DNA of 64,000 nucleotides from Candidatus Multivoradales bacterium. Its GTDB lineage: Bacteria; Acidobacteriota; Thermoanaerobaculia; Multivoradales; Multivoraceae. This document shows, piece after piece, positions 1-64,000 of this stretch (its first letter is position 1; the number at the start of each line of letters is the position of its first letter). The notes under the pieces are model-generated. The model had not been told where the DNA came from and did not search any database. It saw nothing but the letters and a program-made list of their open reading frames with translations. The stretch covers positions 768,001 through 832,000 of the forward strand of contig CBDCWI010000001.1 in the NCBI GenBank assembly GCA_965223325.1, read 5' to 3'. The position numbers and the translations under genes were made by a program.

Positions 1-738
1 CCACACGTGACGACGACGCTCGAAGGTCGCGGCATAGAGAACTTCGGGATCGCGCGGATCGATCTCGAGATCGGTCGCGCCGGTGTTCTCGTCGACAACC
101 AGCACAGCGCGCCAGCTCGCTCCTCCATCCGTAGTCTTGTACACCCCGCGCTCGCCGCCCGCCGACCACAGTGGCCCTTCGGCTGCGACCCAGACGGTGT
201 TCGAGTCCTCGGGGTGCACGATGATGCGACCGATGTGCTCACTTTCAGCAAGGCCCACCTGCTCCCAGCTCGAGCCACCATCGAGACTCCGATAGACCCC
301 ATCACCGAAGCCGACGTGGCGACCCGAGACGTTCTCGCCCGTGCCGACCCAGATGACATCGGGGTTTTGCGGGTCGAGAGTGATTTCGCCAATCGAGTAC
401 GACGGCTGGTCATCGAAGAGCGGCGTCCAGCTGGTACCGCGGTTGATCGTCTTCCACACTCCGCCCGAGCCCACCGCGACGTACCAGGTGCTCGTGCTCT
501 GTGGATGAATCTCGATGTCGGCGACACGTCCCGACATGAGCGCAGGGCCGATACCGCGCATCTCGAGACCAGCCAACACGCTAGGGCTGCCTTCGCTGGC
601 GTTTGCCGGAGCGCGAAACGGCGATGAGAGAGCCGCAACGAGGGCGAAGAGAGTCAAAACAGACCAGCCCCGGGTGCACTTGGGGCGGTCCGAGAGGTAA
701 CGTCGACGGGCGAGCTGAGAGCGTTCTACGAGCGACAT
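1..738 (-). CDS. Secreted BNR/Asp-box (VPS10/sortilin-like) beta-propeller glycosyl hydrolase-like protein, 5' part (runs off the window)
   Basis: Not in the ORF track; translated by hand. ATG at 738 with GGAG upstream, signal-like VLTLFALVAALSSP, then AAEGPLWSAGGERGVYKTTDGGASW...VDENTGATDLEIDPRDPEVLYAATFERRRHVW. Paralog of 17697..21002. Confidence 0.85.
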   Translation of the reverse strand, partial: MSLVERSQLARRRYLSDRPKCTRGWSVLTLFALVAALSSPFRAPANASEGSPSVLAGLEMRGIGPALMSGRVADIEIHPQSTSTWYVAVGSGGVWKTINRGTSWTPLFDDQPSYSIGEITLDPQNPDVIWVGTGENVSGRHVGFGDGVYRSLDGGSSWEQVGLAESEHIGRIIVHPEDSNTVWVAAEGPLWSAGGERGVYKTTDGGASWRAVLVVDENTGATDLEIDPRDPEVLYAATFERRRHVW

Positions 739-855
739 CGGCAAACTCCGTGAATGAGCGGCGTCTTGAACTTGCCGCCGATCATACGGCGCGCCGCCAC
801 CGTGGCCATCTCGCCGGCCATCTCGCCGGGTCGCGCGGTCCTCTCGAAGCGAACG

Positions 856-3800
856 CTAACGAATGTCGACGGCGTAGTCCTGCACCTCACCGAAAGTGAA
901 GTTCTCGCAGGCGCCGGCCGGCGCATCGCGCTTCATGGTCACGCGCATGCGGGTCATCCCGAGAGACGCTCCAGCGGGTACCGAGATCTGTCCGGCCACC
1001 ACCTGGTTGGTTGCCGGGACGTCGAGCACCAGTTCCTGGGCGTCGTTCCAGTCGCCGTCGCGGTTCCAGTCGATCCACACCCGCCAGGTATTGAGAAAAC
1101 GTTCCCAACTGTAGGCCGGCGTCAGTTCGATGGTCAGACCGGTGGCACCGCGGGTAACCGTCGCCTGGTGATCAGCGGTCCAGTCGCTGTATTTCTCCTT
1201 CAGCGAAGTGTGGTCGATTCCAGCGAAGACCACACGCTCTAACCACGATTGCCAGGGCTGGGAGCCTTCGGACGAGCAGTAGCCAGTCGGCATCGGGCCT
1301 CCGGTGCCACCATCGGCGAGCACCTCGAAGGAACGCTCGACCGCTGGCGCCGGTAGCCAGTCGGCGTTGCCACCTTGCTCGGCGCGCACGACAACCGTGC
1401 CTTCCTGGCCACTCAGCGTAACCGTCGCACCGGCGATCGACGCTGGCCCCGACACGATCGAGAACGCCACCGAAAGCCCCGAGCTTGCGCTGGCGCTGAT
1501 GTTGAACGGTCCGGCGGTCGCGACGCGATCGGGCAGCGGCGGGAAGTCGATCGCCTGCGCCATCGGCCCGCCCGTCCCGTCACCGCTGGTCACCACCGCA
1601 TAGTCCTGGACTTCGCCGAAGGTGAAGTTCTCGCACGGCCCGGCCGGGTTGTTGCGCTTCATCGTCACTCGCATGCGCGTGGTTCCAAGGGAGGCGTTCC
1701 CCGGAACGGCTACGTTCTGCGTAACGACCTCGTTGGTCGGTGCGACATCGACCACCAACTCGCCGGCGTCGTCGAAGTCGCCATCACGGTTCCAGTCGAT
1801 CCACACCCGCCAGGTGTTCAGAAAACGTTCCCAGCTGTAGCCCGGGGTCAATTCGATCGCCAGCCCCGCGGCGCCGCGCTCAACGCTCGCCTGGTGAACC
1901 GAACTCAGGTCGCTGTACTTCTCCTTGAGCGATGTGTGGTCGATCCCGGCAAAGCGCACCCGCTGGGTCCACGACTGCCAGGGCTGGTTGCCGATCGAAG
2001 AGCAGTAGCCGGTGGGCATCGGACCGCCGGTTCCGCCGTCGGCCGTGACGGCGAAGCTGCGGTCGACTTGCGGTGCCGGCAACCAGTCGTCGTTGCCAAA
2101 CTGGTTCGCCCGCACCACGACGGTGCCTTCTTCGCCGGTCAGCGTGATCGTGTCGCCGGCGATGGTCGCCGGTCCAGAAATGACCTGGAGCTCGACCTCG
2201 AGGCCGGAGCTCGCCGTTGCCGTGACCTCGAAGGGGGCCGAGGTGGTCAGGCGATCCGAGAGAGGCGGAAAGTCGATCGTTTGCGGTTCGCGCTCTCCGC
2301 CGTCGGAGTTGACGGTGAAGCTGCGGTCGACATCGGGCGCGGCGAGCCAGTTGGCGTCGCCGGCCTGGCTGGCACGCACGGTGACCGTGCCCTCCTCGCC
2401 GGTGAGACTGATGGTCGTACCGTCGACCGACGCCGGGCCTGAGAGGACTACGAACGAAACAGTAAGACCCGACGTCGCGGTTGCCGAAATCTCGAAGGGG
2501 ACGTCGGTCGTCAAGCGATCGGGCAACGCCCCGAAGTCGATCGTCTGTGGGAGGCGGTCACCGGTGGGAACGAAGTGCGCGGTGATCGAAACGTTACCGC
2601 CGAGGACGATGGAGGTGCTCGGGTCTCCGCCGGACAAGGCGCCCGACCAATGGTCAAAGACGAAACCATCGCCGGCTTCGGCAGTGACCGGAATGTCGAC
2701 TCCCGTAAACCAGGTGCCGGAGTAGCTGTCTCCCGAGCCCGAAAGATTGACGGTGCTGAAGGAGAGCGTGCCGTCACCTGCCACCGACAGGCTGGCCTGT
2801 GCAGTTCCGGTGACGTCGGCAAAGGCACTCACGTAGTGAGCGCGTACCGCCTCAGCGCGGTTGCTGGCAAAGATTCGCAGCTTCTCGACGTGGGAGTCCC
2901 ACGCGTTCCAACCCGAGTTCCAACGGTCGAGGTGGCGCTGCATCTCGGGCTCGTAGGTGGCTTCGAACTCATCGAGACGACCGTTCCAACGGGCCGGTTC
3001 GAACAGCACGTTGAGCATGTCCGCCGAACGGTTGACGAAGTCGCGACGGAAGGTCGGGCTCTCGACCGCACGCTGAAAAGCGCGCGTCGACCAGGGAGCG
3101 TTGGGCCACCAGTCCCAGTCCGGCGTCAACAGACGATCGAGCGAGTCCTGGGTCCAATCGCCACTGTTCCAGGGACCGTCTTTGACGAACAGTCCGGTCG
3201 AGAAATCGAGATCCTTGATCATGAAGTTCCAGCGCGCATCGGGAGTGCGCTCGCGGAAGCGCCGGTTGTTGTTCGACGGCCAGTCGGCGTTGTCGACTGC
3301 GATTTGGAAGGCGTAGTGATCGATGAAGGCGGCAGGATCAACGAAGGTTCTGAACTCCGCGTACTCGCTCGGGTTGGCGAGATTGGCGCTGGCGAGGAAG
3401 GACTGGAAGGCATCCCAGGCTATGAAGTCGCCCTCTTTGGCCTCGGTCTCCTCATCGAGCAGGTCGATCTCGTCACGCTCCAGGTCGTAGCGCGCCTTGA
3501 TATAGCGGCGATCGAAACGATCGCGAATGTTCTGAATGCCCCAGTACGCGCCGTTGAGGTAGAGCACCGCCGGTCGGTGGCCCTGGGCGATCACGTCGAC
3601 AGGATCGATGCGCCCACCGACATCTGAAAGATCGCGCACCAGGCTCGAGGCCGCCGCATCACGAAACATCGTGTAGTTCCAGTCCTGTCCCGACTGGCGG
3701 AGAATCAGGGAGCGGTAGACATTCCACGGTTGGTCAGGGAAAACCGGGTAGCGCAACTCTTCGATCCCGAAGCGCCGATGCGCTTTGATCGCCAATGACT

Positions 3801-4845
3801 TCTGCGGCAGCGATGCGCTGGCACTACCGTGAATCTCGGTCTCCACCTGCTGTGAGAGCCCCAGCGTTCCGTCGGGCTCGAAGAGTTCGAAATGCGCGTT
3901 GATCTCGATGTCTTCTTCGAAGAGGGTGAACATGCCTTCGGGGCCGAAGACCTCGTCGGGATCGGCAGTCACTGTGACCACCGCGAAATCCGGTGCGTGC
4001 TCGATGTCGAACAGCCAGGTCCAGGTGGCAATGCGGCTCGGTAGCAGACCGTCGGCGAAGGCACGCGCGCGCAGAACCGTGGTGTCAGTGATGGAAAGGG
4101 CGCCGGTGTAGGGCTGTGAGTCGGTGGTTGGCTCGCTGCCGTCGGTGGTGTAGAAGATCTCGGCGCCCGAAGTCGCACTATCGAGTGCTACCGAGAACGG
4201 AGAGGTCTTGAAACCGGCCGTCTGCGAAGCCTCTGGTATCGCCGTCGTGTCGCTGATGCCGCCGCTGTTCGAAGCTCCGGGCGTCGGGGTGGGAAAGGAA
4301 AAGAAGGTCGAGCTACCGTCGGGCGAACGGCCCTCGGAGATATCGGTTTCCTGGGAGCCGAAGGTGACGGAATCGATCAGCGAACCGTTGGCGGCAAACA
4401 AGCCGATCTGTTCGCCGCCGCTCGAGAGCTTGGCGTCGACGTGCAGGGGGCCCTGCTCGGTTTCTTTGTCGAACCACAGAATGACGAAGCCGCCGGCCGG
4501 AACGACCGTAGTAGAGCTACCGCCTGGAACCTCCGACGCCGTCGGATCGCTCAGGTCGTCGGTCAAGAACATTCCAGCGAGATCGATCGCCGAGGCCGTC
4601 GGGTTGAAGATCTCGACCCAGTCGTCGAAATCTCCGTTCTCGTCCGCAATCGTGGCGTCGTTCGAGGCCAGAAACTCGTTGATGACCAGCGACTGCGCCG
4701 TCACCGGCATCGCGGCCAGGACCATGACCGTGGCCAGAGCTCCACCGACCAACAGGATGCGGCGGAGCGCCAACGAGACGAACGACGAGGGAAGAACGGG
4801 GCCGGCAAGTGAACGCGGGGCTGCCGAGGAACTGAACATGGGCAT
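856..4845 (-). CDS. Secreted CotH kinase family protein with lamin-tail domain, chitobiase/FN3-associated domain, three QxIDF Ig-like repeats and two GEVED domains
   Basis: LVINEFLASN...DDWVEIFN (lamin tail); EIFYTTDGSEPT; CotH-like YLNGAYWGIQNIR, DNADWPSNN and KDLDFS; three QTIDF/QAIDF...ATASSGL repeats; two WIDWNRDGD...GEVQDY modules. Confidence 0.85.
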   Translation of the reverse strand: MPMFSSSAAPRSLAGPVLPSSFVSLALRRILLVGGALATVMVLAAMPVTAQSLVINEFLASNDATIADENGDFDDWVEIFNPTASAIDLAGMFLTDDLSDPTASEVPGGSSTTVVPAGGFVILWFDKETEQGPLHVDAKLSSGGEQIGLFAANGSLIDSVTFGSQETDISEGRSPDGSSTFFSFPTPTPGASNSGGISDTTAIPEASQTAGFKTSPFSVALDSATSGAEIFYTTDGSEPTTDSQPYTGALSITDTTVLRARAFADGLLPSRIATWTWLFDIEHAPDFAVVTVTADPDEVFGPEGMFTLFEEDIEINAHFELFEPDGTLGLSQQVETEIHGSASASLPQKSLAIKAHRRFGIEELRYPVFPDQPWNVYRSLILRQSGQDWNYTMFRDAAASSLVRDLSDVGGRIDPVDVIAQGHRPAVLYLNGAYWGIQNIRDRFDRRYIKARYDLERDEIDLLDEETEAKEGDFIAWDAFQSFLASANLANPSEYAEFRTFVDPAAFIDHYAFQIAVDNADWPSNNNRRFRERTPDARWNFMIKDLDFSTGLFVKDGPWNSGDWTQDSLDRLLTPDWDWWPNAPWSTRAFQRAVESPTFRRDFVNRSADMLNVLFEPARWNGRLDEFEATYEPEMQRHLDRWNSGWNAWDSHVEKLRIFASNRAEAVRAHYVSAFADVTGTAQASLSVAGDGTLSFSTVNLSGSGDSYSGTWFTGVDIPVTAEAGDGFVFDHWSGALSGGDPSTSIVLGGNVSITAHFVPTGDRLPQTIDFGALPDRLTTDVPFEISATATSGLTVSFVVLSGPASVDGTTISLTGEEGTVTVRASQAGDANWLAAPDVDRSFTVNSDGGEREPQTIDFPPLSDRLTTSAPFEVTATASSGLEVELQVISGPATIAGDTITLTGEEGTVVVRANQFGNDDWLPAPQVDRSFAVTADGGTGGPMPTGYCSSIGNQPWQSWTQRVRFAGIDHTSLKEKYSDLSSVHQASVERGAAGLAIELTPGYSWERFLNTWRVWIDWNRDGDFDDAGELVVDVAPTNEVVTQNVAVPGNASLGTTRMRVTMKRNNPAGPCENFTFGEVQDYAVVTSGDGTGGPMAQAIDFPPLPDRVATAGPFNISASASSGLSVAFSIVSGPASIAGATVTLSGQEGTVVVRAEQGGNADWLPAPAVERSFEVLADGGTGGPMPTGYCSSEGSQPWQSWLERVVFAGIDHTSLKEKYSDWTADHQATVTRGATGLTIELTPAYSWERFLNTWRVWIDWNRDGDWNDAQELVLDVPATNQVVAGQISVPAGASLGMTRMRVTMKRDAPAGACENFTFGEVQDYAVDIR

Positions 4846-5069
4846 GAATCTCCTTCAGGAGACAAGACCGCCGGCGAGGCCTGAGCGTGCACGAGCCGCG
4901 GGCTCGCCACGGTTCAACTCGGGGCGGAGAGGGAACGGTTCTAATGGGACAACGCGCCGATTGTAACATGCAGAACTCGCTCTCTTCAACGGAATGGAGC
5001 CGATGCTGGCCCCCACCAACGGTAGGCTGGCCTCACCCCCGTCACGTTCATTTCACCCCGGAGTCGATC

Positions 5070-5693
5070 TTGAAACTCTACGAATCCATCGGTCCGAATC
5101 CTCGTGTGGTCAAGATCTTTCTCGCCGAGAAAAGCCTCGACGTCGAACGCCACAACGTCGACATCATGGCGGCCGAAAACCGCAGTGCCGCCTACCTCGA
5201 GAAGGTCAATCCGGCCGGCCAGAGCCCCGCTCTCATGCTCGACGACGGCACGGTCATCGCAGAGGTAACGGCCATTTGTGAGTACCTGGAAGAAACCCAG
5301 CCGACCCCTCCGCTGATCGGTTCGACCGCCGCCGAGCGAGCCGAAACCAGAATGTGGACCCGCCGCGTCGATCTGCGCATCTGCGAACCTCTGGCAAACG
5401 GCTTTCGTTTCGCCGAAGGCCTCGAGATGTTCAAGGACCGGATGCGCTGCCTTCCCGAAAGCGCGGACGGGCTCAAAGCGATCGCGCGCGACAATCTCGC
5501 CTGGCTCGAGCAGCAGATCGACGGCCGGGAGTGGCTCGCCGGGACGCGCTTTACGTTGGCGGACATTCTCCTGTTTTCCTTTCTCGAGTTCGGCAACCAG
5601 GTCGGCCAGCCCCTGGGGAATGAGTTCCCGAATCTTGCCCAGTGGTACCAGAGAGTCGAAGAACGCGAGGCCGTACGAGCCGCCGCCAAGTGA
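5070..5693 (+). CDS. Glutathione S-transferase family protein
   Basis: TTG start at 5070 after GGAG; KLYESIGPNPRVVKIFLAEK, NPAGQSPAL, IAEVTAICEYLEE, WLAGTRFTLADI. Confidence 0.9.
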   Translation: MKLYESIGPNPRVVKIFLAEKSLDVERHNVDIMAAENRSAAYLEKVNPAGQSPALMLDDGTVIAEVTAICEYLEETQPTPPLIGSTAAERAETRMWTRRVDLRICEPLANGFRFAEGLEMFKDRMRCLPESADGLKAIARDNLAWLEQQIDGREWLAGTRFTLADILLFSFLEFGNQVGQPLGNEFPNLAQWYQRVEEREAVRAAAK

Positions 5694-5945
5694 ACCTGAT
5701 CCCAGGCGCCAGCGTTGTGTCGCTTCGTCGGTCCGCCGAGGATCTACAACGAAACGTCGAGTCGTGGAATGATCTGGGCACCCCGAGCGGTTAGACCTGA
5801 CGCGTCCCTGCCTCATGTCAGAGTGGTCCTAGAGAGGAGGGCGCGCCCGCTCAACGCCGTACCTTTGTCTGGACCGTCCATCCCGGACGGCCCTACGCCC
5901 CATCAGTGAAGCGGCCTCGCATGGGCCGCCTTGGAGTCAGCCAGC

Positions 5946-6395
5946 ATGCACAGGATCGTTCGTCCCTTCTCCGATCGCCGCATCAGCCAGATGGCGCTCG
6001 TTTCTCTCCTGGCCGGTCTGCTCGCCACAGGCCTGGCGCTCGCCGAACCGAAGAACGCCAGCGCCACCGGGCCAGCAGAAGGAACCGTCTCCTTCATCGA
6101 CGACGTCTGGCCGATTCTCGATGAGGCCTGCGTGCGTTGCCACGGCGTCAAGGAAGACTTCTCGAACCTGCGCCTCGACTCGAAGGAAGGCATCGAGAAA
6201 GGTGGCGATCTCGGCGCCGTTCTAGTGCCCGGCAAGCCCGACGAGAGCTCCCTCTACCTCCGCGTTGCACTTCCCGACGACGACCTCGACCTGATGCCCG
6301 TTGAAGGCGATCGCCTCGACGAAGACCAGCAAGAGATCCTCCGCCAGTGGATCGAGGAAGGCGCCGACTTCGGCGGCTGGACCGCAGCCGAGTAA
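5946..6395 (+). CDS. Exported planctomycete-type cytochrome c domain protein
   Basis: Signal peptide, VSFIDDVWPILDEACVRCHG (CxxCH), LRLDS, PGKPDESSL, LMP, WIEEGA. Confidence 0.85.
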   Translation: MHRIVRPFSDRRISQMALVSLLAGLLATGLALAEPKNASATGPAEGTVSFIDDVWPILDEACVRCHGVKEDFSNLRLDSKEGIEKGGDLGAVLVPGKPDESSLYLRVALPDDDLDLMPVEGDRLDEDQQEILRQWIEEGADFGGWTAAE

Positions 6396-6463
6396 CACCG
6401 ACCCACTGGCGGCCTCAACCGACCTGCGCTCCCCGGTCGACGTCGGAGCGGCCAAATCGCAGT

Positions 6464-7750
6464 CCAGAACAACCGTTCCATCGAAGCCAGGAATCCGCCG
6501 CGCGCGACGTATCAGAGAAGTCCGACGTCGCAACTGCAGGGCGAGCGCCAACCGCCAAAGGGCGGCCCCACGGACCGCTTGCGCGGCAAAGGTGACGTTA
6601 GCTGGCCCCGTGGTAAACGCCTCGCCAACAGCGCCAGGTCGCCACTCCAATAGCGCCACGTTCCCAACCAAGGCCCACGTCGAGAAGGCCGAAAACCACG
6701 CTGCCAGCTAGGACACGGCCCTCCCAGAACCGTCGTTCCATCGAAGCCAGGAATCCGCCGCGCGCGACGTATCAGAGAAGTCCGACGTCGCAACTGCAGG
6801 GCGAGCGCCAACCGCCAAAGGGCGGCCCCACGGACCGCTTGCGCGGCAAAGGTGACGTTAGCTGGCCCCGTGGTAAACGCCTCGTCAACAGTGCCAGGTC
6901 GCCACTCCAATAGCGCCACGTTCCCAACCAAGGCCCACGTCGAGAAGGCCGAAAACCACGCTGCCAGCTAGGACACGGCCCTCCCAGAACCGTCGTTCCA
7001 TCGAAGCCAGGAATCCGCCGCGCGCGACGTATCAGAGAAGTCCGACGTCGCAACTGCAGGGCGAGCGCCAACCGCCAAAGGGCGGCCCCACGGACCGCTT
7101 GCGCGGCAAAGGTGACGTTAGCTGGCCCCGTGGTAAACGCCTCGCCAACAGCGCCAGGTCGCCACTCCAATAGCGCCACGTTCCCAACCAAGGCCCACGT
7201 CGAGAAGGCCGAAAACCACGCTGCCAGCTAGGACACGGCCCTCCCAGAACCGTCGTTCCATCGAAGCCAGGAATCCGCCGCGCGCGACGTATCAGAGAAG
7301 TCCGACGTCGCAACTGCAGGGCGAGCGCCAACCGCCAAAGGGCGGCCCCACGGACCGCTTGCGCGGCAAAGGTGACGTTAGCTGGCCCCGTGGTAAACAC
7401 CTCGCCAACAGCGCCAGGTCGCCACTCCAATAGCGCCACGTTCCCAACCAAGGCCCACGTCGAGAAGGCCGAAAACCACGCTGCCAGCTAGGACACGGCC
7501 CTCCCAGAACCGTCGTTCCATCGAAGCCAGGAATCCGCCGCGCGCGACGTATCAGAGAAGTCCGACGTCGCAACTGCAGGGCGAGCGCCAACCGCCAAAG
7601 GGCGGCCCCACGGACCGCTTGCGCGGCAAAGGTGACGTTAGCTGGCCCCGTGGTAAACGCCTCGCCAACAGCGCCAGGTCGCCACTCCAATAGCGCCACG
7701 TTCCCAACCAAGGCCCACGTCGAGAAGGCCGAAAACCACGGGGCCAGCTA
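6464..7750 (+). repeat. Tandem array A: about 4.95 near-identical 260-bp structured units
   Basis: TCGAAGCCAG recurs at 6481, 6741, 7001, 7261 and 7521 with only a few SNPs. Lies between convergent genes; homologous to arrays B and C. Confidence 0.97.
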
Positions 7751-8449
7751 ATAGATCCCGGGGATGAGACCGGCCACCCGCTGCTGGTAGCGCTGGAACT
7801 CGTGCCGGAACATCTGCTCGAGGCAGCGGTCTTCGAGCCCGATGCGTACGATCGAGAGCGGCAAGAGCACCAGGCCAGCGACCACTACCGCAATGCGGCT
7901 CTGCAACAGAATCGCAGCGCCGAAGACGATGAACAGGTTGCCCGCCTCCGAGGGGTGACGCACGATGCCGTAGATGCCGGTCTGTCGCAGCGGCTGCCCA
8001 ATGCGCACCTGAATCCCGCTCACGAAGTACTTGCCGAGCTGGATCCCGGCGACGAAACGCAACAGCACTCCGACCGCCATGAACAGGGCGCCGCTCGCAG
8101 CGAGCAAGCTGAGGGTTGAGGTCCCCGCTGCAGCGTGCTCGAGAACCGCAATCATCAACGCGGCTCCGATCGAAAGCGCAGCGGCAAAGGTCACAAAGCG
8201 GGCCGAGCGACCGTCGACCTTGCGCAGGGTCTCGACGTCATCGGGGCCGCGCAGAACCGCCGGCGTGTCGGCGAGCAGAAAGAGCGTCGCCAGTAGAAGG
8301 AACAGACCCATCGGCACGTCGATCAGTCTTTGATGGCCGAACCAGACGACCGCAGGCAGGACCAGAAGAACGGCGTGCAAGAGAGATCCCAGGCCGGCGG
8401 CCAGCAACACACTCGTTCGAGGGGTGGCGGCGCTGCCCCTCGTCATCAC
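7748..8449 (-). CDS. Isoprenylcysteine carboxyl methyltransferase (ICMT/PEMT) family membrane protein
   Basis: Several TM helices; QLGKYF...LRQTGIYGIVRHPSEAG and RIGLEDRCLEQMF...YQQRVAGLIPGIY. Confidence 0.85.
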   Translation of the reverse strand: MMTRGSAATPRTSVLLAAGLGSLLHAVLLVLPAVVWFGHQRLIDVPMGLFLLLATLFLLADTPAVLRGPDDVETLRKVDGRSARFVTFAAALSIGAALMIAVLEHAAAGTSTLSLLAASGALFMAVGVLLRFVAGIQLGKYFVSGIQVRIGQPLRQTGIYGIVRHPSEAGNLFIVFGAAILLQSRIAVVVAGLVLLPLSIVRIGLEDRCLEQMFRHEFQRYQQRVAGLIPGIY

Positions 8450-9057
8450 TGAACCTCGGTCACTGCGGCAAGCACGCCGCGGAAGTTGGCCTGGGACATT
8501 TGCAGCGTGTCAGCCACTTCCTGCAGAACCTCGAGCTCGCGTCGGGCGATCAGACCGTCGTGGAAGGCCACTTCACACGCCACCCGCATGACCTGTTCCT
8601 TGCCGTGCGCGTTCAAACGACCGGCCACCTCCGACAGGAGTTCCCGAACCAGACCCTCGCGGGGGGAAATCGAGGCGATCTCTTCTTCCAGCGCCGCGAG
8701 ATCGATCTCGATGCCGGTTGCCATGAGTGACATCTCGCAGACCCTTTCGAGCCGAGGACGATTCTCCTGTGCTTCGGAGACCAGAACCACCGCCAGGACA
8801 CCGCGGAGCGCCCGGCTCAGTTCGCTCTCGAAAGTCTCTCTGTCGTAGTGCAGAACGTCATCGCGAAAGGTCTCACGACAGACCGGGCATTCGACGTACT
8901 CGCCGAGAACATCGAGCGGCAGCACGGGAACGAAGTAGAGCGTGAAGAAGCGGCGGGTTCGCTGGCGCATGTAGTCCTGTGGGCTCTCGCAACGGGGGCA
9001 ATGGAATCGACCACGGTCCGTCGTATAGGTCACACCGCGCGTACCGAAAATCACCAT
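8446..9057 (-). CDS. Zinc-ribbon plus TerB-like domain protein
   Basis: MVIFGTR, CPRC...RRFFTLYFVPVLPL...ECPVC; C-terminal VAFHDGLIARRELEVLQEVADTL; overlaps the ICMT start. Confidence 0.8.
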   Translation of the reverse strand: MVIFGTRGVTYTTDRGRFHCPRCESPQDYMRQRTRRFFTLYFVPVLPLDVLGEYVECPVCRETFRDDVLHYDRETFESELSRALRGVLAVVLVSEAQENRPRLERVCEMSLMATGIEIDLAALEEEIASISPREGLVRELLSEVAGRLNAHGKEQVMRVACEVAFHDGLIARRELEVLQEVADTLQMSQANFRGVLAAVTEVQ

Positions 9058-9251
9058 GGTGAAGAGGGCTCCAGAAGGAAAACAAGCTAAATGCCGCGAT
9101 CGACCGGGCCGCAGCGATCGAGGAATAGTATCCTCAGATGGCTATATATGCAAGATTCCCTACCTTCCGGGGAATCGAGTGCCGCGAGCCGCTAGTGCCT
9201 CCGCTCACCAGCCGACGACCGGCCGGCGCGCGGGAGTTGGTGGCGGGGGAC

Positions 9252-10166
9252 TCAGACCGGAACGGAGCGTGTCGGGAAGCGCACTAGCCTCGGTCGAGGG
9301 CGTGCGCTCTCCCGTTCCGGCCGAATCCAGGCGTTACAGCGTTCGAGAAGGTGGGCCAACGCCGGGAGGCTGTGATGACGTGCAGGGCTTCCCGAAGATG
9401 GCTGCTCTTCGAAGGTGAAAAAGCCGTCTTCGAGCTCGAGCGCCGTGCCCACGATCGCCTCGGCCTGCGTCGCCAGCGTTCGTTCGAGGGCGCGTCGTTC
9501 GAGACAGCGCGCCTCGAGCAGCAGATCACCAAGAGAACGCGAGGGTCGTTCTAGTGCCTGACGGCGGAGGGCGCACAGGACATCGTCGGCGCCGGCAAGA
9601 CCCTGGCGGACCAACAGGTCACCCAATCTGGGGCCGCCGTCTTCACGTGCCGATGCGACCGAACCGGCGGCGACCCGCAAAACGACGGTGCGCTGGCGCG
9701 AGATGAACGAGACTCGACCGCTCTTGCCCGATCGCGCCAGCGCCGACAAGAGACGGGCGGCAGTCTGCCCCTCGAGGGCACCAGTCACGCGTAGCGGACC
9801 TGACGGTCCCGCCGTCTCCTCGCGCGCAGGCGACGGCTCCGGGTCCGTCGCCCCGGACTGACGAGGGTGCTCGAGCGCCGGCGGACGCCCTGCGGGCTCC
9901 GGCTCTCGGGGTCCCCTCGGAGGGGCTGCTTCGAGTTCATAGCCCACTCCGGGCTCGAGGTCGAGCACCAGTCCATCACCGGCGTAATCCGTCGCGTCGG
10001 GTTGTCGTTCATGGGCCAAGAGCCAGCTCGTCGCGTCAACGAACGAGTGGTCGTCGTCTCGCCGGGCCCAGCCCAGCCGGAGGGCGAATGAACGGAGACG
10101 GTCGGCAACGGAACGCTCGGACTCGGGGTGTCGCTTCTTCAATTCTTGATCCCGCAGTATCGACAT
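9252..10166 (-). CDS. DUF4388 domain protein
   Basis: VTGALEG...LLSALARSGKSGRV...LGDLLVRQGL...ALRRQ...LGDLLLE...DGFFTFEE. Start chosen at MSILRD; uncertain. Confidence 0.7.
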   Translation of the reverse strand: MSILRDQELKKRHPESERSVADRLRSFALRLGWARRDDDHSFVDATSWLLAHERQPDATDYAGDGLVLDLEPGVGYELEAAPPRGPREPEPAGRPPALEHPRQSGATDPEPSPAREETAGPSGPLRVTGALEGQTAARLLSALARSGKSGRVSFISRQRTVVLRVAAGSVASAREDGGPRLGDLLVRQGLAGADDVLCALRRQALERPSRSLGDLLLEARCLERRALERTLATQAEAIVGTALELEDGFFTFEEQPSSGSPARHHSLPALAHLLERCNAWIRPERESARPRPRLVRFPTRSVPV

Positions 10167-10319
10167 GTCGGAGGATCTTCGACCGGGCAGTGGAACTCTG
10201 GCGCGACGTGCCTGGTGACACGCATCGATACACCGAACCCCCAACCGCTTGTTGAGTCGCGTCAGGATGAACACATCCTGCTGGTGCAGGAGCCCGGCGG
10301 TTGTCGTATTGACTACCAG

Positions 10320-10335
10320 TGCAAAGGGCCTGCCA
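10320..10335 (-). promoter_or_regulatory. Sigma54 (-24/-12) promoter for the DUF4388 gene
   Basis: Minus strand reads TGGCAGGCCCTTTGCA, matching TGGC-N7-TTGCW. Confidence 0.6.
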
Positions 10336-10405
10336 GGCGGCGCGGGTCTGGCTCGTCGGGGCCTCGCTCGAACCGAATGCAGCGCGCTTGACCAAGCGAG
10401 GAGCC

Positions 10406-10660
10406 TCAGGCGCGGTGGGAGCTCTCCAGGATGGCCAGCGCGTGATCGAGCCGCCGCATCTCACGGGTCAGACACAGAACAGCCTGCGGCCGACCGATCG
10501 GTGGCCGACGAATAGGACCACTGAGGAGCTCTGCAACCTGCTGCAGGGCGACCTGGCCACCACGTTCTGCCCATCGGGGGGCACTGGGCGGCATCGGTGC
10601 CTGGGCGGGCCGATGATCGCGCGGCTTCGAGACGACGGAAGACAGTTCGGAGAGTGTCAT
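10406..10660 (-). CDS. Small hypothetical protein
   Basis: ATG 3 bp after the upstream stop; no recognisable motif. Confidence 0.3.
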   Translation of the reverse strand: MTLSELSSVVSKPRDHRPAQAPMPPSAPRWAERGGQVALQQVAELLSGPIRRPPIGRPQAVLCLTREMRRLDHALAILESSHRA

Positions 10661-10663
10661 CGT

Positions 10664-11332
10664 TCAAGCCCCCGCCAGCGCACGACGGAAACCGTCGGTG
10701 GTGACCACTCGATGTACCGCTTCGAGCAGCGCCTCCGAAAGCGCTTCGACATAGGTATCGCGCTCGAAGGAACGCCCGAAGCGCCGTGTGACTCCTCCCG
10801 TTGTGCCGAGGAACCTGGTCTTTCCGAGAGGGTCCGTGGCACGTAGAAGCAGGCCGACCTCGCCCAGGTAGGAGCGATCCTCAGTCACAAACAGCCGTCG
10901 CACTTCTCCACTCAGAACGATGTCGCCGCCGCTCTCGACGACCTCGAGCCCCATTTCCTCCAGGACCAGTCGCACATGCGAAGCGGCCCAATCGGCGACG
11001 TCGTCCTGGGTCGTCACGGGCTGCACGACACCGTCCTCCGCCCAGGTTCGGTTCTCGCCAACCAGGGCCGGGTTCGCTCGGCGATCAACAAAGTCGGCGA
11101 CCTCGATCCGCATCTGTCCCCACCCGGTGAGATCGATCGGCCCGAGTTCGGCGAGCTCCGTCACCGGGCGCCAGGACAAATCGAGTTCTCCCAAGACGCT
11201 TCCCATGTCGCGTCCAGCGAGCGCGTTCTGCATCGAAACCACGTGGGTCAAGGCTGCGAGCATGAACAAGGTCACCGCGAGGATGGTGATCGATCGTTCC
11301 TGTTGGTCCAGGTCGGTGGAATCGGCTTTCAT
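10664..11332 (-). CDS. Exported or membrane-anchored hypothetical protein (possibly YajG-like fold)
   Basis: N-terminal hydrophobic helix; IEVADFVDRR, DIVLSGEVRRLFVTE, EALSEALLEAV; sigma70-like promoter upstream. Confidence 0.65.
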   Translation of the reverse strand: MKADSTDLDQQERSITILAVTLFMLAALTHVVSMQNALAGRDMGSVLGELDLSWRPVTELAELGPIDLTGWGQMRIEVADFVDRRANPALVGENRTWAEDGVVQPVTTQDDVADWAASHVRLVLEEMGLEVVESGGDIVLSGEVRRLFVTEDRSYLGEVGLLLRATDPLGKTRFLGTTGGVTRRFGRSFERDTYVEALSEALLEAVHRVVTTDGFRRALAGA

Positions 11333-11400
11333 GACAGGACAGGCTCCGGTGTGCGCGAGGAAGGAAGCCCCAGAGCAAACAGAGGGGCCGCTCTGTCTTG

Positions 11401-11471
11401 AAACTAGTTTAACTAGTGTATCGTGTCAACCTCCTTAATTCCTTTTTTCGATTATATCTCGTATATAATCG
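11401..11471. promoter_or_regulatory. Divergent promoter region with two operator-like palindromes
   Basis: Minus strand TTGACA-N17-TAGTTT (11429-11401) overlapped by ACTAGT-TTA-ACTAGT. Perfect inverted repeat CGATTATAT-N5-ATATAATCG (11449-11471) covers a plus-strand TATAAT. Confidence 0.65.
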
Positions 11472-11504
11472 GAACCCCGATCGGCAGCCGCCGTCGCAAG
11501 CGCC

Positions 11505-11690
11505 ATGAACACACGCTCAGCCCAGCAAACCACCAGCCCCGAGGATCTCGCTCGGGGGGGCAAGCGTTCCCGGCTGGTTGGCGCCGCCGCGACCCTGATC
11601 GCAGTCGCCGCCTGCTGCCTGGCCGGCCAGCCGGCCCTCGGAGTCCTCAGCGGCATGATCGTCGGTGGCATCGTGCTCCTGGTCTCCTGA
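11505..11690 (+). CDS. Small two-helix membrane protein
   Basis: 61 aa with two hydrophobic segments; TATAAT about 35 bp upstream. Confidence 0.5.
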   Translation: MNTRSAQQTTSPEDLARGGKRSRLVGAAATLIAVAACCLAGQPALGVLSGMIVGGIVLLVS

Positions 11691-11721
11691 GGGGAAACGC
11701 TGGGGAGCACGAATCCCTCTG

Positions 11722-12009
11722 CTAGCGCGCGTCGCGAATCGCGGTGCCGAGCGCCGCGGCACTCTCAGCGACGGCAGCACGGTCTTCGAGAAAGCGTGAG
11801 AGCTGGAAGAAGGCATGCATCATGCCGTCGAAGCGGTGCACGGTGACCGGCACACCTGCCTCACACAACTTGCGACCGTAGGCCTCGCCTTCGTCGCGAA
11901 GCGGATCGAACGCGGCGGTAGTGATGAAAGCCGGTGGCAGATCAGCCAACGAGGCCGCCAGGATCGGCGATGCACGATCGTCGTCTCGAGCTGCGGCGTC
12001 GGGAAGATA
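11722..12009 (-). pseudogene. 3' remnant of an HSL-family alpha/beta hydrolase (esterase)
   Basis: YLPDAAARDDDRASPILAASLADLPPAFITTAAFDPLRDEGEAYG...FDGMMHAF. In-frame TAG at 12028-12030; no HGGG/GDSAG half visible upstream. Confidence 0.75.
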
Positions 12010-12181
12010 GCTCGGGGGTCTGTTCCGCTATCGGAGGGACCTGGTTCAGAGCGGCGACAGCGAGCTGAGCGTCAACGAACTTCTGCGCATCTGGGGTGAA
12101 GCGGCATCGAGACGACCTCCGCGAGTTGAACGTCCGCCCGGTAGCGGCGCTCCACCCTACCGCGCGGTGGCTCCCCGATGA

Positions 12182-13183
12182 TTACGTCGGGGCAAGTGCC
12201 GGAGTCAGCTTGCCAACCGCCACCAGCGCGCTTCGGCCGCCGACTCCGACCGCGGTCACCCGCCCACTCTGTTTCCGGGCGCTTGCCCAGAGCTGACTCG
12301 GGCGGCCCATCTCGATCCCCTGGTGCAGAAGCCATTCGAAGTCGCCGTCGGGCGCCGCCTCGAGACTGGCCAGGAGACCGGCCAACACACAAGCGGCGCT
12401 GCCGGTCGCGGGGTCCTCAGTGACGCCCGCCCCGGGCGCGAACATACGCACGCGCAGGTCGGGCCCTTCTTCCGAGTCAGCCGGGATGCCAACCTCACGC
12501 GTATACAGGCTGATCCCGGTCGGCACCAACGCGCCCGGCTCATCCAGCGGACCTCCAAGAGCAGCGCCGAGCAGCGCTGGCGAAGGTGTTGCGCGAGCGA
12601 GCGCCGCCAGCGTGGCGACTTCGGCGACCCCGAAACTGACCCCCGAGCGCACCTGGCAGGGCGGGTGAAGCGACGTCACCAGGTCGCGTTCCTCTAGACC
12701 AACTGCCGCTGCGACCGCCGGCACTTCGAGGTCCGCGAGACGTTCGAACCCCTGTGGCGCAGTCAGCCGACAGAAACCCGGGCGCCAGCCGACTTTGCCC
12801 TCTTCGAGCTCGACCTCGATCGGCACCAGGCCGGCGTCTTCGTCGAAGGTCACCGTGACGCGTGGCGGCTGCCCCCCGTTCGCCGGGTGCACTCCGAGTT
12901 CCTCGGGATCGAGGTAGCCGGCCTCGAGAAGCGCGAAGGCGGTTCCCAGGTTCGGGTGACCGGCAAACGGTAACTCGAGCTCGGGCGTGAAGATCCGCAC
13001 GCGGCGATTGGCGTCATTGCGATGCGACGGAAGAACGAAGGTCGTTTCGGAAAAGTTGAGCTCCTTGGCAATCGGTTGCAGCAGCTCAACCGGTATGCCC
13101 TCGGCTTGCGGAAAGACTGCCAGCTGATTCCCAGCCAGGGCCTGGTGGGTAAAGACGTCGACTAGCAGGAAGGCGGGATTCAC
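12182..13183 (-). CDS. PhzF family epimerase/isomerase
   Basis: VDVFT...GNQLAV, ELNFSETTFV, RIFTPELELPFAGHPNLG, EDPATGSA, QGIEMGRPS; GTG start overlaps the msrB stop. Confidence 0.92.
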   Translation of the reverse strand: MNPAFLLVDVFTHQALAGNQLAVFPQAEGIPVELLQPIAKELNFSETTFVLPSHRNDANRRVRIFTPELELPFAGHPNLGTAFALLEAGYLDPEELGVHPANGGQPPRVTVTFDEDAGLVPIEVELEEGKVGWRPGFCRLTAPQGFERLADLEVPAVAAAVGLEERDLVTSLHPPCQVRSGVSFGVAEVATLAALARATPSPALLGAALGGPLDEPGALVPTGISLYTREVGIPADSEEGPDLRVRMFAPGAGVTEDPATGSAACVLAGLLASLEAAPDGDFEWLLHQGIEMGRPSQLWASARKQSGRVTAVGVGGRSALVAVGKLTPALAPT

Positions 13184-13635
13184 CCTTCGTCCTCGGGCTC
13201 GAAGCGAAGAGCGACACCGTTGTTGCAGAAACGCTGGCCGGTCGGCTGCGGGCCGTCTGCGAAGACGTGACCCTGGTGACCGCCACAACGTACGCAGTGG
13301 TACTCGGTGCGAGGAACCACGAGCTTCCAGTCACGACGTGTCTCCAGGCGCCCCGGCAGCGCGGTATGGAAACTCGGCCAACCGGTACCACTGTCGTACT
13401 TGGCATCCGAGTGAAAGAGCGCCAGGCCACACCCGGCGCAGCGAAACACCCCACGGCGCTTCTCGAGGTTGAGCGCCGAGGTACCGGCAGGTTCAGTTCC
13501 TTCACGACGTAAGACCTGATAGGCGGCCGGCTCGAGCTCCGCCCGCCACTCTTCGTCGCTCTTGGTGATTGGTGCCAGCTCCTCCTCGTCGCTCGAGGCG
13601 GCGGTGGCCCTGCGATCGTCAACAGGCTCGGTCAT
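13180..13635 (-). CDS. msrB: Peptide-methionine (R)-S-oxide reductase
   Basis: EEWRAEL...YQVLRREGTE, CAGC, KYDSGTGWPSF, RTEYHCVRCGGHQGHVFADGPQPTGQRFCNNG. Alternative start at 13650. Confidence 0.95.
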   Translation of the reverse strand: MTEPVDDRRATAASSDEEELAPITKSDEEWRAELEPAAYQVLRREGTEPAGTSALNLEKRRGVFRCAGCGLALFHSDAKYDSGTGWPSFHTALPGRLETRRDWKLVVPRTEYHCVRCGGHQGHVFADGPQPTGQRFCNNGVALRFEPEDEG

Positions 13636-13642
13636 TTTGGTC

Positions 13643-13718
13643 GTTCCCATCTTCGGAGGTAGTTCCCATCTTCGGAGGTTCTTTCCATCTTCGGAGGTTC
13701 TTTCCATCTTCGGAGGTT
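13643..13718. repeat. 19-bp tandem repeat (4 copies plus degenerate copies) upstream of msrB
   Basis: (G/C)TT(C/T)CCATCTTCGGAGGT(A/T) at 13643, 13662, 13681 and 13700. Confidence 0.9.
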
Positions 13719-13963
13719 CGTCCCCTCCGGTAGGTCGCTGGCTTCCGCAGGGTCGGGGCCATGCTAGACCGCAGCCGCCCGGCGATTGGTCCTGGCACCA
13801 GCCTTGCGATGTCTGGTGGTTGTTGGAGCGTCGCACACGGTGGGCAGCAGGTTCCGCCAAACGACTCGCAGCGAGCCGCCGAAACCTGCGAATCCTCCCG
13901 CGTCGTTTCGGTGCGGCCCATGCCCCGTTTCTTTCCCGTTTGCTCTCCGAAGGAGTCCCCGCA

Positions 13964-14335
13964 GTGATTGACTTCAAAGATGCCCTCCCAGAGTTCTACG
14001 CTGAAATCAAGGCCGGCCTTGTTGCCTCAGGGAACCCCGACCTCGCGCGTGCCCTGGCGGCGCACAAGATTGCCCGTCAGAACTGGAACGCCCATCACGG
14101 CCGTATCGGGCTGGTGCCCGGTCCACCGCTGCCCGCCAACAGCAACTCCGTGCAAAGAGCTTCTAAATCAGGCGTCTTTCGCTGGTTGGACGTGAGCGTG
14201 TCGCGCGGCACGGTCGAAGTGCACCTCGATGGGGAGGACCGAGTCGCCGGACTCGAGGTGTTCAATCGGGCCGACGTGGCCGCCGCCCTCGCGCGCGCCG
14301 GCGTCCCCGAGGCGCCGATCGCGGCAACGATCTGA
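13964..14335 (+). CDS. Hypothetical protein
   Basis: AAGGAG then GTG at 13964; protein-like sequence IDFKDALPEFYAEIKAGL...VAGLEVFNR. Confidence 0.65.
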   Translation: MIDFKDALPEFYAEIKAGLVASGNPDLARALAAHKIARQNWNAHHGRIGLVPGPPLPANSNSVQRASKSGVFRWLDVSVSRGTVEVHLDGEDRVAGLEVFNRADVAAALARAGVPEAPIAATI

Positions 14336-14403
14336 TCGTCCCTCGACCGTCGCCAGGGCCCTCATGGCCGGCAGGGTCGGCTGGGAGGATTTGGTAGGTT
14401 CCC

Positions 14404-15318
14404 ATGATGCGAATCACCGAAGCTCTCAGTCGCGAAGAAATCGACTACTTCAACCAGAAGAGCGACCTGGCCGGCCTTTCGACCTTCTTGATCAACTACC
14501 TGTTGATTGCCGCTGCCTTCTTTGTCGTGGCGCGCTGGACCAACCCGCTCACGATCCTTCCGGCACTCGTCCTGCTCGGCAACCGCCAGCTCGGCCTGAG
14601 CGTCATGGAGCACGACTGTGGCCACAAGTCGCTCTTCAAGAGTCCCTTCCTGAACCGCGCCGTGGGCCGCTGGCTGTGCGCGGCACCAGTCTTCGGCGAC
14701 CTCGACTCATACATGGCCGTGCACAAGGTCCATCACGCCAAGGCCGGCTCCGACGAAGACCCCGATCGCGAGAACTACCGTCACTACGCCGTCCTGGCGG
14801 CAAGCTTCCGGCGCAAGATCGTTCGTGACCTCACCGGACAGACTGGCGTTCGCAACCTCACCCGCGCCTGGAAAGCGGGAGGGCTCTCTAGCTTCTGGCG
14901 CCCGCTGATCGTGAATGGGATCTTTCTCGGCGCTCTGACAGCCCTGGGTCGACCGGAGCTCTACCTGCTGTGGATCGGTGCCTACTTGACGACCTTCCAA
15001 CTGATCGCGCGCCTGCGTCAGGCCGCCGAGCACGCGGTCGTCCCCGACCTCGGCGACCCCGATCCACGCCGTCATACCCGCACCACGATCGCCCGCTGGT
15101 GGGAACGGCTGACTCTGGCACCCAATCGGGTCAACTATCACCTCGAGCATCACCTCCTACCGGGGGTGCCGCCGCACCGACTTCCCGAGCTCCACCACAC
15201 CCTCTACGATCGCGGCTTCACTCGCGACGCTGATATCGCGCATGGCTACGGCTCTGTGATCCGGCGCCTCGTGCGGCGCCCGAGCGAGGAGCCCACGACG
15301 GCTGAACCGGCGGGCTAG
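14404..15318 (+). CDS. Membrane fatty acid desaturase family protein
   Basis: Three His boxes HDCGH, HKVHH and YHLEHH, plus AEH; TM segments. Confidence 0.92.
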   Translation: MMRITEALSREEIDYFNQKSDLAGLSTFLINYLLIAAAFFVVARWTNPLTILPALVLLGNRQLGLSVMEHDCGHKSLFKSPFLNRAVGRWLCAAPVFGDLDSYMAVHKVHHAKAGSDEDPDRENYRHYAVLAASFRRKIVRDLTGQTGVRNLTRAWKAGGLSSFWRPLIVNGIFLGALTALGRPELYLLWIGAYLTTFQLIARLRQAAEHAVVPDLGDPDPRRHTRTTIARWWERLTLAPNRVNYHLEHHLLPGVPPHRLPELHHTLYDRGFTRDADIAHGYGSVIRRLVRRPSEEPTTAEPAG

Positions 15319-15442
15319 GGGTTCTCAGGCTGGATTCGGGGTTTTTCGGTTTTTTTGAGGCTACCGCGGAAAACCGGCTGGCAGCAGACTCCTATGGGAG
15401 TGCAAGGGGGAGAAACCCCCGGAATCACAGGCCCCAAACGCC

Positions 15443-15949
15443 ATGCTGCTGCTCAACGACAACGCGACGACCCTGGACTTGATCCACCACTATGGCCTCG
15501 CAGATGCCTGCTTCGGGCGCACCCGAACGGACGAGGCGAAGCGCCAGAGCGCACTGCGTGGCATTGATCAGCTCGAGCAGCTGCCGCTGCATCCGCGGGC
15601 GGAGACCACGCGCGCCCGACTCCTGTGCTGGGTCGTCGAGTCGCCTGAGTTTTCGGTGCAGCCGAACCCGCACTTTCTCGCCCGGCTGCTGAGTACTGAC
15701 CGTGCGGGCGCTCGCGCACTCGCAGCCCAACTGGTGCTGTCGACAACTGCCTACGCCCTGCGCAACCCGCAAGCTGCCGCCGATCAGCGGCGCCTGGACC
15801 GTGCCGGCGCCCTGGGCGTTCTGCGCGCCTATCGGCAGATGCGCACTGCCCGCCCTGAGGTGCGGTGGGAGTTTCTCGAGGCCTTGCTCGAGCGGACCGA
15901 GCGCGAAGTGCGGGAGCGGCGGTCTGGGGCGCACCCGATCGCTGCTTGA
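15443..15949 (+). CDS. Hypothetical protein
   Basis: 168-aa helical-looking ORF filling the gap; no motif recognised. Confidence 0.5.
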   Translation: MLLLNDNATTLDLIHHYGLADACFGRTRTDEAKRQSALRGIDQLEQLPLHPRAETTRARLLCWVVESPEFSVQPNPHFLARLLSTDRAGARALAAQLVLSTTAYALRNPQAAADQRRLDRAGALGVLRAYRQMRTARPEVRWEFLEALLERTEREVRERRSGAHPIAA

Positions 15950-16377
15950 CGCGAAGGAGTTGCTACGGCGGGTCGACCGGTTCACGTTCGCGAACGCCGT
16001 GCACGCCAGAAGAGAGGTGGCTCGATTCTCTGTCCTTGCCGCTTCTCTGGGTCCTTTTTCGTGGTTGTTGTGGGGTTTGGGGCGGGATTGACCTGGCGGG
16101 TGAACGCAAGGGCGACGCTCCTGGGCACGGTGACGCTCATCGGATTGCGATGGGTGGCGTCCCCTTCGCTCGACGGCCGTCTATCGTCTGTCGCCTGCGG
16201 TCGCCGTACTCGTGCTGGCGTCGAGAGAGCCCTGAAGCGTCGCCCCCATGCGCCCACCCGCACTCTCGCGCTGGGAAGCCCTTCCAACTTGGAGGGGACG
16301 CGGCATCTGGGCGGACGGGGATCTCGCTGAGGGCCCCGGGGGTATAGCGGTTGTCGCGGCTGGTGGCTTGGCCGATA

Positions 16378-16410
16378 CCCCTTCCACTCTTGGGGGTGGA
16401 AGGGGTTTCT
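16378..16410. terminator. Terminator-like hairpin between convergent genes
   Basis: CCCCTTCCAC...GTGGAAGGGG followed by TTTCT. Confidence 0.55.
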
Positions 16411-16433
16411 GGCCGGACCGGGATCTTGCTGTC

Positions 16434-17549
16434 TTAGTCGTCGGAGCCGGTTGAGGTGCCGCCGGTCTTTTTGGCTTTTGCTTCCTCTTCGAGGATGCGG
16501 GCGCCGCGCATAATGCCGCCCAGGGAGTAGTTGCCTTCGTGGCAGGCGTATTCGTAGACCTTTTTGTCGCTCGCTGGCCACGGGTACTCGCCGGTCCATG
16601 GCTCGGCCCAGGTCGAGGGATCTTCGACGGTGAACTGGTAGCGCAGGGTGTCTTTGTCGATACGCGAGAAGCGCTCGGTGACTTTGAGGTTGCGGGTGGC
16701 ACTGAACAGAGCGGGGTCGTCGTTGAAGTTGGTGGTTTCGACGACCAGGGTGTCGCCTTCCCACCAACCGATCGAATCTCCTAGCCAGCTGCGCACGTCG
16801 TCTGGCTGGTGCTCGGAGTTCAAACGCACGATGCGGGCATCGTGGTTCATCTCGACCAGGATGGTGACGGTCTCGTCGGTCTGGACGATGCGCTTGAGGT
16901 TGTTGTACATCACGGGCAGGGACGGTGGACCGGCGACTGAACCGAAGCCCAGCAAGCAGCGCTCGCCGGTGGGTCGCAGCTCGGGGTCGTCGTAGGGGCC
17001 GACGGGAAGGTCGATCCACCAGGCCTCGCCGGTGTTGGCGTGACGGAAGGCCGCACCTTCCTTCATGCGCGCCATGGCTTCGGGAGTCATCTTCGGCATG
17101 CGGCCGTTCGGCGGGTCGACGATGATGGAGGTGCGGTACTCGCCGTCGAGTTTGAAGGCGCTGTCGCCGAGGTCGACGTAGAAGGAGTTGTAGCCACCGA
17201 CACCGCCGGCGGCGCCGGAGAATTCGCGCGCCGCCGGCTCGACGCCACCTTCGGGCGGCGCCTCGCGGTTGGGATCGCTCTGCTCTTCGGTGAGGTTCTC
17301 GGCCCAGTACTTCGCGAGCTCCGCGGCTTCTTCTTCGGTGAAGGTCGCCTTGTCGCCCAGGCGGGCGGGCCGGGTGAGGGGGGTGAGAGTCGCGGTGTTG
17401 TAGGTACCGCTGAGATCTGGCTTGCCGTCCGGGCGACGCGGAATCTCCTCACCGGTCACCGGCCCGGCAAAGGCGACGAGGAGAAGGACGAGAGCTGCTG
17501 CCAGCGCCAGCAACCCAGGGGCCTGGCTCATGTTGAGACTGTGATGCAT
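16434..17549 (-). CDS. Conserved secreted hypothetical protein (GKPDLSG...EYACHEGN family)
   Basis: AGGAG then ATG at 17549; signal peptide; GKPDLSG, IVDPPNGRMP, ERCLLG, WLGDSIGWWEGDTLVVETTNF, YEYACHEGNY. Confidence 0.85.
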   Translation of the reverse strand: MHHSLNMSQAPGLLALAAALVLLLVAFAGPVTGEEIPRRPDGKPDLSGTYNTATLTPLTRPARLGDKATFTEEEAAELAKYWAENLTEEQSDPNREAPPEGGVEPAAREFSGAAGGVGGYNSFYVDLGDSAFKLDGEYRTSIIVDPPNGRMPKMTPEAMARMKEGAAFRHANTGEAWWIDLPVGPYDDPELRPTGERCLLGFGSVAGPPSLPVMYNNLKRIVQTDETVTILVEMNHDARIVRLNSEHQPDDVRSWLGDSIGWWEGDTLVVETTNFNDDPALFSATRNLKVTERFSRIDKDTLRYQFTVEDPSTWAEPWTGEYPWPASDKKVYEYACHEGNYSLGGIMRGARILEEEAKAKKTGGTSTGSDD

Positions 17550-17696
17550 TACGTTTCTCCTGACTGAAGCGCATGAAGTCATAGGGGACAGAGAGGTTCC
17601 TTCTGCTCTTTGGCTCTTTCGGGTGGCCCAAGCATAGCCCAACTGGCCGGTCGGCCAGTCTGACGCAAGTCAGTCTCTGGCACTCCGGGCCGCCGG

Positions 17697-20600
17697 CTAC
17701 TCGGCGACCGGCAACAGGATCGCTCCAACGCCCTTCTCGGCCAGCACACGGTCGAATTCCCTGACTTCGTCGAGCACCTGATCGAGGGCGCCGAGGGCAG
17801 CGTCGAGCTCCTCCTCGACATCGTTGGCTCGTTGCTTTGAGTCTTCGCCGGGCGGCTGATCGGCACCGAGGATCGAACCGAGGAGATAGGTCAGTTGACT
17901 GTCGAGCTGAGGCTCGAGTTCAGCGCCCACCTTGCCGCGCTCGACCTGAACCAGGATGCCCTCAGCCGCTTCGACCTGGGCGGCGAGGTCTGCGGCCTCA
18001 GACGCCAGGTCGGGAAACTGCTTGGCGGCTTCGAAGCGCCCCACCAGCGCACCGAGCTGCTGGCGCACCGACTCCGCGCGCCTGACCCCAGCGCGACCGC
18101 GATCGATCATCGCGACCACCCGGCGGGCAAGCTCGAACTGTTCCTCGAGGTCGTCTCGTCCGATTCCGGCGGCGACCGTGTGCGGATTGCGAAGAACGGT
18201 GAGGGTCGCCCGCGAGACCTGGGGATCCGACGACGAGTCGGCGGCCCGGCTGAGGCGCAGCTCGTAGTCGCCCGGCAGGATCATCGGCCCTTGAACGGCG
18301 CGACGCTCATGCAGGCCGCCTGGTGCGCCCTCGAGGCGCAGGTCCCAGGGCACGGCGTGCAAACCGCGGGTGGCGGGAATGTCCGCTGGGGTGAGGCTTT
18401 CGGCGTCGCCGTCCAAAGCGCCGGTAGCGTCATCGGTCGACTGCGAGGCCGCGGAGGGCGCGGCGGTTTCGTCGGCCGGTTCGGGAAGGGCCTCTTTGAT
18501 GTGCCTCCACGACTTCACCACTTCGCCGGCTGCATCGAGTACCTCGAGTGCGAGGCTCTCGCCACCCTCGAGATCGCTGCCCAACCAGTAGCGCAAGGTG
18601 ACCGGTGCAACCGGATACTGCGGCGCACGACCCGGGAAACTGCGTTCCAACGATGGCAAAGCGCGCTTGCGAAATGCCGGCGCGGGGGTAAGCAGAGCGA
18701 CCGCCTGTTCCTCGGAGGCACTTCCCGCTGCCACCTCACGTGCCGCGGCGCGCAGTGGCTCGAGGTCGTCGAGGATCCAGAACGAGCGCCCCATCGTCGA
18801 CAGCACGAGATCACGGTCTTTGACCATCATTCCGGTGATCGGAGTGGCCGGAAGGTTGAGTTGAAACTCGTGCCAGTTGCTCCCCCCGTCGAGCGAAACG
18901 TAGATCCCGCGCTCGGTTCCGAGGTAGACGAGGCCTCTGACCCGCGGGTCCTCGACCACCACCCGCACCGGGTTGTCCTGGGGAATGCCACTTCCCGGTC
19001 CGCTCTGGTGCGTCCAGGTCGAGCCGTGGTCATCGGTAGAGAAGAGCCACGGTCGCCAGTCGTCGAGCAGGTAGCGGTAGATCGCCACCCAGGCGCGACC
19101 CTCCTGGTGCGCTGAGAGGTGGATCGAGTTGACCCGTCCGCCGCCTGGAACCTCGACCCGCGCGAGCTTGCCGGGCGTTACGTCTCGCCAGGTCTCGCCG
19201 GCGTCGGTCGTTATGTGGAGCGGACCGTCGTTGGAACCCGCCCACAGCGTGCCGGCTTCGAGGGGCGACTCGGCGAGCGCGTAAAGGGCTGAGTAGATCT
19301 CTTCACCGGTGATGTCGTGGGTTATCGGCCCCCCCGAGTAACCCTGCGTTTCGTCTTCGAAGGCGGTGAGATCGGGACTGATCGTGCGCCAGTTTCTGCC
19401 GCTGTCACGGCTGGTGTGGACGACGTGAGAACCGTGAAAGAGCACTGCCGGATCATGCGGCGAGACGATCATCGGGGCGACACGTTGAAACCGATAGGGC
19501 ATCTCGCGCGTGTCGTGACCGTAGTTGAAATGCGGATAGACCCAGAACTGCTGCACCTCACCGGTCGAGCGATCGAAGACGCTGTGACGGCCCTTACAAC
19601 CCGCGTACACGCGGTTGGGGTTCGCCGGGTCCGGCACCACCGGCCCGGTCTCGCAGCCGGCGGTCTCGAGCCAGTTCTGTTTGGGGTCGAGCGGCCTTTC
19701 GAAGAGCGCACTGGGCACCGAGATCGTTGTGTTGTCCTGCTGCGCACCGTAGAGGCGGTAGGGGACGTCGTTGTCAACCGCAACCTGGTACAGCTCGGCG
19801 GTCGGCTGGTTGTCCTGACGCGACCAGCTCTCGCCGCCGTTGACCGTCACCGTCGCTCCACCGTCGTTGCCCTGCACCATCAAGTCGGAGTCTTCCGGGT
19901 GGATCCAGAGGGCATGGTGATCGCCGTGCGGCGTCGCAACCGACTCGAAGTTCGCCCCGCCGTCGATCGAACGCCAGAAGCTCTCGTTGCTCACCCAGAC
20001 TTTGTCGCGATCGTTGGGATCGGCCGTGAGGTGGGTGTAGTAGAAGGGGCGATTGGTCAGACTCGACTGTGCCGAAACGCGCACGAACTGTTTTCCGCCG
20101 TCGTCGGAGCGCCACAGGCCCCGCCCGTCGCCCGGCGCCTCGACCAGCGCCCAGACGCGCGAAGGGTCAGCCGGTGAAATTTCGACCGCAATCCGGCCAA
20201 CCGTCGGGCCGGGCAGTCCGCCGCCGACTTTCGACCAGCTCTCGCCACCGTCGGTCGTCGACCACACGCCACCTTCTGAGCCGCCGCTTTGAATCGTCCA
20301 GGGTTTGCGCTCCGCCTCCCACATCGCAACGAACAAGCGCCGCGGGTTGCGGGGATCGAGCGTCAGGTCTACGGCACCGGTTCGGTCCGAGACGAACAGA
20401 ACGCGCTCGAAAGTCTCACCGCCGTCGATGGTCTTGTAGACCCCGCGCTCGGTACTCGGGCCGAAGGGATGCCCCAGCACCGCCAGCCAGGCGGTGTCGG
20501 GATCGGTCGGGTGCACGACGACGTCGCCGATCGCTCCCGCATCGGAGAGACCGAGAAACCCCCAGGTCTCGCCACCGTCCACCGAGCGCCACACGCCACG

Positions 20601-21002
20601 CCCAGCGATCACGTTGCTTCTGATACACGCCGAGCCGGTTCCAACCCAGACGACGTTCGGATCCGAGGGCGCAACCGCCAGCGCTCCGATCGAGCCGGTG
20701 TCCAGAAAGCCGTCGCCGACGTTCCGCCAACGCTCGCCCAGATCTTCCGTCTTCCAGAGACCGCCACCGGTCGCACCCATATAGAAAGTGCGCGGCTCCT
20801 GAATCACGCCGGCGACTGCGGTCACCCGGCCTCCACGGTACGGCCCCACCATGCGGTAGCTCATCCCGTTGGCGAAAGCCTCCTCGAGACTGGTGGGCGC
20901 GCCGTCGTCATCGACAGCCCAAGCCGGAGGAGCAACCGCCTGGCACAGAGCAAAGGCGAAGAGACCAACCAACGCGAAACGAAAGCGACAAGGCCAGGGC
21001 AT
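17697..21002 (-). CDS. Secreted BNR/VPS10-like beta-propeller glycosyl hydrolase-like protein
   Basis: YRMVGPYRGGRVTAV, many SxDGGxxW Asp-boxes, HGDHHALWIHP, GAQQDN, C-terminal helical region. Confidence 0.9.
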   Translation of the reverse strand: MPWPCRFRFALVGLFAFALCQAVAPPAWAVDDDGAPTSLEEAFANGMSYRMVGPYRGGRVTAVAGVIQEPRTFYMGATGGGLWKTEDLGERWRNVGDGFLDTGSIGALAVAPSDPNVVWVGTGSACIRSNVIAGRGVWRSVDGGETWGFLGLSDAGAIGDVVVHPTDPDTAWLAVLGHPFGPSTERGVYKTIDGGETFERVLFVSDRTGAVDLTLDPRNPRRLFVAMWEAERKPWTIQSGGSEGGVWSTTDGGESWSKVGGGLPGPTVGRIAVEISPADPSRVWALVEAPGDGRGLWRSDDGGKQFVRVSAQSSLTNRPFYYTHLTADPNDRDKVWVSNESFWRSIDGGANFESVATPHGDHHALWIHPEDSDLMVQGNDGGATVTVNGGESWSRQDNQPTAELYQVAVDNDVPYRLYGAQQDNTTISVPSALFERPLDPKQNWLETAGCETGPVVPDPANPNRVYAGCKGRHSVFDRSTGEVQQFWVYPHFNYGHDTREMPYRFQRVAPMIVSPHDPAVLFHGSHVVHTSRDSGRNWRTISPDLTAFEDETQGYSGGPITHDITGEEIYSALYALAESPLEAGTLWAGSNDGPLHITTDAGETWRDVTPGKLARVEVPGGGRVNSIHLSAHQEGRAWVAIYRYLLDDWRPWLFSTDDHGSTWTHQSGPGSGIPQDNPVRVVVEDPRVRGLVYLGTERGIYVSLDGGSNWHEFQLNLPATPITGMMVKDRDLVLSTMGRSFWILDDLEPLRAAAREVAAGSASEEQAVALLTPAPAFRKRALPSLERSFPGRAPQYPVAPVTLRYWLGSDLEGGESLALEVLDAAGEVVKSWRHIKEALPEPADETAAPSAASQSTDDATGALDGDAESLTPADIPATRGLHAVPWDLRLEGAPGGLHERRAVQGPMILPGDYELRLSRAADSSSDPQVSRATLTVLRNPHTVAAGIGRDDLEEQFELARRVVAMIDRGRAGVRRAESVRQQLGALVGRFEAAKQFPDLASEAADLAAQVEAAEGILVQVERGKVGAELEPQLDSQLTYLLGSILGADQPPGEDSKQRANDVEEELDAALGALDQVLDEVREFDRVLAEKGVGAILLPVAE

Positions 21003-21016
21003 CAGCCGTCGAACGC

Positions 21017-21433
21017 TCAGGGCGTCTGGGGGTTCTTCGCAAACGCCAGGGCACCCTCGGGTAGCTCCACCCAGGAAGCACGGCGTTCGGTCCAGATATG
21101 GACCGCCGGCTTGAACGCGTTGGCGTCCTCGAGCGTGCCCACCTTGACGAACCGGGCGCCCGGAAAAGAGGCGACCGTCGCCCAGAGCTGCGCCCCACAG
21201 GTGCCACAAAACCACCGAGTCACTTCACCACCCGACTCACCATTCGAGGTGTAAGAGCTCGCTTCGCCTTCCTGGTTCCAGGCGTCATCGGGCACGGTGA
21301 CGAAGGTCGCGCAGGTACTTCCCGTGGCGCATTGGCAATCGCGGCAGTAGCAGCTCATCGACTGAGCCTGCGGCACGTCGGCGTCGTAGGTCACGGCACC
21401 ACAGAGACAGCCACCCTTGATCGGTGTCGACAT
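21017..21433 (-). CDS. GFA/CENP-V family zinc protein
   Basis: GGCLCGAV, CYCRDCQ, RWFCGTCG, HIWT; GGAGG ribosome-binding site. Confidence 0.92.
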   Translation of the reverse strand: MSTPIKGGCLCGAVTYDADVPQAQSMSCYCRDCQCATGSTCATFVTVPDDAWNQEGEASSYTSNGESGGEVTRWFCGTCGAQLWATVASFPGARFVKVGTLEDANAFKPAVHIWTERRASWVELPEGALAFAKNPQTP

Positions 21434-21497
21434 CGGAAACCTCCTTTTGTTCCAGTCGAGCGTTGGAGGCACCCTACCTCGAACGAACAGCGGGCCT

Positions 21498-21926
21498 CTA
21501 AACCTTGCCAGCCCCCCTTGGCAGGAGGCACGCAAGAGCGATCGTCGCGCCCTCGACCACCACCGCCTCGCCGGAGCGAGCGGCGAGCCCGAGATCCTGA
21601 TCAAAGACCGCGCGTTGCAACGCCATCGCTCCCCACCAGAGGCCGGCGGCCGCCACCACCGTGGCAACCAATTGACCAACCAGCGGCCGCCAGACCCGAG
21701 CTGGATGGCGAGCCAAAAGGACGAAGGGAGCGACCAGACCGACGAGCGGCAAGACGCAGGCCAGACCCCAGCCCCAGTGAATCTCGAAGGCCCGCACCAG
21801 AAACCAGATACTGGTCAACAAGAGCCCCATCAGTCCACTCCAGAACAAGAGCTGCGCTCCGAAAGGAATGAGCGCCAGAATCTCTGGCCCGTACTCCACC
21901 AGATCGCGCCAGGTCTGTTCGTCCAT
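21498..21926 (-). CDS. Hypothetical membrane protein
   Basis: Three to four TM helices; shares a module with the C-terminus of the upstream gene; start uncertain (21926 or 21950). Confidence 0.6.
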   Translation of the reverse strand: MDEQTWRDLVEYGPEILALIPFGAQLLFWSGLMGLLLTSIWFLVRAFEIHWGWGLACVLPLVGLVAPFVLLARHPARVWRPLVGQLVATVVAAAGLWWGAMALQRAVFDQDLGLAARSGEAVVVEGATIALACLLPRGAGKV

Positions 21927-21968
21927 CACGCGGCCGCTCGGACCTGGCACGGGTGCACTGGCATGGGC

Positions 21969-23048
21969 CTAGCCTGGAAGGCTGAGGGTCGCCGGATCGG
22001 GCACCGACATTACGCCCGAAGAGATCAGGTAGCCGACCAGCGCAACATAGAGGAGGACGCAGACAATCTGCAACGCCACCGGCTTCCAGAGCTCACTGGG
22101 GTTCTTGGCCAGCAGCACGAAGAAAGCCACCAGACCGATGATCGGCACGAAGCAGAGAATCGCCCACAACACGCTGGTCTGGAACCCCTTGACGATGAAC
22201 CAGATAAAGCCCACCAACTGAACCAGGCCCAGAACACCAAGCGCTATTGCGGCCCACATTGGAAGCGGCGCTGACTCGGAAGCCTCTGCGAGTGCCTCTT
22301 CTAGCTCGCGCTCTATCTCCTCGTCGCTCTTACCCTCGCTGTTTTCCATGACGTCCTGCATGCGGTCTTCGACCGCAGCATCGCCGTCGTCAGCTTGCGC
22401 GGCAAGTTCCTCGGCGTCGCCGTCAACGATCTGCACGACCGAAAGATCACCCTTCTCGACTTCGGCGATCTCGGTCTTGAAGTATCCAGACACCCAACTC
22501 CGATCGTTGTCGGGAAGGCTCAGATAGATGCGTCCGGTCAGAAGGTCGTCTTTCATCGAGGCGAACTGAAGCAACATCGAGTAGCGACCCAGGAACTCTT
22601 CACCGCCACCACTTAGGTCGCCGCGCGCGGCGCTGGCGAGATGGATCGTCGGCACACCGAAACGATCACCAAAGTCGACTTTGAAGGTGCGCTTCTCGAG
22701 TTCCTCGTCTTCGTTGATAAAGAGCGCAATCGAGACTTCTCGCTGCCAGCCGTCGTCACCGGCTTGCCGGAGGAAGAGCGTCCCCTTCTCGAGCACCGCC
22801 TCGTCAACGCGAAAGCTCGCACCCTCGATCTGCCCAGTGGCCGCCGCGACGGGAATCTCGACCTGCGAAAGGTCTCGTTGCCACTGCGCGAGGGTGGGCA
22901 CCGTCACCGTCATGCCGAGGATCAGCGCCAGCGCGGTAGCCATTCCTGTCCAGCCGCCAAAAGGAAGCCGCGAGGCACGGCGGCTGGTCGTGTGCCGGGC
23001 GCACTCTGATTGAAGCAAACGCATGATTTTGGATTCTCCGTGGGGCAT
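21969..23048 (-). CDS. Exported-domain plus C-terminal membrane-anchor hypothetical protein
   Basis: Signal peptide, beta-rich domain (GRIYLSLPDNDRSWVSGYF), acidic linker, three TM helices. Confidence 0.7.
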   Translation of the reverse strand: MPHGESKIMRLLQSECARHTTSRRASRLPFGGWTGMATALALILGMTVTVPTLAQWQRDLSQVEIPVAAATGQIEGASFRVDEAVLEKGTLFLRQAGDDGWQREVSIALFINEDEELEKRTFKVDFGDRFGVPTIHLASAARGDLSGGGEEFLGRYSMLLQFASMKDDLLTGRIYLSLPDNDRSWVSGYFKTEIAEVEKGDLSVVQIVDGDAEELAAQADDGDAAVEDRMQDVMENSEGKSDEEIERELEEALAEASESAPLPMWAAIALGVLGLVQLVGFIWFIVKGFQTSVLWAILCFVPIIGLVAFFVLLAKNPSELWKPVALQIVCVLLYVALVGYLISSGVMSVPDPATLSLPG

Positions 23049-23126
23049 TCGCGAAGGACGAACGACCGAAGCCGAAGTCTACTTTTTCTTTTGTTTCTTG
23101 AAAAGCGGGTCGCAAACCGCCCATTC

Positions 23127-23142
23127 TGGCAAGGGGATTGCT
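23127..23142 (+). promoter_or_regulatory. Sigma54 (-24/-12) promoter for the second DUF4388 gene
   Basis: TGGCAAGGGGATTGCT matches TGGC-N7-TTGCW, about 45 bp before the ORF. Confidence 0.65.
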
Positions 23143-23185
23143 AGGAATCAGGTACGTCGGCGTGCGACGCTGTCGCTGATTCACA

Positions 23186-24625
23186 GTGACACAGGTTGCG
23201 GTTGGGAGACTGCAGCAGCCACGCCGTCCCACGCGATCGCCACCAGGGGGAGGAATCGTCTTGAGAACCGATACCGCTTTCGATCACTCGACGACCGAAG
23301 ACGACCAGTCGAGCCTGGCCGACGTAAACCCCTCCGACACCGATGCCCTCGAGCAGCACGCCGACGGCCCCCGGGTCGACCGCCTGTTGCGGCGAATCGC
23401 AGCGCGCGGCCTCTCGGGTCGACTGCGCTACCAACGACGCGACAACGAAGCCGCCTTCGCTTTCGAGAACGGCCGGCTGACCGAGGCCTGGGCCGCCCAG
23501 GGCCAGCAGCTCCTCGGAGAACTCCTGCTGGCAGAGTCAGCGGTCGATCGCGGGACGCTGCGCCGTGCTCTTGATCTACAGCAACGCCAGCCAGGCAGAC
23601 GGCTGGGCGAGATTCTGCTCGAGATGGGTGCGATCGAAGGAACCGACCTGCGCAGTGCCCTCCTGCACCAGGCGGCACGGATCGTCGATGACCTGCGCCG
23701 CAACGAAGGAGACGGCATCTTGTCCTTTCAGCGGGTTCGCCCGGCGGGCAAGAGCGATATCAGCTTGAGCATGAGTGAGGTGCTGCTCGACCGCAGCCTC
23801 CGGCGTCGTAAGAAGTCGCCGTCCGGCCCAAGGGTCGGGAGCCACAGCGACGCTCAAACTGCCATCACACTCCCCGAGCCGGTCGTCATGGATACCGACT
23901 CGTCACGCGTTCTCTATGAAAACGTCGCCGACACTGCCGGCCATCAGGTCATCGCCGCCGCCACTCCCTCGCCAAACGCCAACTTCCTGGCCGCCGATGC
24001 GCTGCGTCGCGTCGCCGACGCCGCCTCCTCGGGTGCTCCGGTCGCCGAACTCTTCGATCGACTGATGCAGAGCGCGCTCACCTTTGTCGAACGCGTCGCA
24101 CTGCTCGAGGTCACCGAGAACGGTCTCATCCTGCGCGACGCCCGCTGCCGCCCTGGTCTCGAAGCACCCTTCCTGGTGCACAACCGGCGCGCTGCCTCGA
24201 TCAGCCCCCGCGACGGCGGACTCATCGCCCGCGCGCTCGAACGCAGCCGCGCAATGGTGTCCGTGCTTTCACCGGCAACTCTCGAAGATGAGCTGGTCGC
24301 CGTTCTCGGTGGTGGCGCGCCCCACTCCGGCTTCTGCCAGACGCTAAGGGTCAACGGCATCGTGCGCTGGGTTTTGTACGGCGATCGGCTCGACGAGCGG
24401 CCCATCCAGTCGTTTGACACGCTCGAAACAGCGGTCCTCATCACCGCGCTCGCCAACGACCGTGACCGTCTTCAGCGCCGGGTGAGGGCACTCGAGGCGG
24501 ACGTCGACGTCCTCGCCCGCGCCTGCCGCGACAACAGCGTCGAACACGAGACGCTCGAGGGCAGCGAGGCGACCACCGGCGTGCACCAGGTGCTGCCGGG
24601 TGGCGGCGTGCAGCGCCTGTCGTAG
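23186..24625 (+). CDS. DUF4388 domain protein with C-terminal GAF-like domain
   Basis: LLRRIAARGLSGRL...LLGELLL...RALDLQQRQPGRRLGEILLEMG...GILSF; C-terminal LRVNGIVRWVLYGD. Start uncertain. Confidence 0.75.
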   Translation: MTQVAVGRLQQPRRPTRSPPGGGIVLRTDTAFDHSTTEDDQSSLADVNPSDTDALEQHADGPRVDRLLRRIAARGLSGRLRYQRRDNEAAFAFENGRLTEAWAAQGQQLLGELLLAESAVDRGTLRRALDLQQRQPGRRLGEILLEMGAIEGTDLRSALLHQAARIVDDLRRNEGDGILSFQRVRPAGKSDISLSMSEVLLDRSLRRRKKSPSGPRVGSHSDAQTAITLPEPVVMDTDSSRVLYENVADTAGHQVIAAATPSPNANFLAADALRRVADAASSGAPVAELFDRLMQSALTFVERVALLEVTENGLILRDARCRPGLEAPFLVHNRRAASISPRDGGLIARALERSRAMVSVLSPATLEDELVAVLGGGAPHSGFCQTLRVNGIVRWVLYGDRLDERPIQSFDTLETAVLITALANDRDRLQRRVRALEADVDVLARACRDNSVEHETLEGSEATTGVHQVLPGGGVQRLS

Positions 24626-24660
24626 CGCGCCGAACCTCCGGCCGGTGGTAGGTTCCCGAG

Positions 24661-25566
24661 GTGCGGCACTCCGTTTCAGATGAAGCAACCCCCCGCGGTC
24701 TAGCCCCCGCTCACGAGGCTGCAGACGCCAACGAAGCGGCGCCCTGGTACCTGCCGCAGGCCGACGAAGTCGACGTTTTCATGGCGGCCTACCAGGCTCG
24801 GCTGCCGGTCCTTCTCAAGGGCCCGACCGGCTGCGGCAAGACCCGATTCGTCGAAGCGATGGCGTGGAAGATCGAGCGGGCACGACAAACCGACCCAGTC
24901 GGACAGAGCCGCAGGTCGGGCGATCCTGACTTCCAGTCGCTCATCACCGTCGCCTGTCACGAAGACCTGAGCGCGACGGATCTCGTGGGTCGCTACCTCC
25001 TGCACGGTGACGACACGGTATGGATGGACGGACCTTTGACTCGTGCGGTGCGCACCGGCGCCCTGTGCTACCTGGACGAAGTGGTCGAAGCGCGCAAGGA
25101 CACGACCGTCTTGATCCACTCGCTCAGCGACCACCGCCGGCGCCTGCCGATCGAAAAGCGCGGCGAAGAGCTCGCAGCGCACCCCGACTTCCTGCTCGTC
25201 TTGTCCTACAACCCGGGGTATCAAAGCGCTTCTAAGGACCTCAAGCCGAGCACTCGCCAGCGCTTCGTGGCACTCGAGTTCGACTATCCCGACGAAGAAA
25301 CCGAAGCTACAATCATCGCTCACGAAGCCGGCGTAGAGCAGGCGGTGGCCGAGCGCCTGGCATCGATCGCCGTCAGGGTGCGCAATCTTCGTAGCCACGG
25401 TTTCGAAGATGGGGTGTCGACCCGCCTCTTGATCTACGCGGGCCAGCTCATCGAAGCAGGCGTCGCTCCGTCACGCGCCTGTGAAGTCGCCATCTGCCGT
25501 GCACTCACCGATGATCGTGAAGTCGTTCTCGCGGTTTCAGAAATCGTCGCTACTCTCTTCCCCTGA
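24661..25566 (+). CDS. CbbQ/NirQ/NorQ family AAA+ ATPase
   Basis: [73 protein letters not shown]. Confidence 0.93.
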
Positions 25567-25633
25567 AGCCCCAGCTCCACTGAAGCTCCTTACCCTCACG
25601 CCTCCCTTCGATTGACCCAAAGGAACCTGCCCC

Positions 25634-26185
25634 ATGAATAGCCAACCGTTGGTTCACCGGTTCGTCCGAGCGCTCTTTGGATTCGCGGTAGCACTCGCCC
25701 TGCTCATTCCGGCGATGACCAGTCGGGCGGCCGCCCAACTCGGCCAGGCTGAAGCATCACCAGCTGACCCTTTCGTCGGCAAAGCGCTCGACAACCTCGA
25801 ACTGGTCTACGAGATCGACGAGGACGGCGACTATAAGATGCTGTTCGAACTCGACGGCGATCGCAGCCAGCTGGTGTACGTTTTCTCAGCCGTTGAGACC
25901 TTCGGTGCATTACGCATTCGCGAGGTCTGGGCTCCCGTTGCAAAGCCCAAGAATCTCACCGCCTCAGTTGCCAAGAAACTGCTCGCCGAGAACCAGAGCG
26001 TCAAGTTCGGGGCCTTTCGTGTTCTCGACTCAGCCAACGACGAGGGTGAACCCGCGATCCTGATCGCCTTTGCCGCCCACATCTCAGCCGACACTACCGG
26101 CGACGCCTTGATGTCGGCCCTCGAAATGGTCTACTCGCAGGCCGACGAAATGGAGGCCGAACTGACCGCGGCCGACGACTTCTGA
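25634..26185 (+). CDS. Exported protein with YbjN/secretion-chaperone-like fold
   Basis: Signal peptide; YEIDEDGDYK...RSQLVYV...LLAENQSVKFGAF...ADEMEAELTAADDF. Confidence 0.65.
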   Translation: MNSQPLVHRFVRALFGFAVALALLIPAMTSRAAAQLGQAEASPADPFVGKALDNLELVYEIDEDGDYKMLFELDGDRSQLVYVFSAVETFGALRIREVWAPVAKPKNLTASVAKKLLAENQSVKFGAFRVLDSANDEGEPAILIAFAAHISADTTGDALMSALEMVYSQADEMEAELTAADDF

Positions 26186-26190
26186 GGGGC

Positions 26191-28437
26191 TTGACCAAAC
26201 GCCCCAAAGCCCCTACTGGGCGAGCGCCCTGCCGGCTGGTCGATGTCGAGCGCGTTCTGCTTCTCTACGCCGAGGGCATGACGGGAGGGCGCGTACCAAT
26301 CGTCGTCGCAGATGCCGACAAACCAGTCGGCAGCGACGGACGGACGGTCTTCCTGCCGCCGGAGGTTGGAGATCTGCCGAGCACCGTCGACGGCTTCGGG
26401 TTCCTCAAGCTCACCCTCTTGCATCAGCTGGCGCGCTTCCAGTCCGGCAATCCCGCAGCGGGACATTCCATGTGGCGGCGCGCCGCCGGTGGGCACCCGC
26501 TTGCCTGGGCGCTGGCTGAGGTGCTCGAGGGTCAACGAGTCGACGGCTGGATGATCGGCCACTACCCAGGCATTCGAGCGACCCTCGAAAGCGCACTCGA
26601 TCGCGAAGCGACACGGCGCGCGGCAGAGCCCTGGCCAACGACCGCCGCTGGAGCAGCCGCTGAGTACGCCCTGAGACGGGGAGTCGACTCCCTACTTGCC
26701 CGCCTGGCCGAGGAGCGCAGAGAAGCACCCACAGGCACCGCTCCGCATGCACCCGACCGCTCCCTCCGATCGCCGTCGATCCTCGACGCCTCGGTTCGCT
26801 GCGCACTAGACGACGCGTTGCATTCGATGTCAAAGCCCGACGCCACGGTCGCCCTGGGCGCGCGGCACGTCGCGAGCTGGTCGTGGCTGCAAGAGTTCGA
26901 CGAAGTCACCGGTACATCAGAAGACAGGGAGCCGCTCTTCGACCCCGTCCGGCATCGTGGTGTAGCGCGCTTCGAAGCGGTCGAAGACCTCCGAGCGCTA
27001 GCGATAGAAACGCGCGAGCTCGATCGCATCGATCCCGACGGCGCCGAGGCACGATCGGAGAAACTCGGCTGGCAGATTGTCGACGACTCTCTCGCGCTCT
27101 TAGGCATTCAGGATGGCGACCTGTTCGCGTTCGGCAATCTCATGCAGGGGCTCGATGACGGTGGTGAGCTCGTCGGGCCGAGCAGTGGCAGCGACGCCGG
27201 CGGTGACCGACCGGAGGCACCAAAGATCGGTGCTGGTGATGCGTCCCTGGAAACGGGCCTGGAAGAAGAGATCAAGGCGAGGCTCGAGGAGATCGAAGAA
27301 CTCGCGCGAAGGGTCGAGACCGAACGCAGAGCTTCGGGAGCCGAGCTCGACCCGGCTCGTGTCTTCTACTACGACGAGTGGGACTACCTTCGGAAGGGCT
27401 ACCGGCCCCGCTGGTGTCGATTGCTCGAGACCAGGCTAGAGCCGGGCGACAGCGAGCTCGTCGATCGCCTGCGAGTCGAGCGCGGTGACCTTCTCGGTCG
27501 CGTGCGTCGGGAGTTCGAGCGCCTGCGTCCCGAGGCCTACCGACGCATACGTCGGCTGACCGACGGCGAGGACCTCGACCTGGACCGCGTGATCGAATCG
27601 CACGTCGACCGCCGCGCCGGTCTGCCGCCATACGACGACGTCTACACCCGGCGGCAGAAACAAAACCGCGAGGTCGCAGCGATTTTTCTGGTCGACATGA
27701 GCGCCTCGACCGATTCGGCAGTCGCTCCGATCGACGACGAGGGTGCCGCCGGTGGCGCAGCCGGAGCGCACGAGCGGGTAGACCCCCTCGAGCCCAAGGA
27801 GAACACGCAGCAGACCTACAGCTACGGCGGAGTCTTCGACGACAGCGATCCGTGGGAGGGCATCTGGGGTGTTCCGGCGCCGTCGCTTCCGGCGCCCCCG
27901 AAGCGACGGGTGATCGATATCGAGAAGGAGTCGCTGGTCTTGATGGCCGAGGCTTTAGAAGCCCTCGAAGACGACTGGGCGGTCTATGGCTTCTCGGGCT
28001 ACGGTCACGACGCGGTCGACCTCTACGTCGCCAAGGAGCTCGGTGAACCCTGGAGCTCGACCGCCGAACGACGGATCGCCGCGATGGAACCGTGCCAGTC
28101 GACGCGCATGGGGCCGGCGATCCGTCATGCAACAGCGCGGCTACTGCGAACCGACGCGCGGCTCAAGGTTCTCCTGGTGCTCTCCGACGGCTATCCCCAG
28201 GATCATGACTACGGCGATGAGCGTGGCTCACGTACCTACGGCGTTCAGGACACGATGATGGCTCTCGACGAGGCCGAGCGCGCCGGTGTCGACACCTTCT
28301 GCATCACCGTTGATCCGGCCGGCCACGACTACCTGCGCGAGATGTGTCCCGACCAGAAGTATCTGGTGATCGACGACATCGCCGCCCTTCCGGGTGAGCT
28401 GCCCAAGGTCTACCGCGGACTGACCACACGGTCCTGA
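26191..28437 (+). CDS. NorD/CbbO-like VWA domain protein
   Basis: FYYDEWDY, DGEDLDLD, LVDMSAST (MIDAS), IDIEKESL, STRMGPAIRHA, LLVLSDGYPQD, FCITVD, LPKVYRGLT. Confidence 0.9.
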   Translation: MTKRPKAPTGRAPCRLVDVERVLLLYAEGMTGGRVPIVVADADKPVGSDGRTVFLPPEVGDLPSTVDGFGFLKLTLLHQLARFQSGNPAAGHSMWRRAAGGHPLAWALAEVLEGQRVDGWMIGHYPGIRATLESALDREATRRAAEPWPTTAAGAAAEYALRRGVDSLLARLAEERREAPTGTAPHAPDRSLRSPSILDASVRCALDDALHSMSKPDATVALGARHVASWSWLQEFDEVTGTSEDREPLFDPVRHRGVARFEAVEDLRALAIETRELDRIDPDGAEARSEKLGWQIVDDSLALLGIQDGDLFAFGNLMQGLDDGGELVGPSSGSDAGGDRPEAPKIGAGDASLETGLEEEIKARLEEIEELARRVETERRASGAELDPARVFYYDEWDYLRKGYRPRWCRLLETRLEPGDSELVDRLRVERGDLLGRVRREFERLRPEAYRRIRRLTDGEDLDLDRVIESHVDRRAGLPPYDDVYTRRQKQNREVAAIFLVDMSASTDSAVAPIDDEGAAGGAAGAHERVDPLEPKENTQQTYSYGGVFDDSDPWEGIWGVPAPSLPAPPKRRVIDIEKESLVLMAEALEALEDDWAVYGFSGYGHDAVDLYVAKELGEPWSSTAERRIAAMEPCQSTRMGPAIRHATARLLRTDARLKVLLVLSDGYPQDHDYGDERGSRTYGVQDTMMALDEAERAGVDTFCITVDPAGHDYLREMCPDQKYLVIDDIAALPGELPKVYRGLTTRS

Positions 28438-28439
28438 GG

Positions 28440-29882
28440 TCAGGGATCAGCTAGAACTTCCCGCCACAAGTTGACCAGAGTGGTCGGGCCGGCGAAGGGT
28501 ACCCGCAACAGCTCGAGATTGGAGAACGGCAGCCCATACTCCTTCTTGAAGGGTCCTGAAAGTGCTCGACGCGGCCCGTCGACGAGAGCCTGGCGCAGGA
28601 TGGCGACCGTCATCACCCGGTCTGAGGAGTGCTCGGGATCGAGCCCCGCCAGCACACCCTCGAGCGTCAACCACGCCTTGCGCAAGAGGACGAGCCGAGC
28701 CGGGAAGCGTACGGCGCGCCCGACCTCTACCCGGTCGAGCACCGAGATCAGCCACAGGAGACCGGGAACGGTGCCACCCCGAACGTCGTCGATCGCCGAG
28801 CGCGCACAGCGCTCGAGAGCTTCCCGGTCGCGGACCTCGGCGGCCAGGGCGGCGAGCGCGCCGACCAGTCGGCGTCGGTCAAGGGTCAGGCCGGCGAAGA
28901 TCACCGCCAGAATGCCCCGTCGGTCCCGATGTGACAGGTGGGCAGCCTGCGTCCAATCGACCACGCCCACCGCATCGTTTGAACCGGTGAGTCGGATGAG
29001 ATTGCCGGCATGGGGATCGCCGTGCACCAGGTTGGGGCCTTTTTGAGACAACAGGGGTGCTGCAACCAACGCCCGAACCAGCGCGCGAGCCATTGGATCG
29101 CTCCGCGTTCGCGGACCGACAGGACGACCGCGCAACCGTGTCATGAGGGTAAGCCGCTCGGAGCTCCCCGGTAGCACCTCCGGCACGGCGACCCCGGTCA
29201 CCGCCGGGCTGTGCAACCGGGCCGCAACTTCGAGGTGCTCACGCTCGGCGGCAAGCTCGAGCTCACGACGCACCAGGACCTCGACCTCATCGAAGAGCTG
29301 CACGAAGTCGATGGACGGCAGGTCGCGGGCCGCGCACTCGTCCTGCAGGACGGCAGCGACCGTCGGCCAGAGTGCAAGTTCTTCTTCGAGCCGCGCTTCG
29401 ACGCCCGGCAGGATGACCTTGACGACCGCATCGAGGCGGCGCCGGCCATCCAGGTCGACGCGGCATGGCGCCACGAGTGCGACACTTCCCTGCGCCAGCG
29501 GCTTCCCCGAAATGCGCACTGGCGGCGCATCGGCTGGCAGCTCTCGGCGGACGAGCCCTTCGACCTCTGATCGGGAGAGGACCGGCGGCAGCGACTCGAG
29601 CTTCATCAGGCGGCGAGAGAGGCGCGGAGCGAGGCGCTCGTCGCGGGCGACGATCTGACCGAGCTTGTGAAGCGTCGGGCACGCTCGGGCAAGTGCTACG
29701 AGACGTTGTGAGTCGGCGGCGGCTGGGAGGGCGAGCTGGGCGGCCAGGATCTCCCGTTGCCTCTCCGGTGACAACCCGGCGACGAAACCCTCGAGTGCCG
29801 CCACCACCACCGGCCGATAACGCGCCCAGGGACCCGGCAGGAGACCACGAAGGCCAGGAACAACAGCGTCGGGTGTCTGCAT
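28440..29882 (-). CDS. ABC1/AarF/UbiB atypical kinase family protein
   Basis: PTLHKLGQIVAR, LAQGSVA, VVKVILPG, ELELAAE, HGDPHAGN, VDW. Confidence 0.85.
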   Translation of the reverse strand: MQTPDAVVPGLRGLLPGPWARYRPVVVAALEGFVAGLSPERQREILAAQLALPAAADSQRLVALARACPTLHKLGQIVARDERLAPRLSRRLMKLESLPPVLSRSEVEGLVRRELPADAPPVRISGKPLAQGSVALVAPCRVDLDGRRRLDAVVKVILPGVEARLEEELALWPTVAAVLQDECAARDLPSIDFVQLFDEVEVLVRRELELAAEREHLEVAARLHSPAVTGVAVPEVLPGSSERLTLMTRLRGRPVGPRTRSDPMARALVRALVAAPLLSQKGPNLVHGDPHAGNLIRLTGSNDAVGVVDWTQAAHLSHRDRRGILAVIFAGLTLDRRRLVGALAALAAEVRDREALERCARSAIDDVRGGTVPGLLWLISVLDRVEVGRAVRFPARLVLLRKAWLTLEGVLAGLDPEHSSDRVMTVAILRQALVDGPRRALSGPFKKEYGLPFSNLELLRVPFAGPTTLVNLWREVLADP

Positions 29883-30089
29883 CTTCGAAGAATTTTCAGA
29901 GGAATCTCAGAGGGGATCGGCGACGAGGCGTTTCGGCGGTCGAACATGAGTCGAGCCAGAGAGCGACCAGAGTCGACTCGACGTATGCTGCGAACCAGCC
30001 CTTTGAATCCGGACCTCGGCACCGGCCGCCAAACGATAGCGGCTTGACGGTTGCCCGGGTCACGAAGACCGCCAGAGGACCTTAGACGT

Positions 30090-31235
30090 ATGAGTTCGGA
30101 CACAAAACGCCCGCCGTCCCCCCTCTTTCGCGGCCGAGCCGCACACATTGCCATCGCTCTCGTGTTCGCAGCGCTCGCGACCTCGACCGCTCTCGCCCAA
30201 GAGCGCATCTCTCAGCAAGCACTCGAAGACTTCATCGACAGCGCGGCAACCGCGGCCCTCGAAGAAGGCGCCGTCGGGCTCTCGATTGCCGTGTCGTTCG
30301 ACGACCACGTGGTGTTCGATGAGGCCTTCGGCCTCGCCGAGGTGGAACACGGCGTCAAGTCGGACAGAGACACCAGCTTTCGCATTGGCTCGATCACCAA
30401 GCAGTTCACAGCTGCCCTGGTCATGAAGCAGGTCGAGGCCGGCAAGATCTCACTCGACGCTCCGATCGGTGAGTACTACGACTTTCCGACCGGTGAGCAC
30501 ACTGTCACCGTGCGCCACCTGCTCACTCACACCTCGGGTATCCAGAGCTACACCAACCTTGGACCGGAGTGGTTCAAGACCATCCCACTCGAGTTGACAC
30601 ACCAACAACTGCTCGACATGGTCGATGACAAACCGTTTGAGTTCCCCCCCGGAACTGCGTACAACTACAACAACACTGGCTACTACCTGCTCGGAGTCAT
30701 CCTCGAAGAGGTCACCGGAAAGACCTACCCCGAGCTGATCAAAGAGGAGATCGCGGAACCCCTGGGACTCGACCGGACCCGCTACGGTTCCAATCGAGAC
30801 ATCATCAAGAACCGAGCTCAGGGCTATTCGAAATTCAACTCGAAACTGGCCAACGACGGCTTGATCGGCATGTCGCAGCCGGGGGCAGCCGGTGCCCTCT
30901 TGTCGACCGCCGGTGATCTGGTGCGCTGGCAGGAGGCACTGGCGGGAGGCAAGGTCGTTTCGCCGGCGAGCTACGCGCTGATGACGACGCCCTATGAAAC
31001 CAGCGATGGCGAGAGCACCGGCTACGGCTTCGGGCTCGGAATCGGCGACGCTGACGGCCTCGTCGCCGTTCGACATGGCGGCGGAATCAACGGTTTCAAT
31101 TCGATGCTCACCCACTTCCCCGCAACCGATGTCACCATCGCGGTGATCTCGAACAGCGAAACCTACGCTGCCAGCGATCTTGCGACCCAGATCGGCCGGC
31201 GAATCCATGGCAAGAACGTCGAGGGCGGGGACTGA
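30090..31235 (+). CDS. Secreted serine hydrolase, beta-lactamase class C/AmpC-like family
   Basis: FRIGSITK (SxxK), LLTHTSG, YNYNNTGY, HGGGINGF. Confidence 0.92.
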   Translation: MSSDTKRPPSPLFRGRAAHIAIALVFAALATSTALAQERISQQALEDFIDSAATAALEEGAVGLSIAVSFDDHVVFDEAFGLAEVEHGVKSDRDTSFRIGSITKQFTAALVMKQVEAGKISLDAPIGEYYDFPTGEHTVTVRHLLTHTSGIQSYTNLGPEWFKTIPLELTHQQLLDMVDDKPFEFPPGTAYNYNNTGYYLLGVILEEVTGKTYPELIKEEIAEPLGLDRTRYGSNRDIIKNRAQGYSKFNSKLANDGLIGMSQPGAAGALLSTAGDLVRWQEALAGGKVVSPASYALMTTPYETSDGESTGYGFGLGIGDADGLVAVRHGGGINGFNSMLTHFPATDVTIAVISNSETYAASDLATQIGRRIHGKNVEGGD

Positions 31236-31243
31236 TCGCCACC

Positions 31244-32068
31244 ATGCGCTTCTCGATCCGCCTACGCCCCCGCCTCGGCCCTGCCCTGTGGTTCGCGCTC
31301 GCACTGGCCGGGGTGTTCTCGCCTGGCCAGCCGCACGGGCCCTCGCCCCTCGGGGCTCTGCCCGTTCCCCAGGAGGAATCTCCAGACCGCGAAACGCTTC
31401 GAACGATCGACGATCTGCTCGGCAAACTCCGCACCCAGCTCGAGCAGCTTTCCGACGAGCAGGAACGGGAACGAGCTCTGACACTCATCGAACGACTGGA
31501 GGGACACCTGGCATCGATCGGTGAAGAATCGAGCGGTGAGCCTGCGCCGGTCGCTGCGCCTGCGCCAACTCCCGCCCGCACACGGGCGGCGGTCGAATCG
31601 GTGAACGCCGAGGTGCCACTCCCGGCACCTTCGGGCTGTCTGGCCCTCGTCTGGATGGACAGCAACGCGGACGGCAAGCTCAGCGGAGCCGATCGCTACT
31701 GGCGCCACCTCAGGCTGCGCACTTCCGACGGGAAGACCACTGCCCTCTTCGCCCTCGGCGTGCGCGAGATGGCTCTCGACCTGCGGACCTGGAAAGGCGC
31801 CAAAGAGCTCGTCGGCGACGTTCTCCTGGAGGGCTGGCGAAGCGCCAATCCCAACGGCTCGATCTGGCTGCGGCTCGAGAGTAAACGTCGCCGAGCCCCC
31901 ACGCGGGGCCAGTTGGCACTCGACGGTGAGAGTCTGGCGCGAAGCGGCGGCCCTCGCCTGGTGAGCCCCGCCGAAGCGCAGCACGAAACGGTCTACGTTC
32001 TCCGCCCGGGCCAGGTTCTGGAACGAGCGAACGGCGAGCGTTTCACCCTCGGCTGCGGGCCGCGGTGA
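31244..32068 (+). CDS. Secreted hypothetical protein with an EF-hand-like loop
   Basis: Signal peptide, coiled coil, Pro/Ala linker, WMDSNADGKLSGAD. Confidence 0.6.
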   Translation: MRFSIRLRPRLGPALWFALALAGVFSPGQPHGPSPLGALPVPQEESPDRETLRTIDDLLGKLRTQLEQLSDEQERERALTLIERLEGHLASIGEESSGEPAPVAAPAPTPARTRAAVESVNAEVPLPAPSGCLALVWMDSNADGKLSGADRYWRHLRLRTSDGKTTALFALGVREMALDLRTWKGAKELVGDVLLEGWRSANPNGSIWLRLESKRRRAPTRGQLALDGESLARSGGPRLVSPAEAQHETVYVLRPGQVLERANGERFTLGCGPR

Positions 32069-32142
32069 AGTAGCCGCCGGTTGGCAATCGAAAGCACTGC
32101 ACATCCCCCCTTCATCGGCGCCGTCCGTGGTAAGAAGAACGG

Positions 32143-33993
32143 ATGTCCCCATCCCGCCCCTCTGACAGCGAGGAGGCTCCAGACGACGTCGCAGAGCCCG
32201 AAGGCTCAGGCGACGCCGTCAGAGAGCCTTCTTCAGCCGACGCCAATGCGGCGGTGGAACCGCCGGCCGCCAACGCGCTGTCACGCATGCCAGAGGTCTT
32301 CGCCAGGGCCATGGCAGCTCAGGGGTTCAGCGAGCTGACGCCGGTTCAGGAGGCGGTGCTCGACTCCCGACTCAGCGGCCGTGACCTGCGCATCTCTTCG
32401 CAGACCGGCTCGGGCAAGACGGTCGCGCTGGGATTCGTGGTGTCGAATGCCCTCCTCGACGAAGATGGCAAGCGGAAGAAGGGCGCTCCCTCGGGACCTC
32501 GCGTCCTGATGATCGCACCCACGCGCGAGCTGGCGGCGCAGCTGGGGCGTGAACTTTCCTGGCTCTACGGCGGCGTCCGGCCGGGAATTGCCGTCGTCAC
32601 CGGGGGGACCGCCGTCGGCGGTGACGTGCGCGCGCTCGCGGCACGACCCGAGATCGTCGTGGGAACTCCCGGTCGCCTGGTCGACCTCATCGAGCGAGGC
32701 GTACTCAGCGTGGCGGGCCTGGAGGCAGTGGTCCTCGACGAGGCTGACGAGATGCTCGACATGGGCTTTCGCGAAGAGCTCGAGAACATTCTCGATCGAA
32801 CCCCCGAGCGCCGCCGCACGATCATGGCCTCTGCGACTTTCAGAGCGTCGGTCGACCAGCTCGCCAACCGATACCAGACCGACGCCATCATGGTCGAGGG
32901 GACAGTCGGTTCGTCGCATCAGGACATCAGCCACAGCGCCGTCCTCGTCGAGACACGCCATCGCATGGACACGATGGTCAACCTGCTCCTGCTGCATCGC
33001 GATCAGCGCGTCCTGGTTTTCGTGCGTACCCGGGTCGCCGCCGCCGGCATTGCTGGCGAGCTGAACGCACTGGGGTTCTCCGTCAGCGCCCTCAGTGGCG
33101 AGATGGCGCAGCGCGAGCGCGCTCGCTGCCTGGCCGAGTTTCGCGCCCACCGCCTGCAATGTGTGGTGGCGACTGACGTCGCCTCGCGCGGGCTGGACAT
33201 CCGCGGCGTTCAACAAATCGTGCACTACGACCTGCCGGAAAGCCACGAGGCCTTCACCCATCGCAGCGGCCGCACAGGTCGTGCCGGTGACAAGGGAGAG
33301 AGCACGATTCTGGTGCCGCCGCGCTCCCGCCAGAGAATCGAGCGCCTCTTTCGGCAAGCCAAGGTCAAGGCAAAATGGAAGAGCCCGCCAACCCCGGCCA
33401 TCATCCGGAAGGCGAACCGCAAGCGGCTGCTCAGGAAGTTCGGTGCCTGGAAGAGTGAGCACGACCCCCGAGAGACCGGCCCGCCCGAACTGCGTGAGCT
33501 GGCTGCCAAGCTCCTCGACCAGCGTCCCGCTCTCGACCTGGTAACCGAGCTCCTACAGGAGGTCGGAGTCGACGGGCCAACCCCGCCCCGAACGATTCCG
33601 GAGGCCAGGTCATCGCGGGCGTCGAAAGCACACTCCGGGTCGGAACAGGGAGAGCGTAGGGGACCGCGTCGTGGCGGCCCTCGCGGCGGCGGTGATGGGC
33701 GATTCGTCCCGTTCCATGTCAGCTGGGGCTCGAAGCACGGTGCCAACCCCAAGAACATGCTCGCTCACGTCTGTCGGCGAGGCCGAATAACCGGCAGCCA
33801 GGTTGGTGCGATCAAGATCCACGACTTCCGCTCGGTGGTCGATATCGCCATCGAAACTGCCGAAGCCTTCGAAAAGGCGACGGCGAAAAAGGACCCGCGG
33901 AACCCCAAAGTGCGCATCCAGCGGTTCATCCCCCACGACCAGCGCCCACCGCCGAAGAAATTCGGCAAGAAGCAGAGTAAAGGGCGCAAGTAG
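32143..33993 (+). CDS. DEAD-box RNA helicase with DbpA-type RNA-binding domain (DeaD/CsdA-like)
   Basis: LTPVQ, QTGSGKT, PTRELA, TPGR, DEAD, SAT, TDVASRGLD, HRSGRTGRAG; C-terminal VGAIKIHD. Confidence 0.95.
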   Translation: MSPSRPSDSEEAPDDVAEPEGSGDAVREPSSADANAAVEPPAANALSRMPEVFARAMAAQGFSELTPVQEAVLDSRLSGRDLRISSQTGSGKTVALGFVVSNALLDEDGKRKKGAPSGPRVLMIAPTRELAAQLGRELSWLYGGVRPGIAVVTGGTAVGGDVRALAARPEIVVGTPGRLVDLIERGVLSVAGLEAVVLDEADEMLDMGFREELENILDRTPERRRTIMASATFRASVDQLANRYQTDAIMVEGTVGSSHQDISHSAVLVETRHRMDTMVNLLLLHRDQRVLVFVRTRVAAAGIAGELNALGFSVSALSGEMAQRERARCLAEFRAHRLQCVVATDVASRGLDIRGVQQIVHYDLPESHEAFTHRSGRTGRAGDKGESTILVPPRSRQRIERLFRQAKVKAKWKSPPTPAIIRKANRKRLLRKFGAWKSEHDPRETGPPELRELAAKLLDQRPALDLVTELLQEVGVDGPTPPRTIPEARSSRASKAHSGSEQGERRGPRRGGPRGGGDGRFVPFHVSWGSKHGANPKNMLAHVCRRGRITGSQVGAIKIHDFRSVVDIAIETAEAFEKATAKKDPRNPKVRIQRFIPHDQRPPPKKFGKKQSKGRK

Positions 33994-34209
33994 GCACCGA
34001 ACCAGAGGCCTCTGGCGCGTCGATGAGCGCGCGCACGATCTCTACGGGAAGGCCGCGGCTTTTCTACGGGGAAACACCTGAATCCGAGACCAGCGCCGTG
34101 CGAGTACAATCACGGACCGTTTTTGCCGCAGACGCCCGCCGGAGTTGCAGCTCACAGAAACCTGTCACCCGGAACCACTCTCTCCGTTAAGGGTTCCGAG
34201 GAAGTTGAG

Positions 34210-35181
34210 ATGACGCGTACGACCCCGACCCCCGCTACCGAAGAAACACTATCGCCACGAGGTGCGAGCTCGCGAATTCGCGCGGTCGTCGACCGCCAGG
34301 TGCTCTCCGATGAGACCGCCAGCCTGATCGAACAGATCAACCAGGCCCGGCGCGGAATGAAGAAGAAGGAGCGGCGCGAACTGGTCGACGCCGCGCTCCT
34401 GCGCTACTTCCAGTCAACCAGTCTCAAGCCCTACCAGGCCGAGCTCATCAAGCTGCAGCAACACATCGAGCGCACCAAGAGGAAGGCGATCATCCTCTTC
34501 GACGGGCGCGATGCGTCGGGCAAGGGCGGCACCATTCGTCGTGTCACCCGTTACATGAACGAAAAGCACTACCGGGTGGTGGCGCTCGGCAAGCCCACCG
34601 CCGAACAGCGCACCGAGCTCCACATGAAGCGCTACATCGAGCAGTTTCCCCACGCTGGCGAGATGGTCCTTTTCGATCGCAGCTGGTACAACCGGGCGAT
34701 GGTCGAGCCGGTGATGGGCTTCTGTACGCGCAAGCAGTACAAGCAGTTCATCAAACAGGTGCCGGGTTACGAGAGCCGCATCATTGCCGACGGCAAGACG
34801 GCACTCATCAAGCTCTACTTCTCCGTTTCGAAAGTCGAGCAGCAGCGGCGCTTCAACCGCCGTCGCAACGATCCTCTCCGGCAGTGGAAGCTCAGCGAAG
34901 TCGATCTCCAGGCCCAGGAATTGTGGGACGAGTTCACGGAGATGAAGTACAGACTGCTCAAGAGGACCCATACCGAGGAATCACCCTGGTGGGTCATCCG
35001 CTCCGACAACAAGCACAAGGCTCGGCTCGAGACCATCAAACTCATCCTCAACCAGATCAAGTACCGGGGCCGCAGGCGTTCACTCGACTTCTCGCCAAAC
35101 CCCGAGGTGGTGATCCCTGGCAACGTTGAGATGGAGCTGATGAAGAAGCAAAAACGCAAGCACGGTAAATTCACCAGCTGA
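34210..35181 (+). CDS. ppk2: Polyphosphate kinase 2
   Basis: FDGRDASGKGG, FDRSWYNRAMVEPVMGFC, DPLRQWKLSEVD, PWWVIRSDNK. Confidence 0.93.
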   Translation: MTRTTPTPATEETLSPRGASSRIRAVVDRQVLSDETASLIEQINQARRGMKKKERRELVDAALLRYFQSTSLKPYQAELIKLQQHIERTKRKAIILFDGRDASGKGGTIRRVTRYMNEKHYRVVALGKPTAEQRTELHMKRYIEQFPHAGEMVLFDRSWYNRAMVEPVMGFCTRKQYKQFIKQVPGYESRIIADGKTALIKLYFSVSKVEQQRRFNRRRNDPLRQWKLSEVDLQAQELWDEFTEMKYRLLKRTHTEESPWWVIRSDNKHKARLETIKLILNQIKYRGRRRSLDFSPNPEVVIPGNVEMELMKKQKRKHGKFTS

Positions 35182-35186
35182 GAACC

Positions 35187-36359
35187 ATGGCAAGGACTAG
35201 AAAGAAGAGGCGCGGTAGGAAGGTGGCCCAGAAAGCAAAGAAGAAGCCGACCGAGAAGAAGGTCGCGAAGAAGAAGGCCGCGAAGAAGAGGGCCACTAAG
35301 AAGGTGGCCAAGAAGAGCGCAGCCAAGAAACGGGCCGCAACCAGAAAGAGGAGCGCGGCCACGCAACCCAGGAGCAAGAAGGCCTCCGGGAGGCGAGTGG
35401 CTGCCAAGGGGGTAAAGGGAAGTAGAGGAACTCCGAAGCCCACCGCCGCCAGCAAGCGCGCCGAGGCGAAGAGCGCGCAGTCCAGCAAACAGAAGCTCAC
35501 CGAACATCGTGCCCGCAAGAGCGTCGACAGCACGCCTTCGAAGAAGCGGCACGCCGTCTGGGTCAAAAAGAAGACGCTCGCCTACGAGCAGGAGCTCCAT
35601 CGACTGCAGATCGAGCTCGCCAAGATGCAATCAGATGTCAGGCAAGACGGAAGGCGGATCGTCCTGGTCTTCGAGGGGCGCGACGCCGCCGGCAAGGGCG
35701 GCACCATCAAGCGCTTCAACGAGCACCTCAACCCGCGTGGCGCGCGGGTTGTGGCGCTCGAGAAGCCCAGCGACCGGGAAGTCACCCAGTGGTACTTCCA
35801 ACGCTACGTCGTACACCTTCCGGCGGCCGGGGAGATCGTCTTCTTCGACCGCAGTTGGTACAACCGGGCACTCGTTGAGCCGATCATGGGGTTTTGCACC
35901 GACGAAGAAAACAAGCGCTTCATCAAGGACGTGCCCCTGTTCGAGCAAATGCTGGTCAAAGACGGCATTCAGCTCTTCAAGTTCTACTTTTCGGTGTCGA
36001 AGAAGGAGCAGCGGCGGCGCTTCGACTCCCGCAAGACAGACCGTCTCAAGCACCACAAGATCTCGCCAGTCGACGAGCGCGCCCAGGAGCTCTGGGATCA
36101 CTACACCGTCAAGAAGTTCCAGATGCTGTCTGAGACCAACCGCACGATCGCCCCCTGGACGATCATCCGCTCCGACAACAAGAAGCTGGCGCGCCTCAAC
36201 TGCATCAAACACGTGCTCTCGCACGTCGAATACGAGGACAAGGCACCGAGGAAGGATCTCGATCCGGACCCGAAGATCGTCGTCTCTGGAATCGACGAGC
36301 TCAAGATGATGGAACAGAGTCTGATGACCCACGTGCCGGTGCGCGAACTCTCGACCTGA
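35187..36359 (+). CDS. ppk2: Polyphosphate kinase 2 with Lys/Ala-rich histone-H1-like N-terminal extension
   Basis: About 130-aa basic tail (KKVAKKKAAKKRATKKVAKK), then FEGRDAAGKGG, FDRSWYNR, PWTIIRSDNKK. Confidence 0.92.
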   Translation: MARTRKKRRGRKVAQKAKKKPTEKKVAKKKAAKKRATKKVAKKSAAKKRAATRKRSAATQPRSKKASGRRVAAKGVKGSRGTPKPTAASKRAEAKSAQSSKQKLTEHRARKSVDSTPSKKRHAVWVKKKTLAYEQELHRLQIELAKMQSDVRQDGRRIVLVFEGRDAAGKGGTIKRFNEHLNPRGARVVALEKPSDREVTQWYFQRYVVHLPAAGEIVFFDRSWYNRALVEPIMGFCTDEENKRFIKDVPLFEQMLVKDGIQLFKFYFSVSKKEQRRRFDSRKTDRLKHHKISPVDERAQELWDHYTVKKFQMLSETNRTIAPWTIIRSDNKKLARLNCIKHVLSHVEYEDKAPRKDLDPDPKIVVSGIDELKMMEQSLMTHVPVRELST

Positions 36360-36430
36360 AGCCCCACACTTGGGCCGAGGTATCGTGGCAGCTCGCTCCG
36401 AAATCTCAACGGCAGTCCGAGGTCCGCTTC

Positions 36431-38119
36431 ATGAAATCCACTGGTCCGAGTCCCATTCGCCCTCGGCACGCCTCACCGTTTCTTGTCGCCATTGCGCTGG
36501 CGGTGGTCGCAGCGGGTGCTATCGCCAGTGCAGCCGTCGCTCAAGACACGCCCGGAGCCGAACGCGACCCGGTCCCCGCGCGCAGCGAGGGCGAGGGACC
36601 GTGGCCGCAGTTGATTCTGCGCGGCGCCAATCTGGTCGACGGAACCGGCGCTCCGACGCGCGGCCCGGTCGACCTGGTGATCGAGAACAACCGCATCGCT
36701 GCCATTCGGGTCGTCGGGACACCGCGTTCGGGACCCGACCCGAAGCGGCGGCCGGAACTCGCCGATGGCGGCCACGAGATCGACGCATCGGGAATGACCA
36801 TTCTCCCTGGCTTCGTCGACCTGCATGGCCACCAGCACACCGAGAGCTCTGAGCAGGGAGTCCCCGCCACCTACATCCACAAGCTGTGGCTTTCGCACGG
36901 CATCACCACTACGGCCGACGTCGGCAACTTCGATGTCGACTGGTTGATGCTCCAGAAAAAGCGGTCAGCGGCCAACGAAATCACTGCACCACGCTTTCAT
37001 GCCTACGTCATCTTTGGCTCAGGCAGTGAGAGACCCATCGCAACCCCCGACGACGCCCGGGAATGGGTGCGCTGGGTCAAAGAGAAAGGGGCAGACGGCA
37101 TCAAGTTTTTCGGCGCCCCGCCGCGCATCCTGCGCGCCGCTCTCGACGAGGCAGGCAAACAGGGCCTGCGAAGCACCGAACACCACGCACAGGTCGACGT
37201 CATCGACATGAACGTGCTCGAGACTGCCCGCGCCGGGTTGACCTCGATGCAGCACTGGTACGGCCTGCCTGAGGCGCTGTTCGAAGACCAGTTGATCCAG
37301 GACTATCCGCTCGACTACAACTACGACGATGAGGCCCACCGCTTCGGCGAGGCGGGCCGCCTATGGAAGCAGGCTGCCCGGCCTGGCAGCGAACGCTGGA
37401 ACGCGGTCATGGAGGAGCTGCTCGAGCTCGACTTCACGATCGTTCCGACCTACGTTGCCTACCTGGCGAGCCGCGACCTCATGCGCCAGTCGCGAAACGA
37501 GTGGCATGCGCTCTATACACTACCCGTCCTGTGGGATTTCTATCGCCCGAGTCCGACGTCGCATGGTTCCTATTGGTTCGACTGGACGACCACCAACGAG
37601 ATCGACTGGCGCGACAACTACCGCCTGTGGATGCAGTTCGTCAACGAGTACAAGAACCGCGGCGGGCGCGTTGGCCTGGGCAGTGACTCGGGCTACATCT
37701 ACAACCTCTACGGCTTCGGCTACATCCAGGAGATGGAACTGATGCAGGAGTCGGGCTTCCACCCGCTCGAGGTCTTGCGCTCAGCAACCCTCCGCGGTGC
37801 CGAGGCCTTGGGCGCCGACGAAGAGATCGGAACCATTCACATCGGCAAGCTCGCCGACCTGGTTGTCGTTCCTGGCAACCCGGTGGCCAATCTCAAGTTG
37901 CTCTTCGGCACCGGTTCGCTGCACTACAACCAGGAGACTGGGACGATGGAACGCGCCGGCGGCATTCGCTGGGTCATAAAGGACGGCATCGTCTATGACG
38001 CCCGGGAGCTCCGCGCCGACGTTCGCGAAATGGTCGCGGCGAGCCGTCGCGAGCGAGGCCTGCCACCGCCACCGATGCCGCTCTTCATCGATAGCAACTA
38101 CGACGAGAGTCTCCCCTAG
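36431..38119 (+). CDS. Secreted amidohydrolase family protein
   Basis: ILPGFVDLHGH, GADGIKF, GSDSG, GKLADLVVV. Confidence 0.9.
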   Translation: MKSTGPSPIRPRHASPFLVAIALAVVAAGAIASAAVAQDTPGAERDPVPARSEGEGPWPQLILRGANLVDGTGAPTRGPVDLVIENNRIAAIRVVGTPRSGPDPKRRPELADGGHEIDASGMTILPGFVDLHGHQHTESSEQGVPATYIHKLWLSHGITTTADVGNFDVDWLMLQKKRSAANEITAPRFHAYVIFGSGSERPIATPDDAREWVRWVKEKGADGIKFFGAPPRILRAALDEAGKQGLRSTEHHAQVDVIDMNVLETARAGLTSMQHWYGLPEALFEDQLIQDYPLDYNYDDEAHRFGEAGRLWKQAARPGSERWNAVMEELLELDFTIVPTYVAYLASRDLMRQSRNEWHALYTLPVLWDFYRPSPTSHGSYWFDWTTTNEIDWRDNYRLWMQFVNEYKNRGGRVGLGSDSGYIYNLYGFGYIQEMELMQESGFHPLEVLRSATLRGAEALGADEEIGTIHIGKLADLVVVPGNPVANLKLLFGTGSLHYNQETGTMERAGGIRWVIKDGIVYDARELRADVREMVAASRRERGLPPPPMPLFIDSNYDESLP

Positions 38120-38142
38120 GAGCCCGGCTCTACAATAGCGAC

Positions 38143-39369
38143 TTGATCGTTCGCCATTTCACACCTCTGGTCCTGGTTCTTCTGAGCATCGAGTTCCTGG
38201 ACGAGCTGGTCTCCGGCGTGCCGGGAGCCGGCGCGCACGAGATCCAGCAGGGTTTCGTCGTTTCACACACCAGCATGGGAGCGCTGATCACCGCCTTCGG
38301 CCTGCTCGCCCTGTGGGTCGAGCCACCACTCTTCTTTCTTGCCGACCGCTACCCGCGGCGCTGGTTTGTTTGCGGAGGAATGCTGGCACTCGGAGCGAGC
38401 TGTCTGATGGCGGCTGCGGCACCGAGCTACTGGTGGTTGTTCGCTGCTCTCTTGTTGTTCGGGCCGGCTTCGGGGATGGGGGTTGGGCTCTCGCAGGCGA
38501 CCTTGATCGACGCCGACCCAGGGCACACCGAACGCTGGTTGACGCGCTGGACGCTGGCCGGCGAAGTCGGCGACCTCGCAACCCCTGCCCTGGTCGCCGT
38601 GATGATCACCCTCGGCTGGGGATGGCGGGGTGCTTTCGCTGCCTGTGGGGTCCTGGCGATCAGCCAAGGTGTCGCGCTCTGGTTTCAAGAGTTTCCAGAC
38701 GACGCCTTCGCGCGAAACGTCTCAGAGGACAGCGGCGCCGCAACCGAAACCACCCGGGAAGCCGGCCGCGAGGACGAAGAACCGAACTGGCGCCAAGCCA
38801 TCGGCCTCGCGCTCTCGAACCGCGCCCTGCTCCTGTGGTCTTTAGCGCTCGTCGCATGTGCCTTGCTGGATGAAATCCTGGTGGTGTTTGGTGTCTTGCA
38901 CATGACCCGCGATCTCGGCTTCTCGGAACCCCGGGCGCTGTTGGTGATTGCGGCCATGAGCGCTGGCGGAATCGCCGGCCTGGTTGCATCCGAGGCCCTG
39001 CACGACCGCTTCCCGCCGCTGCGACTCCTGGTGGCGACCTGCATCTTCACCCTCGCGGCGCTCTTCGGCTTCGTCTACTCGACCCGTCTCTTGACCCTGG
39101 TGATCTGGGGCCTCCTGCTCGGACTCGGAATCGCCCTCCAGTACCCGCTGGCCAAAGCCCAGCTCTACCGAACCATTCCCGGGCAGACTGGCACCGCTCT
39201 GGCCGTCGCCGGCCTCTTCGGCCCGATCGACCTGGCTCTGCCGATCGCGGTGGGCTTTGTCGCCGATCGCGCCGGTCTCGTCGCCGCGCTCCTGGTTCTC
39301 GGTCTACAACCCGTCGTTCTCCTCGTTGTCGCCTGGATCGCTGTAGAGCGAGCGCCGGCCGGCAGCTAG
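38143..39369 (+). CDS. MFS transporter
   Basis: About 12 TM helices; LADRYPRR and VGFVADRAG. Confidence 0.85.
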   Translation: MIVRHFTPLVLVLLSIEFLDELVSGVPGAGAHEIQQGFVVSHTSMGALITAFGLLALWVEPPLFFLADRYPRRWFVCGGMLALGASCLMAAAAPSYWWLFAALLLFGPASGMGVGLSQATLIDADPGHTERWLTRWTLAGEVGDLATPALVAVMITLGWGWRGAFAACGVLAISQGVALWFQEFPDDAFARNVSEDSGAATETTREAGREDEEPNWRQAIGLALSNRALLLWSLALVACALLDEILVVFGVLHMTRDLGFSEPRALLVIAAMSAGGIAGLVASEALHDRFPPLRLLVATCIFTLAALFGFVYSTRLLTLVIWGLLLGLGIALQYPLAKAQLYRTIPGQTGTALAVAGLFGPIDLALPIAVGFVADRAGLVAALLVLGLQPVVLLVVAWIAVERAPAGS

Positions 39370-39428
39370 GCCATCCTCTCGTCGGCCAGACCGCGACAAG
39401 CTCGCGAGCAGAGGCTACGATCGCCCCG

Positions 39429-40103
39429 ATGCCAGAAGCCGATCTCTACTTGCCGATCAAGCAGTTCCTCGAGGCCCAGGGGTACGAGGTCAAAGGCGAA
39501 GTCGGAGCCTGTGACGTCGTCGCCCTGCGGGGCGACGAGGAACCGGTGGTCGTTGAACTCAAGGAACGGCTGACCCTCACTCTGGTCCTCCAGGCCGTCG
39601 ATCGGTTGAGAGTGTCCGATGCGGTCTATGTCGCTTTCCGCATCGGCAAGGGCCACAGTGCAGCGTGGCGCACGAGCAGGAAGCGGGTCATGGCACTGGC
39701 ACGACGCCTGGGACTGGGACTCCTCACCGTCTCGGCACGAGGCAAGGTCGTGCCGGTGCTCGACCCAGGCCCCTATCGCCCGCGACCCGACAAGCGGCGG
39801 CGCCGGCGTCTGCTCAAGGAGTTCAGCGAGCGCATCGGCGATCCCACGATCGGCGGCTCGTCTTCGAGCCCACGCCTGACCGCCTACCGGCAAGACGCCA
39901 TCCGCTGCGCGCGGGCCCTCGAGGGAGCCGGTGTGCTCGAGCTGAAGACCCTGCGCGAACAAACCGGCGTCGAGCGCGCCGGGCCGATTCTGCGCGACAA
40001 CCACTACGGATGGTTCGCCCGCAAGAAGCGCGGGCACTATGAGCTCACTCCCCGGGGTCGCGAGGAACTCGAAAGCTGGCGCGCATTCCTGGACCAACCC
40101 TGA
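39429..40103 (+). CDS. DUF2161 family putative PD-(D/E)XK phosphodiesterase
   Basis: EADLYLPIKQFLEAQGYEVKGEV, CDVVA, VVELK, TAYRQDA, ILRDNHYGWF. Confidence 0.88.
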   Translation: MPEADLYLPIKQFLEAQGYEVKGEVGACDVVALRGDEEPVVVELKERLTLTLVLQAVDRLRVSDAVYVAFRIGKGHSAAWRTSRKRVMALARRLGLGLLTVSARGKVVPVLDPGPYRPRPDKRRRRRLLKEFSERIGDPTIGGSSSSPRLTAYRQDAIRCARALEGAGVLELKTLREQTGVERAGPILRDNHYGWFARKKRGHYELTPRGREELESWRAFLDQP

Positions 40104-40238
40104 GGCCTAATCCGGAAGGGTATGGGGTCTATCCGAACGGATACGCCTTACGCCGCGGCGACCACTTTTGCGGCCTCCTCGCGCTCTTTGGCCCGTGGCC
40201 CGCCTGTTGCACCATGTGTTGCACTCGTGCCTGAAAGA

Positions 40239-40406
40239 CATCTGCAGTCGCTTGTCGACAACTACCCAGCCGACGAAGCCGGGCGATCTTCTTCGACGAC
40301 CTACCGACCTACCACTACCTGGCGCCCCTGCACTACTACCTGGGCCGCGGCCTCGAACGACGAGATGGTACGAGACGCAGAGCGGCGCGTCGAGAGCCAG
40401 GGTTGA
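40239..40406 (+). pseudogene. Possible deleted and frameshifted remnant of a TPR-containing protein C-terminus
   Basis: Protein-like pieces in alternating frames: [50 protein letters not shown]-stop. Family resemblance is from memory and unverified. Confidence 0.35.
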
Positions 40407-40591
40407 TCGAGCCAGTGCCTTCCGGGAATCGCGGCCAGACTCAGTCTGCGATCGACCTACGCCGCCAGCTCGCGCGGCCTGGCGGATCGACGGCCGCTAG
40501 CGAGTACGATGGGGACCCTCGCGCCCTTCTCCGGCGGCATTCCGGGAGGGCTCTCAGTCTGCCGACGGACCAGACCGGCAACAAGAACTCC

Positions 40592-42493
40592 ATGGACGAC
40601 TCGCAAACCACCCCGTGCCTGCAGGCCGTCTCTGGCGGTCTTAAAGGGCAGACCTTCGACATTTCGGAGAAGGGCCTCACGGTGGGTCGCCATTCGTCGA
40701 ACGACGTTCGGGTCAAGAACTCGAGCGCTTCGCGCTATCACTGTCGCCTGGAGATCGAGGACGGCGAGGCGTGGGTCGTCGACCTCGATAGCCAGCACGG
40801 GACCTTCGTCAACGGCAAGAAGGTCGAAAGAGAGCGCCTCTCCCTCGGTGACGAGGTAGCCATCGCGTCGACCGTCTTTGTGCTTATCGATGAGGCACAG
40901 TCTCCGACCACCCTGGAGCTGACGGTCGACGAGGGCTTCTATCGCCAACCAGAACTCCTTCTCTCGGAGGCGGAAGGCATTCTTGGTGTCCGCGAGCGGG
41001 TGCTCCTTCAGGCGACGCTTGCAATCGGCGAGCTGCGCGCCTTCGAGCCGCTGGTCGATCGGCTGCTCGAGCTGGTCCTCGAGGCAGTACCTACCGCCGA
41101 GCGCGCCGCGCTCTTGTTTTACGATCGTGCTGGCGACGAGAGAACCCGGCAAAGAACGAAACGCCCGGGTGGAAACGGTCAAACCGAATCGGCCGTCGAC
41201 TCTCGCCCGTTGAGCCGAACGGTGGTTGAGCGCACCCTGCGCGATCGCGTCGCACTTGTCATCGAAGACTTGAGCGATACCAGTCGTGACTGGGGCGAGA
41301 GCCTGGCCGCCCAGGAGGTCAAGACCTTCGTCGGTGTTCCACTCCTCGATCTTCACCAGCGGGCTGTCGGCCTGCTCTACCTGGACTCGGCGTCTCAGCC
41401 GCGAGAACTCGAGCGCGGCCAGCTCGAGTTTCTCACCGCCTTCGCGGGCCTCACCAGCGCAGCCCTCTCCAACCTCTTGCAGTTCGAGTGGCTGACCGCT
41501 GAGCGCGAGCGCCTGCACCAACGCGAGATCGGCGCCGAGATGATCGGTGAATCCGAGGCGATGAAGAAGGTGTTTGCACTTGTCGAGCGGGTGGCGTCCA
41601 CCGACACGACAGTCCTCCTGCTCGGTGAGAGTGGGAGTGGCAAAGAACTCGCCGCCAAAGCCATTCACCGTGCGAGCGAGCGCGCAGGTCGGCCGTTTGT
41701 CGCCATCAACTGCGCCGCCTTGAGCGAGAGCCTGCTCGAAAGCGAGCTCTTTGGCCACGAAAAGGGTGCCTTCACAGGCGCCGACCGGCGCAAGTCAGGG
41801 CGTCTCGAGATCGCCGCTAGCGGCACCCTCTTCCTCGATGAAATCGGTGAGATGGCGCCCGGTCTGCAGGCCAAACTCCTCCGCGTGCTCGAGGAACGCA
41901 CCTTCGAGCGGGTCGGGGGCAACCACCCCATCGAAGCCGACCTACGAGTCATCGCGGCGACCAACCGCGACCTGCAAGCGGCGATCAAGAGCGGCGACTT
42001 CCGCGAAGACCTCTACTACCGACTCAACGTGCTGTCGATCACCCTTCCCCCACTACGAGACCGCAAGACCGACGTGATGTTGCTCGCAGACCACCTGCGC
42101 CTCAGGTTCAGCGAGACCGCCGGCCGGCCGGTACAGGGTTTTACCCCGGCCGCCAAACGAGCGCTCGAAGCGTACTCGTGGCCCGGCAATGTACGCCAGC
42201 TCTCGAACGCCATCGAGCGCGCCGTCGTGCTAGTTGACAGCGACCGCATCGACGTCCACGACCTACCCGAAGAACTGCACGAGGTGGCGGCGGTCGCTGC
42301 TCAGAGCGGCTCGTACCAGGAGGTCCTGCGAGAAACCAAACGACGCCTGATCAAAGAGGCCGTACTGGCCAAGAAGGGGCGATACACCGAAGCCGCCAAG
42401 GCGCTCGACCTGCATCCGAACTACCTGCACCGCCTGATCCGCAACCTCGAGCTCAAAGCAGAGCTCGAAGACGGACTACGCAGCCAGGGCTGA
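40592..42493 (+). CDS. Sigma54-dependent transcriptional activator with FHA and GAF domains
   Basis: FHA motifs VGR, SRYHC and SQHGTFVNG; [11 protein letters not shown]; [39 protein letters not shown]; C-terminal HTH. Confidence 0.93.
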
Positions 42494-42505
42494 CCCCTTT
42501 CGCCC

Positions 42506-45178
42506 CTACTCAGCCGTCAGCATCCAGATGTCAGAACTGTTCGATTGCGAAGCGGTGACGATGCTCTGACCATCACGCGATACCGAGAAGCCCTGTAGTC
42601 GATCGGGGCTGAAAGAGAGCACAAGCTCGTCCGCGCCTTCAGTCGTGCGCTTCCAGAGACTGCGCTGATCCGGCGACCGATAGAGAAAACTCTCGGCGCC
42701 TGGCAACCAGAGCGGGCGATCAGAGCCCGGCAACATAGCGCGTGCCGGTCCGCTCTGAGGTCCGACATAGATGTGGCCGTTGAAGGCGAGAATCTGGTCG
42801 TTGGACGACACATCCCAGACAAAGGGGATCGGACCGTCGCCCGCCGCGCCAGTGAAGGCGGCTCCCCACTCCGCGAGATCACCGACGACTTCGTGCGTCT
42901 GGGTGTCGATGAATTCGCTGACATACACCGATCGATTCACGATCACCTGTGTGCCATCGTGCAACGGCACTGGAGCCTGCGCCCCGCCCTCCGCGTAGTC
43001 GGTCAGCTGCTCGAGGCCCGAACCGTCTGCGCGAACACGAAACGCCTGCCAATCTCCGCGACGGTCGGAGAAGAACACGATGTTTTCATCGTCGATCCAG
43101 CGCGGCGCGCGATCCTTCGCCGGGTCGTCGGTCAGCCGACGGATGCGACCCCGATCGAGGAGATACAGGTCTTCCTGGATGGCGCCTGTGCTGTCGACCA
43201 CGACGCGTTTGCCGTCCGGAGAGATGGCGGGGTTTCTGTAGACGCGGCTGCCGCGCGCGAGTCGCGTGGCCTGCCCAACGGCAGACGTCCTCGGGTCGTA
43301 CGGGTACGACAGAAGCTGCACCTGGCTGACCTCGGCGACGAACGCGATGCGATCGCCTGCCGACGTCAGCGAGGCGTTGTACGAGTTGAAAGACGGCGTC
43401 GGTACCAACTCGACCGGCCCCGCCGCGCCACCGTCTTCACCGATCGCAACGCGATGAAGCGCCATGGAACCAAAGCGATCGCTGGCGAAGAAGAGGTGGC
43501 GACTGTCCGGTGCCCAGACGGGACTCCAATCGAGGGCGCTGTCCTCGGTGACCTGTACAGGCTCGCCACCACCAACCGGAATTGTCCACAGGTCGCGCTG
43601 CCCACCGCGATGAATCCCCCAGAACGCGATGCGTCGACCGTCTGGTGACCAGACTGGCTGTACCGCGTCGCGAGCCGGCAAATGGCGGCTCTCCCCCGAA
43701 GGCACATCCACGACAAAGAGCCGACTGTCGAACCCCCGGGCGCCTGGATCGACCACCCGCTCGTCGCAGACCACCAGGGACTTGCCATCTGGGGACCAGG
43801 AAGGGTGAAAACCGAAGTCGGTCAAACGACGAACGTCCTCTCCGGTTGCTCCCATGATGAAGATCCCGCCTCCCAGGCGTTCCGAGCGAAAGGCGATGCG
43901 CTCACCGTCGGGCGAGAAGGCGGGATGCAGGTCATCGGTGCTCGAACCCTCGGTCAGGTTGATTGGCACACCTCCGCTCGCTCGCTGGAGGTAGATGTCC
44001 CAGACGCCCTCCGAGTCGCCCTGATACACCACCAGCTTGCCGTCAAAGGAGAGACTGGGAAAGCGCTCATTGCCGACATCCTCGGTCAGTTGGGTGAACC
44101 GAACCGACCGCAAGTCGAGGAACGGATCTTCCGGGTCTTTGGGTGGCAAGACACCGCTCGCCACCAACAACACGGCGAGCACAGAAGCGGCGAGCATCCC
44201 CAGAAGGACCTGCTGCCATCGGATATCAGACCTCCCCGATGTCTCCTGCCGCGCCGCCGGATCGCGCTTCGGACGTCGCGAACCTCCCGACACCGACGAC
44301 GAGGAGTGCAAGTCTGAACCCAGCCGGTCGAGAGCTGACTTGAAGTCGGCCGCAGACTGAAACCGCAGCTCGCGGTCCTTCTCGAGCGCCCGGCCGACGA
44401 TCCAGTCGGTCTCGTGGTTGAGCGACAGGCGTTCAGCGAGCGGCGGGGGCGAATGGTTGAGCACCGCATCGTAGGTCGAACCAATCGCATCACGACGAAA
44501 CGGCGAGCTACCGCCCAACATCTCGTACAGCACCGCGCCGAGACTGAAAAGATCGGAGCGACCGTCGACCTCCTCGCCGCGTGCCTGTTCCGGCGACATG
44601 TAGGCGGCAGTACCTACCACCGCACCGTGTCGAGTCAGGGTAGCCGTCTGGGCGTCAGAATCCCCCGAGGCCTGCTCCTGCTCGAGCTTCGCCAACCCGA
44701 AATCGACGACCTTCACCCCGCCGTCGGAACGCAGCATGATGTTGCCCGGTTTGATGTCGCGATGCAGAATGCCGGCGGCATGTGCGGCGCCCAGGGCGGC
44801 AGCGACCTGGCCCGCAATGGCGACGGCAGTTTTCGACGGAATGCGCCCCGACTCGAGGCGCTCTTGCAGGCTCTCCCCGTCCACGAGCTCGGTGGCCATG
44901 AAAGGACGACCCTGCCAGGTTCCGATCTCGAAGATGGTCAGGATGTTCGGATGGTTGAGTGCTGAAGCAGCCCGAGCCTCGCGAGCGAAGCGGGCGACCG
45001 CCTGCTCCATCCCGCCATACTGAGGCGCGATCAGCTTGATCGCCACGTCACGATCAAGCCGTGTATCGCGCGCCAGGAAGACCTGCCCCATGCCGCCTTC
45101 TCCGAGCTGGCGAACGACCTCGAAGTGCTCGATTCGGACACCCGCCATGGACTGTGGAGGTGATTCCGGGTCGGCCAT
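42506..45178 (-). CDS. Ser/Thr protein kinase with TM helix and PD40/TolB-like beta-propeller
   Basis: LGEGGMGQV, VAIK, HRDIKPGN, DFGLAK, GTAAYMSPEQ; repeated PxxSPDG motifs. Confidence 0.94.
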   Translation of the reverse strand: MADPESPPQSMAGVRIEHFEVVRQLGEGGMGQVFLARDTRLDRDVAIKLIAPQYGGMEQAVARFAREARAASALNHPNILTIFEIGTWQGRPFMATELVDGESLQERLESGRIPSKTAVAIAGQVAAALGAAHAAGILHRDIKPGNIMLRSDGGVKVVDFGLAKLEQEQASGDSDAQTATLTRHGAVVGTAAYMSPEQARGEEVDGRSDLFSLGAVLYEMLGGSSPFRRDAIGSTYDAVLNHSPPPLAERLSLNHETDWIVGRALEKDRELRFQSAADFKSALDRLGSDLHSSSSVSGGSRRPKRDPAARQETSGRSDIRWQQVLLGMLAASVLAVLLVASGVLPPKDPEDPFLDLRSVRFTQLTEDVGNERFPSLSFDGKLVVYQGDSEGVWDIYLQRASGGVPINLTEGSSTDDLHPAFSPDGERIAFRSERLGGGIFIMGATGEDVRRLTDFGFHPSWSPDGKSLVVCDERVVDPGARGFDSRLFVVDVPSGESRHLPARDAVQPVWSPDGRRIAFWGIHRGGQRDLWTIPVGGGEPVQVTEDSALDWSPVWAPDSRHLFFASDRFGSMALHRVAIGEDGGAAGPVELVPTPSFNSYNASLTSAGDRIAFVAEVSQVQLLSYPYDPRTSAVGQATRLARGSRVYRNPAISPDGKRVVVDSTGAIQEDLYLLDRGRIRRLTDDPAKDRAPRWIDDENIVFFSDRRGDWQAFRVRADGSGLEQLTDYAEGGAQAPVPLHDGTQVIVNRSVYVSEFIDTQTHEVVGDLAEWGAAFTGAAGDGPIPFVWDVSSNDQILAFNGHIYVGPQSGPARAMLPGSDRPLWLPGAESFLYRSPDQRSLWKRTTEGADELVLSFSPDRLQGFSVSRDGQSIVTASQSNSSDIWMLTAE

Positions 45179-45536
45179 GGCAGCAATATTAGTCCAGCCC
45201 CTCAGAAGAACTGCTGAGAAACCATGAAACTGGCGGAATCATCGCACCGCTTCACGAAAACCGGTGAATACCTCTCGATGATAGCGCTCCGATACCCAAT
45301 CAGGCCGTTCCGCCACGCTCCGATACGCTCGGCATCGCGATGATCAGATCAGGACCTGAAACCGTCACCGAGCCGGCGTTCGCCGCCGCCAACGTCCAGG
45401 CGGTCTCCGCGCACTACCCCGAGGCAGTCTGCGAAGCGCTTCTCCACCCGCGAGCGTTGATCTTCGAAGTCGCGCTGGTGCCGTCACCTGTTGGGCGCTC
45501 TTCGTTCCACGCCGCCCCGCCAACGCTGGAACCGAA

Positions 45537-46007
45537 ATGAGTGAGATCCCTCCCAAAGTACGGGCCGTGCTCGAAGCGCACGGTCTTGTGCCGACCGAGT
45601 CCGCCCCGGGCAGCACCCCCACGGCGCAGATGGCCGCCGACCAGCTCGGCGTCGAGGTCGGCCAGATCGCAAAGTCGATTCTGTGGAAGGCCAAGAACGG
45701 GACGTTCTATCTAGTGGTCGCCGCGGGAGATCGCCGGATCGACAACAAGCTGTTCAAGGCGGCGGTCGGCTACAAAGCGCGCATGGCGACCGCCGAAGAG
45801 ACCGAGGGTGTGACGGGGTTCCGCCCGGGCGCGGTGTGCCCCTTCGGGCTCGAAGGCACCGAAGAGCTTACGCTTCTGGTCGACACCAGCCTCGACCGCT
45901 TCGACATCGTCTATCCGGCAGCCGGCACCGACTCGAGCGGTGTTCCCCTGACCGTTCAACAACTGGTCGAAATCACCGGCGCCGAGCGCTGTTCGGTGAC
46001 CCGCTAG
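45537..46007 (+). CDS. YbaK/EbsC family aminoacyl-tRNA deacylase
   Basis: TPTAQMAADQLG...IAKSI, TGFRPGAVCPFG, VYPAAG. Confidence 0.9.
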   Translation: MSEIPPKVRAVLEAHGLVPTESAPGSTPTAQMAADQLGVEVGQIAKSILWKAKNGTFYLVVAAGDRRIDNKLFKAAVGYKARMATAEETEGVTGFRPGAVCPFGLEGTEELTLLVDTSLDRFDIVYPAAGTDSSGVPLTVQQLVEITGAERCSVTR

Positions 46008-46012
46008 GGGGG

Positions 46013-47503
46013 TCAGTCGACCCCGAGCCTCCGGCTGAGATGCCAGGCTGCATAGAGCGCCACGACGGTCGGCACGACTGCCAGCGCGTGCACCACCAGA
46101 AATCCCTCGCCAATTCCGGCGCGCGCACCTCCTGCGATCGCGACCCCTTCTTCGGCCAGCGCCTGGCGCACCGCGGCTTCGTCGCCGGAACGGCGCGCTG
46201 CCACCTCGATGAGAACCGCGCCGCAAAAGCCGGCGCCGAGACTGGTCGCGAGAGTTCGCGCGAACTGGTGCGCCGAAGTCACGCGACCAAGAACCTCAGG
46301 CGCTGCGAGCTTCTGGACCAGGGTCAAGCAGGCGTTGGTGGCGACACCGATCGCCAGACCCATCGCGAAGAAGGCGAGGAACAAGGTCCACAGCCCGAGC
46401 TGCAGGTGAACCGATGCCGCCGAGAGCGCCACCGCCGGCAGCATGAGGACACCTCCCCAGAAGGCACAGCGCGCCTCGCTGATGCTCTCGTACAGGCGAC
46501 TCGAGATGTTCGCGCCGATAGTCCAGCCGAGTGCCAGGAACAGGACCGACCAGGCGCCGGTCGCCACTGAAGTGCCGCGCCCCCCACGCAGGTAGAGCGG
46601 CAGGTAGGCCTCGACTCCCATTCCCGCGCCCATCAGACCACCAGCAACCAACGCCAGACCGCGAAACGGCGGAGCACCGTAGTGTTCGAAGCGCATCACC
46701 GCACGCGGACCTCTGGTGTGACGCCAGAAGAGGCAGCCGAAGACCACCGCCACCAGCATGACGGCGAGACCGCGCGCGCTGAGCTCGGAGACCGCGTACA
46801 AGAGCGCCGCCACCAGGATCGTCAAGTAGATCGTGCCGAGCAGGTCGAACGACTCTGCCTCCCTCACTTCCTGGTCATCCAGAGGTCGGAGCCGGCTGGG
46901 GAAAGCGCGCCAGGCCACCACCAGCGCCAGGAGCACCAAGGGCAGGTTGATCCAGAACAAAAAGCGCCAATCGAGGAAGGTGAGAATCCAGCCGGCAATC
47001 GCCGGGCCGCCAAACGCGACAACCCCCCAGACCGTGGCCGCCAGGGCGTAGACCCGCGAGCGCAGGGCAACCGGATACACCAGGCCGATCGCAGTGGTAC
47101 TGGCGGTGGTCACCGCACCGCCGGCCGCACCCTGGAGGATGCGCGCTGCGACGAGGAGGGGAACCGTAGGCGCGAGCGCACACAGAACACTGGCGAGTGC
47201 AAAGCCAAGGGCCGAGAGGCGAAACATCGTACGCGTGCCCAGTCCGTCGACTGATGGCCCGGCCACGGCGATGGCAAGACCAGACGACAGGAGGTAGCCC
47301 GTCACCACCCAGGGCAGCGCACGAACTCCCCCGAGGTCGGCACCAATCGGCGGCAAGGCCGCAAAAACCGAGAGCCCTTCGAAAGCCGACAGGGTCGAGG
47401 TCAGGATGATCGCGAAGCTGACCGCGATGTAGGGCGACGAAAAGACACCCTCACTGGCCGGGGGGCTGTTGCCGGCGGTGGCTCGTTGAGGGGTGTCTTC
47501 CAT
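46013..47503 (-). CDS. MFS transporter (DHA2-like)
   Basis: ATG at 47503; ALPPIGADLG, WVVTGYLL, ARILQGAAGG, WRFLFWINLP. Confidence 0.88.
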   Translation of the reverse strand: MEDTPQRATAGNSPPASEGVFSSPYIAVSFAIILTSTLSAFEGLSVFAALPPIGADLGGVRALPWVVTGYLLSSGLAIAVAGPSVDGLGTRTMFRLSALGFALASVLCALAPTVPLLVAARILQGAAGGAVTTASTTAIGLVYPVALRSRVYALAATVWGVVAFGGPAIAGWILTFLDWRFLFWINLPLVLLALVVAWRAFPSRLRPLDDQEVREAESFDLLGTIYLTILVAALLYAVSELSARGLAVMLVAVVFGCLFWRHTRGPRAVMRFEHYGAPPFRGLALVAGGLMGAGMGVEAYLPLYLRGGRGTSVATGAWSVLFLALGWTIGANISSRLYESISEARCAFWGGVLMLPAVALSAASVHLQLGLWTLFLAFFAMGLAIGVATNACLTLVQKLAAPEVLGRVTSAHQFARTLATSLGAGFCGAVLIEVAARRSGDEAAVRQALAEEGVAIAGGARAGIGEGFLVVHALAVVPTVVALYAAWHLSRRLGVD

Positions 47504-47686
47504 TGAGTCATTGGGGGGGCGCCAAGCGTCCAACGCCCCCCGGGCCCGAATGTGCGGGGGAGCCAGCGCGACCCGACCGCGGTACTGTGACAGACACCAT
47601 CGCACCTTATGGACCCGTTGCGAACCGGACACCAGAGGAACGTCGCTTTCGAAACTGCCCCTGTCTAGCGCAGAAAGGACTCCGTC

Positions 47687-49183
47687 GTGAGACGCACCCC
47701 ACACACTCACCCGCTGAGAATCCTGGCCTTTAGAAAACCAGCCCGCGGGGCAACGCTTTATGACCCACCCGCCGCGTTGGGCGCTCTGTTGATCGCCGCC
47801 ACGGTCGTTTGCGCTGCCTCGGTCACCGCGCAGCGGGTCGAGTACCCGGCCACCGAGTTCACCGAACGCCGCGCCCGCCTGTGCGAAGCACTCCGGGCGG
47901 CATCGGCTGAGCCAGCTGGCGGTGCAGCGCTCCTGTTCTCGGCCACCCTGCCGCGCTACGGCGTTCGATTTCGGCAAGACCACGACTTCTACTACGCCAG
48001 CGGTGTCGAAAGTCGCAACGCCGCACTGCTCATCGACGTCGCAACCTGTGACGCCCACCTCTTTCTGCCGGTTCTCGGCGAGCGCGAGAAGTTCATCGAC
48101 GGCCCCAACTGGCTCGATCGTCCCCAGGAGGGAATCGACCGCGGCTTCGCCACCGTGCAGCCGGTGACATACCTGCCGGAAGCCCTCGCCCGCCGTCGTG
48201 GGCGTGGCGGCCCGCAGGGAGACCTCACCCTGTGGATGCGGCTCTCTGAGCGTGACGAGATCGACCTTTCACGCTCGGAGAAGGGAATCTTTCTTGGGCG
48301 GCGCGAAGGCGGGCCGCTGGGTGGCCTCCCGTCTGAGAGTTCGCAACAGGTCGAGACCCTGCGGGCGCGTTACCCGCAGTACGAGATCCGCGACATCGCA
48401 CCGAAACTCGACACCTTGCGCATGATCAAGACCGCGCGCGAGATCAAAGCACTCAGGCAGGCAGGTCGCGTTTCGGCCAACGGCATCGGGCGGGCAATCG
48501 CGGTCACCAGGCCGGGCCTCTACGAGTACGACCTCGAGGCCGAGGCCAAGCATGTCTTCTTGAAGGGCGGCGCCGAAATGGAGGCCTACCCGGCCATCGT
48601 CGGTTCGGGGCCCAACGGCAACATCTGGCACTGGAACAAGAACGACCGGGTGCTCGAGGCCGGCGACATGATCGTGATGGACTATGGCGGCTCGTTCGGC
48701 TACCAGACGATGGACATCACCCGCACCTGGCCGGTCAGCGGCCGTTTCGACGACATCCAGAAGCGCGCCTACAAAGCGGTGCTCGAAGCCCAGAAGGCCA
48801 TCATCGAGGCGATGGTGCCCGGTGCAACCAGGGCCGAAACGACTGCCATCTGCCGTGAGATCTACGACCGTCACGGCTTCCAGGACAAGCCCGCCCACGG
48901 CGCTGGGCACTTCGTCGGCATGTCTGTACACGATGTCGGCGACCCCGACCTGCCCTTCGCACCTGGCATGGTGATCGCGGTCGAACCGATCATCGAGATC
49001 CCCGAATACAACATCCACGTGCGCATCGAGGACACCGTCCTGATCACCGAAGGTACGCCCGAGAACCTGAGCATCGGCGTACCCAAAGAAGTCGACGAAC
49101 TCCTCGCCCTGGTCGGTTCCGCGAGCCGCCCTCGAGAGGGAGCGGCGAGCGACGCCACAACCGCCGGTCAGCGTGACGTTTGA
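47687..49183 (+). CDS. Xaa-Pro aminopeptidase (M24) family, exported
   Basis: FRQDHDFYY, RMIKTARE, MDYG, DITRTWP, GHFVGMSVHD, EP, VRIEDTVLIT. Confidence 0.92.
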   Translation: MRRTPHTHPLRILAFRKPARGATLYDPPAALGALLIAATVVCAASVTAQRVEYPATEFTERRARLCEALRAASAEPAGGAALLFSATLPRYGVRFRQDHDFYYASGVESRNAALLIDVATCDAHLFLPVLGEREKFIDGPNWLDRPQEGIDRGFATVQPVTYLPEALARRRGRGGPQGDLTLWMRLSERDEIDLSRSEKGIFLGRREGGPLGGLPSESSQQVETLRARYPQYEIRDIAPKLDTLRMIKTAREIKALRQAGRVSANGIGRAIAVTRPGLYEYDLEAEAKHVFLKGGAEMEAYPAIVGSGPNGNIWHWNKNDRVLEAGDMIVMDYGGSFGYQTMDITRTWPVSGRFDDIQKRAYKAVLEAQKAIIEAMVPGATRAETTAICREIYDRHGFQDKPAHGAGHFVGMSVHDVGDPDLPFAPGMVIAVEPIIEIPEYNIHVRIEDTVLITEGTPENLSIGVPKEVDELLALVGSASRPREGAASDATTAGQRDV

Positions 49184-49214
49184 CCCGATTCGACCAAGCC
49201 AACGGAGCTCCGAC

Positions 49215-50552
49215 ATGACACCAAGACCATTCCTTCGCCGGGCCGTGTGCTCTCTCCCACTTCTCGCGTTCTGCATCGGAGGGGCTGTGCTTTCGTCACC
49301 CGCTCAGGCGGCGTCAGAGAATGCAGCACACCAGAGAATCGAGGAGTCCGCCCTGGCAGTCGAAGACCGGGTCATCGCCTGGCGGCGCGACATTCACCAG
49401 AACCCCGAACTCGGCAACCGCGAGTTCCGCACCGCGAAGCTGGTGGCAGACCATCTAAGGGCCCTGGGCCTCGAGGTCACGACTGAGGTCGCTCACACCG
49501 GTGTCGTCGGTGTCCTCCATGGGGGCAAACCGGGACCGACCGTCGCCCTCCGCGCCGACATGGACGCCCTCCCGGTCAGAGAACGGGTCGACCTGCCCTT
49601 CGCCTCCAAGATCGAGAGCGAGTACGCCGGCCAGAAGGTCGGCGTGATGCACGCCTGCGGCCACGACAATCACGTCGCGATTCTGATGGGCGCCGCCGAG
49701 GTTCTAGCCGGGATGCGTGAGGACCTTCCCGGCACCGTCAAGTTCATCTTCCAGCCAGCCGAAGAAGGGCCACCGCCAGGAGAAGAAGGTGGAGCCAAGA
49801 TGATGATCGCCGAAGGTGTCCTCGAGGACCCGGCGCCGGAGGCGATCTTCGGCCTGCACGTCGGCCCGACTCCACCGGGTTTGATCAGCTACCGCCCCGA
49901 GGGGGCCCTGGCAGCTGCCGACGGTCTCCAGATCGTCGTCGAGGGGAGGCAGACCCACGGCTCTTCGCCCTGGCGGGGCGTCGATCCGATCATCGTCTCG
50001 GCGCACATCATGGTCGCCCTCCAGGCCATTCCCAGCCGGCAGCTCGACATCACGCGCGCCCCCGCGGTGGTCACCATCGGCAGAATTCATGGCGGTGTGC
50101 GCGGCAACATCATTCCCGACTCAGTCGAAATGACCGGCACCATTCGTACGTTCGACACCGCCATGCGCGACGACTTCCTCGAACGCATCAAGAGAACCGC
50201 CGAGAGCATTGCCGAAGCTTCGGGTGCCAAGGCTACCGTCACCATCGACCCGTACGCGCCGGTGACCTGGAACGATCCGGCACTCACCAAGCGCATGCTG
50301 CCAACCCTCGAATGGGCGGCGGCTGGCAACGTCTTCGAGTCGCCGCCCATCATGGGTTCTGAGGACTTCGCGTTCTTCCAGGAGAAGATCCCCGGGGTCT
50401 ACTTCTCGCTTGGCGTCAACAAGGAAGGGGTCTCACCGGCTGAAGCCGCGCCAAACCACTCGCCGCTGTTTTACGCCAACGAAGACGCGCTGATCGTCGG
50501 GGTGCGAGCCATGGCTGGCATGGCGTGGGACTTTCTCACGGACGCCAACTGA
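49215..50552 (+). CDS. M20D family amidohydrolase, exported
   Basis: RRDIHQNPELG, LRADMDALP, MHACGHD, FQPAEEG, SEDFAF, NHSP. Confidence 0.93.
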   Translation: MTPRPFLRRAVCSLPLLAFCIGGAVLSSPAQAASENAAHQRIEESALAVEDRVIAWRRDIHQNPELGNREFRTAKLVADHLRALGLEVTTEVAHTGVVGVLHGGKPGPTVALRADMDALPVRERVDLPFASKIESEYAGQKVGVMHACGHDNHVAILMGAAEVLAGMREDLPGTVKFIFQPAEEGPPPGEEGGAKMMIAEGVLEDPAPEAIFGLHVGPTPPGLISYRPEGALAAADGLQIVVEGRQTHGSSPWRGVDPIIVSAHIMVALQAIPSRQLDITRAPAVVTIGRIHGGVRGNIIPDSVEMTGTIRTFDTAMRDDFLERIKRTAESIAEASGAKATVTIDPYAPVTWNDPALTKRMLPTLEWAAAGNVFESPPIMGSEDFAFFQEKIPGVYFSLGVNKEGVSPAEAAPNHSPLFYANEDALIVGVRAMAGMAWDFLTDAN

Positions 50553-50572
50553 ACCGCGACCTGAGTCTAGTC

Positions 50573-51295
50573 ATGCGAATCTTGCTGCTACAGGCGCGCA
50601 CCGAGGGTGACCCCACTCGGGTGGAGGAGCGTGAGTCGTTCGCGCGTCACAGTGGAGTGGAAACCGAAGCGATTGAGCCCTGGGATCTCCTCGAGGGCCC
50701 CCCGAGCCTCGCCGACCTCGCGCCCTACGACGCAGTGATGGTTGGCGGCGCGGGTGAGTTCTACGTCTCGAAGGGCGATCTGCCCCATCAAGAACGATTC
50801 TTCGACCTGCTCCTCGAACTCACCGTGACCGGGCCACCGACGTTCGCCTCGTGCTTCGGTTTTCAGTGTCTCGTCGAAGCGGCGGGCGGAGAGATCGTGC
50901 ACGATGCTGAGGGCCTGGAGGTGGGGACCTACCCACTCGAACTCACCGCCGCGGGCCAGGCCGACCCGCTCTTTGGCCATCTGCCGCACACGTTTCTCGC
51001 CCAGATGGGGCGCAAAGATCGAGCAACCCGGCTGCCCGATGGCTGGCAGAATCTTGCCAGTAGTTCTCTCTGTCCCTTCCAGGCGACGCGGGTTCCCGGG
51101 CGACCCTTCTGGGCGTCGCAGTTTCATCCGGAGCTCGATCAGGAGGGAAACCTGGGCCGTTTCAAGCGCTACCTCGACGGCTACGCGGCGGCGATGACCG
51201 AACAAGAGAAGTACAAGGCGTTCGACAATTACCAGCCAACGCCCGAGACCGCCGAGATCCTGACCATCTTCCTCGACCTGGTCCGTCGAGGGTAG
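50573..51295 (+). CDS. Type 1 glutamine amidotransferase-like protein
   Basis: Cys-His-Glu triad in ASCFGFQ and QFHPE. Confidence 0.88.
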   Translation: MRILLLQARTEGDPTRVEERESFARHSGVETEAIEPWDLLEGPPSLADLAPYDAVMVGGAGEFYVSKGDLPHQERFFDLLLELTVTGPPTFASCFGFQCLVEAAGGEIVHDAEGLEVGTYPLELTAAGQADPLFGHLPHTFLAQMGRKDRATRLPDGWQNLASSSLCPFQATRVPGRPFWASQFHPELDQEGNLGRFKRYLDGYAAAMTEQEKYKAFDNYQPTPETAEILTIFLDLVRRG

Positions 51296-51567
51296 GTGAG
51301 AGCCGCAAAAGAACTCCTGGGGCGAGCGCCCTGCACCTCTGACCGCAAACTTCGATGATCCGTCGCGCCCCTTGAATCGAGTCGAAACTCACCCCTTCGG
51401 CGGCTGCTGCTGGTAACCTCGACCACAACGATAAAGAGCCGCCTCGATGCGCCGGGTTGCAGCGTGTAGCGAACCAGCTACCGGTGCCGGGTGAGTGCGT
51501 GCCAGTGCTCGGGCCATCTGGGCCGCGAGACTGGCTGAGGGGCTAAAGCCACTTGGAGGACCAAACC

Positions 51568-51930
51568 ATGGGTGAAATTTTCGACAAAGCAAAAGAGAAG
51601 GTCGGCAACGTTGCAGACAAGGTCGGCGATGCCGCCGAAGCAGCGGTCGACAAAGTCGGTGACGTCGCCGAGGCTGCCATCGACAAGGCTGGTGACATCA
51701 CCGAAGCCGGCGTCGACACCGCCAAGAACGTCGCGGGCAAGGTCGGTGACGCCGCCGAAGGCGCCTGGGACAAAGCAACCGACGTGGCCGACGCCGCAGT
51801 CGACAAGGTAGAGAACATCGCCGAAGCCGCAGTCGACAAGGCCGATGACATCAAAGACGCAGCAGCCGACAAAGTGGCAGCCGCCGCTGAGAAGGTCCAG
51901 GACGTCGCCGAGGACGCCAAGGGCGACTAG
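51568..51930 (+). CDS. LEA-like/YtxH-like protein with 11-residue amphipathic repeats
   Basis: GGAGG ribosome-binding site; repeats of DKVGDAAEAAV, DKVGDVAEAAI, DKATDVADAAV. Confidence 0.8.
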   Translation: MGEIFDKAKEKVGNVADKVGDAAEAAVDKVGDVAEAAIDKAGDITEAGVDTAKNVAGKVGDAAEGAWDKATDVADAAVDKVENIAEAAVDKADDIKDAAADKVAAAAEKVQDVAEDAKGD

Positions 51931-53001
51931 GTTGCGATGGTCGTGGTTGCGGCCTGCGGGTCGCGCTCCATCGTTTCTTGAGACCTTGGGGTTGGGGTTG
52001 CGATCGTGGCTTCGTCAGAATGGCGTTACCACGACCATCGCAACCGATCACTCTTGCGGGGCAAGCGGTCCGCCCGGCGGGCCGTCTTCCATGGCGGCCG
52101 CCTTGCAGTTGCGGCATAGGACTGCAAAGTTCCGGCGCGCCCCGCGGATTCGTGCCTCCGATGGAACGATGATCGTGAATGTTGCGGCCTGCGGGTCGCG
52201 CTCCATCGTTTCTTGAGACCTTGGGGTTGGGGTTGCGATCGTGGCTTCGTCAGAATGGCGTTACCACGACCATCGCAACCGATCACATTTGCGGGGCAAG
52301 CGGTCCGCCCGGCGGGCCGTCTTCCATGGCGGCCGCCTTGCAGTTGCGGCATAGGACTGCAAAGTTCCGGCGCGCCCCGCGGATTCGTGCCTCCGATGGA
52401 ACGATGATCGTGAATGCTGCGGCCTGCGGGTCGCGCTCCATCATTTCTTGAGACCTTGGGGTTGGGGTTGCGATCGTGGCTTCGTCAGAATGGCGTTACC
52501 ACGACCATCGCAACCGATCACTCTTGCGGGGCAAGCGGTCCGCCCGGCGGGCCGTCTTCCATGGCGGCCGCCTTGCAGTTGCGGCATAGGACTGCAAAGG
52601 GCCGGCGCGCCCCGCGGATTCGTGCCTCCGATGGAACGATGATCGTGAATGCTGCGGCCTGCGGGTCGCGCTCCATCGTTTCTTGAGACCTTGGGGTTGG
52701 GGTTGCGATCGTGGCTTCGTCAGAATGGCGTTACCACGACCATCGCAACCGATCACATTTGCGGGGCAAGCGGTCCGCCCGGCGGGCCGTCTTCCATGGC
52801 GGCCGCCTTGCAGTTGCGGCATAGGACTGCAAAGTTCCGGCGCGCCCCGCGGATTCGTGCCTCCGATGGAACGATGATCGTGAATGCTGCGGCCTGCGGG
52901 TCGCGCTCCATCGTTTCTTGAGACCTTGGGGTTGGGGTTGCGATCGTGGCTTCGTCAGAATGGCGTTACCACGACCATCGCAACCGATCACTTTTGCCGC
53001 G

Positions 53002-54911
53002 ATCGCGGTAGGAGCGCCGGTTGCCCGGCGCCCCCCGCACAGATCCCAGCGTGCACTGCTAATGCACTGGGCTCCTGCCTCAGGTATTGACGACAAGTCG
53101 CTCATCAGGCCAGGGATGTTGGACTCGGGCTTTGGGTAGGTAGTGGGCCACCAGGGCCCACATCCGTTTCCAGGACGTGCGGTCTTTGTCACTGCGTCGG
53201 CGCAGAGCGCGCATCCAGTGCCGAATGACCTCCTGTCGAAAGGCGTTCAACGCCGCTGAGTTGCCGGGTACGCCGTAGTAGGCATTGAAGCCTCGCACCA
53301 CGGATCCCAGCCAGAGACCTTGCTCTGGTAGCGGCGAGTGTCGGTGTCCCAGAAGGGCCGTACCGACAGCCTTCAGTGTCCTGCGGATTCGGTGGCGGCT
53401 CGTGATGCGCTTCAGCAAGAACCTCCCTCGACTAGACTGCGCACAGCAGTGCGTAAAGCCTAGAAACTCGAAGGTCTCCGGCCGCCCGAGACCTCGCGCG
53501 CGTCGGTTGTAGGCCGCAAAGCGGCCAAACTCCAGCAGGCGCGTCTTCTCGGGTTGGATCTCCAACGAGAAGTCACGGAGTCGCAGGTTCAGTTCCTCGA
53601 GGAATCGTTCTGCCTCCTCCTGCCTCTCAAATCCAACGATGAAGTCATCCGCGTAGCGCACGAAGATCATGTCCCCAAGCGCGTTGCGTTTCCTCCACTG
53701 CTGGACCCAGAGATCGAGCACGTAGTGCAGGTACACGTTCCCGAGGAGAGGCGAAATCGTCGCCCCCTGAGGAGTCCCCCGCGTGCTCGCGTGCCACTTA
53801 CCGTCTTCCATCACTCCGGACCTCAGCCATTTCTGGATGAGGCGAAGGATCCTACGGTCTCCGATACGGTGCTCGAGAAACTTCACCAGCCACTCGTGGT
53901 CCAGGGCATCGAAGAACCCACGAATGTCTGCGTCGAGCACCCAGTTCACCTTCCGCTTTGTGATTCCAACGAATAGCGCATCCAAAGCATCGTGCTGGCT
54001 GCGGCCTCGCCTGAATCCGTATGAGTACCCGAGAAAGTCTTCCTCGTAGATCGCATCCAACACCGAGACGACGGCGCGCTGAAGGATCTTGTCCTCCAAC
54101 GTGGCGATGCCAAGCGGTCGGAACCGCCCATCCGATTTCTCGATGTAGACGCGACGAGTCGCACTCGCCCGGTAGCTCCCACGGTGGACACGAGAGTGCA
54201 GGTCCTCGAGATTGCTCAGCAAAGATTCTGCGTACTCGCTCCATGACACTCCGTCCACTCCTGCCGCTGCGTCTCGGTGCAACACGTCAAATGCGCTCCG
54301 GAGTCGCTCGACCGTGATGTGGTGAAGAAGCGCTGTGAACTTCACTTCCTTGCCCCTGCGGGCGGCTTCTCGTACACGGCCCAGCGCATTGCTCGCACTC
54401 TCCATCCGGCTCTGTGTCCGGGGTGCGTTTTGCTTGCCCGTGTTCCCCTTGGCCAGGCCCCTTCCCTCCACCGCCTCCGCCGCTGGTCTCCCACCGTTGT
54501 TCGACGACTTCGCAGGTACTACGGGCCTGTCTGACTTCCGCCATCCGTGCGTCATCGGCTTACGGCCTCTAGCCTTCCCGATGCGGACCAGATACCCAAC
54601 TGGCCAGATCGCGGATCTCCCGGTTCTCGCGCATGGAGATTCCACACATGCACAGGGTCTACGACCGCGGGGAGTCGCCGCAGAGCTCGCGATAGCGCGC
54701 TACGGAGTCTCGCCTTCCGCTTCGCTTGACAGCGTCGGCACTCCCAAATTCTTATTTCGCGGCTCAATACCCGGCCTGTGTGTGCCCCTGTCAACGCTTC
54801 ACCGCACCCTCGCGGGAGCCGGCGCATGACTCGGGGACCCTCTGGGTCGCTACCCCTTCGAGGGTGGGACTCTCTCATTCCTTTCTCCATGCCGGTTTAT
54901 CCCGGCGTATC
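53002..54911 (-). mobile_element. Group II intron, 1910 bp, probably bacterial class E
   Basis: Domain V GAGCCCAGTGCATTAGCAGTGCACGCTGGGATC (53074-53042); domain VI hairpin with bulged A ending CTACCGCGAT; EBS1 stem-loop GCCGACGCTGTCAAGCGAAGCGGAAGGC; removal restores a full-length repeat unit with no target duplication. Class assignment is inference. Confidence 0.92.
53080..54405 (-). CDS. ltrA: Group II intron reverse transcriptase/maturase (no endonuclease domain)
   Basis: KFTALLHH, AAGVDG, RPLGIATLEDK, SYGFR, DADIRGFFD, GTPQGATISPLLGN, RYADD, FLGFTH; X domain ending HPWP. Confidence 0.95.
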   Translation of the reverse strand: MESASNALGRVREAARRGKEVKFTALLHHITVERLRSAFDVLHRDAAAGVDGVSWSEYAESLLSNLEDLHSRVHRGSYRASATRRVYIEKSDGRFRPLGIATLEDKILQRAVVSVLDAIYEEDFLGYSYGFRRGRSQHDALDALFVGITKRKVNWVLDADIRGFFDALDHEWLVKFLEHRIGDRRILRLIQKWLRSGVMEDGKWHASTRGTPQGATISPLLGNVYLHYVLDLWVQQWRKRNALGDMIFVRYADDFIVGFERQEEAERFLEELNLRLRDFSLEIQPEKTRLLEFGRFAAYNRRARGLGRPETFEFLGFTHCCAQSSRGRFLLKRITSRHRIRRTLKAVGTALLGHRHSPLPEQGLWLGSVVRGFNAYYGVPGNSAALNAFRQEVIRHWMRALRRRSDKDRTSWKRMWALVAHYLPKARVQHPWPDERLVVNT

Positions 54912-55246
54912 CAAGCGGTCCGCCCGGCGGGCCGTCTTCCATGGCGGCCGCCTTGCAGTTGCGGCATAGGACTGCAAAGTTCCGGCGCGCCCCGCGGATT
55001 CGTGCCTCCGATGGAACGATGATCGTGAATGGTGCGGCCTGCGGGTCGCGCTTCAACATTTGGTAGCGTTCACGGTTGGCACCCTACCGAAGCCAGGTCG
55101 AAACCCCTCAACCCGACGTCAGTACCAAACCCGAGAGTGGCAACCCAGAGGCCAATCGATAGACGGCTTCAGAACTCCACTCCAACACGTCCTACCAAAC
55201 GCTGGAGCGCGACCCGGCCGATCCGCCGATCTGAAGAAGAGCGCTC

Positions 55247-56173
55247 CATCGAGGCACGAATCCGCGGGGCGCGCCGGAACTAGGCAGTCCAAAACCGCAA
55301 CTGCAGGGCGGCCGCCATGGAACACGGCACGCGCTACGGACCGCTTGCCCCGCAAAGGTGACCAGTAGCGATGGTCGTGGTAACGACCCGACGCCGAAGC
55401 CACATCGCAACCCCAACTCCAACGTCCTACCAAACGTTGAAGCGCGACCCACAAGCCGCTACCACGATCATCGCTACATCGGAGGCACGAATCCGCGGGG
55501 CGCGACGGAACTAGGCAGTCCAAAACCGCAACTGCAGGGCGGCCGCCATGGAACACGGCACGCGCTACGAACCGCTTGCCCCGCAAAGGTGACCAGTAGC
55601 GATGGTCGTGGTAACGACCCGACGCCGAAGCCACATCGCAACCCCAACTCCAACGTCCTACCAAACGTTGAAGCGCGACCCACAAGCCGCTACCACGGTC
55701 ATCGCTACATCGGAGGCACGAATCCGCGGGGCGCGACGGAACTAGGCAGTCCAAAACCGCAACTGCAGGGCGGCCGCCATGGAACACGGCACGCGCTACG
55801 GACCGCTTGCCCCGCAAAGGTGACCAGTAGCGATGGTCGTGGTAACGACCCGACGCCGAAGCCACATCGCAACCCCAACTCCAACGTCCTACCAAACGTT
55901 GAAGCGCGACCCACAGGCCGCTACCATGGTCATCGCTACATCGGAGGCACGAATCCGCGGGGCGCGACGGAACTAGGCAGTCCAAAACCGCAACTGCAGG
56001 GCGGCCGCCATGGAACACGGCACGCGCTACGGACCGCTTGCCCCGCAAAGGTGACCAGTAGCGATGGTCGTGGTAACGACCCGACGCCGAAGCCACATCG
56101 CAACCCCAACTCCAACGTCCTACCAAACGTTGAAGCGCGACCCACAGGCCGCAACAACCACGACCATCGCTAC
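55247..56173 (+). repeat. Tandem array C: four 231-bp units, inverted relative to array B
   Basis: GAGGCACGAATCC recurs at 55251, 55482, 55713 and 55944; degenerate partial units in 55060-55246. Confidence 0.96.
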
Positions 56174-57591
56174 ACCGGCCAGTCAGGGTGCCAGGGCTTG
56201 CTGCGCTCGAAAGCCATCGATGCCTGCAGCACCAGATCCTCGCGATGCCGTGGCCCGACGATCTGCAAACCAACCGGCAGACCCACATCCGAGAGTCCTG
56301 CCCGCACCGAGGCCGCCGGGTGCCACGAGAGGTTGAACGGGATCGTGAACACCGCGACTCCGGCTGGAGGTTGCACGCGACCCTCGGTCTCCTTCGGAAA
56401 CGGTCCGCCGGCGGGCGGCGGATCGTACGGCACCGTTGGCGTGAGCAAGAGATCGAAGCGCTCGAAGACCTCGGCTGTCCATTCGACGACTCGAGCGCGC
56501 GCGCGGGCAGCGGCACCCCAGCGCTCGGGCGTCATATCCCAGGCGGTCTTCAGACCGCGGGCAAACGCCCGGGTAATGTCGTCGGGCCGCTCTTCGAGCG
56601 CCTCGTGAAGCTGCGCGGCGATCTCGAAGTTGCCCAGCGATCCCCAGGCCTCGCCCAGCGCGGGCGGACCGCCTTCGATTCTTTTGACGTCGTGACCAAG
56701 AGCCTCGAAGGCACCAACCGCCTCTTCGACGACCCGCGCCACGTCACTCTGCACTACGCCCACGCCGAGGTCGGGCGCGAAGGCGATGTGCAACCGGCGG
56801 TCGAACGGTTGGCGGACCAGGTCGAGGTAAGAAAACTCGGGGTGTGGCAGTGAGGCAGGATCACCGAGCGACGTCCCCACAACCTGGTCGAGCACCAGCG
56901 CCGCATCTTCCACCGTGCGGGTCAACGGGCCGTAGACCGCAGTCGCCCCGTAGTCCCAGGCGGAAAGTGGATCACGCGGCACGCGACCGTACGACGGCTT
57001 GAGGCCGTAGGCGCCGGTGAAGCTCGCCGGAATGCGAATGGAGCCGCCGCCGTCGCTTGCGGTCACCAGGGGAATGACTCCGCCGGCGAGAACCGCTGCC
57101 GAGCCACCCGAAGAACCACCGGGGGTGCGCTCCGGGTCCCAGGGAGAAGACGTCGTTCCGAACGGCAGGTTCTTGCTGATGGCCGTGAAGCCGAACTCAG
57201 GCGTATTGGTCTTCGCCACCACGATCGCGCCCGCCGCTTTCAGGCGCGCCACCTGCGTCGAGTCGCGCTCGGCCACCTTGCCCTCGAAGAGTTTCGAGCC
57301 CATCGAAGTCGGCATCTCCCGAACATCCTCGAGATCCTTGACCCCGAGCGGGATACCCTCGAGCGCACCACCCTCACCGCGGGCAATGCGCTCCTCGCTG
57401 CGACGAGCATCGAGCATGCACAGCTCCGGATCGCGGCCGACCGTCACGGCGTTCAAGGTGCCCCGGGTCGCCTCGATGCGCGCCAGCACCACTTCCATGA
57501 GCTCGACCGGCGACAGGTCCTTGCGATGGATCCGCTGGGTCAGCTCAACCAGGCTCAGTGTAAAGACTTCGTGCACAGCGCTCCCTCCCAT
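56170..57591 (-). CDS. Amidase signature family protein
   Basis: GIPLGVKD, KTNTPEFG, TPGGSSGGSAA, SDGGGSIRIPASFTG, GLPVGLQIVG. Confidence 0.93.
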   Translation of the reverse strand: MGGSAVHEVFTLSLVELTQRIHRKDLSPVELMEVVLARIEATRGTLNAVTVGRDPELCMLDARRSEERIARGEGGALEGIPLGVKDLEDVREMPTSMGSKLFEGKVAERDSTQVARLKAAGAIVVAKTNTPEFGFTAISKNLPFGTTSSPWDPERTPGGSSGGSAAVLAGGVIPLVTASDGGGSIRIPASFTGAYGLKPSYGRVPRDPLSAWDYGATAVYGPLTRTVEDAALVLDQVVGTSLGDPASLPHPEFSYLDLVRQPFDRRLHIAFAPDLGVGVVQSDVARVVEEAVGAFEALGHDVKRIEGGPPALGEAWGSLGNFEIAAQLHEALEERPDDITRAFARGLKTAWDMTPERWGAAARARARVVEWTAEVFERFDLLLTPTVPYDPPPAGGPFPKETEGRVQPPAGVAVFTIPFNLSWHPAASVRAGLSDVGLPVGLQIVGPRHREDLVLQASMAFERSKPWHPDWPV

Positions 57592-57620
57592 GGTGTGAGC
57601 CTAGCAGCCCCACCGATCGG

Positions 57621-57650
57621 AAAAAGGCCGACTCCTGACGGAGTCGGCCT
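57621..57650 (-). terminator. Rho-independent terminator after the PDZ gene
   Basis: Minus strand AGGCCGACTCC-GTCA-GGAGTCGGCCT followed by a T run. Confidence 0.8.
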
Positions 57651-57683
57651 GGGAATCGGCTCACGCCGGAATGGGCTCGAAAC

Positions 57684-58634
57684 TCAGTCGAAACCCAGTG
57701 CCTGGCACTCGACACTCTCACCGTTCACCAAGCAGTCGCAGGCGCCGTCGTCCTCGCACTGGACCTGGATCTCACACTCGCCACCGTCACCGCAAAACTC
57801 ACTGGTGTCGTGGATGCCGATGACCGATGCACCGCAGTCGGCGTCGTCGCCATCACATTCGACCTTGATCCGCTTGACCATTTTCTGCATGTGGCCCGCG
57901 ACCTCCTGCTCGGGACGCTCGGCGAGCGTCGCCGCGAAGCTCTCGACGCCACCGTCGCGGTAGGCCTGGACCGCAACCGTTTCACCTGTGTCGCGGCCGG
58001 CAATGAGACCCATCAGCGACGAAGACGAAGTCACCGCCTCGCCATCGACTTGCGTCAAGACATCACCTACCTGCAGGCCAGCAGTCTCAGCCGGGCTACC
58101 GGCCACAACCTTCGAAATCAGAACGCCCTCACCCTCCGGTACCCCGAAGTGCGCCCGCAACTCCGGCGTGAGATCGGTCATCGCAACACCGAGAAACGGA
58201 CCGTCGTGGCTGCCATGAATGAAGCGGAAGCCATGCTCCCCGGCCTCTGGGTCCTTCGAGACCCAGACGTGCATGTCGTCGTCACCGTCGCCACTGCCCA
58301 GCACCTGGACATGACCGTCTTCGGAAACAAAGACCTTGCGGTGCAGCTCGCCATCGCCATGACCGAAGACCTGGGTCTCACCGTCTTTCGAAACGAAGAT
58401 CTTCCGATGAACGGTGCCATCGCCCTCGTCGTCGCCCCCAAAGACCTGCACCTTGCCGTCCTCAGAGACAAACACCTGGCGAACCTCCCCGCCGTCACCC
58501 TCGCCCGAGTGAACCTTGACAACCACCTTCTTCTCTTCCGGTTCCTCGGCCAGAGCCGGGGCAAAGAAAGCCAGGGCTCCAGCCGCCAGCACAACGGCGG
58601 CACCTGCAACAAACCTCATCGAAATGCGCTTCAT
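57684..58634 (-). CDS. Secreted PDZ domain protein with N-terminal short repeats and Cys-rich tail
   Basis: Signal peptide; PFLGVAM...GVLISKVVAGSPAETAGLQVGDVLTQVDG; no protease domain. Confidence 0.85.
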   Translation of the reverse strand: MKRISMRFVAGAAVVLAAGALAFFAPALAEEPEEKKVVVKVHSGEGDGGEVRQVFVSEDGKVQVFGGDDEGDGTVHRKIFVSKDGETQVFGHGDGELHRKVFVSEDGHVQVLGSGDGDDDMHVWVSKDPEAGEHGFRFIHGSHDGPFLGVAMTDLTPELRAHFGVPEGEGVLISKVVAGSPAETAGLQVGDVLTQVDGEAVTSSSSLMGLIAGRDTGETVAVQAYRDGGVESFAATLAERPEQEVAGHMQKMVKRIKVECDGDDADCGASVIGIHDTSEFCGDGGECEIQVQCEDDGACDCLVNGESVECQALGFD

Positions 58635-58847
58635 GTGACCTGATTCTCCTGTGAACAAGTGGGCCCGAGCGAGTGTGCCCAGACGTGCAATCGGAACGAT
58701 TCTGCCAAAGCGGGCCTCCTTAGCCAAAAGCCCCATTCCTCGCTCCCTCTAGAGAAGAACCCACGAACCCGAGAACGGTTCCCATCGGGCAGCAAGAACC
58801 CACGATCGCACGAGTTTCCAAGGGAGACGCCTTCTCTGAGTGCGTCT

Positions 58848-59918
58848 TCAAGTGCGGAGCAGCACTGCCCCCCAGTGCAAGCCGGCGCCCAGGGCCGTAA
58901 ACGCCACCAGATCACCCGTCCCGACCTTGCCAGCAGAGCGGGCATGGAAGAAGGTCAATGGCAATGTCGCAGAGGTCGTGTTGCCGTACCGCTGAATCAC
59001 GTTGTGAACTCGGTCGTCAGGAAGCCCCAGGGCCTTCTGAGCCGCCTCGTTGATGCGCAGATTCGCCTGGTGCATCACCAGAAGCCGCACATCGGAAAGC
59101 TCGAAGCCCTCTCGCTCCAGCAGACTCCTGGTCACCGCCGGCATCCTGGTGACCGCCAACTTGAACGTCTTACGCCCATCCATGACCGGAACCCAGCCGC
59201 CGTCATCGAGCATCTCATGCGACACCATCGGGCGCGACCGCGAGCCAACACCCGGCACGTGCAGCGTGTCCCAGTTCTCGCCCTCGCCATAGATCTCGCT
59301 TCCCACAATGCCGCGCCCATCATCGCCCTCGTGGGCTCGGAAGACCATCGCACCGGCCGCGTCACCAAACAACACCAGCAAATGACGGAAGCGGTTGTTC
59401 CACTCGATGGCCTCTGGGCTGAGACGGCTGTCGTCATCGCCGTGAATGACATCGAAGGTGCGGTCGTCAAAGGGCATCAGACTGGTGTGCACATCGGTTC
59501 CCACCAGCAGCACCGTGCGCGCGATTCCACTCCGAATCAGCGCATCGACCGTTTGTAGGCCATAGGCAAAACCGGCGCACTGCTGTCGCAGGTCGAGCGC
59601 CGGCCGCGGCGGAATCCCCAAACCATGTTGGATGATCGTGCCAGTGCCCGGGAAGTAGTGATCCGGCGTCATCGTCGCGCAGACCACATAGTCGATCTCC
59701 TCGGCCTCGATCCCGGCATCGGCGATCGCACCCTTCGCCGCCTCGATCCCCAGGTCCGAGGACGCAACGCCCGGCTCGACAAAGTAGCGCTGCTCAATGC
59801 CCGTGCGCTCACGAATCCACTGGTCGTCGGTATCCATCACCCGGCCCAGACGATCGTTCTCGACACAGCGCGACCCACGCGCGATCCCACAGCCCAGCAA
59901 CAGTGCCCGCTTTTTCAT
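58848..59918 (-). CDS. 3-oxoacyl-ACP synthase III (FabH-like) family protein
   Basis: True start at 59918 (MKKRALL); DTDDQWIRERTGIEQR, QQCAGF, LFGDAAGA, HQANLRI, YGNT, GAGLHWG. Confidence 0.92.
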   Translation of the reverse strand: MKKRALLLGCGIARGSRCVENDRLGRVMDTDDQWIRERTGIEQRYFVEPGVASSDLGIEAAKGAIADAGIEAEEIDYVVCATMTPDHYFPGTGTIIQHGLGIPPRPALDLRQQCAGFAYGLQTVDALIRSGIARTVLLVGTDVHTSLMPFDDRTFDVIHGDDDSRLSPEAIEWNNRFRHLLVLFGDAAGAMVFRAHEGDDGRGIVGSEIYGEGENWDTLHVPGVGSRSRPMVSHEMLDDGGWVPVMDGRKTFKLAVTRMPAVTRSLLEREGFELSDVRLLVMHQANLRINEAAQKALGLPDDRVHNVIQRYGNTTSATLPLTFFHARSAGKVGTGDLVAFTALGAGLHWGAVLLRT

Positions 59919-60107
59919 TTGAAGGTCTCCTCGAACGAACTTCCCACCGGAAACAGTGAGTGGATCATAGCCGCCCGACTCTAGACTCTCGTTCGAACCG
60001 AAAGACCGCGCACCTGACCAACCCCTCCGATTTCTCGACCGGCCGTCCGGTAGGTTAGAATCGTCGACCCACCCCCCGAAACCGAGTCCACGAGGAGCGC
60101 CCATCTC

Positions 60108-61292
60108 ATGGAGATGAACTTCACCCCCGAAGACGACCAGTTCCGCCAGGAAGTCGCCGAATGGATCCAGACCGCCATGCCCGCCGACATCGCGCTCAAG
60201 GCGCGCGAGGGGGGTGGCTTCTCTGCCGAGGAGACACGCACCTGGCACCGCATCCTCGCCGAGCGCGGTTGGGCAGCTCCCCACTGGCCTGAAGAATACG
60301 GCGGCACCGGCTGGGACGTGACCCGTCGATTCATCTTTCAAGAAGAGATGATCGCCGCGAATGCTCCCTCTCTGTCGCCTTTCGGTCTCAACATGGTTGG
60401 CCCGCTGATCATCCAGTTCGGAACCGACACCCAGAAGGAACGTTTCCTGCCGAAGATTCTGAGCGCCGATGAAATGTGGTGCCAGGGCTACTCCGAGCCG
60501 AACGCCGGCTCCGACCTCGCGAGCCTGCAGTTGCGCGCCGACAAAGACGGCGACGACTACATCCTCAACGGCCAGAAAACCTGGACCAGCGCCGCGCAGT
60601 ACGCCGACTGGATCTTCGTCCTCGCCCGCACCTCGAGCGACGGCAAGAAGCAGGAAGGCATCAGCTTCCTGCTCGCCGACATCAAGAACACCGAGGGCAT
60701 CGAGGTCAAGCCCTTCATGACCATCGGCGGCACGCCAGCCTTCTCCGACACGTTCTTCAAGGATGCACGCGTTCCGCAGTCGAACCGCATCGGTCCCGAA
60801 GGCGGCGGCTGGGCAATGGCCAAGGCCCTGCTCGGCCACGAGCGCGTCGGTATCGGCGGTGTCGGCTCGTCGGCGCGGTGGCTGAACCTGGTCAAGCGCA
60901 TTGCGCAAGAGACCGAAGTCGGCGACCAGACGCTCTTCGACGACCCCACCTTCCGGCGCCGGATCGCACGACTCTCGATGCGTCAGCGCGCCCTCGCGAT
61001 GGCCAACTACCGCACCCTCGCCGCGGCACAGGTCGGTCGCGCGCCGGGTCCGGAAAGTTCGATTCTCAAGATCGTCGGTACCGAGCTCGGCCAGGAAGTC
61101 ACCGAGCTCGCGATGGACGCCCTCGGCCACAGCGCTCAGGGCTGGCTCGACGCGCCCGAGGGCACCGTTCCCGCCTACCAGCGCACAATCGCCAGTGAGT
61201 TCAACTACCTGCGTGCCGCGACGATCTACGGCGGCTCCAACGAGATCCAAAAGAACATCATCTCGAAGAACATCCTCAACCTGCCGCGTTAG
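60108..61292 (+). CDS. Acyl-CoA dehydrogenase (PimC/FadE large-subunit type)
   Basis: WCQGYSEPNAGSDLASL, NGQKTWTS, LLGHER, TIYGGSNEIQKNII. Confidence 0.93.
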   Translation: MEMNFTPEDDQFRQEVAEWIQTAMPADIALKAREGGGFSAEETRTWHRILAERGWAAPHWPEEYGGTGWDVTRRFIFQEEMIAANAPSLSPFGLNMVGPLIIQFGTDTQKERFLPKILSADEMWCQGYSEPNAGSDLASLQLRADKDGDDYILNGQKTWTSAAQYADWIFVLARTSSDGKKQEGISFLLADIKNTEGIEVKPFMTIGGTPAFSDTFFKDARVPQSNRIGPEGGGWAMAKALLGHERVGIGGVGSSARWLNLVKRIAQETEVGDQTLFDDPTFRRRIARLSMRQRALAMANYRTLAAAQVGRAPGPESSILKIVGTELGQEVTELAMDALGHSAQGWLDAPEGTVPAYQRTIASEFNYLRAATIYGGSNEIQKNIISKNILNLPR

Positions 61293-61321
61293 GCCCTCAG
61301 GCCCCAGCCGAGGAAAGAATC

Positions 61322-62464
61322 ATGAATTTCGATCTGAGCAAAGAACAAGAGATGATCGTTGCGTCGGTCGCCGGCTTCGTCAAAGACGAGTCGCCCGTCG
61401 AGCGCTTCCGGGAGCTGCGCGGTACCGACCAGGGTTGGGACCCGCGGGTCTGGAAGGAAATGGGCGACTACGGTTGGCTCGGCATCGCCTTCCCCGAAGA
61501 GTACGGCGGCATCGATGGCAGCTTCATCGACATGGCGCTCATCCTCGAGCAGCTCGGCCGCGGCCTGGTTCCCGAGCCATACATCGCTTCGGTAGTGCTC
61601 GCTGGCTGGTTGGTGTTCGAGCGCGGCAGCGACGAGCAAAAGAACGCCTGGCTGCGCCCGATGATCGAGGGCGACATCTCACTCGCTCTTGCCTACGTCG
61701 AAGCCGGCAGTCGCTACGACCTGGCACGCGTCGGCACCTCTGCCACCGCTGCCGGCGACGGCACCTACAAGCTCACCGGCCAGAAGACCTGGGTGCTGAA
61801 TGGGCACGCCGCCAACGGCATCGTCGTTTCGGCGCGCACCGGCGGCGAAGCCGGGACTGAGGACGGAGTGTCTCTCTTCCTGGTGGAAGGTGATGCGGCC
61901 GGGCTCGAACGCACGCCAGTCAACGGTATGGACGGCCACAAGACGGCGTTTCTCCAGTTCGCCGACACGCCGGCCACCCTACTCGGCGGAGAAGGAGATG
62001 CCTTCGAAGACCTTTGCTGGGCCATTGACCGGGGAGCTGCTGCGGCGTGCGCCGAGGGCCAGGGCCACCTGCAGGAGATGTTCGAGCGCACCATCGAATA
62101 CCTCAAGCAGCGCGAACAATTCGGGGTCAAGATCGGCACCTTCCAGGCGCTGCAGCACAAGGCCGCCGACATGTTCGCCGAAACCGAGCTCTGCCGGGGA
62201 ACCATGATCCTCGCCGCGCTGCAGGCCGAAGTCGAGGATCGAACGGAACGCGAGACTGAGATCTCGGCTGCCAAGTTGCAACTCACCGATGGTGGCTGGC
62301 TCGTCCAGGAAAACTGCATTCAGCTGCATGGCGGAATCGGCATTACCGACGAGGCTGACGTCGGGCTGTTCTTCAAACGCCTGCGGGTGCTCCAGGGGCT
62401 GTTTGGCGACGCCGACTACCACGTCGGGCGAGTCGCCGACGCTCCCACCTTCGCCGCGGTCTAG
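61322..62464 (+). CDS. Acyl-CoA dehydrogenase (PimD/FadE small-subunit type)
   Basis: GQKTWV, YLKQREQFGVKIGTFQALQH, IQLHGGIG, LFGDADYH. Confidence 0.92.
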   Translation: MNFDLSKEQEMIVASVAGFVKDESPVERFRELRGTDQGWDPRVWKEMGDYGWLGIAFPEEYGGIDGSFIDMALILEQLGRGLVPEPYIASVVLAGWLVFERGSDEQKNAWLRPMIEGDISLALAYVEAGSRYDLARVGTSATAAGDGTYKLTGQKTWVLNGHAANGIVVSARTGGEAGTEDGVSLFLVEGDAAGLERTPVNGMDGHKTAFLQFADTPATLLGGEGDAFEDLCWAIDRGAAAACAEGQGHLQEMFERTIEYLKQREQFGVKIGTFQALQHKAADMFAETELCRGTMILAALQAEVEDRTERETEISAAKLQLTDGGWLVQENCIQLHGGIGITDEADVGLFFKRLRVLQGLFGDADYHVGRVADAPTFAAV

Positions 62465-62558
62465 TCCGCGAGCTCTCCTCGTCGGGGGAAGGGACAGCCC
62501 ACAGCCTGTTTCGCCGCTCGGCAATCGCGGAGGGCGACCCTATAAAACCTACGATTTC

Positions 62559-62587
62559 TTGAAAAGGGTCCATCTGCTTCCTATACT
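62559..62587 (+). promoter_or_regulatory. Sigma70-like promoter for the PilZ gene
   Basis: TTGAAA-N17-TATACT. Confidence 0.55.
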
Positions 62588-62622
62588 CGACCCTGCCCAG
62601 AAGGGCACCGAGGACGGACGCT

Positions 62623-63576
62623 ATGCCCGAAGCAGGACCAGACCGACGCTCCGGCGCCAGCCGGAGGCGCCACAAGCGATGGAGCCGTCGCCTGGCCGTG
62701 ACCTATTGGGACCGTGCCAAGCCCCAACGCCGCTACTCGGCCTACACCCAGGACGTTTCCTCGCACGGCACCTACATCGCGACCCAGAGTCCTTTCAAGA
62801 AAGGGTCACGCCTCGAAATGGAGTTCAGCACCGAGAATGGAACGGTACATCTCGGCGGTGAGGTGCGTTTCTCGAAGTCGGTACCGAAGGCTATGCAGAG
62901 GATCAAGATGGGCGGCATGGGAATCCGTTTCCTGCGCGTCGAGGAGTTGATCCGCGAGATCCTCCCCGGCGCACCGGGCACTCTGGTCGAGGGCCAAACC
63001 AACTCGACGGAACAACCAGGGCAGGCGCCCGAGCCGACACCAGACCGCCGCGCGGTGGGCACGACTTCCAAGGCCAGGCCTGGCGATTTCGTCGAAGAAG
63101 AAGAGCCGAGCCCGGAACCGCCCCCTGAAGAGGCGCCACCCGAAGAGGAGCAGCCGAAGACGGAGCCCGAGGCTCCGCAGCTCACCACACGGGCCTGGCT
63201 CACGACCGAAGAACTGTCGACGAAGTCCGCCGAGAAGAGCGTGCCCAGAGAACTCGGCGAGAAGGTCTTGCCGGCTTTCACGGTCGACTTCGAATCGCGC
63301 GATGCCTTCCTCGAGGTCTACGAGCGTGACCTCAAATTCGGCGGGCTCTTCGTGTCGACTCCGGCACCGGCGGCGCTCGACTCGGCGATCGAGCTGGTTT
63401 TGGTTGTCACCTCTGACCCAAGAGTCGAGCTCCGACTGCCGGCCACGGTGGTCCACGTCATGGACCAGCCCAGCCGTTCCCCAGAGTCCAACCTGCTGGC
63501 GGGAATGGGTGTTCAGGTCACCGACCAGGATGCACTGAGACGCCTTTCCGAGCTCGCCACGCCGGCGGCACCCTAA
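62623..63576 (+). CDS. Double PilZ-domain protein with Pro/Glu-rich linker
   Basis: RRRHKR...DVSSHG...GMGIRF; second domain RDLKFGGLFV...GMGVQ lacks RxxxR. Confidence 0.8.
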   Translation: MPEAGPDRRSGASRRRHKRWSRRLAVTYWDRAKPQRRYSAYTQDVSSHGTYIATQSPFKKGSRLEMEFSTENGTVHLGGEVRFSKSVPKAMQRIKMGGMGIRFLRVEELIREILPGAPGTLVEGQTNSTEQPGQAPEPTPDRRAVGTTSKARPGDFVEEEEPSPEPPPEEAPPEEEQPKTEPEAPQLTTRAWLTTEELSTKSAEKSVPRELGEKVLPAFTVDFESRDAFLEVYERDLKFGGLFVSTPAPAALDSAIELVLVVTSDPRVELRLPATVVHVMDQPSRSPESNLLAGMGVQVTDQDALRRLSELATPAAP

Positions 63577-63635
63577 GCCACGACACCGCGCTCCTCGGCC
63601 CCGCATCCCCGCCGGGCCCCATTTCAAAGGCTTTC

Positions 63636-63664
63636 TTGCCTAGTTATTTGCTATTTGCTATATT
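63636..63664 (+). promoter_or_regulatory. Sigma70-like promoter containing a TATTTGC direct repeat
   Basis: TTGCCT-N17-TATATT; the spacer holds TATTTGC twice. Confidence 0.55.
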
Positions 63665-63688
63665 TCTACCTTCTGCAAGGAAGCCACG

Positions 63689-64000
63689 ATGTTCGCCCCC
63701 CACAAACCTCACCCCCTGGCGCTCGCCCCCAACCGCCCGCAACCGGCAGGCTGGGAACGCATGCTGCTCCGCACCAGGGAGCGCGCGGCCTGGCTGGCCC
63801 TGGCAACCAGCGCCGGTCTGACGACCACGGCCATGCTTCTGGTGTCACGACCCGAGGCCGATGCGGAACATGGAATCGCCATCGCCTCGGGCCTCCTGGT
63901 GGCCGCGATCGGAGCCCTCGTCGCGCTGGCGTTTCGAACCACCAACCAGCAGAAGCGCGAACACTCGCAGGAGACGATCAGCATCGCCGGTGGCGTCGCC
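63689..64000 (+). CDS. Membrane sensor histidine kinase, 5' part (runs off the window)
   Basis: Translated by hand from ATG 63689: two TM helices, then ETISIAGGVA, matching the start of the AGGVAH H-box; the His lies beyond the edge. Confidence 0.6.
   Translation, partial: MFAPHKPHPLALAPNRPQPAGWERMLLRTRERAAWLALATSAGLTTTAMLLVSRPEADAEHGIAIASGLLVAAIGALVALAFRTTNQQKREHSQETISIAGGVA

Follow-up and report, generated by a model that had tools for sequence, protein, structure and literature searches.

The window analysed here, a stretch of 64,000 nucleotides from Candidatus Multivoradales bacterium, contains three tandem arrays of similar units, and the question is what kind of element these units represent. 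The earlier note, made from the sequence alone, interpreted arrays A, B and C as one family of non-coding units with a selected fold that it could not assign to a known family. The arrays are real: TRF identifies all three, with units that are 97-99% identical, and the ordered blocks common to A, B and C, as well as both stems, are present in the sequence as quoted (Table 1). The family consists of dispersed, non-coding, structured repeats with a single folding strand, in which a core closed by the helix P1 is followed by a long hairpin, P2.

Table 1. Arrays, their parts and adjoining genes in the window
Feature	Position	Strand	Description and evidence
Array A	6455-7751	+	4.9 units of 260 bp; TRF (6474-7750, 260 bp x 4.9, 99% identity), nhmmer and R1 matches; core starts at 6474, 6734, 6994, 7254 and 7514
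Helix P1, last unit of array A	7537-7627	+	7537-7546 (GCCGCGCGCG) paired with 7616-7627 (CGCTTGCGCGGC), the latter with a UU bulge; RNAalifold, pair counts
Terminal hairpin P2, array A	7638-7751	+	arms 7638-7654 (TTAGCTGGCCCCGTGGT) and 7735-7751 (ACCACGGGGCCAGCTAA) around an 80-nt C-rich loop; 17/17 positions paired
ICMT/PEMT-like membrane protein gene	7748-8449	-	adjoins array A; TAG stop (7748-7750) within the 3' arm of the terminal hairpin
125-aa repeat protein gene (33-nt repeats)	51553-51930	+	adjoins array B; TAG stop (51928-51930) immediately borders the terminal hairpin
Array B, main part	51931-53001	-	4.5 units of 235 bp; TRF (51948-52997, 235 bp x 4.5, 98% identity); terminal hairpin arms 52028-52044 and 51931-51947, 17/17 paired
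Group II intron	53002-54911	-	RT ORF 53080-54645; Rfam RF02005, 180.6 bits; RVT_1
Interrupted B unit, 5' part and leader	54912-55050	-	array B resumes past the intron; core positions 1-104
Array C	55242-56173	+	4 units of 231 bp; TRF (55242-56178, 231 bp x 4.0, 97% identity); terminal hairpin arms 56058-56074 and 56157-56173, 17/17 paired
Amidase gene	56170-57591	-	adjoins array C; TAG stop (56170-56172) within the 3' arm of the terminal hairpin

Architecture and dispersal of the family

The unit (about 250 nt) comprises a conserved core of about 140 nt closed by P1, the motif GTGAC and the hairpin P2. The latter has the layout xTAG-N7-CGTGGT, a C-rich loop of about 80 nt, and ACCACG-N7'-CTAx, which together form 17-18 bp; the tetranucleotide at the foot is base-paired, with x being C (22), G (13) or T (2 to 3). 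The loop is steady in length (about 78-82 nt) and C-rich (C 39.9%, G 21.5%), with a median C/G ratio of 1.875 vs 1.0 for the genome. Five invariant blocks, TCCGC, CAGGGCG, CCGCTTGC, GTGA and GTGGTA, are read as single-stranded. In the last A unit, P1 closes a conserved interior of about 70 nt; a column-pair scan, averaged pair probabilities and single-sequence folds of the P1 interior reveal no consistent helix. Visual inspection suggests candidate small helices within the loop (CGACC/GGUCG and GGCC..GGCC) and within the core interior.

Compensatory change in the stems persists well beyond the three arrays, and the covariation becomes stronger, not weaker, in the larger alignment. Across 31 terminal units from different loci, P1 and P2 are paired in 96.3% of 834 cells, compared to 80.0% in shuffles, and the number of cells with a double change is 124 vs 33.6; none of 500 shuffles attains any of the five pairing and covariation measures, and slid controls yield 30-45% pairing. 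The units are non-coding, and RNAalifold and the pair counts show a fold preserved through compensatory changes. The pairing of the second stem reported in the earlier note is perfect only in the unit that ends an array; the inner A units reach only 14/17 pairs. The same holds genome-wide, where terminal units (n=41) retain 15-17 of the 17 P2 pairs, whereas internal units (n=48) have a median of about 10, with at least 15 in only 3 units. The hairpin is perfect in 31/42 terminal cases, and diverged, old copies are still among the perfect ones; the variable 7 nt of the arms show merely 42-43% identity between loci.

Non-Watson-Crick pairs indicate the folding strand. On the element strand, 47 hairpins contain 16 G.U and 2 A.C pairs (8 and 1, respectively, in the 42 terminal hairpins, with and without a co-directional upstream gene alike), and the 3' arms of the inner units of array C differ by transitions only, with G.U pairing preserved on the plus strand. 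The G.U pairs thus point to the strand antisense to the neighbouring gene as the one that folds; the RNAalifold energies of the two strands are near-equal (-53.47 and -53.32). Between the ncRNA and the ssDNA element considered in the earlier note, the balance leans towards RNA, given the strand-specific G.U pairs and the absence of a replication-strand bias.

The family includes 173 core copies at 67 loci in the 6.7 Mb genome, with arrays A, B and C representing three of these loci; the exact 3' module is matched 71 times, compared to 0 in a backwards control. The arrays have periods of 128 to 377, most of them not divisible by 3, and one- and two-base indels distinguish the loci. The outer 3' arm is missing from the inner units, and unit boundaries vary from locus to locus, so the arrays are secondary products of local tandem duplication. 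Identical arm sequences occur at unrelated genes, and two loci share near-identical arms together with 7 flanking bases, yet have unrelated neighbouring proteins. With respect to the GC-skew replichores, orientation is unbiased, about half of the loci being on each strand within one replichore. Searches around the family elements detect no target-site duplication, flanking direct repeats or sharp 5' end, the 5' boundary being ragged, and the first array units have no conserved upstream sequence.

The family core serves as the homing target of a multicopy group II intron. As the junctions show, the intron in the window interrupts a B unit within the 3' strand of P1 (..CCGCTTG^CGC..); the genome contains 14 copies of this intron, and 13 family copies are split by it. 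The family is, in this sense, the natural homing site of a putatively active group II intron. Contigs from four public runs of the same organism consist chiefly of the multicopy intron and array fragments. One low-depth public contig omits four B units, most likely through assembly collapse.

No match to a described RNA, REP or MITE family was obtained. At gathering scores, Rfam 15 yields only the group II intron matches; relaxed searches that included the self-cleaving ribozymes (E<=10 for array A, E<=1 for 6 units) return chance-level lncRNA and miRNA rows far under the cut-offs. A search of 40 relatives with the R1 model detects no real match, nor do laxer filters applied to three genomes, with 18.5 bits as the best score. 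Among 150 genomes of the order there are two matches of 27-28 bits, both without the invariant blocks. A strict pattern that recovers 72 copies in the genome itself finds 2 matches in public genome contigs and 4 in metagenome contigs, none of which exceeds 16.3 bits with R1, and a pattern for the 3' module gives 0 matches in 39/40 relatives and one lone match in the remaining relative. Plasmids and phages contain no family match. So far, then, across Rfam, plasmids, phages, about 190 related genomes and two public contig collections, the family appears to be species-specific.

Anchoring of the hairpin at stop codons

In 34/42 terminal hairpins, an ORF of at least 97 codons terminates at a stop inside the P2 arm, and in 5 further cases the stop lies at most 6 nt outside the arm (5/42 in the mirror control). 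As judged from crude GC3-filtered ORFs, a downstream gene on the opposite strand has its 3' end abutting the element at 63/67 loci, and 31/67 loci have no co-directional upstream gene. Where the stop of the neighbour is different, TGA or TAA stands for TAG at the foot of P2; the array B arm has TTG/CAA at the place of the TAG/CTA of array C. By its position, the 3' arm is the complement of 13 nt of the neighbour mRNA as well as of its last codon and stop. C-terminal phenylalanine is 10-fold more common in the neighbouring proteins than the genome average. The stem reaches into the last codon by one additional pair in 24/44 cases and by two in 1/44.

The anchored neighbours include housekeeping genes, namely those for IMPDH and a class II aminoacyl-tRNA synthetase. 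In a same-genus genome, the C-termini of orthologues end at the same residue in 2/3 comparisons and one amino acid shorter in the other (4 usable tails from plus-strand matches, for three genes); the amidase adjoining array C was included in this orthologue comparison. For example, the homologue of the ICMT/PEMT-like protein from the same genus (34% identity) has the identical ending ..LIPGIY. One empty orthologous site was found in the same-genus genome; one further protein query (L044) retrieved no orthologue. In the cases checked, the stop codon at the foot of P2 is the native C-terminus.

Possible origin and role of the gene-end hairpin

Tentatively, and with somewhat less than an even chance of being correct, we favour an element of mobile origin that is now kept at each locus as an RNA hairpin module of the gene end. 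The occurrence of the same arms at unrelated genes and the lack of real matches in the genomes and collections searched suggest the mobile origin; maintenance in place is suggested by arms that are only 42-43% identical between loci and yet form perfect terminal hairpins in most cases. Under this scenario, the element would have spread to gene ends by a copy-and-paste process, where it would have provided a stop codon or substituted for the existing one, preferring TTC-TAG, and would be retained today as an RNA module of each gene end. Transcripts heading into the 3' end of the neighbour would fold P2 precisely at the gene border, where the C-rich, G-poor loop of about 80 nt is a candidate Rho entry site; such transcripts might be halted and/or stabilised at their 3' ends, so that no antisense RNA would extend across the coding region. 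Several observations stand against a gene-end module: neither sigma-70-like promoters nor intrinsic terminators are predicted in array A, P2 is not followed by a U tract, and the 31 loci without a co-directional upstream gene lack a source of read-through. The explanation also leaves the core unaccounted for, as its interior shows no consistent fold. Moreover, a stem of 17 bp hardly requires an 18th pair yet often extends to it, which hints at a mechanical, not selective, origin of this complementarity.

A purely selfish, REPIN/BIME-like element without a host function is possible, if on the unlikely side. Here the one-strand hairpin, with its xTAG foot, would be an ssDNA substrate of a trans-acting HUH enzyme (Y1, RAYT/IS200-like) or another recombinase, and the perfect arms would result from the needs of mobility or from templated quasipalindrome correction. 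The genome indeed encodes 28 proteins matching Y1_Tnp (PF01797), in ssDNA, too, G.T is the mismatch that is tolerated best, and the family, lineage-specific and of variable copy number, is tolerated as an intron landing pad; furthermore, published descriptions offer parallels both with GTAG-tagged REPs, in TAG stops, siting and tandem repetition with flanking DNA (PMC3733652), and with REPINs, whose hairpins show compensatory changes and whose tandem clusters extend over the flanks (PMC3116915). However, only one of the 28 Y1 genes has a family locus within 3 kb, and the flanks of these genes hold other repeats; the arms are not conserved between loci as those of REP masters are, replication-strand bias is absent, and old, diverged copies keep perfect hairpins. 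One arm resembles the flanks of several Y1 genes over 21 nt, by estimate no more than expected by chance, and a loose single-arm motif is more common in a reversed-genome control and hence uninformative.

The invariant single-stranded blocks, the strand-specific fold, the constant loop and the positional complementarity of the 3' arm to the end of the neighbour mRNA are also compatible with arrays of stable small RNA genes, in which the P1 domain and P2 would act as a riboregulator in trans or a protein sponge, or as a cis-antisense RNA on the stop region and 3' UTR of the neighbour. Tandem multicopy sRNA genes are known, and the family resembles them in this respect; nevertheless, this interpretation is distinctly unlikely, considering that array A contains no promoter-like site, the first units lack a conserved upstream sequence, the intron splits 13 copies, inner units have no full P2 and arrays differ in their unit boundaries. 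Still less probable is a gene-sense 3'-UTR element, in which the hairpin starting from the stop would serve as a terminator, an mRNA stabiliser or a sensor of translation termination, as for REPs near stops. The stop of the anchored gene is the only constant of the context, and the palindromic P2 can fold on both strands with near-equal energies, but the G.U pairs of the element strand would be A.C on the gene-sense strand, and the variants in the inner units of array C pair on the element strand only. Protein-coding repeats or an assembly artefact are exceedingly improbable: long open frames do cross the arrays in this genome of 64% GC, and the period of array C is divisible by 3, but most periods are not, indels of one or two bases separate the loci, conservation tracks base pairing and not codons, and parts of the arrays recur in contigs from the public runs of this organism.

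A bolder proposal, which we consider unlikely, is a stop-codon-seeking element of a new kind that is not a REP derivative. It would insert exactly at stops, with a 14-fold preference for genes ending in Phe, and donate the stop; its hairpin foot would then be adapted to the final codon of each host gene, and an RNA on the antisense side would cap the gene border. If true, this would imply an insertion mechanism and a class of gene-boundary RNA that are both new. Gene-end repeats such as REP, BIME, REPIN and MIRU are known in a few phyla, and their choice of sites is poorly understood. The present family is unusually large and well structured: at over 40 independent loci, its hairpin foot falls base-exactly on the stop codon and changes in step with the stop and last codon of the host gene. 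These loci make the targeting and maintenance of gene-end repeats directly testable.

Comparison with known repeat systems

Transposon-derived repeats differ from the family in defining features. A MITE, which would have inverted repeats at its two termini and a target-site duplication, is rejected, the inverted repeat of P2 being entirely in the 3' half, the 5' boundary ragged and flanking direct repeats missing. IS200/IS605-type ssDNA elements are defined by orientation bias and insertion into the lagging-strand template; a derivative of such an element (PATE) is rejected in the absence of the expected replication orientation bias.

Integron attC sites form a hairpin downstream of the gene, often over the stop codon, with the folding strand antisense to the gene and with conserved boxes at the foot and near the loop separated by a variable complementary stretch; some group II introns target them. 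The family is similar in its stop-overlapping gene-end hairpin, antisense folding strand, variable middle and targeting by an intron. The attC boxes R''/R' are RYYYAAC/GTTRRRY, with extrahelical bases, and are recognised by IntI, whereas the xTAG...CTAx foot does not look like an R-box (GTTRRRY), there is no single cassette array or link to an integrase, and the neighbours include housekeeping genes.

Mycobacterial MIRUs are 46-101 bp long. They are in sense orientation, coupled to a small ORF and located at start codons (PMC12548453). Like MIRUs, the family occupies dozens of intergenic loci with a variable number of tandem copies and ends exactly at a gene-delimiting codon; unlike MIRUs, it is antisense, non-coding and located at stop codons, with periods that are mostly not multiples of 3.

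The repeats that come nearest are of the GTAG-tagged REP/BIME and REPIN kinds, although features that define each of these are lacking. GTAG-tagged REPs, reported from the PVC superphylum among others, are extragenic, high-copy repeats that for the most part follow ORFs and occupy the gaps between convergent or unidirectional genes; they supply neighbouring ORFs with TAG stops and recur in tandem together with the DNA at their flanks (Di Nocera et al. 2013, PMC3733652). The family shares with these the extragenic, high-copy, ORF-downstream location (173 copies; 63/67 loci), the tandem copies and a TAG-containing tetranucleotide at the stem-loop foot that often is the stop of the neighbour. In contrast to REPs, which in these accounts are 20-40 bp palindromes of conserved sequence, the unit is about 250 nt long, with 17-nt arms about 80 nt apart, an arm middle that varies from locus to locus and an attached 140-nt conserved core. 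The end of REPs is GTAG/CGTC; the foot of the family is a paired xTAG with a variable x, most commonly CTAG, then GTAG and TTAG.

REPIN hairpins show compensatory changes and form tandem clusters that take in flanks (Bertels & Rainey 2011, PMC3116915). The family resembles REPINs, so described, in being non-autonomous and in having a long hairpin formed by two inverted sequences, a spacer of constant length, compensatory changes and tandem clusters; however, REPIN arms are near-identical to a master sequence, unlike those of the family, and the RAYT gene is flanked by REPINs, whereas 0/28 Y1 genes in this genome are flanked by the family. In these terms, the family is a larger and odder relative of the REP/REPIN type.

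Unit structure and covariation of the two helices

The tandem arrays A, B and C of the window are built of units of a single family of non-coding structured repeats; the strand that folds (the element strand) runs antisense to the gene alongside. A full unit starts with a short leader and a core of about 140 nt containing the invariant blocks TCCGC, CAGGGCG and CCGCTTGC, followed by the motif GTGA(C/T), a linker of 1-3 nt and a terminal hairpin, P2. The 5' arm of P2 reads xTAG-N7-CGTGGT and its 3' arm ACCACG-N7'-CTAx, where N7 and N7' are variable 7-nt segments; the loop between them usually measures 78-82 nt. RNAalifold applied to an alignment of 31 terminal units of type 1, drawn from different loci, predicts only two helices, P1 (10 bp with a UU bulge), which closes the core, and P2 (17 bp); within P1, neither a column-pair scan nor averaged pair probabilities nor single-sequence folding brought out a consistent helix. 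The blocks common to the arrays and the two stems described in the earlier note are present on reading the sequence, and the compensatory pairing proposed for both stems is upheld in this alignment: the P1+P2 structure is paired in 96.3% of 834 cells (80.0 +/- 0.9% in shuffles), changes occur on both sides in 15 of 27 pairs (10.0), double-change cells number 124 (33.6) and the covariation score is 0.395 (0.096), with the observed value reached by 0 of 500 shuffles for every measure. In a control with the partners slid by 1-3 columns, pairing is only 30-45%.

Identity between loci is 68% for the core, 92% for the P1 strands, 51% for the loop and only 42-43% for the N7 of each arm, despite which 31 of the 42 terminal hairpins are perfect (17/17). 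Among the hairpins matching at 13 or more of the 17 positions (47 distinct ones), 773 pairs are Watson-Crick, 16 are element-strand G.U and 2 are A.C (an element-strand A.C would be G.U on the opposite strand); the 42 terminal hairpins contain 8 G.U versus 1 A.C, evenly split between loci with co-directional and divergent upstream genes. The 3' arms in the inner units of array C show no differences from the perfect arm other than transitions, all of which retain an element-strand G.U. The G.U excess and these transitions indicate selection for pairing on the strand that the earlier note called sense. The P2 loops contain 39.9% C and 21.5% G, and in 67% of them the C/G ratio is above the 95th percentile of the genome.

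Genomic distribution, tandem duplication and the group II intron

Three nhmmer rounds seeded with units of arrays A and C bring the family to 173 core copies, distributed over 67 loci and both contigs (C1 and C2) of the genome containing the window (6.69 Mb, 64% GC). Most loci are tandem, with 2-7 units spaced by 128-377 bp, and about 25 are solitary. Whole-genome Tandem Repeats Finder analysis (period of at least 100 bp) yields 68 arrays, of which 38 are at family loci, 5 inside gene calls and 25 in other intergenic regions; these other intergenic arrays have periods of 105-386 bp. The cores fall into two subtypes, type 2 differing in its 5' part and carrying an insert, a C5-loop-G5 hairpin, 3' of P1. 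The 3' module (GTGAY, 1-4 nt, TAG-N7-CGTGGTA) has 71 matches in the genome versus 0 with the pattern reversed, and in a few of the other arrays it is joined to a different core, at C2 1640895, C1 1218265/1222505, C2 90912 and C2 1789791. Another short repeat, TTCCCGGGC-like units followed by AATCGACTGGGG, is found at C1 421654-422827, C2 1050415, C2 1722622 and downstream of C1 1306394; at C1 421-422 kb it interrupts family cores, lying between positions 61 and 75 of the core.

No occurrence of the family was found outside this genome among the collections searched. A covariance model that scores the genome's own copies at 129-157 bits detects nothing real in 40 relatives including a same-genus genome, in three genomes with laxer filters, or across 150 genomes from the order, whose two matches of 27-28 bits are devoid of the invariant blocks. 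A 24-position pattern that recovers 72 of the genome's copies matches 2 stretches in species-representative genomes and 4 in metagenome contigs, collections that may omit records of this genome itself; all six score at most 16.3 bits with the model. Plasmid and phage collections contain no family match. At the gathering score, no Rfam 15 family except the intron (RF02005) is matched in the whole window; array A at the permissive E<=10 gives four HOTTIP_1 rows (14.8-14.9 bits), and six units of both subtypes at E<=1 give two miRNA rows far under cut-offs, all of which are chance matches.

Repeat arrays and other features of the window
Feature	Position	Strand	Details
Array A	6474-7750		260 bp x 4.9, 99% matches (Tandem Repeats Finder)
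ICMT-like protein gene	stop 7748-7750		
Tandem repeat	13644-13724		19 bp, 4.3 copies, 91% matches (Tandem Repeats Finder)
Small repeat protein gene	51553-51930; stop 51928-51930	plus	anchored to array B
Array B	51948-52997	minus	235 bp x 4.5, 98% matches (Tandem Repeats Finder)
Group II intron	53002-54911	minus	in array B; Rfam RF02005, 180.6 bits at 54655-54873 minus
Intron RT ORF	53080-54645		RVT_1, sole domain matched
Array B, resumed after intron	54912-55050		
Array C	55242-56178		231 bp x 4.0, 97% matches (Tandem Repeats Finder)
Amidase gene	stop 56170-56172		

The tandem arrays are secondary duplications. In the 41 terminal units, 15 to 17 of the 17 arm positions match (30 units are perfect), and the 48 inner units retain ACCAC at an unchanged distance with a median of about 10 arm matches, only 3 reaching 15. 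The duplicated segment varies by locus and can take in the upstream flank, truncated cores or higher-order units; the same duplication with variable segments is described for tandem REP and REPIN clusters (PMC3733652, PMC3116915). Arrays B and C, about 82% identical, lie head to head (51931-56173) with convergent genes on either side.

The group II intron that interrupts array B is one of 14 full copies in the genome (99.8-100% identical), 13 of which are inserted in element orientation at the same point of family cores, ..CCGCTTG^CGCCGC.., in the 3' strand of P1; the fourteenth lies elsewhere, after a 5' exon ending in ..GCGCTTG. Thus, the family is the homing site of this intron, which looks active. 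In array B, the first 3'-exon bases resemble other arrays rather than B, which, on sequence grounds, suggests possible co-conversion of the start of the 3' exon from another array.

The terminal hairpin and the stop codon of the adjoining gene

The terminal hairpin holds the stop codon of the adjoining gene; for the genes that were checked, this stop lies at the native C-terminus. By crude GC3-filtered ORF calls (3979 genes), 63 of the 67 loci have a gene on the opposite strand beyond the hairpin end, and on the upstream side 36 loci have a co-directional gene and 31 an opposite one; convergent downstream neighbours make up 38% genome-wide (p = 0.011). At 34 of 42 terminal hairpins, an opposite-strand ORF (at least 97 codons, median 310) ends at a stop inside the 3' arm; 5 further hairpins have the ORF end 1-6 nt beyond the arm, 3 have none nearby, and the mirror control (5'-arm TAG, element strand) gives 5 of 42. 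An anchored stop of the TGA or TAA type is represented in both arms. The foot of the array B hairpin has TTG/CAA in place of TAG/CTA in each arm, and the stop there lies just outside the arm; the gene anchored there encodes a 125-aa protein with 11-residue (33-nt) repeats (..DKVGDAAEAAV..) and weak apolipoprotein/YtxH-like matches. Genome-wide, the crude calls end in TGA (2246), TAG (1506) and TAA (227), and the TAG share of 38% (TGA 56%, TAA 6%) seems high for 64% GC.

Three genes could be compared with the same-genus genome, the orthologues being only 34-66% identical. The ICMT-like protein has the same end (..LIPGIY) in both, with the stop TAG here and TGA in the relative; a second protein is of equal length (..GRTFN versus ..GRSFA), and the relative's orthologous site is empty, with about 30 nt separating two convergent genes; the amidase is 1 aa shorter than its orthologue.

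The hairpin arms are element-borne. Identical N7 segments occur beside different genes (..TAGCGAGGGG.. at four loci, ..TAGCGCGCCC.. at two), and two proteins neighbouring same-N7 loci show no similarity to each other; at these loci x and the linker differ, matching the last codon of each gene. Thus, the arms travel with the element and the foot is locus-specific. All 31 aligned sequences pair at x, which corresponds to the wobble base of the last codon, and pairing reaches into the last codon by one extra pair in 24 of 44 hairpins (about a quarter expected) and by two in 1 of 44. C-terminal Phe is present in 13 of 39 neighbouring proteins versus 134 of 3979 genome-wide (p = 2.6e-10). The neighbours include outer-membrane barrels (an autotransporter, two TonB-dependent receptors, DUF481, and weak OMP_b-brl and ShlB matches) as well as MBOAT, PilX, an FeS-assembly protein, IMPDH, a class II aminoacyl-tRNA synthetase and a histidine kinase, so the Phe excess probably reflects a preferred site (TTC-TAG) and not a functional theme.

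Possible role and relation to known gene-end repeats

These observations are compatible with a non-autonomous element that would have spread to stop codons, each locus probably having been maintained since, given that diverged copies retain perfect, strand-specific pairing. The C-rich, G-poor loop and the gene-border position suggest an RNA boundary module, which would act on transcripts running towards the 3' end of the anchored gene. Against such a role, a scan of array A detects no promoter, P2 has no U tract, and 31 loci have no co-directional upstream gene.

The main alternative is a selfish ssDNA element resembling REPINs and served by one of the genome's 28 homologues of the Y1 HUH transposase family (PF01797). 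These homologues mostly have open frames of 300-350 aa, and many of them form two clusters, C1 2126128-2143849 (near the C1 end) and C2 4455510-4486968. This explanation is weakened because no Y1 gene is flanked by the family (the flanks carry other repeats, e.g., ..GAAAGTCCCCCCGAC.. and ..CCCCGACCGTGCGCGGCATCGCCGCGCG..), the arms are not conserved between loci, and GC-skew replichores reveal no orientation bias, with about half of the loci on each strand and genes also at about 50:50, so that element orientation follows the neighbouring gene rather than replication.

The closest known kinds are GTAG-tagged REPs/BIMEs and REPINs. Like the family, they lie at gene ends, have a TAG at the foot of the hairpin serving as the stop codon of the neighbour, show compensatory changes and are reiterated in tandem together with flanks (PMC3733652, PMC3116915). 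However, the family has neither the short conserved palindrome that is the hallmark of REPs nor the flanking RAYT gene that is the hallmark of REPINs. MIRUs resemble the family in codon-exact placement and tandem copy-number variation but are sense-oriented, ORF-bearing and located at start codons (PMC12548453). Given these differences, the family is best placed among gene-end repeats as a new variant, without assignment to any named family.

Follow-up and report, generated by a model that had tools for sequence, protein, structure and literature searches.

Bacterial group II introns persist by landing where harm is small. In the excerpt of PMC4424553, three target strategies are on record: homing to specific sequences, which often belong to other mobile elements, insertion at terminators, and insertion at attC sites. 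RmInt1 and RmInt2 of Sinorhizobium meliloti, class D introns with an endonuclease-less intron-encoded protein (IEP), exist as many near-identical copies (PMC5894124, PMC4615759). They home into multi-copy IS elements, namely ISRm2011-2 and the ends of ISRm17, and also into ectopic sites with a similar IBS (excerpt of PMC5894124). Class C (IIC) introns, likewise endonuclease-less, use repeated folded non-coding motifs such as terminators and attC sites as landing sites, and the IIC-attC introns are oriented against the transcription of the genes next to them (excerpts of PMC4424553 and PMC7923331). The nested introns of Methanosarcina acetivorans provide a 'perpetual homing site', a self-renewing, gene-free supply of targets in which the sites are other introns (excerpt of PMC4424553). 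The literature covered, on introns in structured or intergenic repeats, on intron classes and on EBS2, contained no group II intron with a non-IS tandem repeat family as its homing site.

The window analysed here is a stretch of 64,000 nucleotides of contig C1 (window coordinate equals C1 coordinate minus 768000), in which a group II intron interrupts one unit of a tandem repeat family. The arrays and their adjoining genes are arranged as follows:
6474-7750, plus strand: repeat array 1, period 260, five units, none interrupted (unit search).
51553-51930, plus strand: open reading frame containing internal repeats of 33 nt; it stops 18 nt short of array 2 and converges with the units (ORF list; Pfam matches weak, below cut-offs).
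51948-53001, minus strand: repeat array 2, period 235, with four full units, one partial unit and the 3' half of the interrupted unit (unit search).
54912-55060, minus strand: 5' half of the unit that the intron interrupts; on this strand, array 2 begins with that unit (unit comparison).
55242-56178, plus strand: repeat array 3, period 231, four units in the opposite orientation, none interrupted (unit search).
56170-57591, minus strand: amidase gene, its stop codon abutting array 3, convergent with the units (Pfam Amidase, 5e-95).
Within 51400-56700, a promoter/terminator scan returned no promoter-like sites (0.8 expected) and no terminators at the array edges. All 14 units of the three arrays (5 + 5 + 4, the interrupted unit counted) contain CGCTTG at the insertion site, as the preliminary description of this DNA had stated.

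The intron is complete and 1910 nt long, with the following parts:
53002-54911, minus strand: group II intron, 5' GAUACG ... CUACCGCGAU 3' (comparison with empty units; same ends in 14 full-length genomic copies).
54655-54873, minus strand: domain I core, Rfam RF02005 (group-II-D1D4-6; 180.6 bits against a gathering score of 49; full model, 1-225).
53080-54555, minus strand: IEP of 491 aa counted from the first ATG, a reverse transcriptase (RT) with YADD plus a maturase region, encoded in domain IV (Pfam, NCBIfam, translation).
53042-53074, minus strand: hairpin resembling domain V (GAGCCCAG...CUGGGAUC), its 3' strand carrying a 2-nt bulge (fold of the 3'-terminal 99 nt).
53004-53039, minus strand: hairpin resembling domain VI, in which a UA is bulged (same fold).
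Read along the minus strand, the 5' exon terminates in GGACCGCTTG, its last six bases (54912-54917) being CGCTTG; the intron begins with GATACG at 54911 and closes with CTACCGCGAT at 53002, and the 3' exon runs from 53001 downwards, starting with CGCGGCAAAAGTGA. Empty neighbour units read CGCTTG/CCCCGC at this point, and comparison with these uninterrupted units makes a shift of the boundary impossible. The last 99 nt of the intron fold with z = -3.04, and both the domain V and the domain VI shapes are present. In domain VI of group II introns an A bulges out at a distance of 7-8 nt from the 3' end; here the A at 53009, 7 nt from that end, is the presumed branch point. The usual boundary consensus of group II introns is 5' GUGYG ... 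AY 3', which is typical and, exceptions being known, not strictly defining. The 3' end of the window intron (AU) agrees with this consensus, whereas its 5' end (GAUACG) departs from it. Class C introns carry a CGC triad in domain V; the base of domain V here, by contrast, reads AGC-type (GAGCC). The Rfam search listed no hit to RF00029 at E<=1. One exception to the boundary consensus, UUGCG..GU, appears in the excerpt of PMC7923331.

The IEP matches Pfam RVT_1 (8e-39) and, over residues 87-454, NCBIfam TIGR04416 (342.6 bits, cut-off 300). Neither HNH nor any other nuclease family was matched in the Pfam and NCBIfam searches, and the C-terminus extends only 37 residues beyond the end of the maturase model. 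Among structures in the PDB, both IIC-type RTs (3e-41) and LtrA (8e-38) are matched, and these matches do not separate the classes. The reading frame is open in all 14 full-length copies. Judged by these sequence features, the element is classed as a mobile, ORF-containing group II intron that lacks an endonuclease and belongs to the RF02005 lineage.

The genome contains 14 full-length copies of the intron, 12 identical and two with one substitution each (at least 99.95% identity among themselves). Thirteen lie at 13 different loci between positions 139 and 140 of the repeat-unit profile, with one intron only at each occupied locus. The flanking units are 97.6% identical within arrays, versus a median of ~63% (maximum 81.5%) between arrays; since the unit flanks have diverged between arrays and the introns are near-identical, the intron moved independently and was not copied along with the unit. 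The remaining copy is ectopic, inserted in the sense direction between two codons of a GNAT acetyltransferase gene, where only GCGCTTG/C is common to the repeat family and neither a unit nor a fold surrounds it. Eight of the 14 copies are co-directional with the replication fork inferred from GC skew, giving no lagging-strand-template bias, and occupied and empty arrays do not differ in fork orientation (Fisher P = 1.0). A loss footprint of the intron and a 5'-truncated remnant are also present in the genome. A candidate empty allele, joining 52997 to 54912 with four letters between them and the one joint given by four DNA runs over 52880-55100, was traced to uninterrupted neighbour units and rejected.

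Pairing between the intron and its target involves the following elements:
54723-54728, minus strand: EBS1, CAAGCG, at intron positions 184-189 within the 9-nt loop GUCAAGCGA (loop position in the Rfam alignment; co-variation with the last six exon bases in relatives).
54912-54917, minus strand: IBS1, CGCUUG, the final six bases of the 5' exon, spanning three pairs of stem P1, a UU bulge and one further pair (unit comparison and P1 alignment).
53001, minus strand: presumed IBS3, C, the first base of the 3' exon (C in 14/14 copies).
54986-54995, minus strand: 5' arm of P1 (GCGGGGCGCG) of the interrupted unit (P1 alignment).
52992-53001, minus strand: start of the 3' exon of the window copy (P1 3' arm), differing from neighbour units at +2, +4 and +10.
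The loop is written in lower-case (variable) consensus letters in the RF02005 alignment, which is the expected location of EBS1, and a 6-nt complement at any of four registers in a 9-nt loop has a chance of ~0.001 by an arithmetic estimate. At the 27 of 58 related loci where both loop and exon are readable, all six positions pair in 26 and one mismatch occurs in the other; the relatives contribute four further EBS1 sequences, plus a fifth read by eye (locus L025). Both the Rfam loop position and this co-variation bear out the complementarity of EBS1 to IBS1 that had been proposed from the window alone. Among the columns of the related introns, which form ~4 independent groups, no pairing column was found as an EBS2 partner for exon positions -7 to -12, and two columns (intron positions 110 and 316) track the +1 base as EBS3 candidates, with only those ~4 independent groups available. 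With no EBS2 and no firm EBS3, the target beyond seven bases has no reader among the intron columns found. The 7-base word formed by IBS1 and IBS3, CGCTTGC, occurs 117 times within the repeat family versus 1680 times outside it, and if it alone were deciding, 13 of 14 insertions in the family would have P = 1.8e-14. The 12-mer GACCGCTTGCGC is found 72 times inside the family and five times outside.

The repeat family has ~190 matches at 62 loci in the genome, about 49 of which are without an intron, and 117 of its empty sites still carry the 7-base word. Units diverge by ~37% between arrays, which share only ~18 bases of sequence around the insertion site. A column-pair screen of 81 non-redundant units clearly recovered P1 alone, a long-range stem of ten pairs, three with compensatory changes (alignment A1). 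The insertion site lies in its 3' arm, between pairs 38-120 and 37-121 of that alignment, as the preliminary description had placed it, and four of the six IBS1 bases are paired within the stem. P1 is intact in all 13 occupied units, including the compensatory-arm variants AAGGCGC/GCGCCUU and GCGGUG/CACCGC. Among the variants at +2 to +5, the CCCC form found in the window array is occupied nowhere. Additional helices in the 3' half of the unit (UAGYG/CRCU, CGUGG/CCACG, CGACC/GGUCG) were seen by eye only. The proposal that the intron occupies the structured strand was not confirmed, as the strands were separated neither by minimum free energies, computed for 32 array representatives (mean z of -0.28 on the forward strand and -0.31 on the reverse, alike and without a strong overall fold), nor by G-U versus A-C counts in P1 (2 vs 1). 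At 28 of the 62 loci the units, and hence the intron too, run convergently to the adjacent ORF, a likeness to IIC-attC introns. Directly upstream of one intron copy, an array (G000:C2:700738-701381) is made up of five 130-nt half-units, each ending at the insertion-site position; in the segment compared they differ clearly from the intron-adjacent unit, by roughly 15% by eye. The units have no Rfam match at E<=1, and neither intron nor repeat family turned up among the matches listed for 40 related genomes. A REP/RAYT-type origin was considered and rejected: only one of the 28 Y1_Tnp matches in the genome lies within ~350 nt of an array, about the chance level by estimate.

Relatives of the intron were collected at 58 loci (15 in genomes, 42 in metagenomes and one on a Ralstonia plasmid). 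Introns of the same Rfam lineage occur in uncultured Gammaproteobacteria, Solirubrobacterales, soil metagenomes, a Ralstonia solanacearum megaplasmid and Klebsiella plasmids. Their IEPs are 55-69% identical to that of the window intron (maximum 69%). The Ralstonia relative has 65.7% DNA identity across the whole intron, and the best Sinorhizobium plasmid match covers 60% of it at 66% identity. Domain I architecture and the EBS1 hairpin are the same in these RF02005-lineage introns, whereas the repeat-unit target and the GAUACG 5' end belong to the window intron only; the relatives begin with GUACG, GUGCG or GUAGCG. They sit in unrelated targets, among them a DUF772/DDE transposase gene and other short conserved words, one group targeting CGCUUA/C, one base off CGCUUG/C. 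No repeat-profile match occurs at any of the 58 loci, and no common fold emerged at the rebuilt target sites. The idea that the repeat family is a safe harbour for the intron consequently survives in part: the family is the main landing site in this genome (13/14 copies, 117 empty sites), but as a property of the lineage this is not supported, since related introns in unrelated targets are the outcome that the preliminary description had named as refuting it. With no close relative in the collections searched, specialisation can be claimed for this one intron only.

These observations are most probably explained by ordinary EBS/IBS-guided retrohoming of a single, recently arrived intron, for which the conserved core of the repeat constitutes a multi-copy homing site. 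The intron would have entered the genome lineage fairly recently and then spread via retrohoming, its RNA-protein particle reading a target of roughly 10-14 bases (about GGACCGCUUG/CGCC). The copies are placed with single-base precision, and the EBS1 loop pairs with CGCUUG. No other part of this structured, species-restricted repeat unit is as conserved as the target, which would owe its conservation to forming the 3' arm of P1; the family would therefore provide more than 100 nearly identical sites outside genes, at which insertion would be cheap. The fold accounts for the conservation and multi-copy state of the target, and is probably not itself what the intron recognises. Host replication would presumably supply the primer for reverse transcription, as it does for other introns without an endonuclease, and the copy in the GNAT gene would stem from an infrequent landing at a site resembling the target. 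Points against this reading are the failure to find EBS2 or a firm EBS3, the departing 5' end, the even distribution over fork directions and the donor-like 3'-exon tract of the window copy; the surplus of family insertions could also in part reflect loss of harmful insertions elsewhere, not recognition. Near-identical copies with an open IEP suggest that the intron has recently been active and mobile, and it is predicted to splice. Read from its sequence, the genome is a snapshot of an ongoing invasion, with ectopic copy, loss footprint, truncated remnant and, possibly, exon co-conversion.

That the intron, beyond simply reading 12-14 bases, exploits the repeat family as such, by docking on the folded unit in single-stranded DNA or by recombination of an unspliced donor RNA copy via the shared core, is unlikely. 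The docking variant, which is unsupported and quite unlikely, would make this an IIB-like intron with a structural target: its particle would recognise P1 with the UU bulge while the DNA is single-stranded, much as stem-loops of terminators or attC sites serve class C introns. The retention of P1 in every occupied unit, compensatory variants included, the concentration of insertions in the family far beyond what the 7-base word predicts, the failure to find EBS2 and the IEP without an endonuclease domain are all consistent with it, but within the family sequence and structure go together, and the concentration cannot tell one from the other. Folding would, moreover, hide IBS1 from EBS1, as four of its six bases lie paired in the stem. 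The analogy with attC and terminator targeting, raised in the preliminary description, is likewise weak: class C introns use an IBS1 of 3-4 bp and insert after or beside a stem-loop (excerpt of PMC7923331), whereas EBS1-IBS1 here is 6 bp, would compete with the stem and places the insertion within its arm. The ectopic copy lies in a gene without such a fold, and the targets of the relatives share none.

Spread mainly through recombination of homologous units as DNA or cDNA (gene conversion with an intron-bearing unit as donor, or cDNA of an unspliced transcript), instead of reverse splicing at each site, is very improbable. The first 14 bases of the 3' exon of the window copy are those of the copy at G000:C2:2708381-2710290, and with its changes at +2, +4 and +10 this exon looks like donor co-conversion; the changes at +2 and +4 break two P1 pairs. 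Such a donor-like tract is not predicted by plain reverse splicing. It occurs in one copy only, however, and the other eight copies with array neighbours have flanks (<=60 nt) that match those neighbours or show isolated differences, without a donor-like pattern. The ~18 bases shared around the site are short for homologous recombination, and the ectopic copy has no homology at all. That the intron RT generates or amplifies the units, as had also been suggested, is hardly credible and without support: the half-units upstream of one intron copy, all ending at the insertion position, speak in its favour, but they differ clearly from the adjacent unit, ~49/62 loci are intron-free, each occupied locus has a single intron, and units ~63% identical between arrays against near-identical introns make the repeat family much older than the intron burst.

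Under sequence-guided retrohoming, the window intron in its repeat family may be regarded as analogous to RmInt1 in ISRm2011-2. An endonuclease-less IEP, many near-identical copies, a multi-copy repeated element as canonical target, rare ectopic insertions at similar IBS and degenerate remnants are common to both (excerpts of PMC5894124 and PMC4615759). In contrast to RmInt1 and RmInt2, the target here is a non-IS, non-coding, tandem structured unit beside gene 3' ends, and the intron lacks both a lagging-strand-template bias and a detected EBS2. A self-renewing, gene-free supply of homing sites is shared with the nested introns of M. acetivorans, but it is furnished here by an independent host repeat family.

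The locus and its genome amount to a natural experiment, in which 13 of 14 near-identical copies occupy a single base position in a structured, non-coding tandem repeat specific to this host, and more than 100 sites stand empty. They draw attention to the repeat family itself, for which Rfam gives no match and which did not appear among the matches listed for 40 related genomes. Were docking on the folded unit true, it would be a structure-assisted mode outside class C, where alone such a mode is known so far; were the recombination route true, as the 3'-exon tract in the window hints, it would constitute a homology-assisted retrohoming pathway possible only with a repeat family. The natural target variants at hand may give access to the recognition rules of this lineage, which would be useful for targetron design in GC-rich hosts.

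The insert that divides one unit of array 2, the second of three tandem arrays of one repeat family in the window, is a complete group II intron. On the minus strand the 5' part of the unit ends ...GGACCGCTTG, the insert begins GATACG (GAUACG, an unusual intron 5' end) and closes CTACCGCGAT, and the unit then continues CGCGGCAAAAGTGA, while sister units without the insertion read ...GGACCGCTTGCCCCGCAAATGTGA...; as the joint bases permit no shift, the boundaries are exact. The features concerned are:

51553-51930, plus strand, ORF ending 18 nt before array 2 (array edge 51948)
53002-54911, minus strand, group II intron inserted in one tandem repeat unit, 1910 nt
53080-54555, minus strand, ORF of the intron-encoded protein (IEP), 491 aa, RVT_1 8e-39
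54723-54728, minus strand, EBS1 CAAGCG, intron positions 184-189
56170-57591, minus strand, amidase gene abutting array 3 (array edge 56178)

The Rfam family RF02005 (group-II-D1D4-6) scores 180.6 bits at 54655-54873(-), its gathering score being 49; no other family reaches its gathering score in the rest of the window, and nothing besides RF02005 matches 51000-56000 at E<=1. The IEP passes the cut-off of the NCBIfam group II RT/maturase equivalog (342.6 bits against 300) and contains YADD, and no nuclease domain was found in it, just 37 residues lying C-terminal to the maturase model. Folding of the final 99 nt of the intron (z = -3.04) gives two hairpins: one resembles domain V and has a 2-nt bulge, the other resembles domain VI and has its bulged A 7 nt before the intron end. 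The IEP ORF also carries a close look-alike of the intron's own homing site, CGACCGCTTGG (coding ...RPLG...; window ~54111-54121, minus strand), which differs from that site at +1 (G, not C) and holds no nested intron copy.

The preliminary description identified EBS1 as CAAGCG, the exact complement of CGCUUG, the final six bases of the 5' exon (IBS1). In the Rfam alignment, CAAGCG occupies the 9-nt loop, variable in the consensus, of the hairpin GCC-GA-CGCU-[GUCAAGCGA]-AGCG-GAA-GGC, and no other sequence takes the EBS1 place in domain I. Of 58 related loci, 27 had a loop and an exon that could both be read by sequence patterns; pairing is complete over the six positions in 26 of these, and the other has a single mismatch. 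The pairs in relatives include UAAGCG/CGCUUA, UCAGCA/UGCUGA, CAGAGU/ACUCUG, CCAGGU with ACUUGG and AUCUGG and, by eye, UAACCG/CGGUUA (locus L025). Since EBS1 thus covaries with the exon, and a column search matched exon bases -1 to -4 with intron positions 184-187, the assignment is correct.

The assembly (G000; 6.69 Mb in two contigs, C1 and C2; 64% G+C) contains 14 full-length intron copies and one 237-nt 3' fragment (97% identity). Twelve copies are identical, the other two have one base difference each, and the IEP frame is open in all 14. Thirteen share the surrounding motif ...CAGGGCG-N-CGGACCGCTTG^CGCCGCAAnnGTGA-N-CGTGGTAAC. A unit profile built from the intron-flanking units and run on the genome gave 190 matches, which fall at 62 loci (17 with a single match) and have periods of 130-360 nt. 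All 13 family introns are inserted between positions 139 and 140 of the profile, and occupied loci hold one intron each. The copy at C1:1610963 adjoins its unit but escaped the array-flagging rule. Passive spread of the intron along with its unit is ruled out, as the introns are near-identical and their flanks divergent: unit identity is 97.6% within arrays (median, 250 pairs) but 62.7% between them (1758 pairs; maximum 81.5%). The remaining copy, inserted in sense orientation between two codons of a GNAT acetyltransferase ORF (Acetyltransf_3, 8e-28), shares only GCGCTTG/C with the family target and behaves like an ectopic retrotransposition.

Insertions are more concentrated in the family than a seven-base target word would predict. 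This word, CGCTTGC, joins IBS1 to the first base of the 3' exon and is found at 117 places in empty family units against 1680 in the rest of the genome; were it alone decisive, the chance of 13 of 14 insertions falling in the family would be P = 1.8e-14. The longer word GACCGCTTGCGC is nearly confined to the family (72 occurrences within, 5 outside), and a target of ~10-14 bases would therefore suffice. The column search over relatives found no intron segment pairing with exon positions -7 to -12 and no firm EBS3 candidate; one related group has identical introns, yet its bases -7 to -12 vary. The extra specificity may thus come from the protein, from an overlooked element or partly from purifying selection against insertions in genes.

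The site had been placed inside the 3' arm of stem 1, and this is borne out by RNAalifold on 23 divergent units, which yields a long-range stem of 10 pairs (P1; GCSGSGCGCG with CGC-UU-GCSCSG-C) with the insertion in its 3' arm, one pair past the UU bulge. Three P1 pairs show compensatory changes (GC 15 / CG 7 / GU 1; CG 21 / GC 2; GC 22 / AU 1), and occupied units add further compensated variants, e.g. AAGGCGC/GCGCCUU and GCGGUG/CACCGC. P1 is retained in all 13 occupied units, which makes fold and target sequence inseparable by sequence alone. P1 engages four of the six bases of IBS1 in pairs, so a folded unit would conceal IBS1 rather than present it. Class C introns, as one account describes them, insert adjoining a stem-loop and use 3-4 bp (PMC7923331), whereas the present site lies inside a stem arm and has a six-base IBS1. 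For both reasons, the fold is read as the probable cause of the target being conserved and numerous, rather than as a recognition signal.

The intron strand had also been equated with the structured strand of the repeat, which the data do not bear out: free-energy z-scores of units are ~0 on either strand, P1 wobble counts are 2 versus 1, and gene context speaks against it. A convergent GC3-rich ORF ends <=100 nt from the array 3' side (in intron orientation) at 28 of 62 loci; with a crude ORF caller, none of the 62 has a co-oriented ORF starting within 100 nt of that side, and overall the ORF is convergent at 40 loci, co-oriented at five and not called at 17. Read-through from the two window genes beside arrays 2 and 3 would give transcripts antisense to the intron, and a scan found no promoter-like site near these two arrays. 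The family, which has no Rfam match, looks like a 3'-flank element of fixed orientation relative to the upstream gene. At G000:C2:700738-701381 (minus strand), directly upstream of an intron-bearing unit, five tandem 130-nt half-units lack the unit 3' half and each end (GGACTGCTTC) at the intron insertion position; this may be coincidence or a sign of a breakpoint hot spot at the insertion site.

Over the whole of C1 the cumulative GC skew declines monotonically, and on C2 it has its minimum at ~3.5 Mb and maximum at ~0.35 Mb, which suggests that the contigs are arms of one ~6.7 Mb chromosome, not two replicons. On this map replication runs in the same direction as 8 of 14 introns and 29 of 62 arrays, so there is no replication-direction bias. 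The genome also has 28 Y1_Tnp (IS200-like) matches in open frames of ~170-410 aa, many clustered near contig ends (including G000:C2:4455510-4486968 and C1:2126128-2143849); only one of the 28 lies beside an array, so no connection with the repeat family is apparent.

Past steps of the intron's life cycle have left marks at several loci. Beside the window copy, the 3' exon (52992-53001, minus strand) departs from the four sister units at positions +2, +4 and +10; over its first 14 bases it is identical to the 3' exon next to another copy, G000:C2:2708381-2710290. The changes at +2 and +4 convert two P1 pairs to G-G; position +10 is also polymorphic inside that array. No donor-like tract was found at the eight other copies with array neighbours, whose flanks within 60 nt of the site match those neighbours or differ at isolated bases. 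The window exon resembles the product of a single co-conversion event in which donor exon sequence came in with the moving intron. The unit at G000:C2:721858-722018 (minus strand), ~350 nt from the copy at C2:722363-724272, reads GGACCGCGAT^CGCC instead of GGACCGCTTG^CGCC; the changed bases are GAT, the intron's last three, and ACCGC is common to exon and intron end. It is best read as intron loss between the 5-base direct repeats or as mis-splicing followed by reverse transcription, and the change destroys IBS1. Two empty units beside occupied ones read CGCCTG. The 237-nt fragment, a 5'-truncated remnant at G000:C2:4242250-4242488, preceded by AT-rich, foreign-looking sequence and followed by the 3' half of a unit, is older than the 14 near-identical copies.

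The closest IEPs (55-69% identity) come from 15 loci in species-representative genomes (uncultured Gammaproteobacteria, Solirubrobacterales and others) and 42 in metagenomes; an intron on the Ralstonia solanacearum megaplasmid matches over its full length (65.7% DNA identity), and a weaker match recurs on thousands of enterobacterial plasmids. None of the 58 related loci matches the unit profile, so related introns sit in unrelated targets. Solirubrobacterales-type introns (L021, L024, L027, L119, L120, L130) all lie at ...GGAUCAYYUGG^YGUGG in the 5' region of a DUF772/DDE transposase gene, a classic homing into an insertion sequence; another group follows ...CUAGCAGGCUGCUGA, and a third ...CGCUUA/C, one base off the present target. 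Among 40 related genomes, including the genus's one other species, no IEP above 60% identity was found, the best being a fragment. Among the candidates listed, at most 59-150 per genome, a strict two-arm unit pattern gave 76 matches in the genome itself and none in the 40 relatives or the reversed control, and a covariance model gave one 26-bit match in the relatives (L096, G014:C254:2149-2276), which shares with the unit the CGUGGUAA part and the 3' part ...UGAUGCGAGCG-N-CGUGGUAAUCACCACG, the latter occurring twice. The CGUGGUAA hairpin module may accordingly be more widespread than the whole unit. As neither was found in the 40 relatives, intron and family both look restricted to this lineage, the intron being the younger.

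The original observation is confirmed. Of the ideas attached to it, amplification of units by the RT finds no support, and the safe harbour is supported for this intron in this genome (13 of 14 copies), not for its lineage (0 of 58 loci). The endonuclease-less RmInt1 and RmInt2, as one source reports, likewise combine a canonical multi-copy target with occasional ectopic sites of similar IBS and with remnants (PMC5894124), matching the multi-copy target, ectopic copy and remnant found here. Literature on group II introns in structured or intergenic repeats, their classes and EBS2 yielded no comparable harbour. The novelty lies in the kind of harbour, as the landing sites belong to a structured, non-coding tandem repeat specific to the host and not to an insertion sequence, terminator or attC site.
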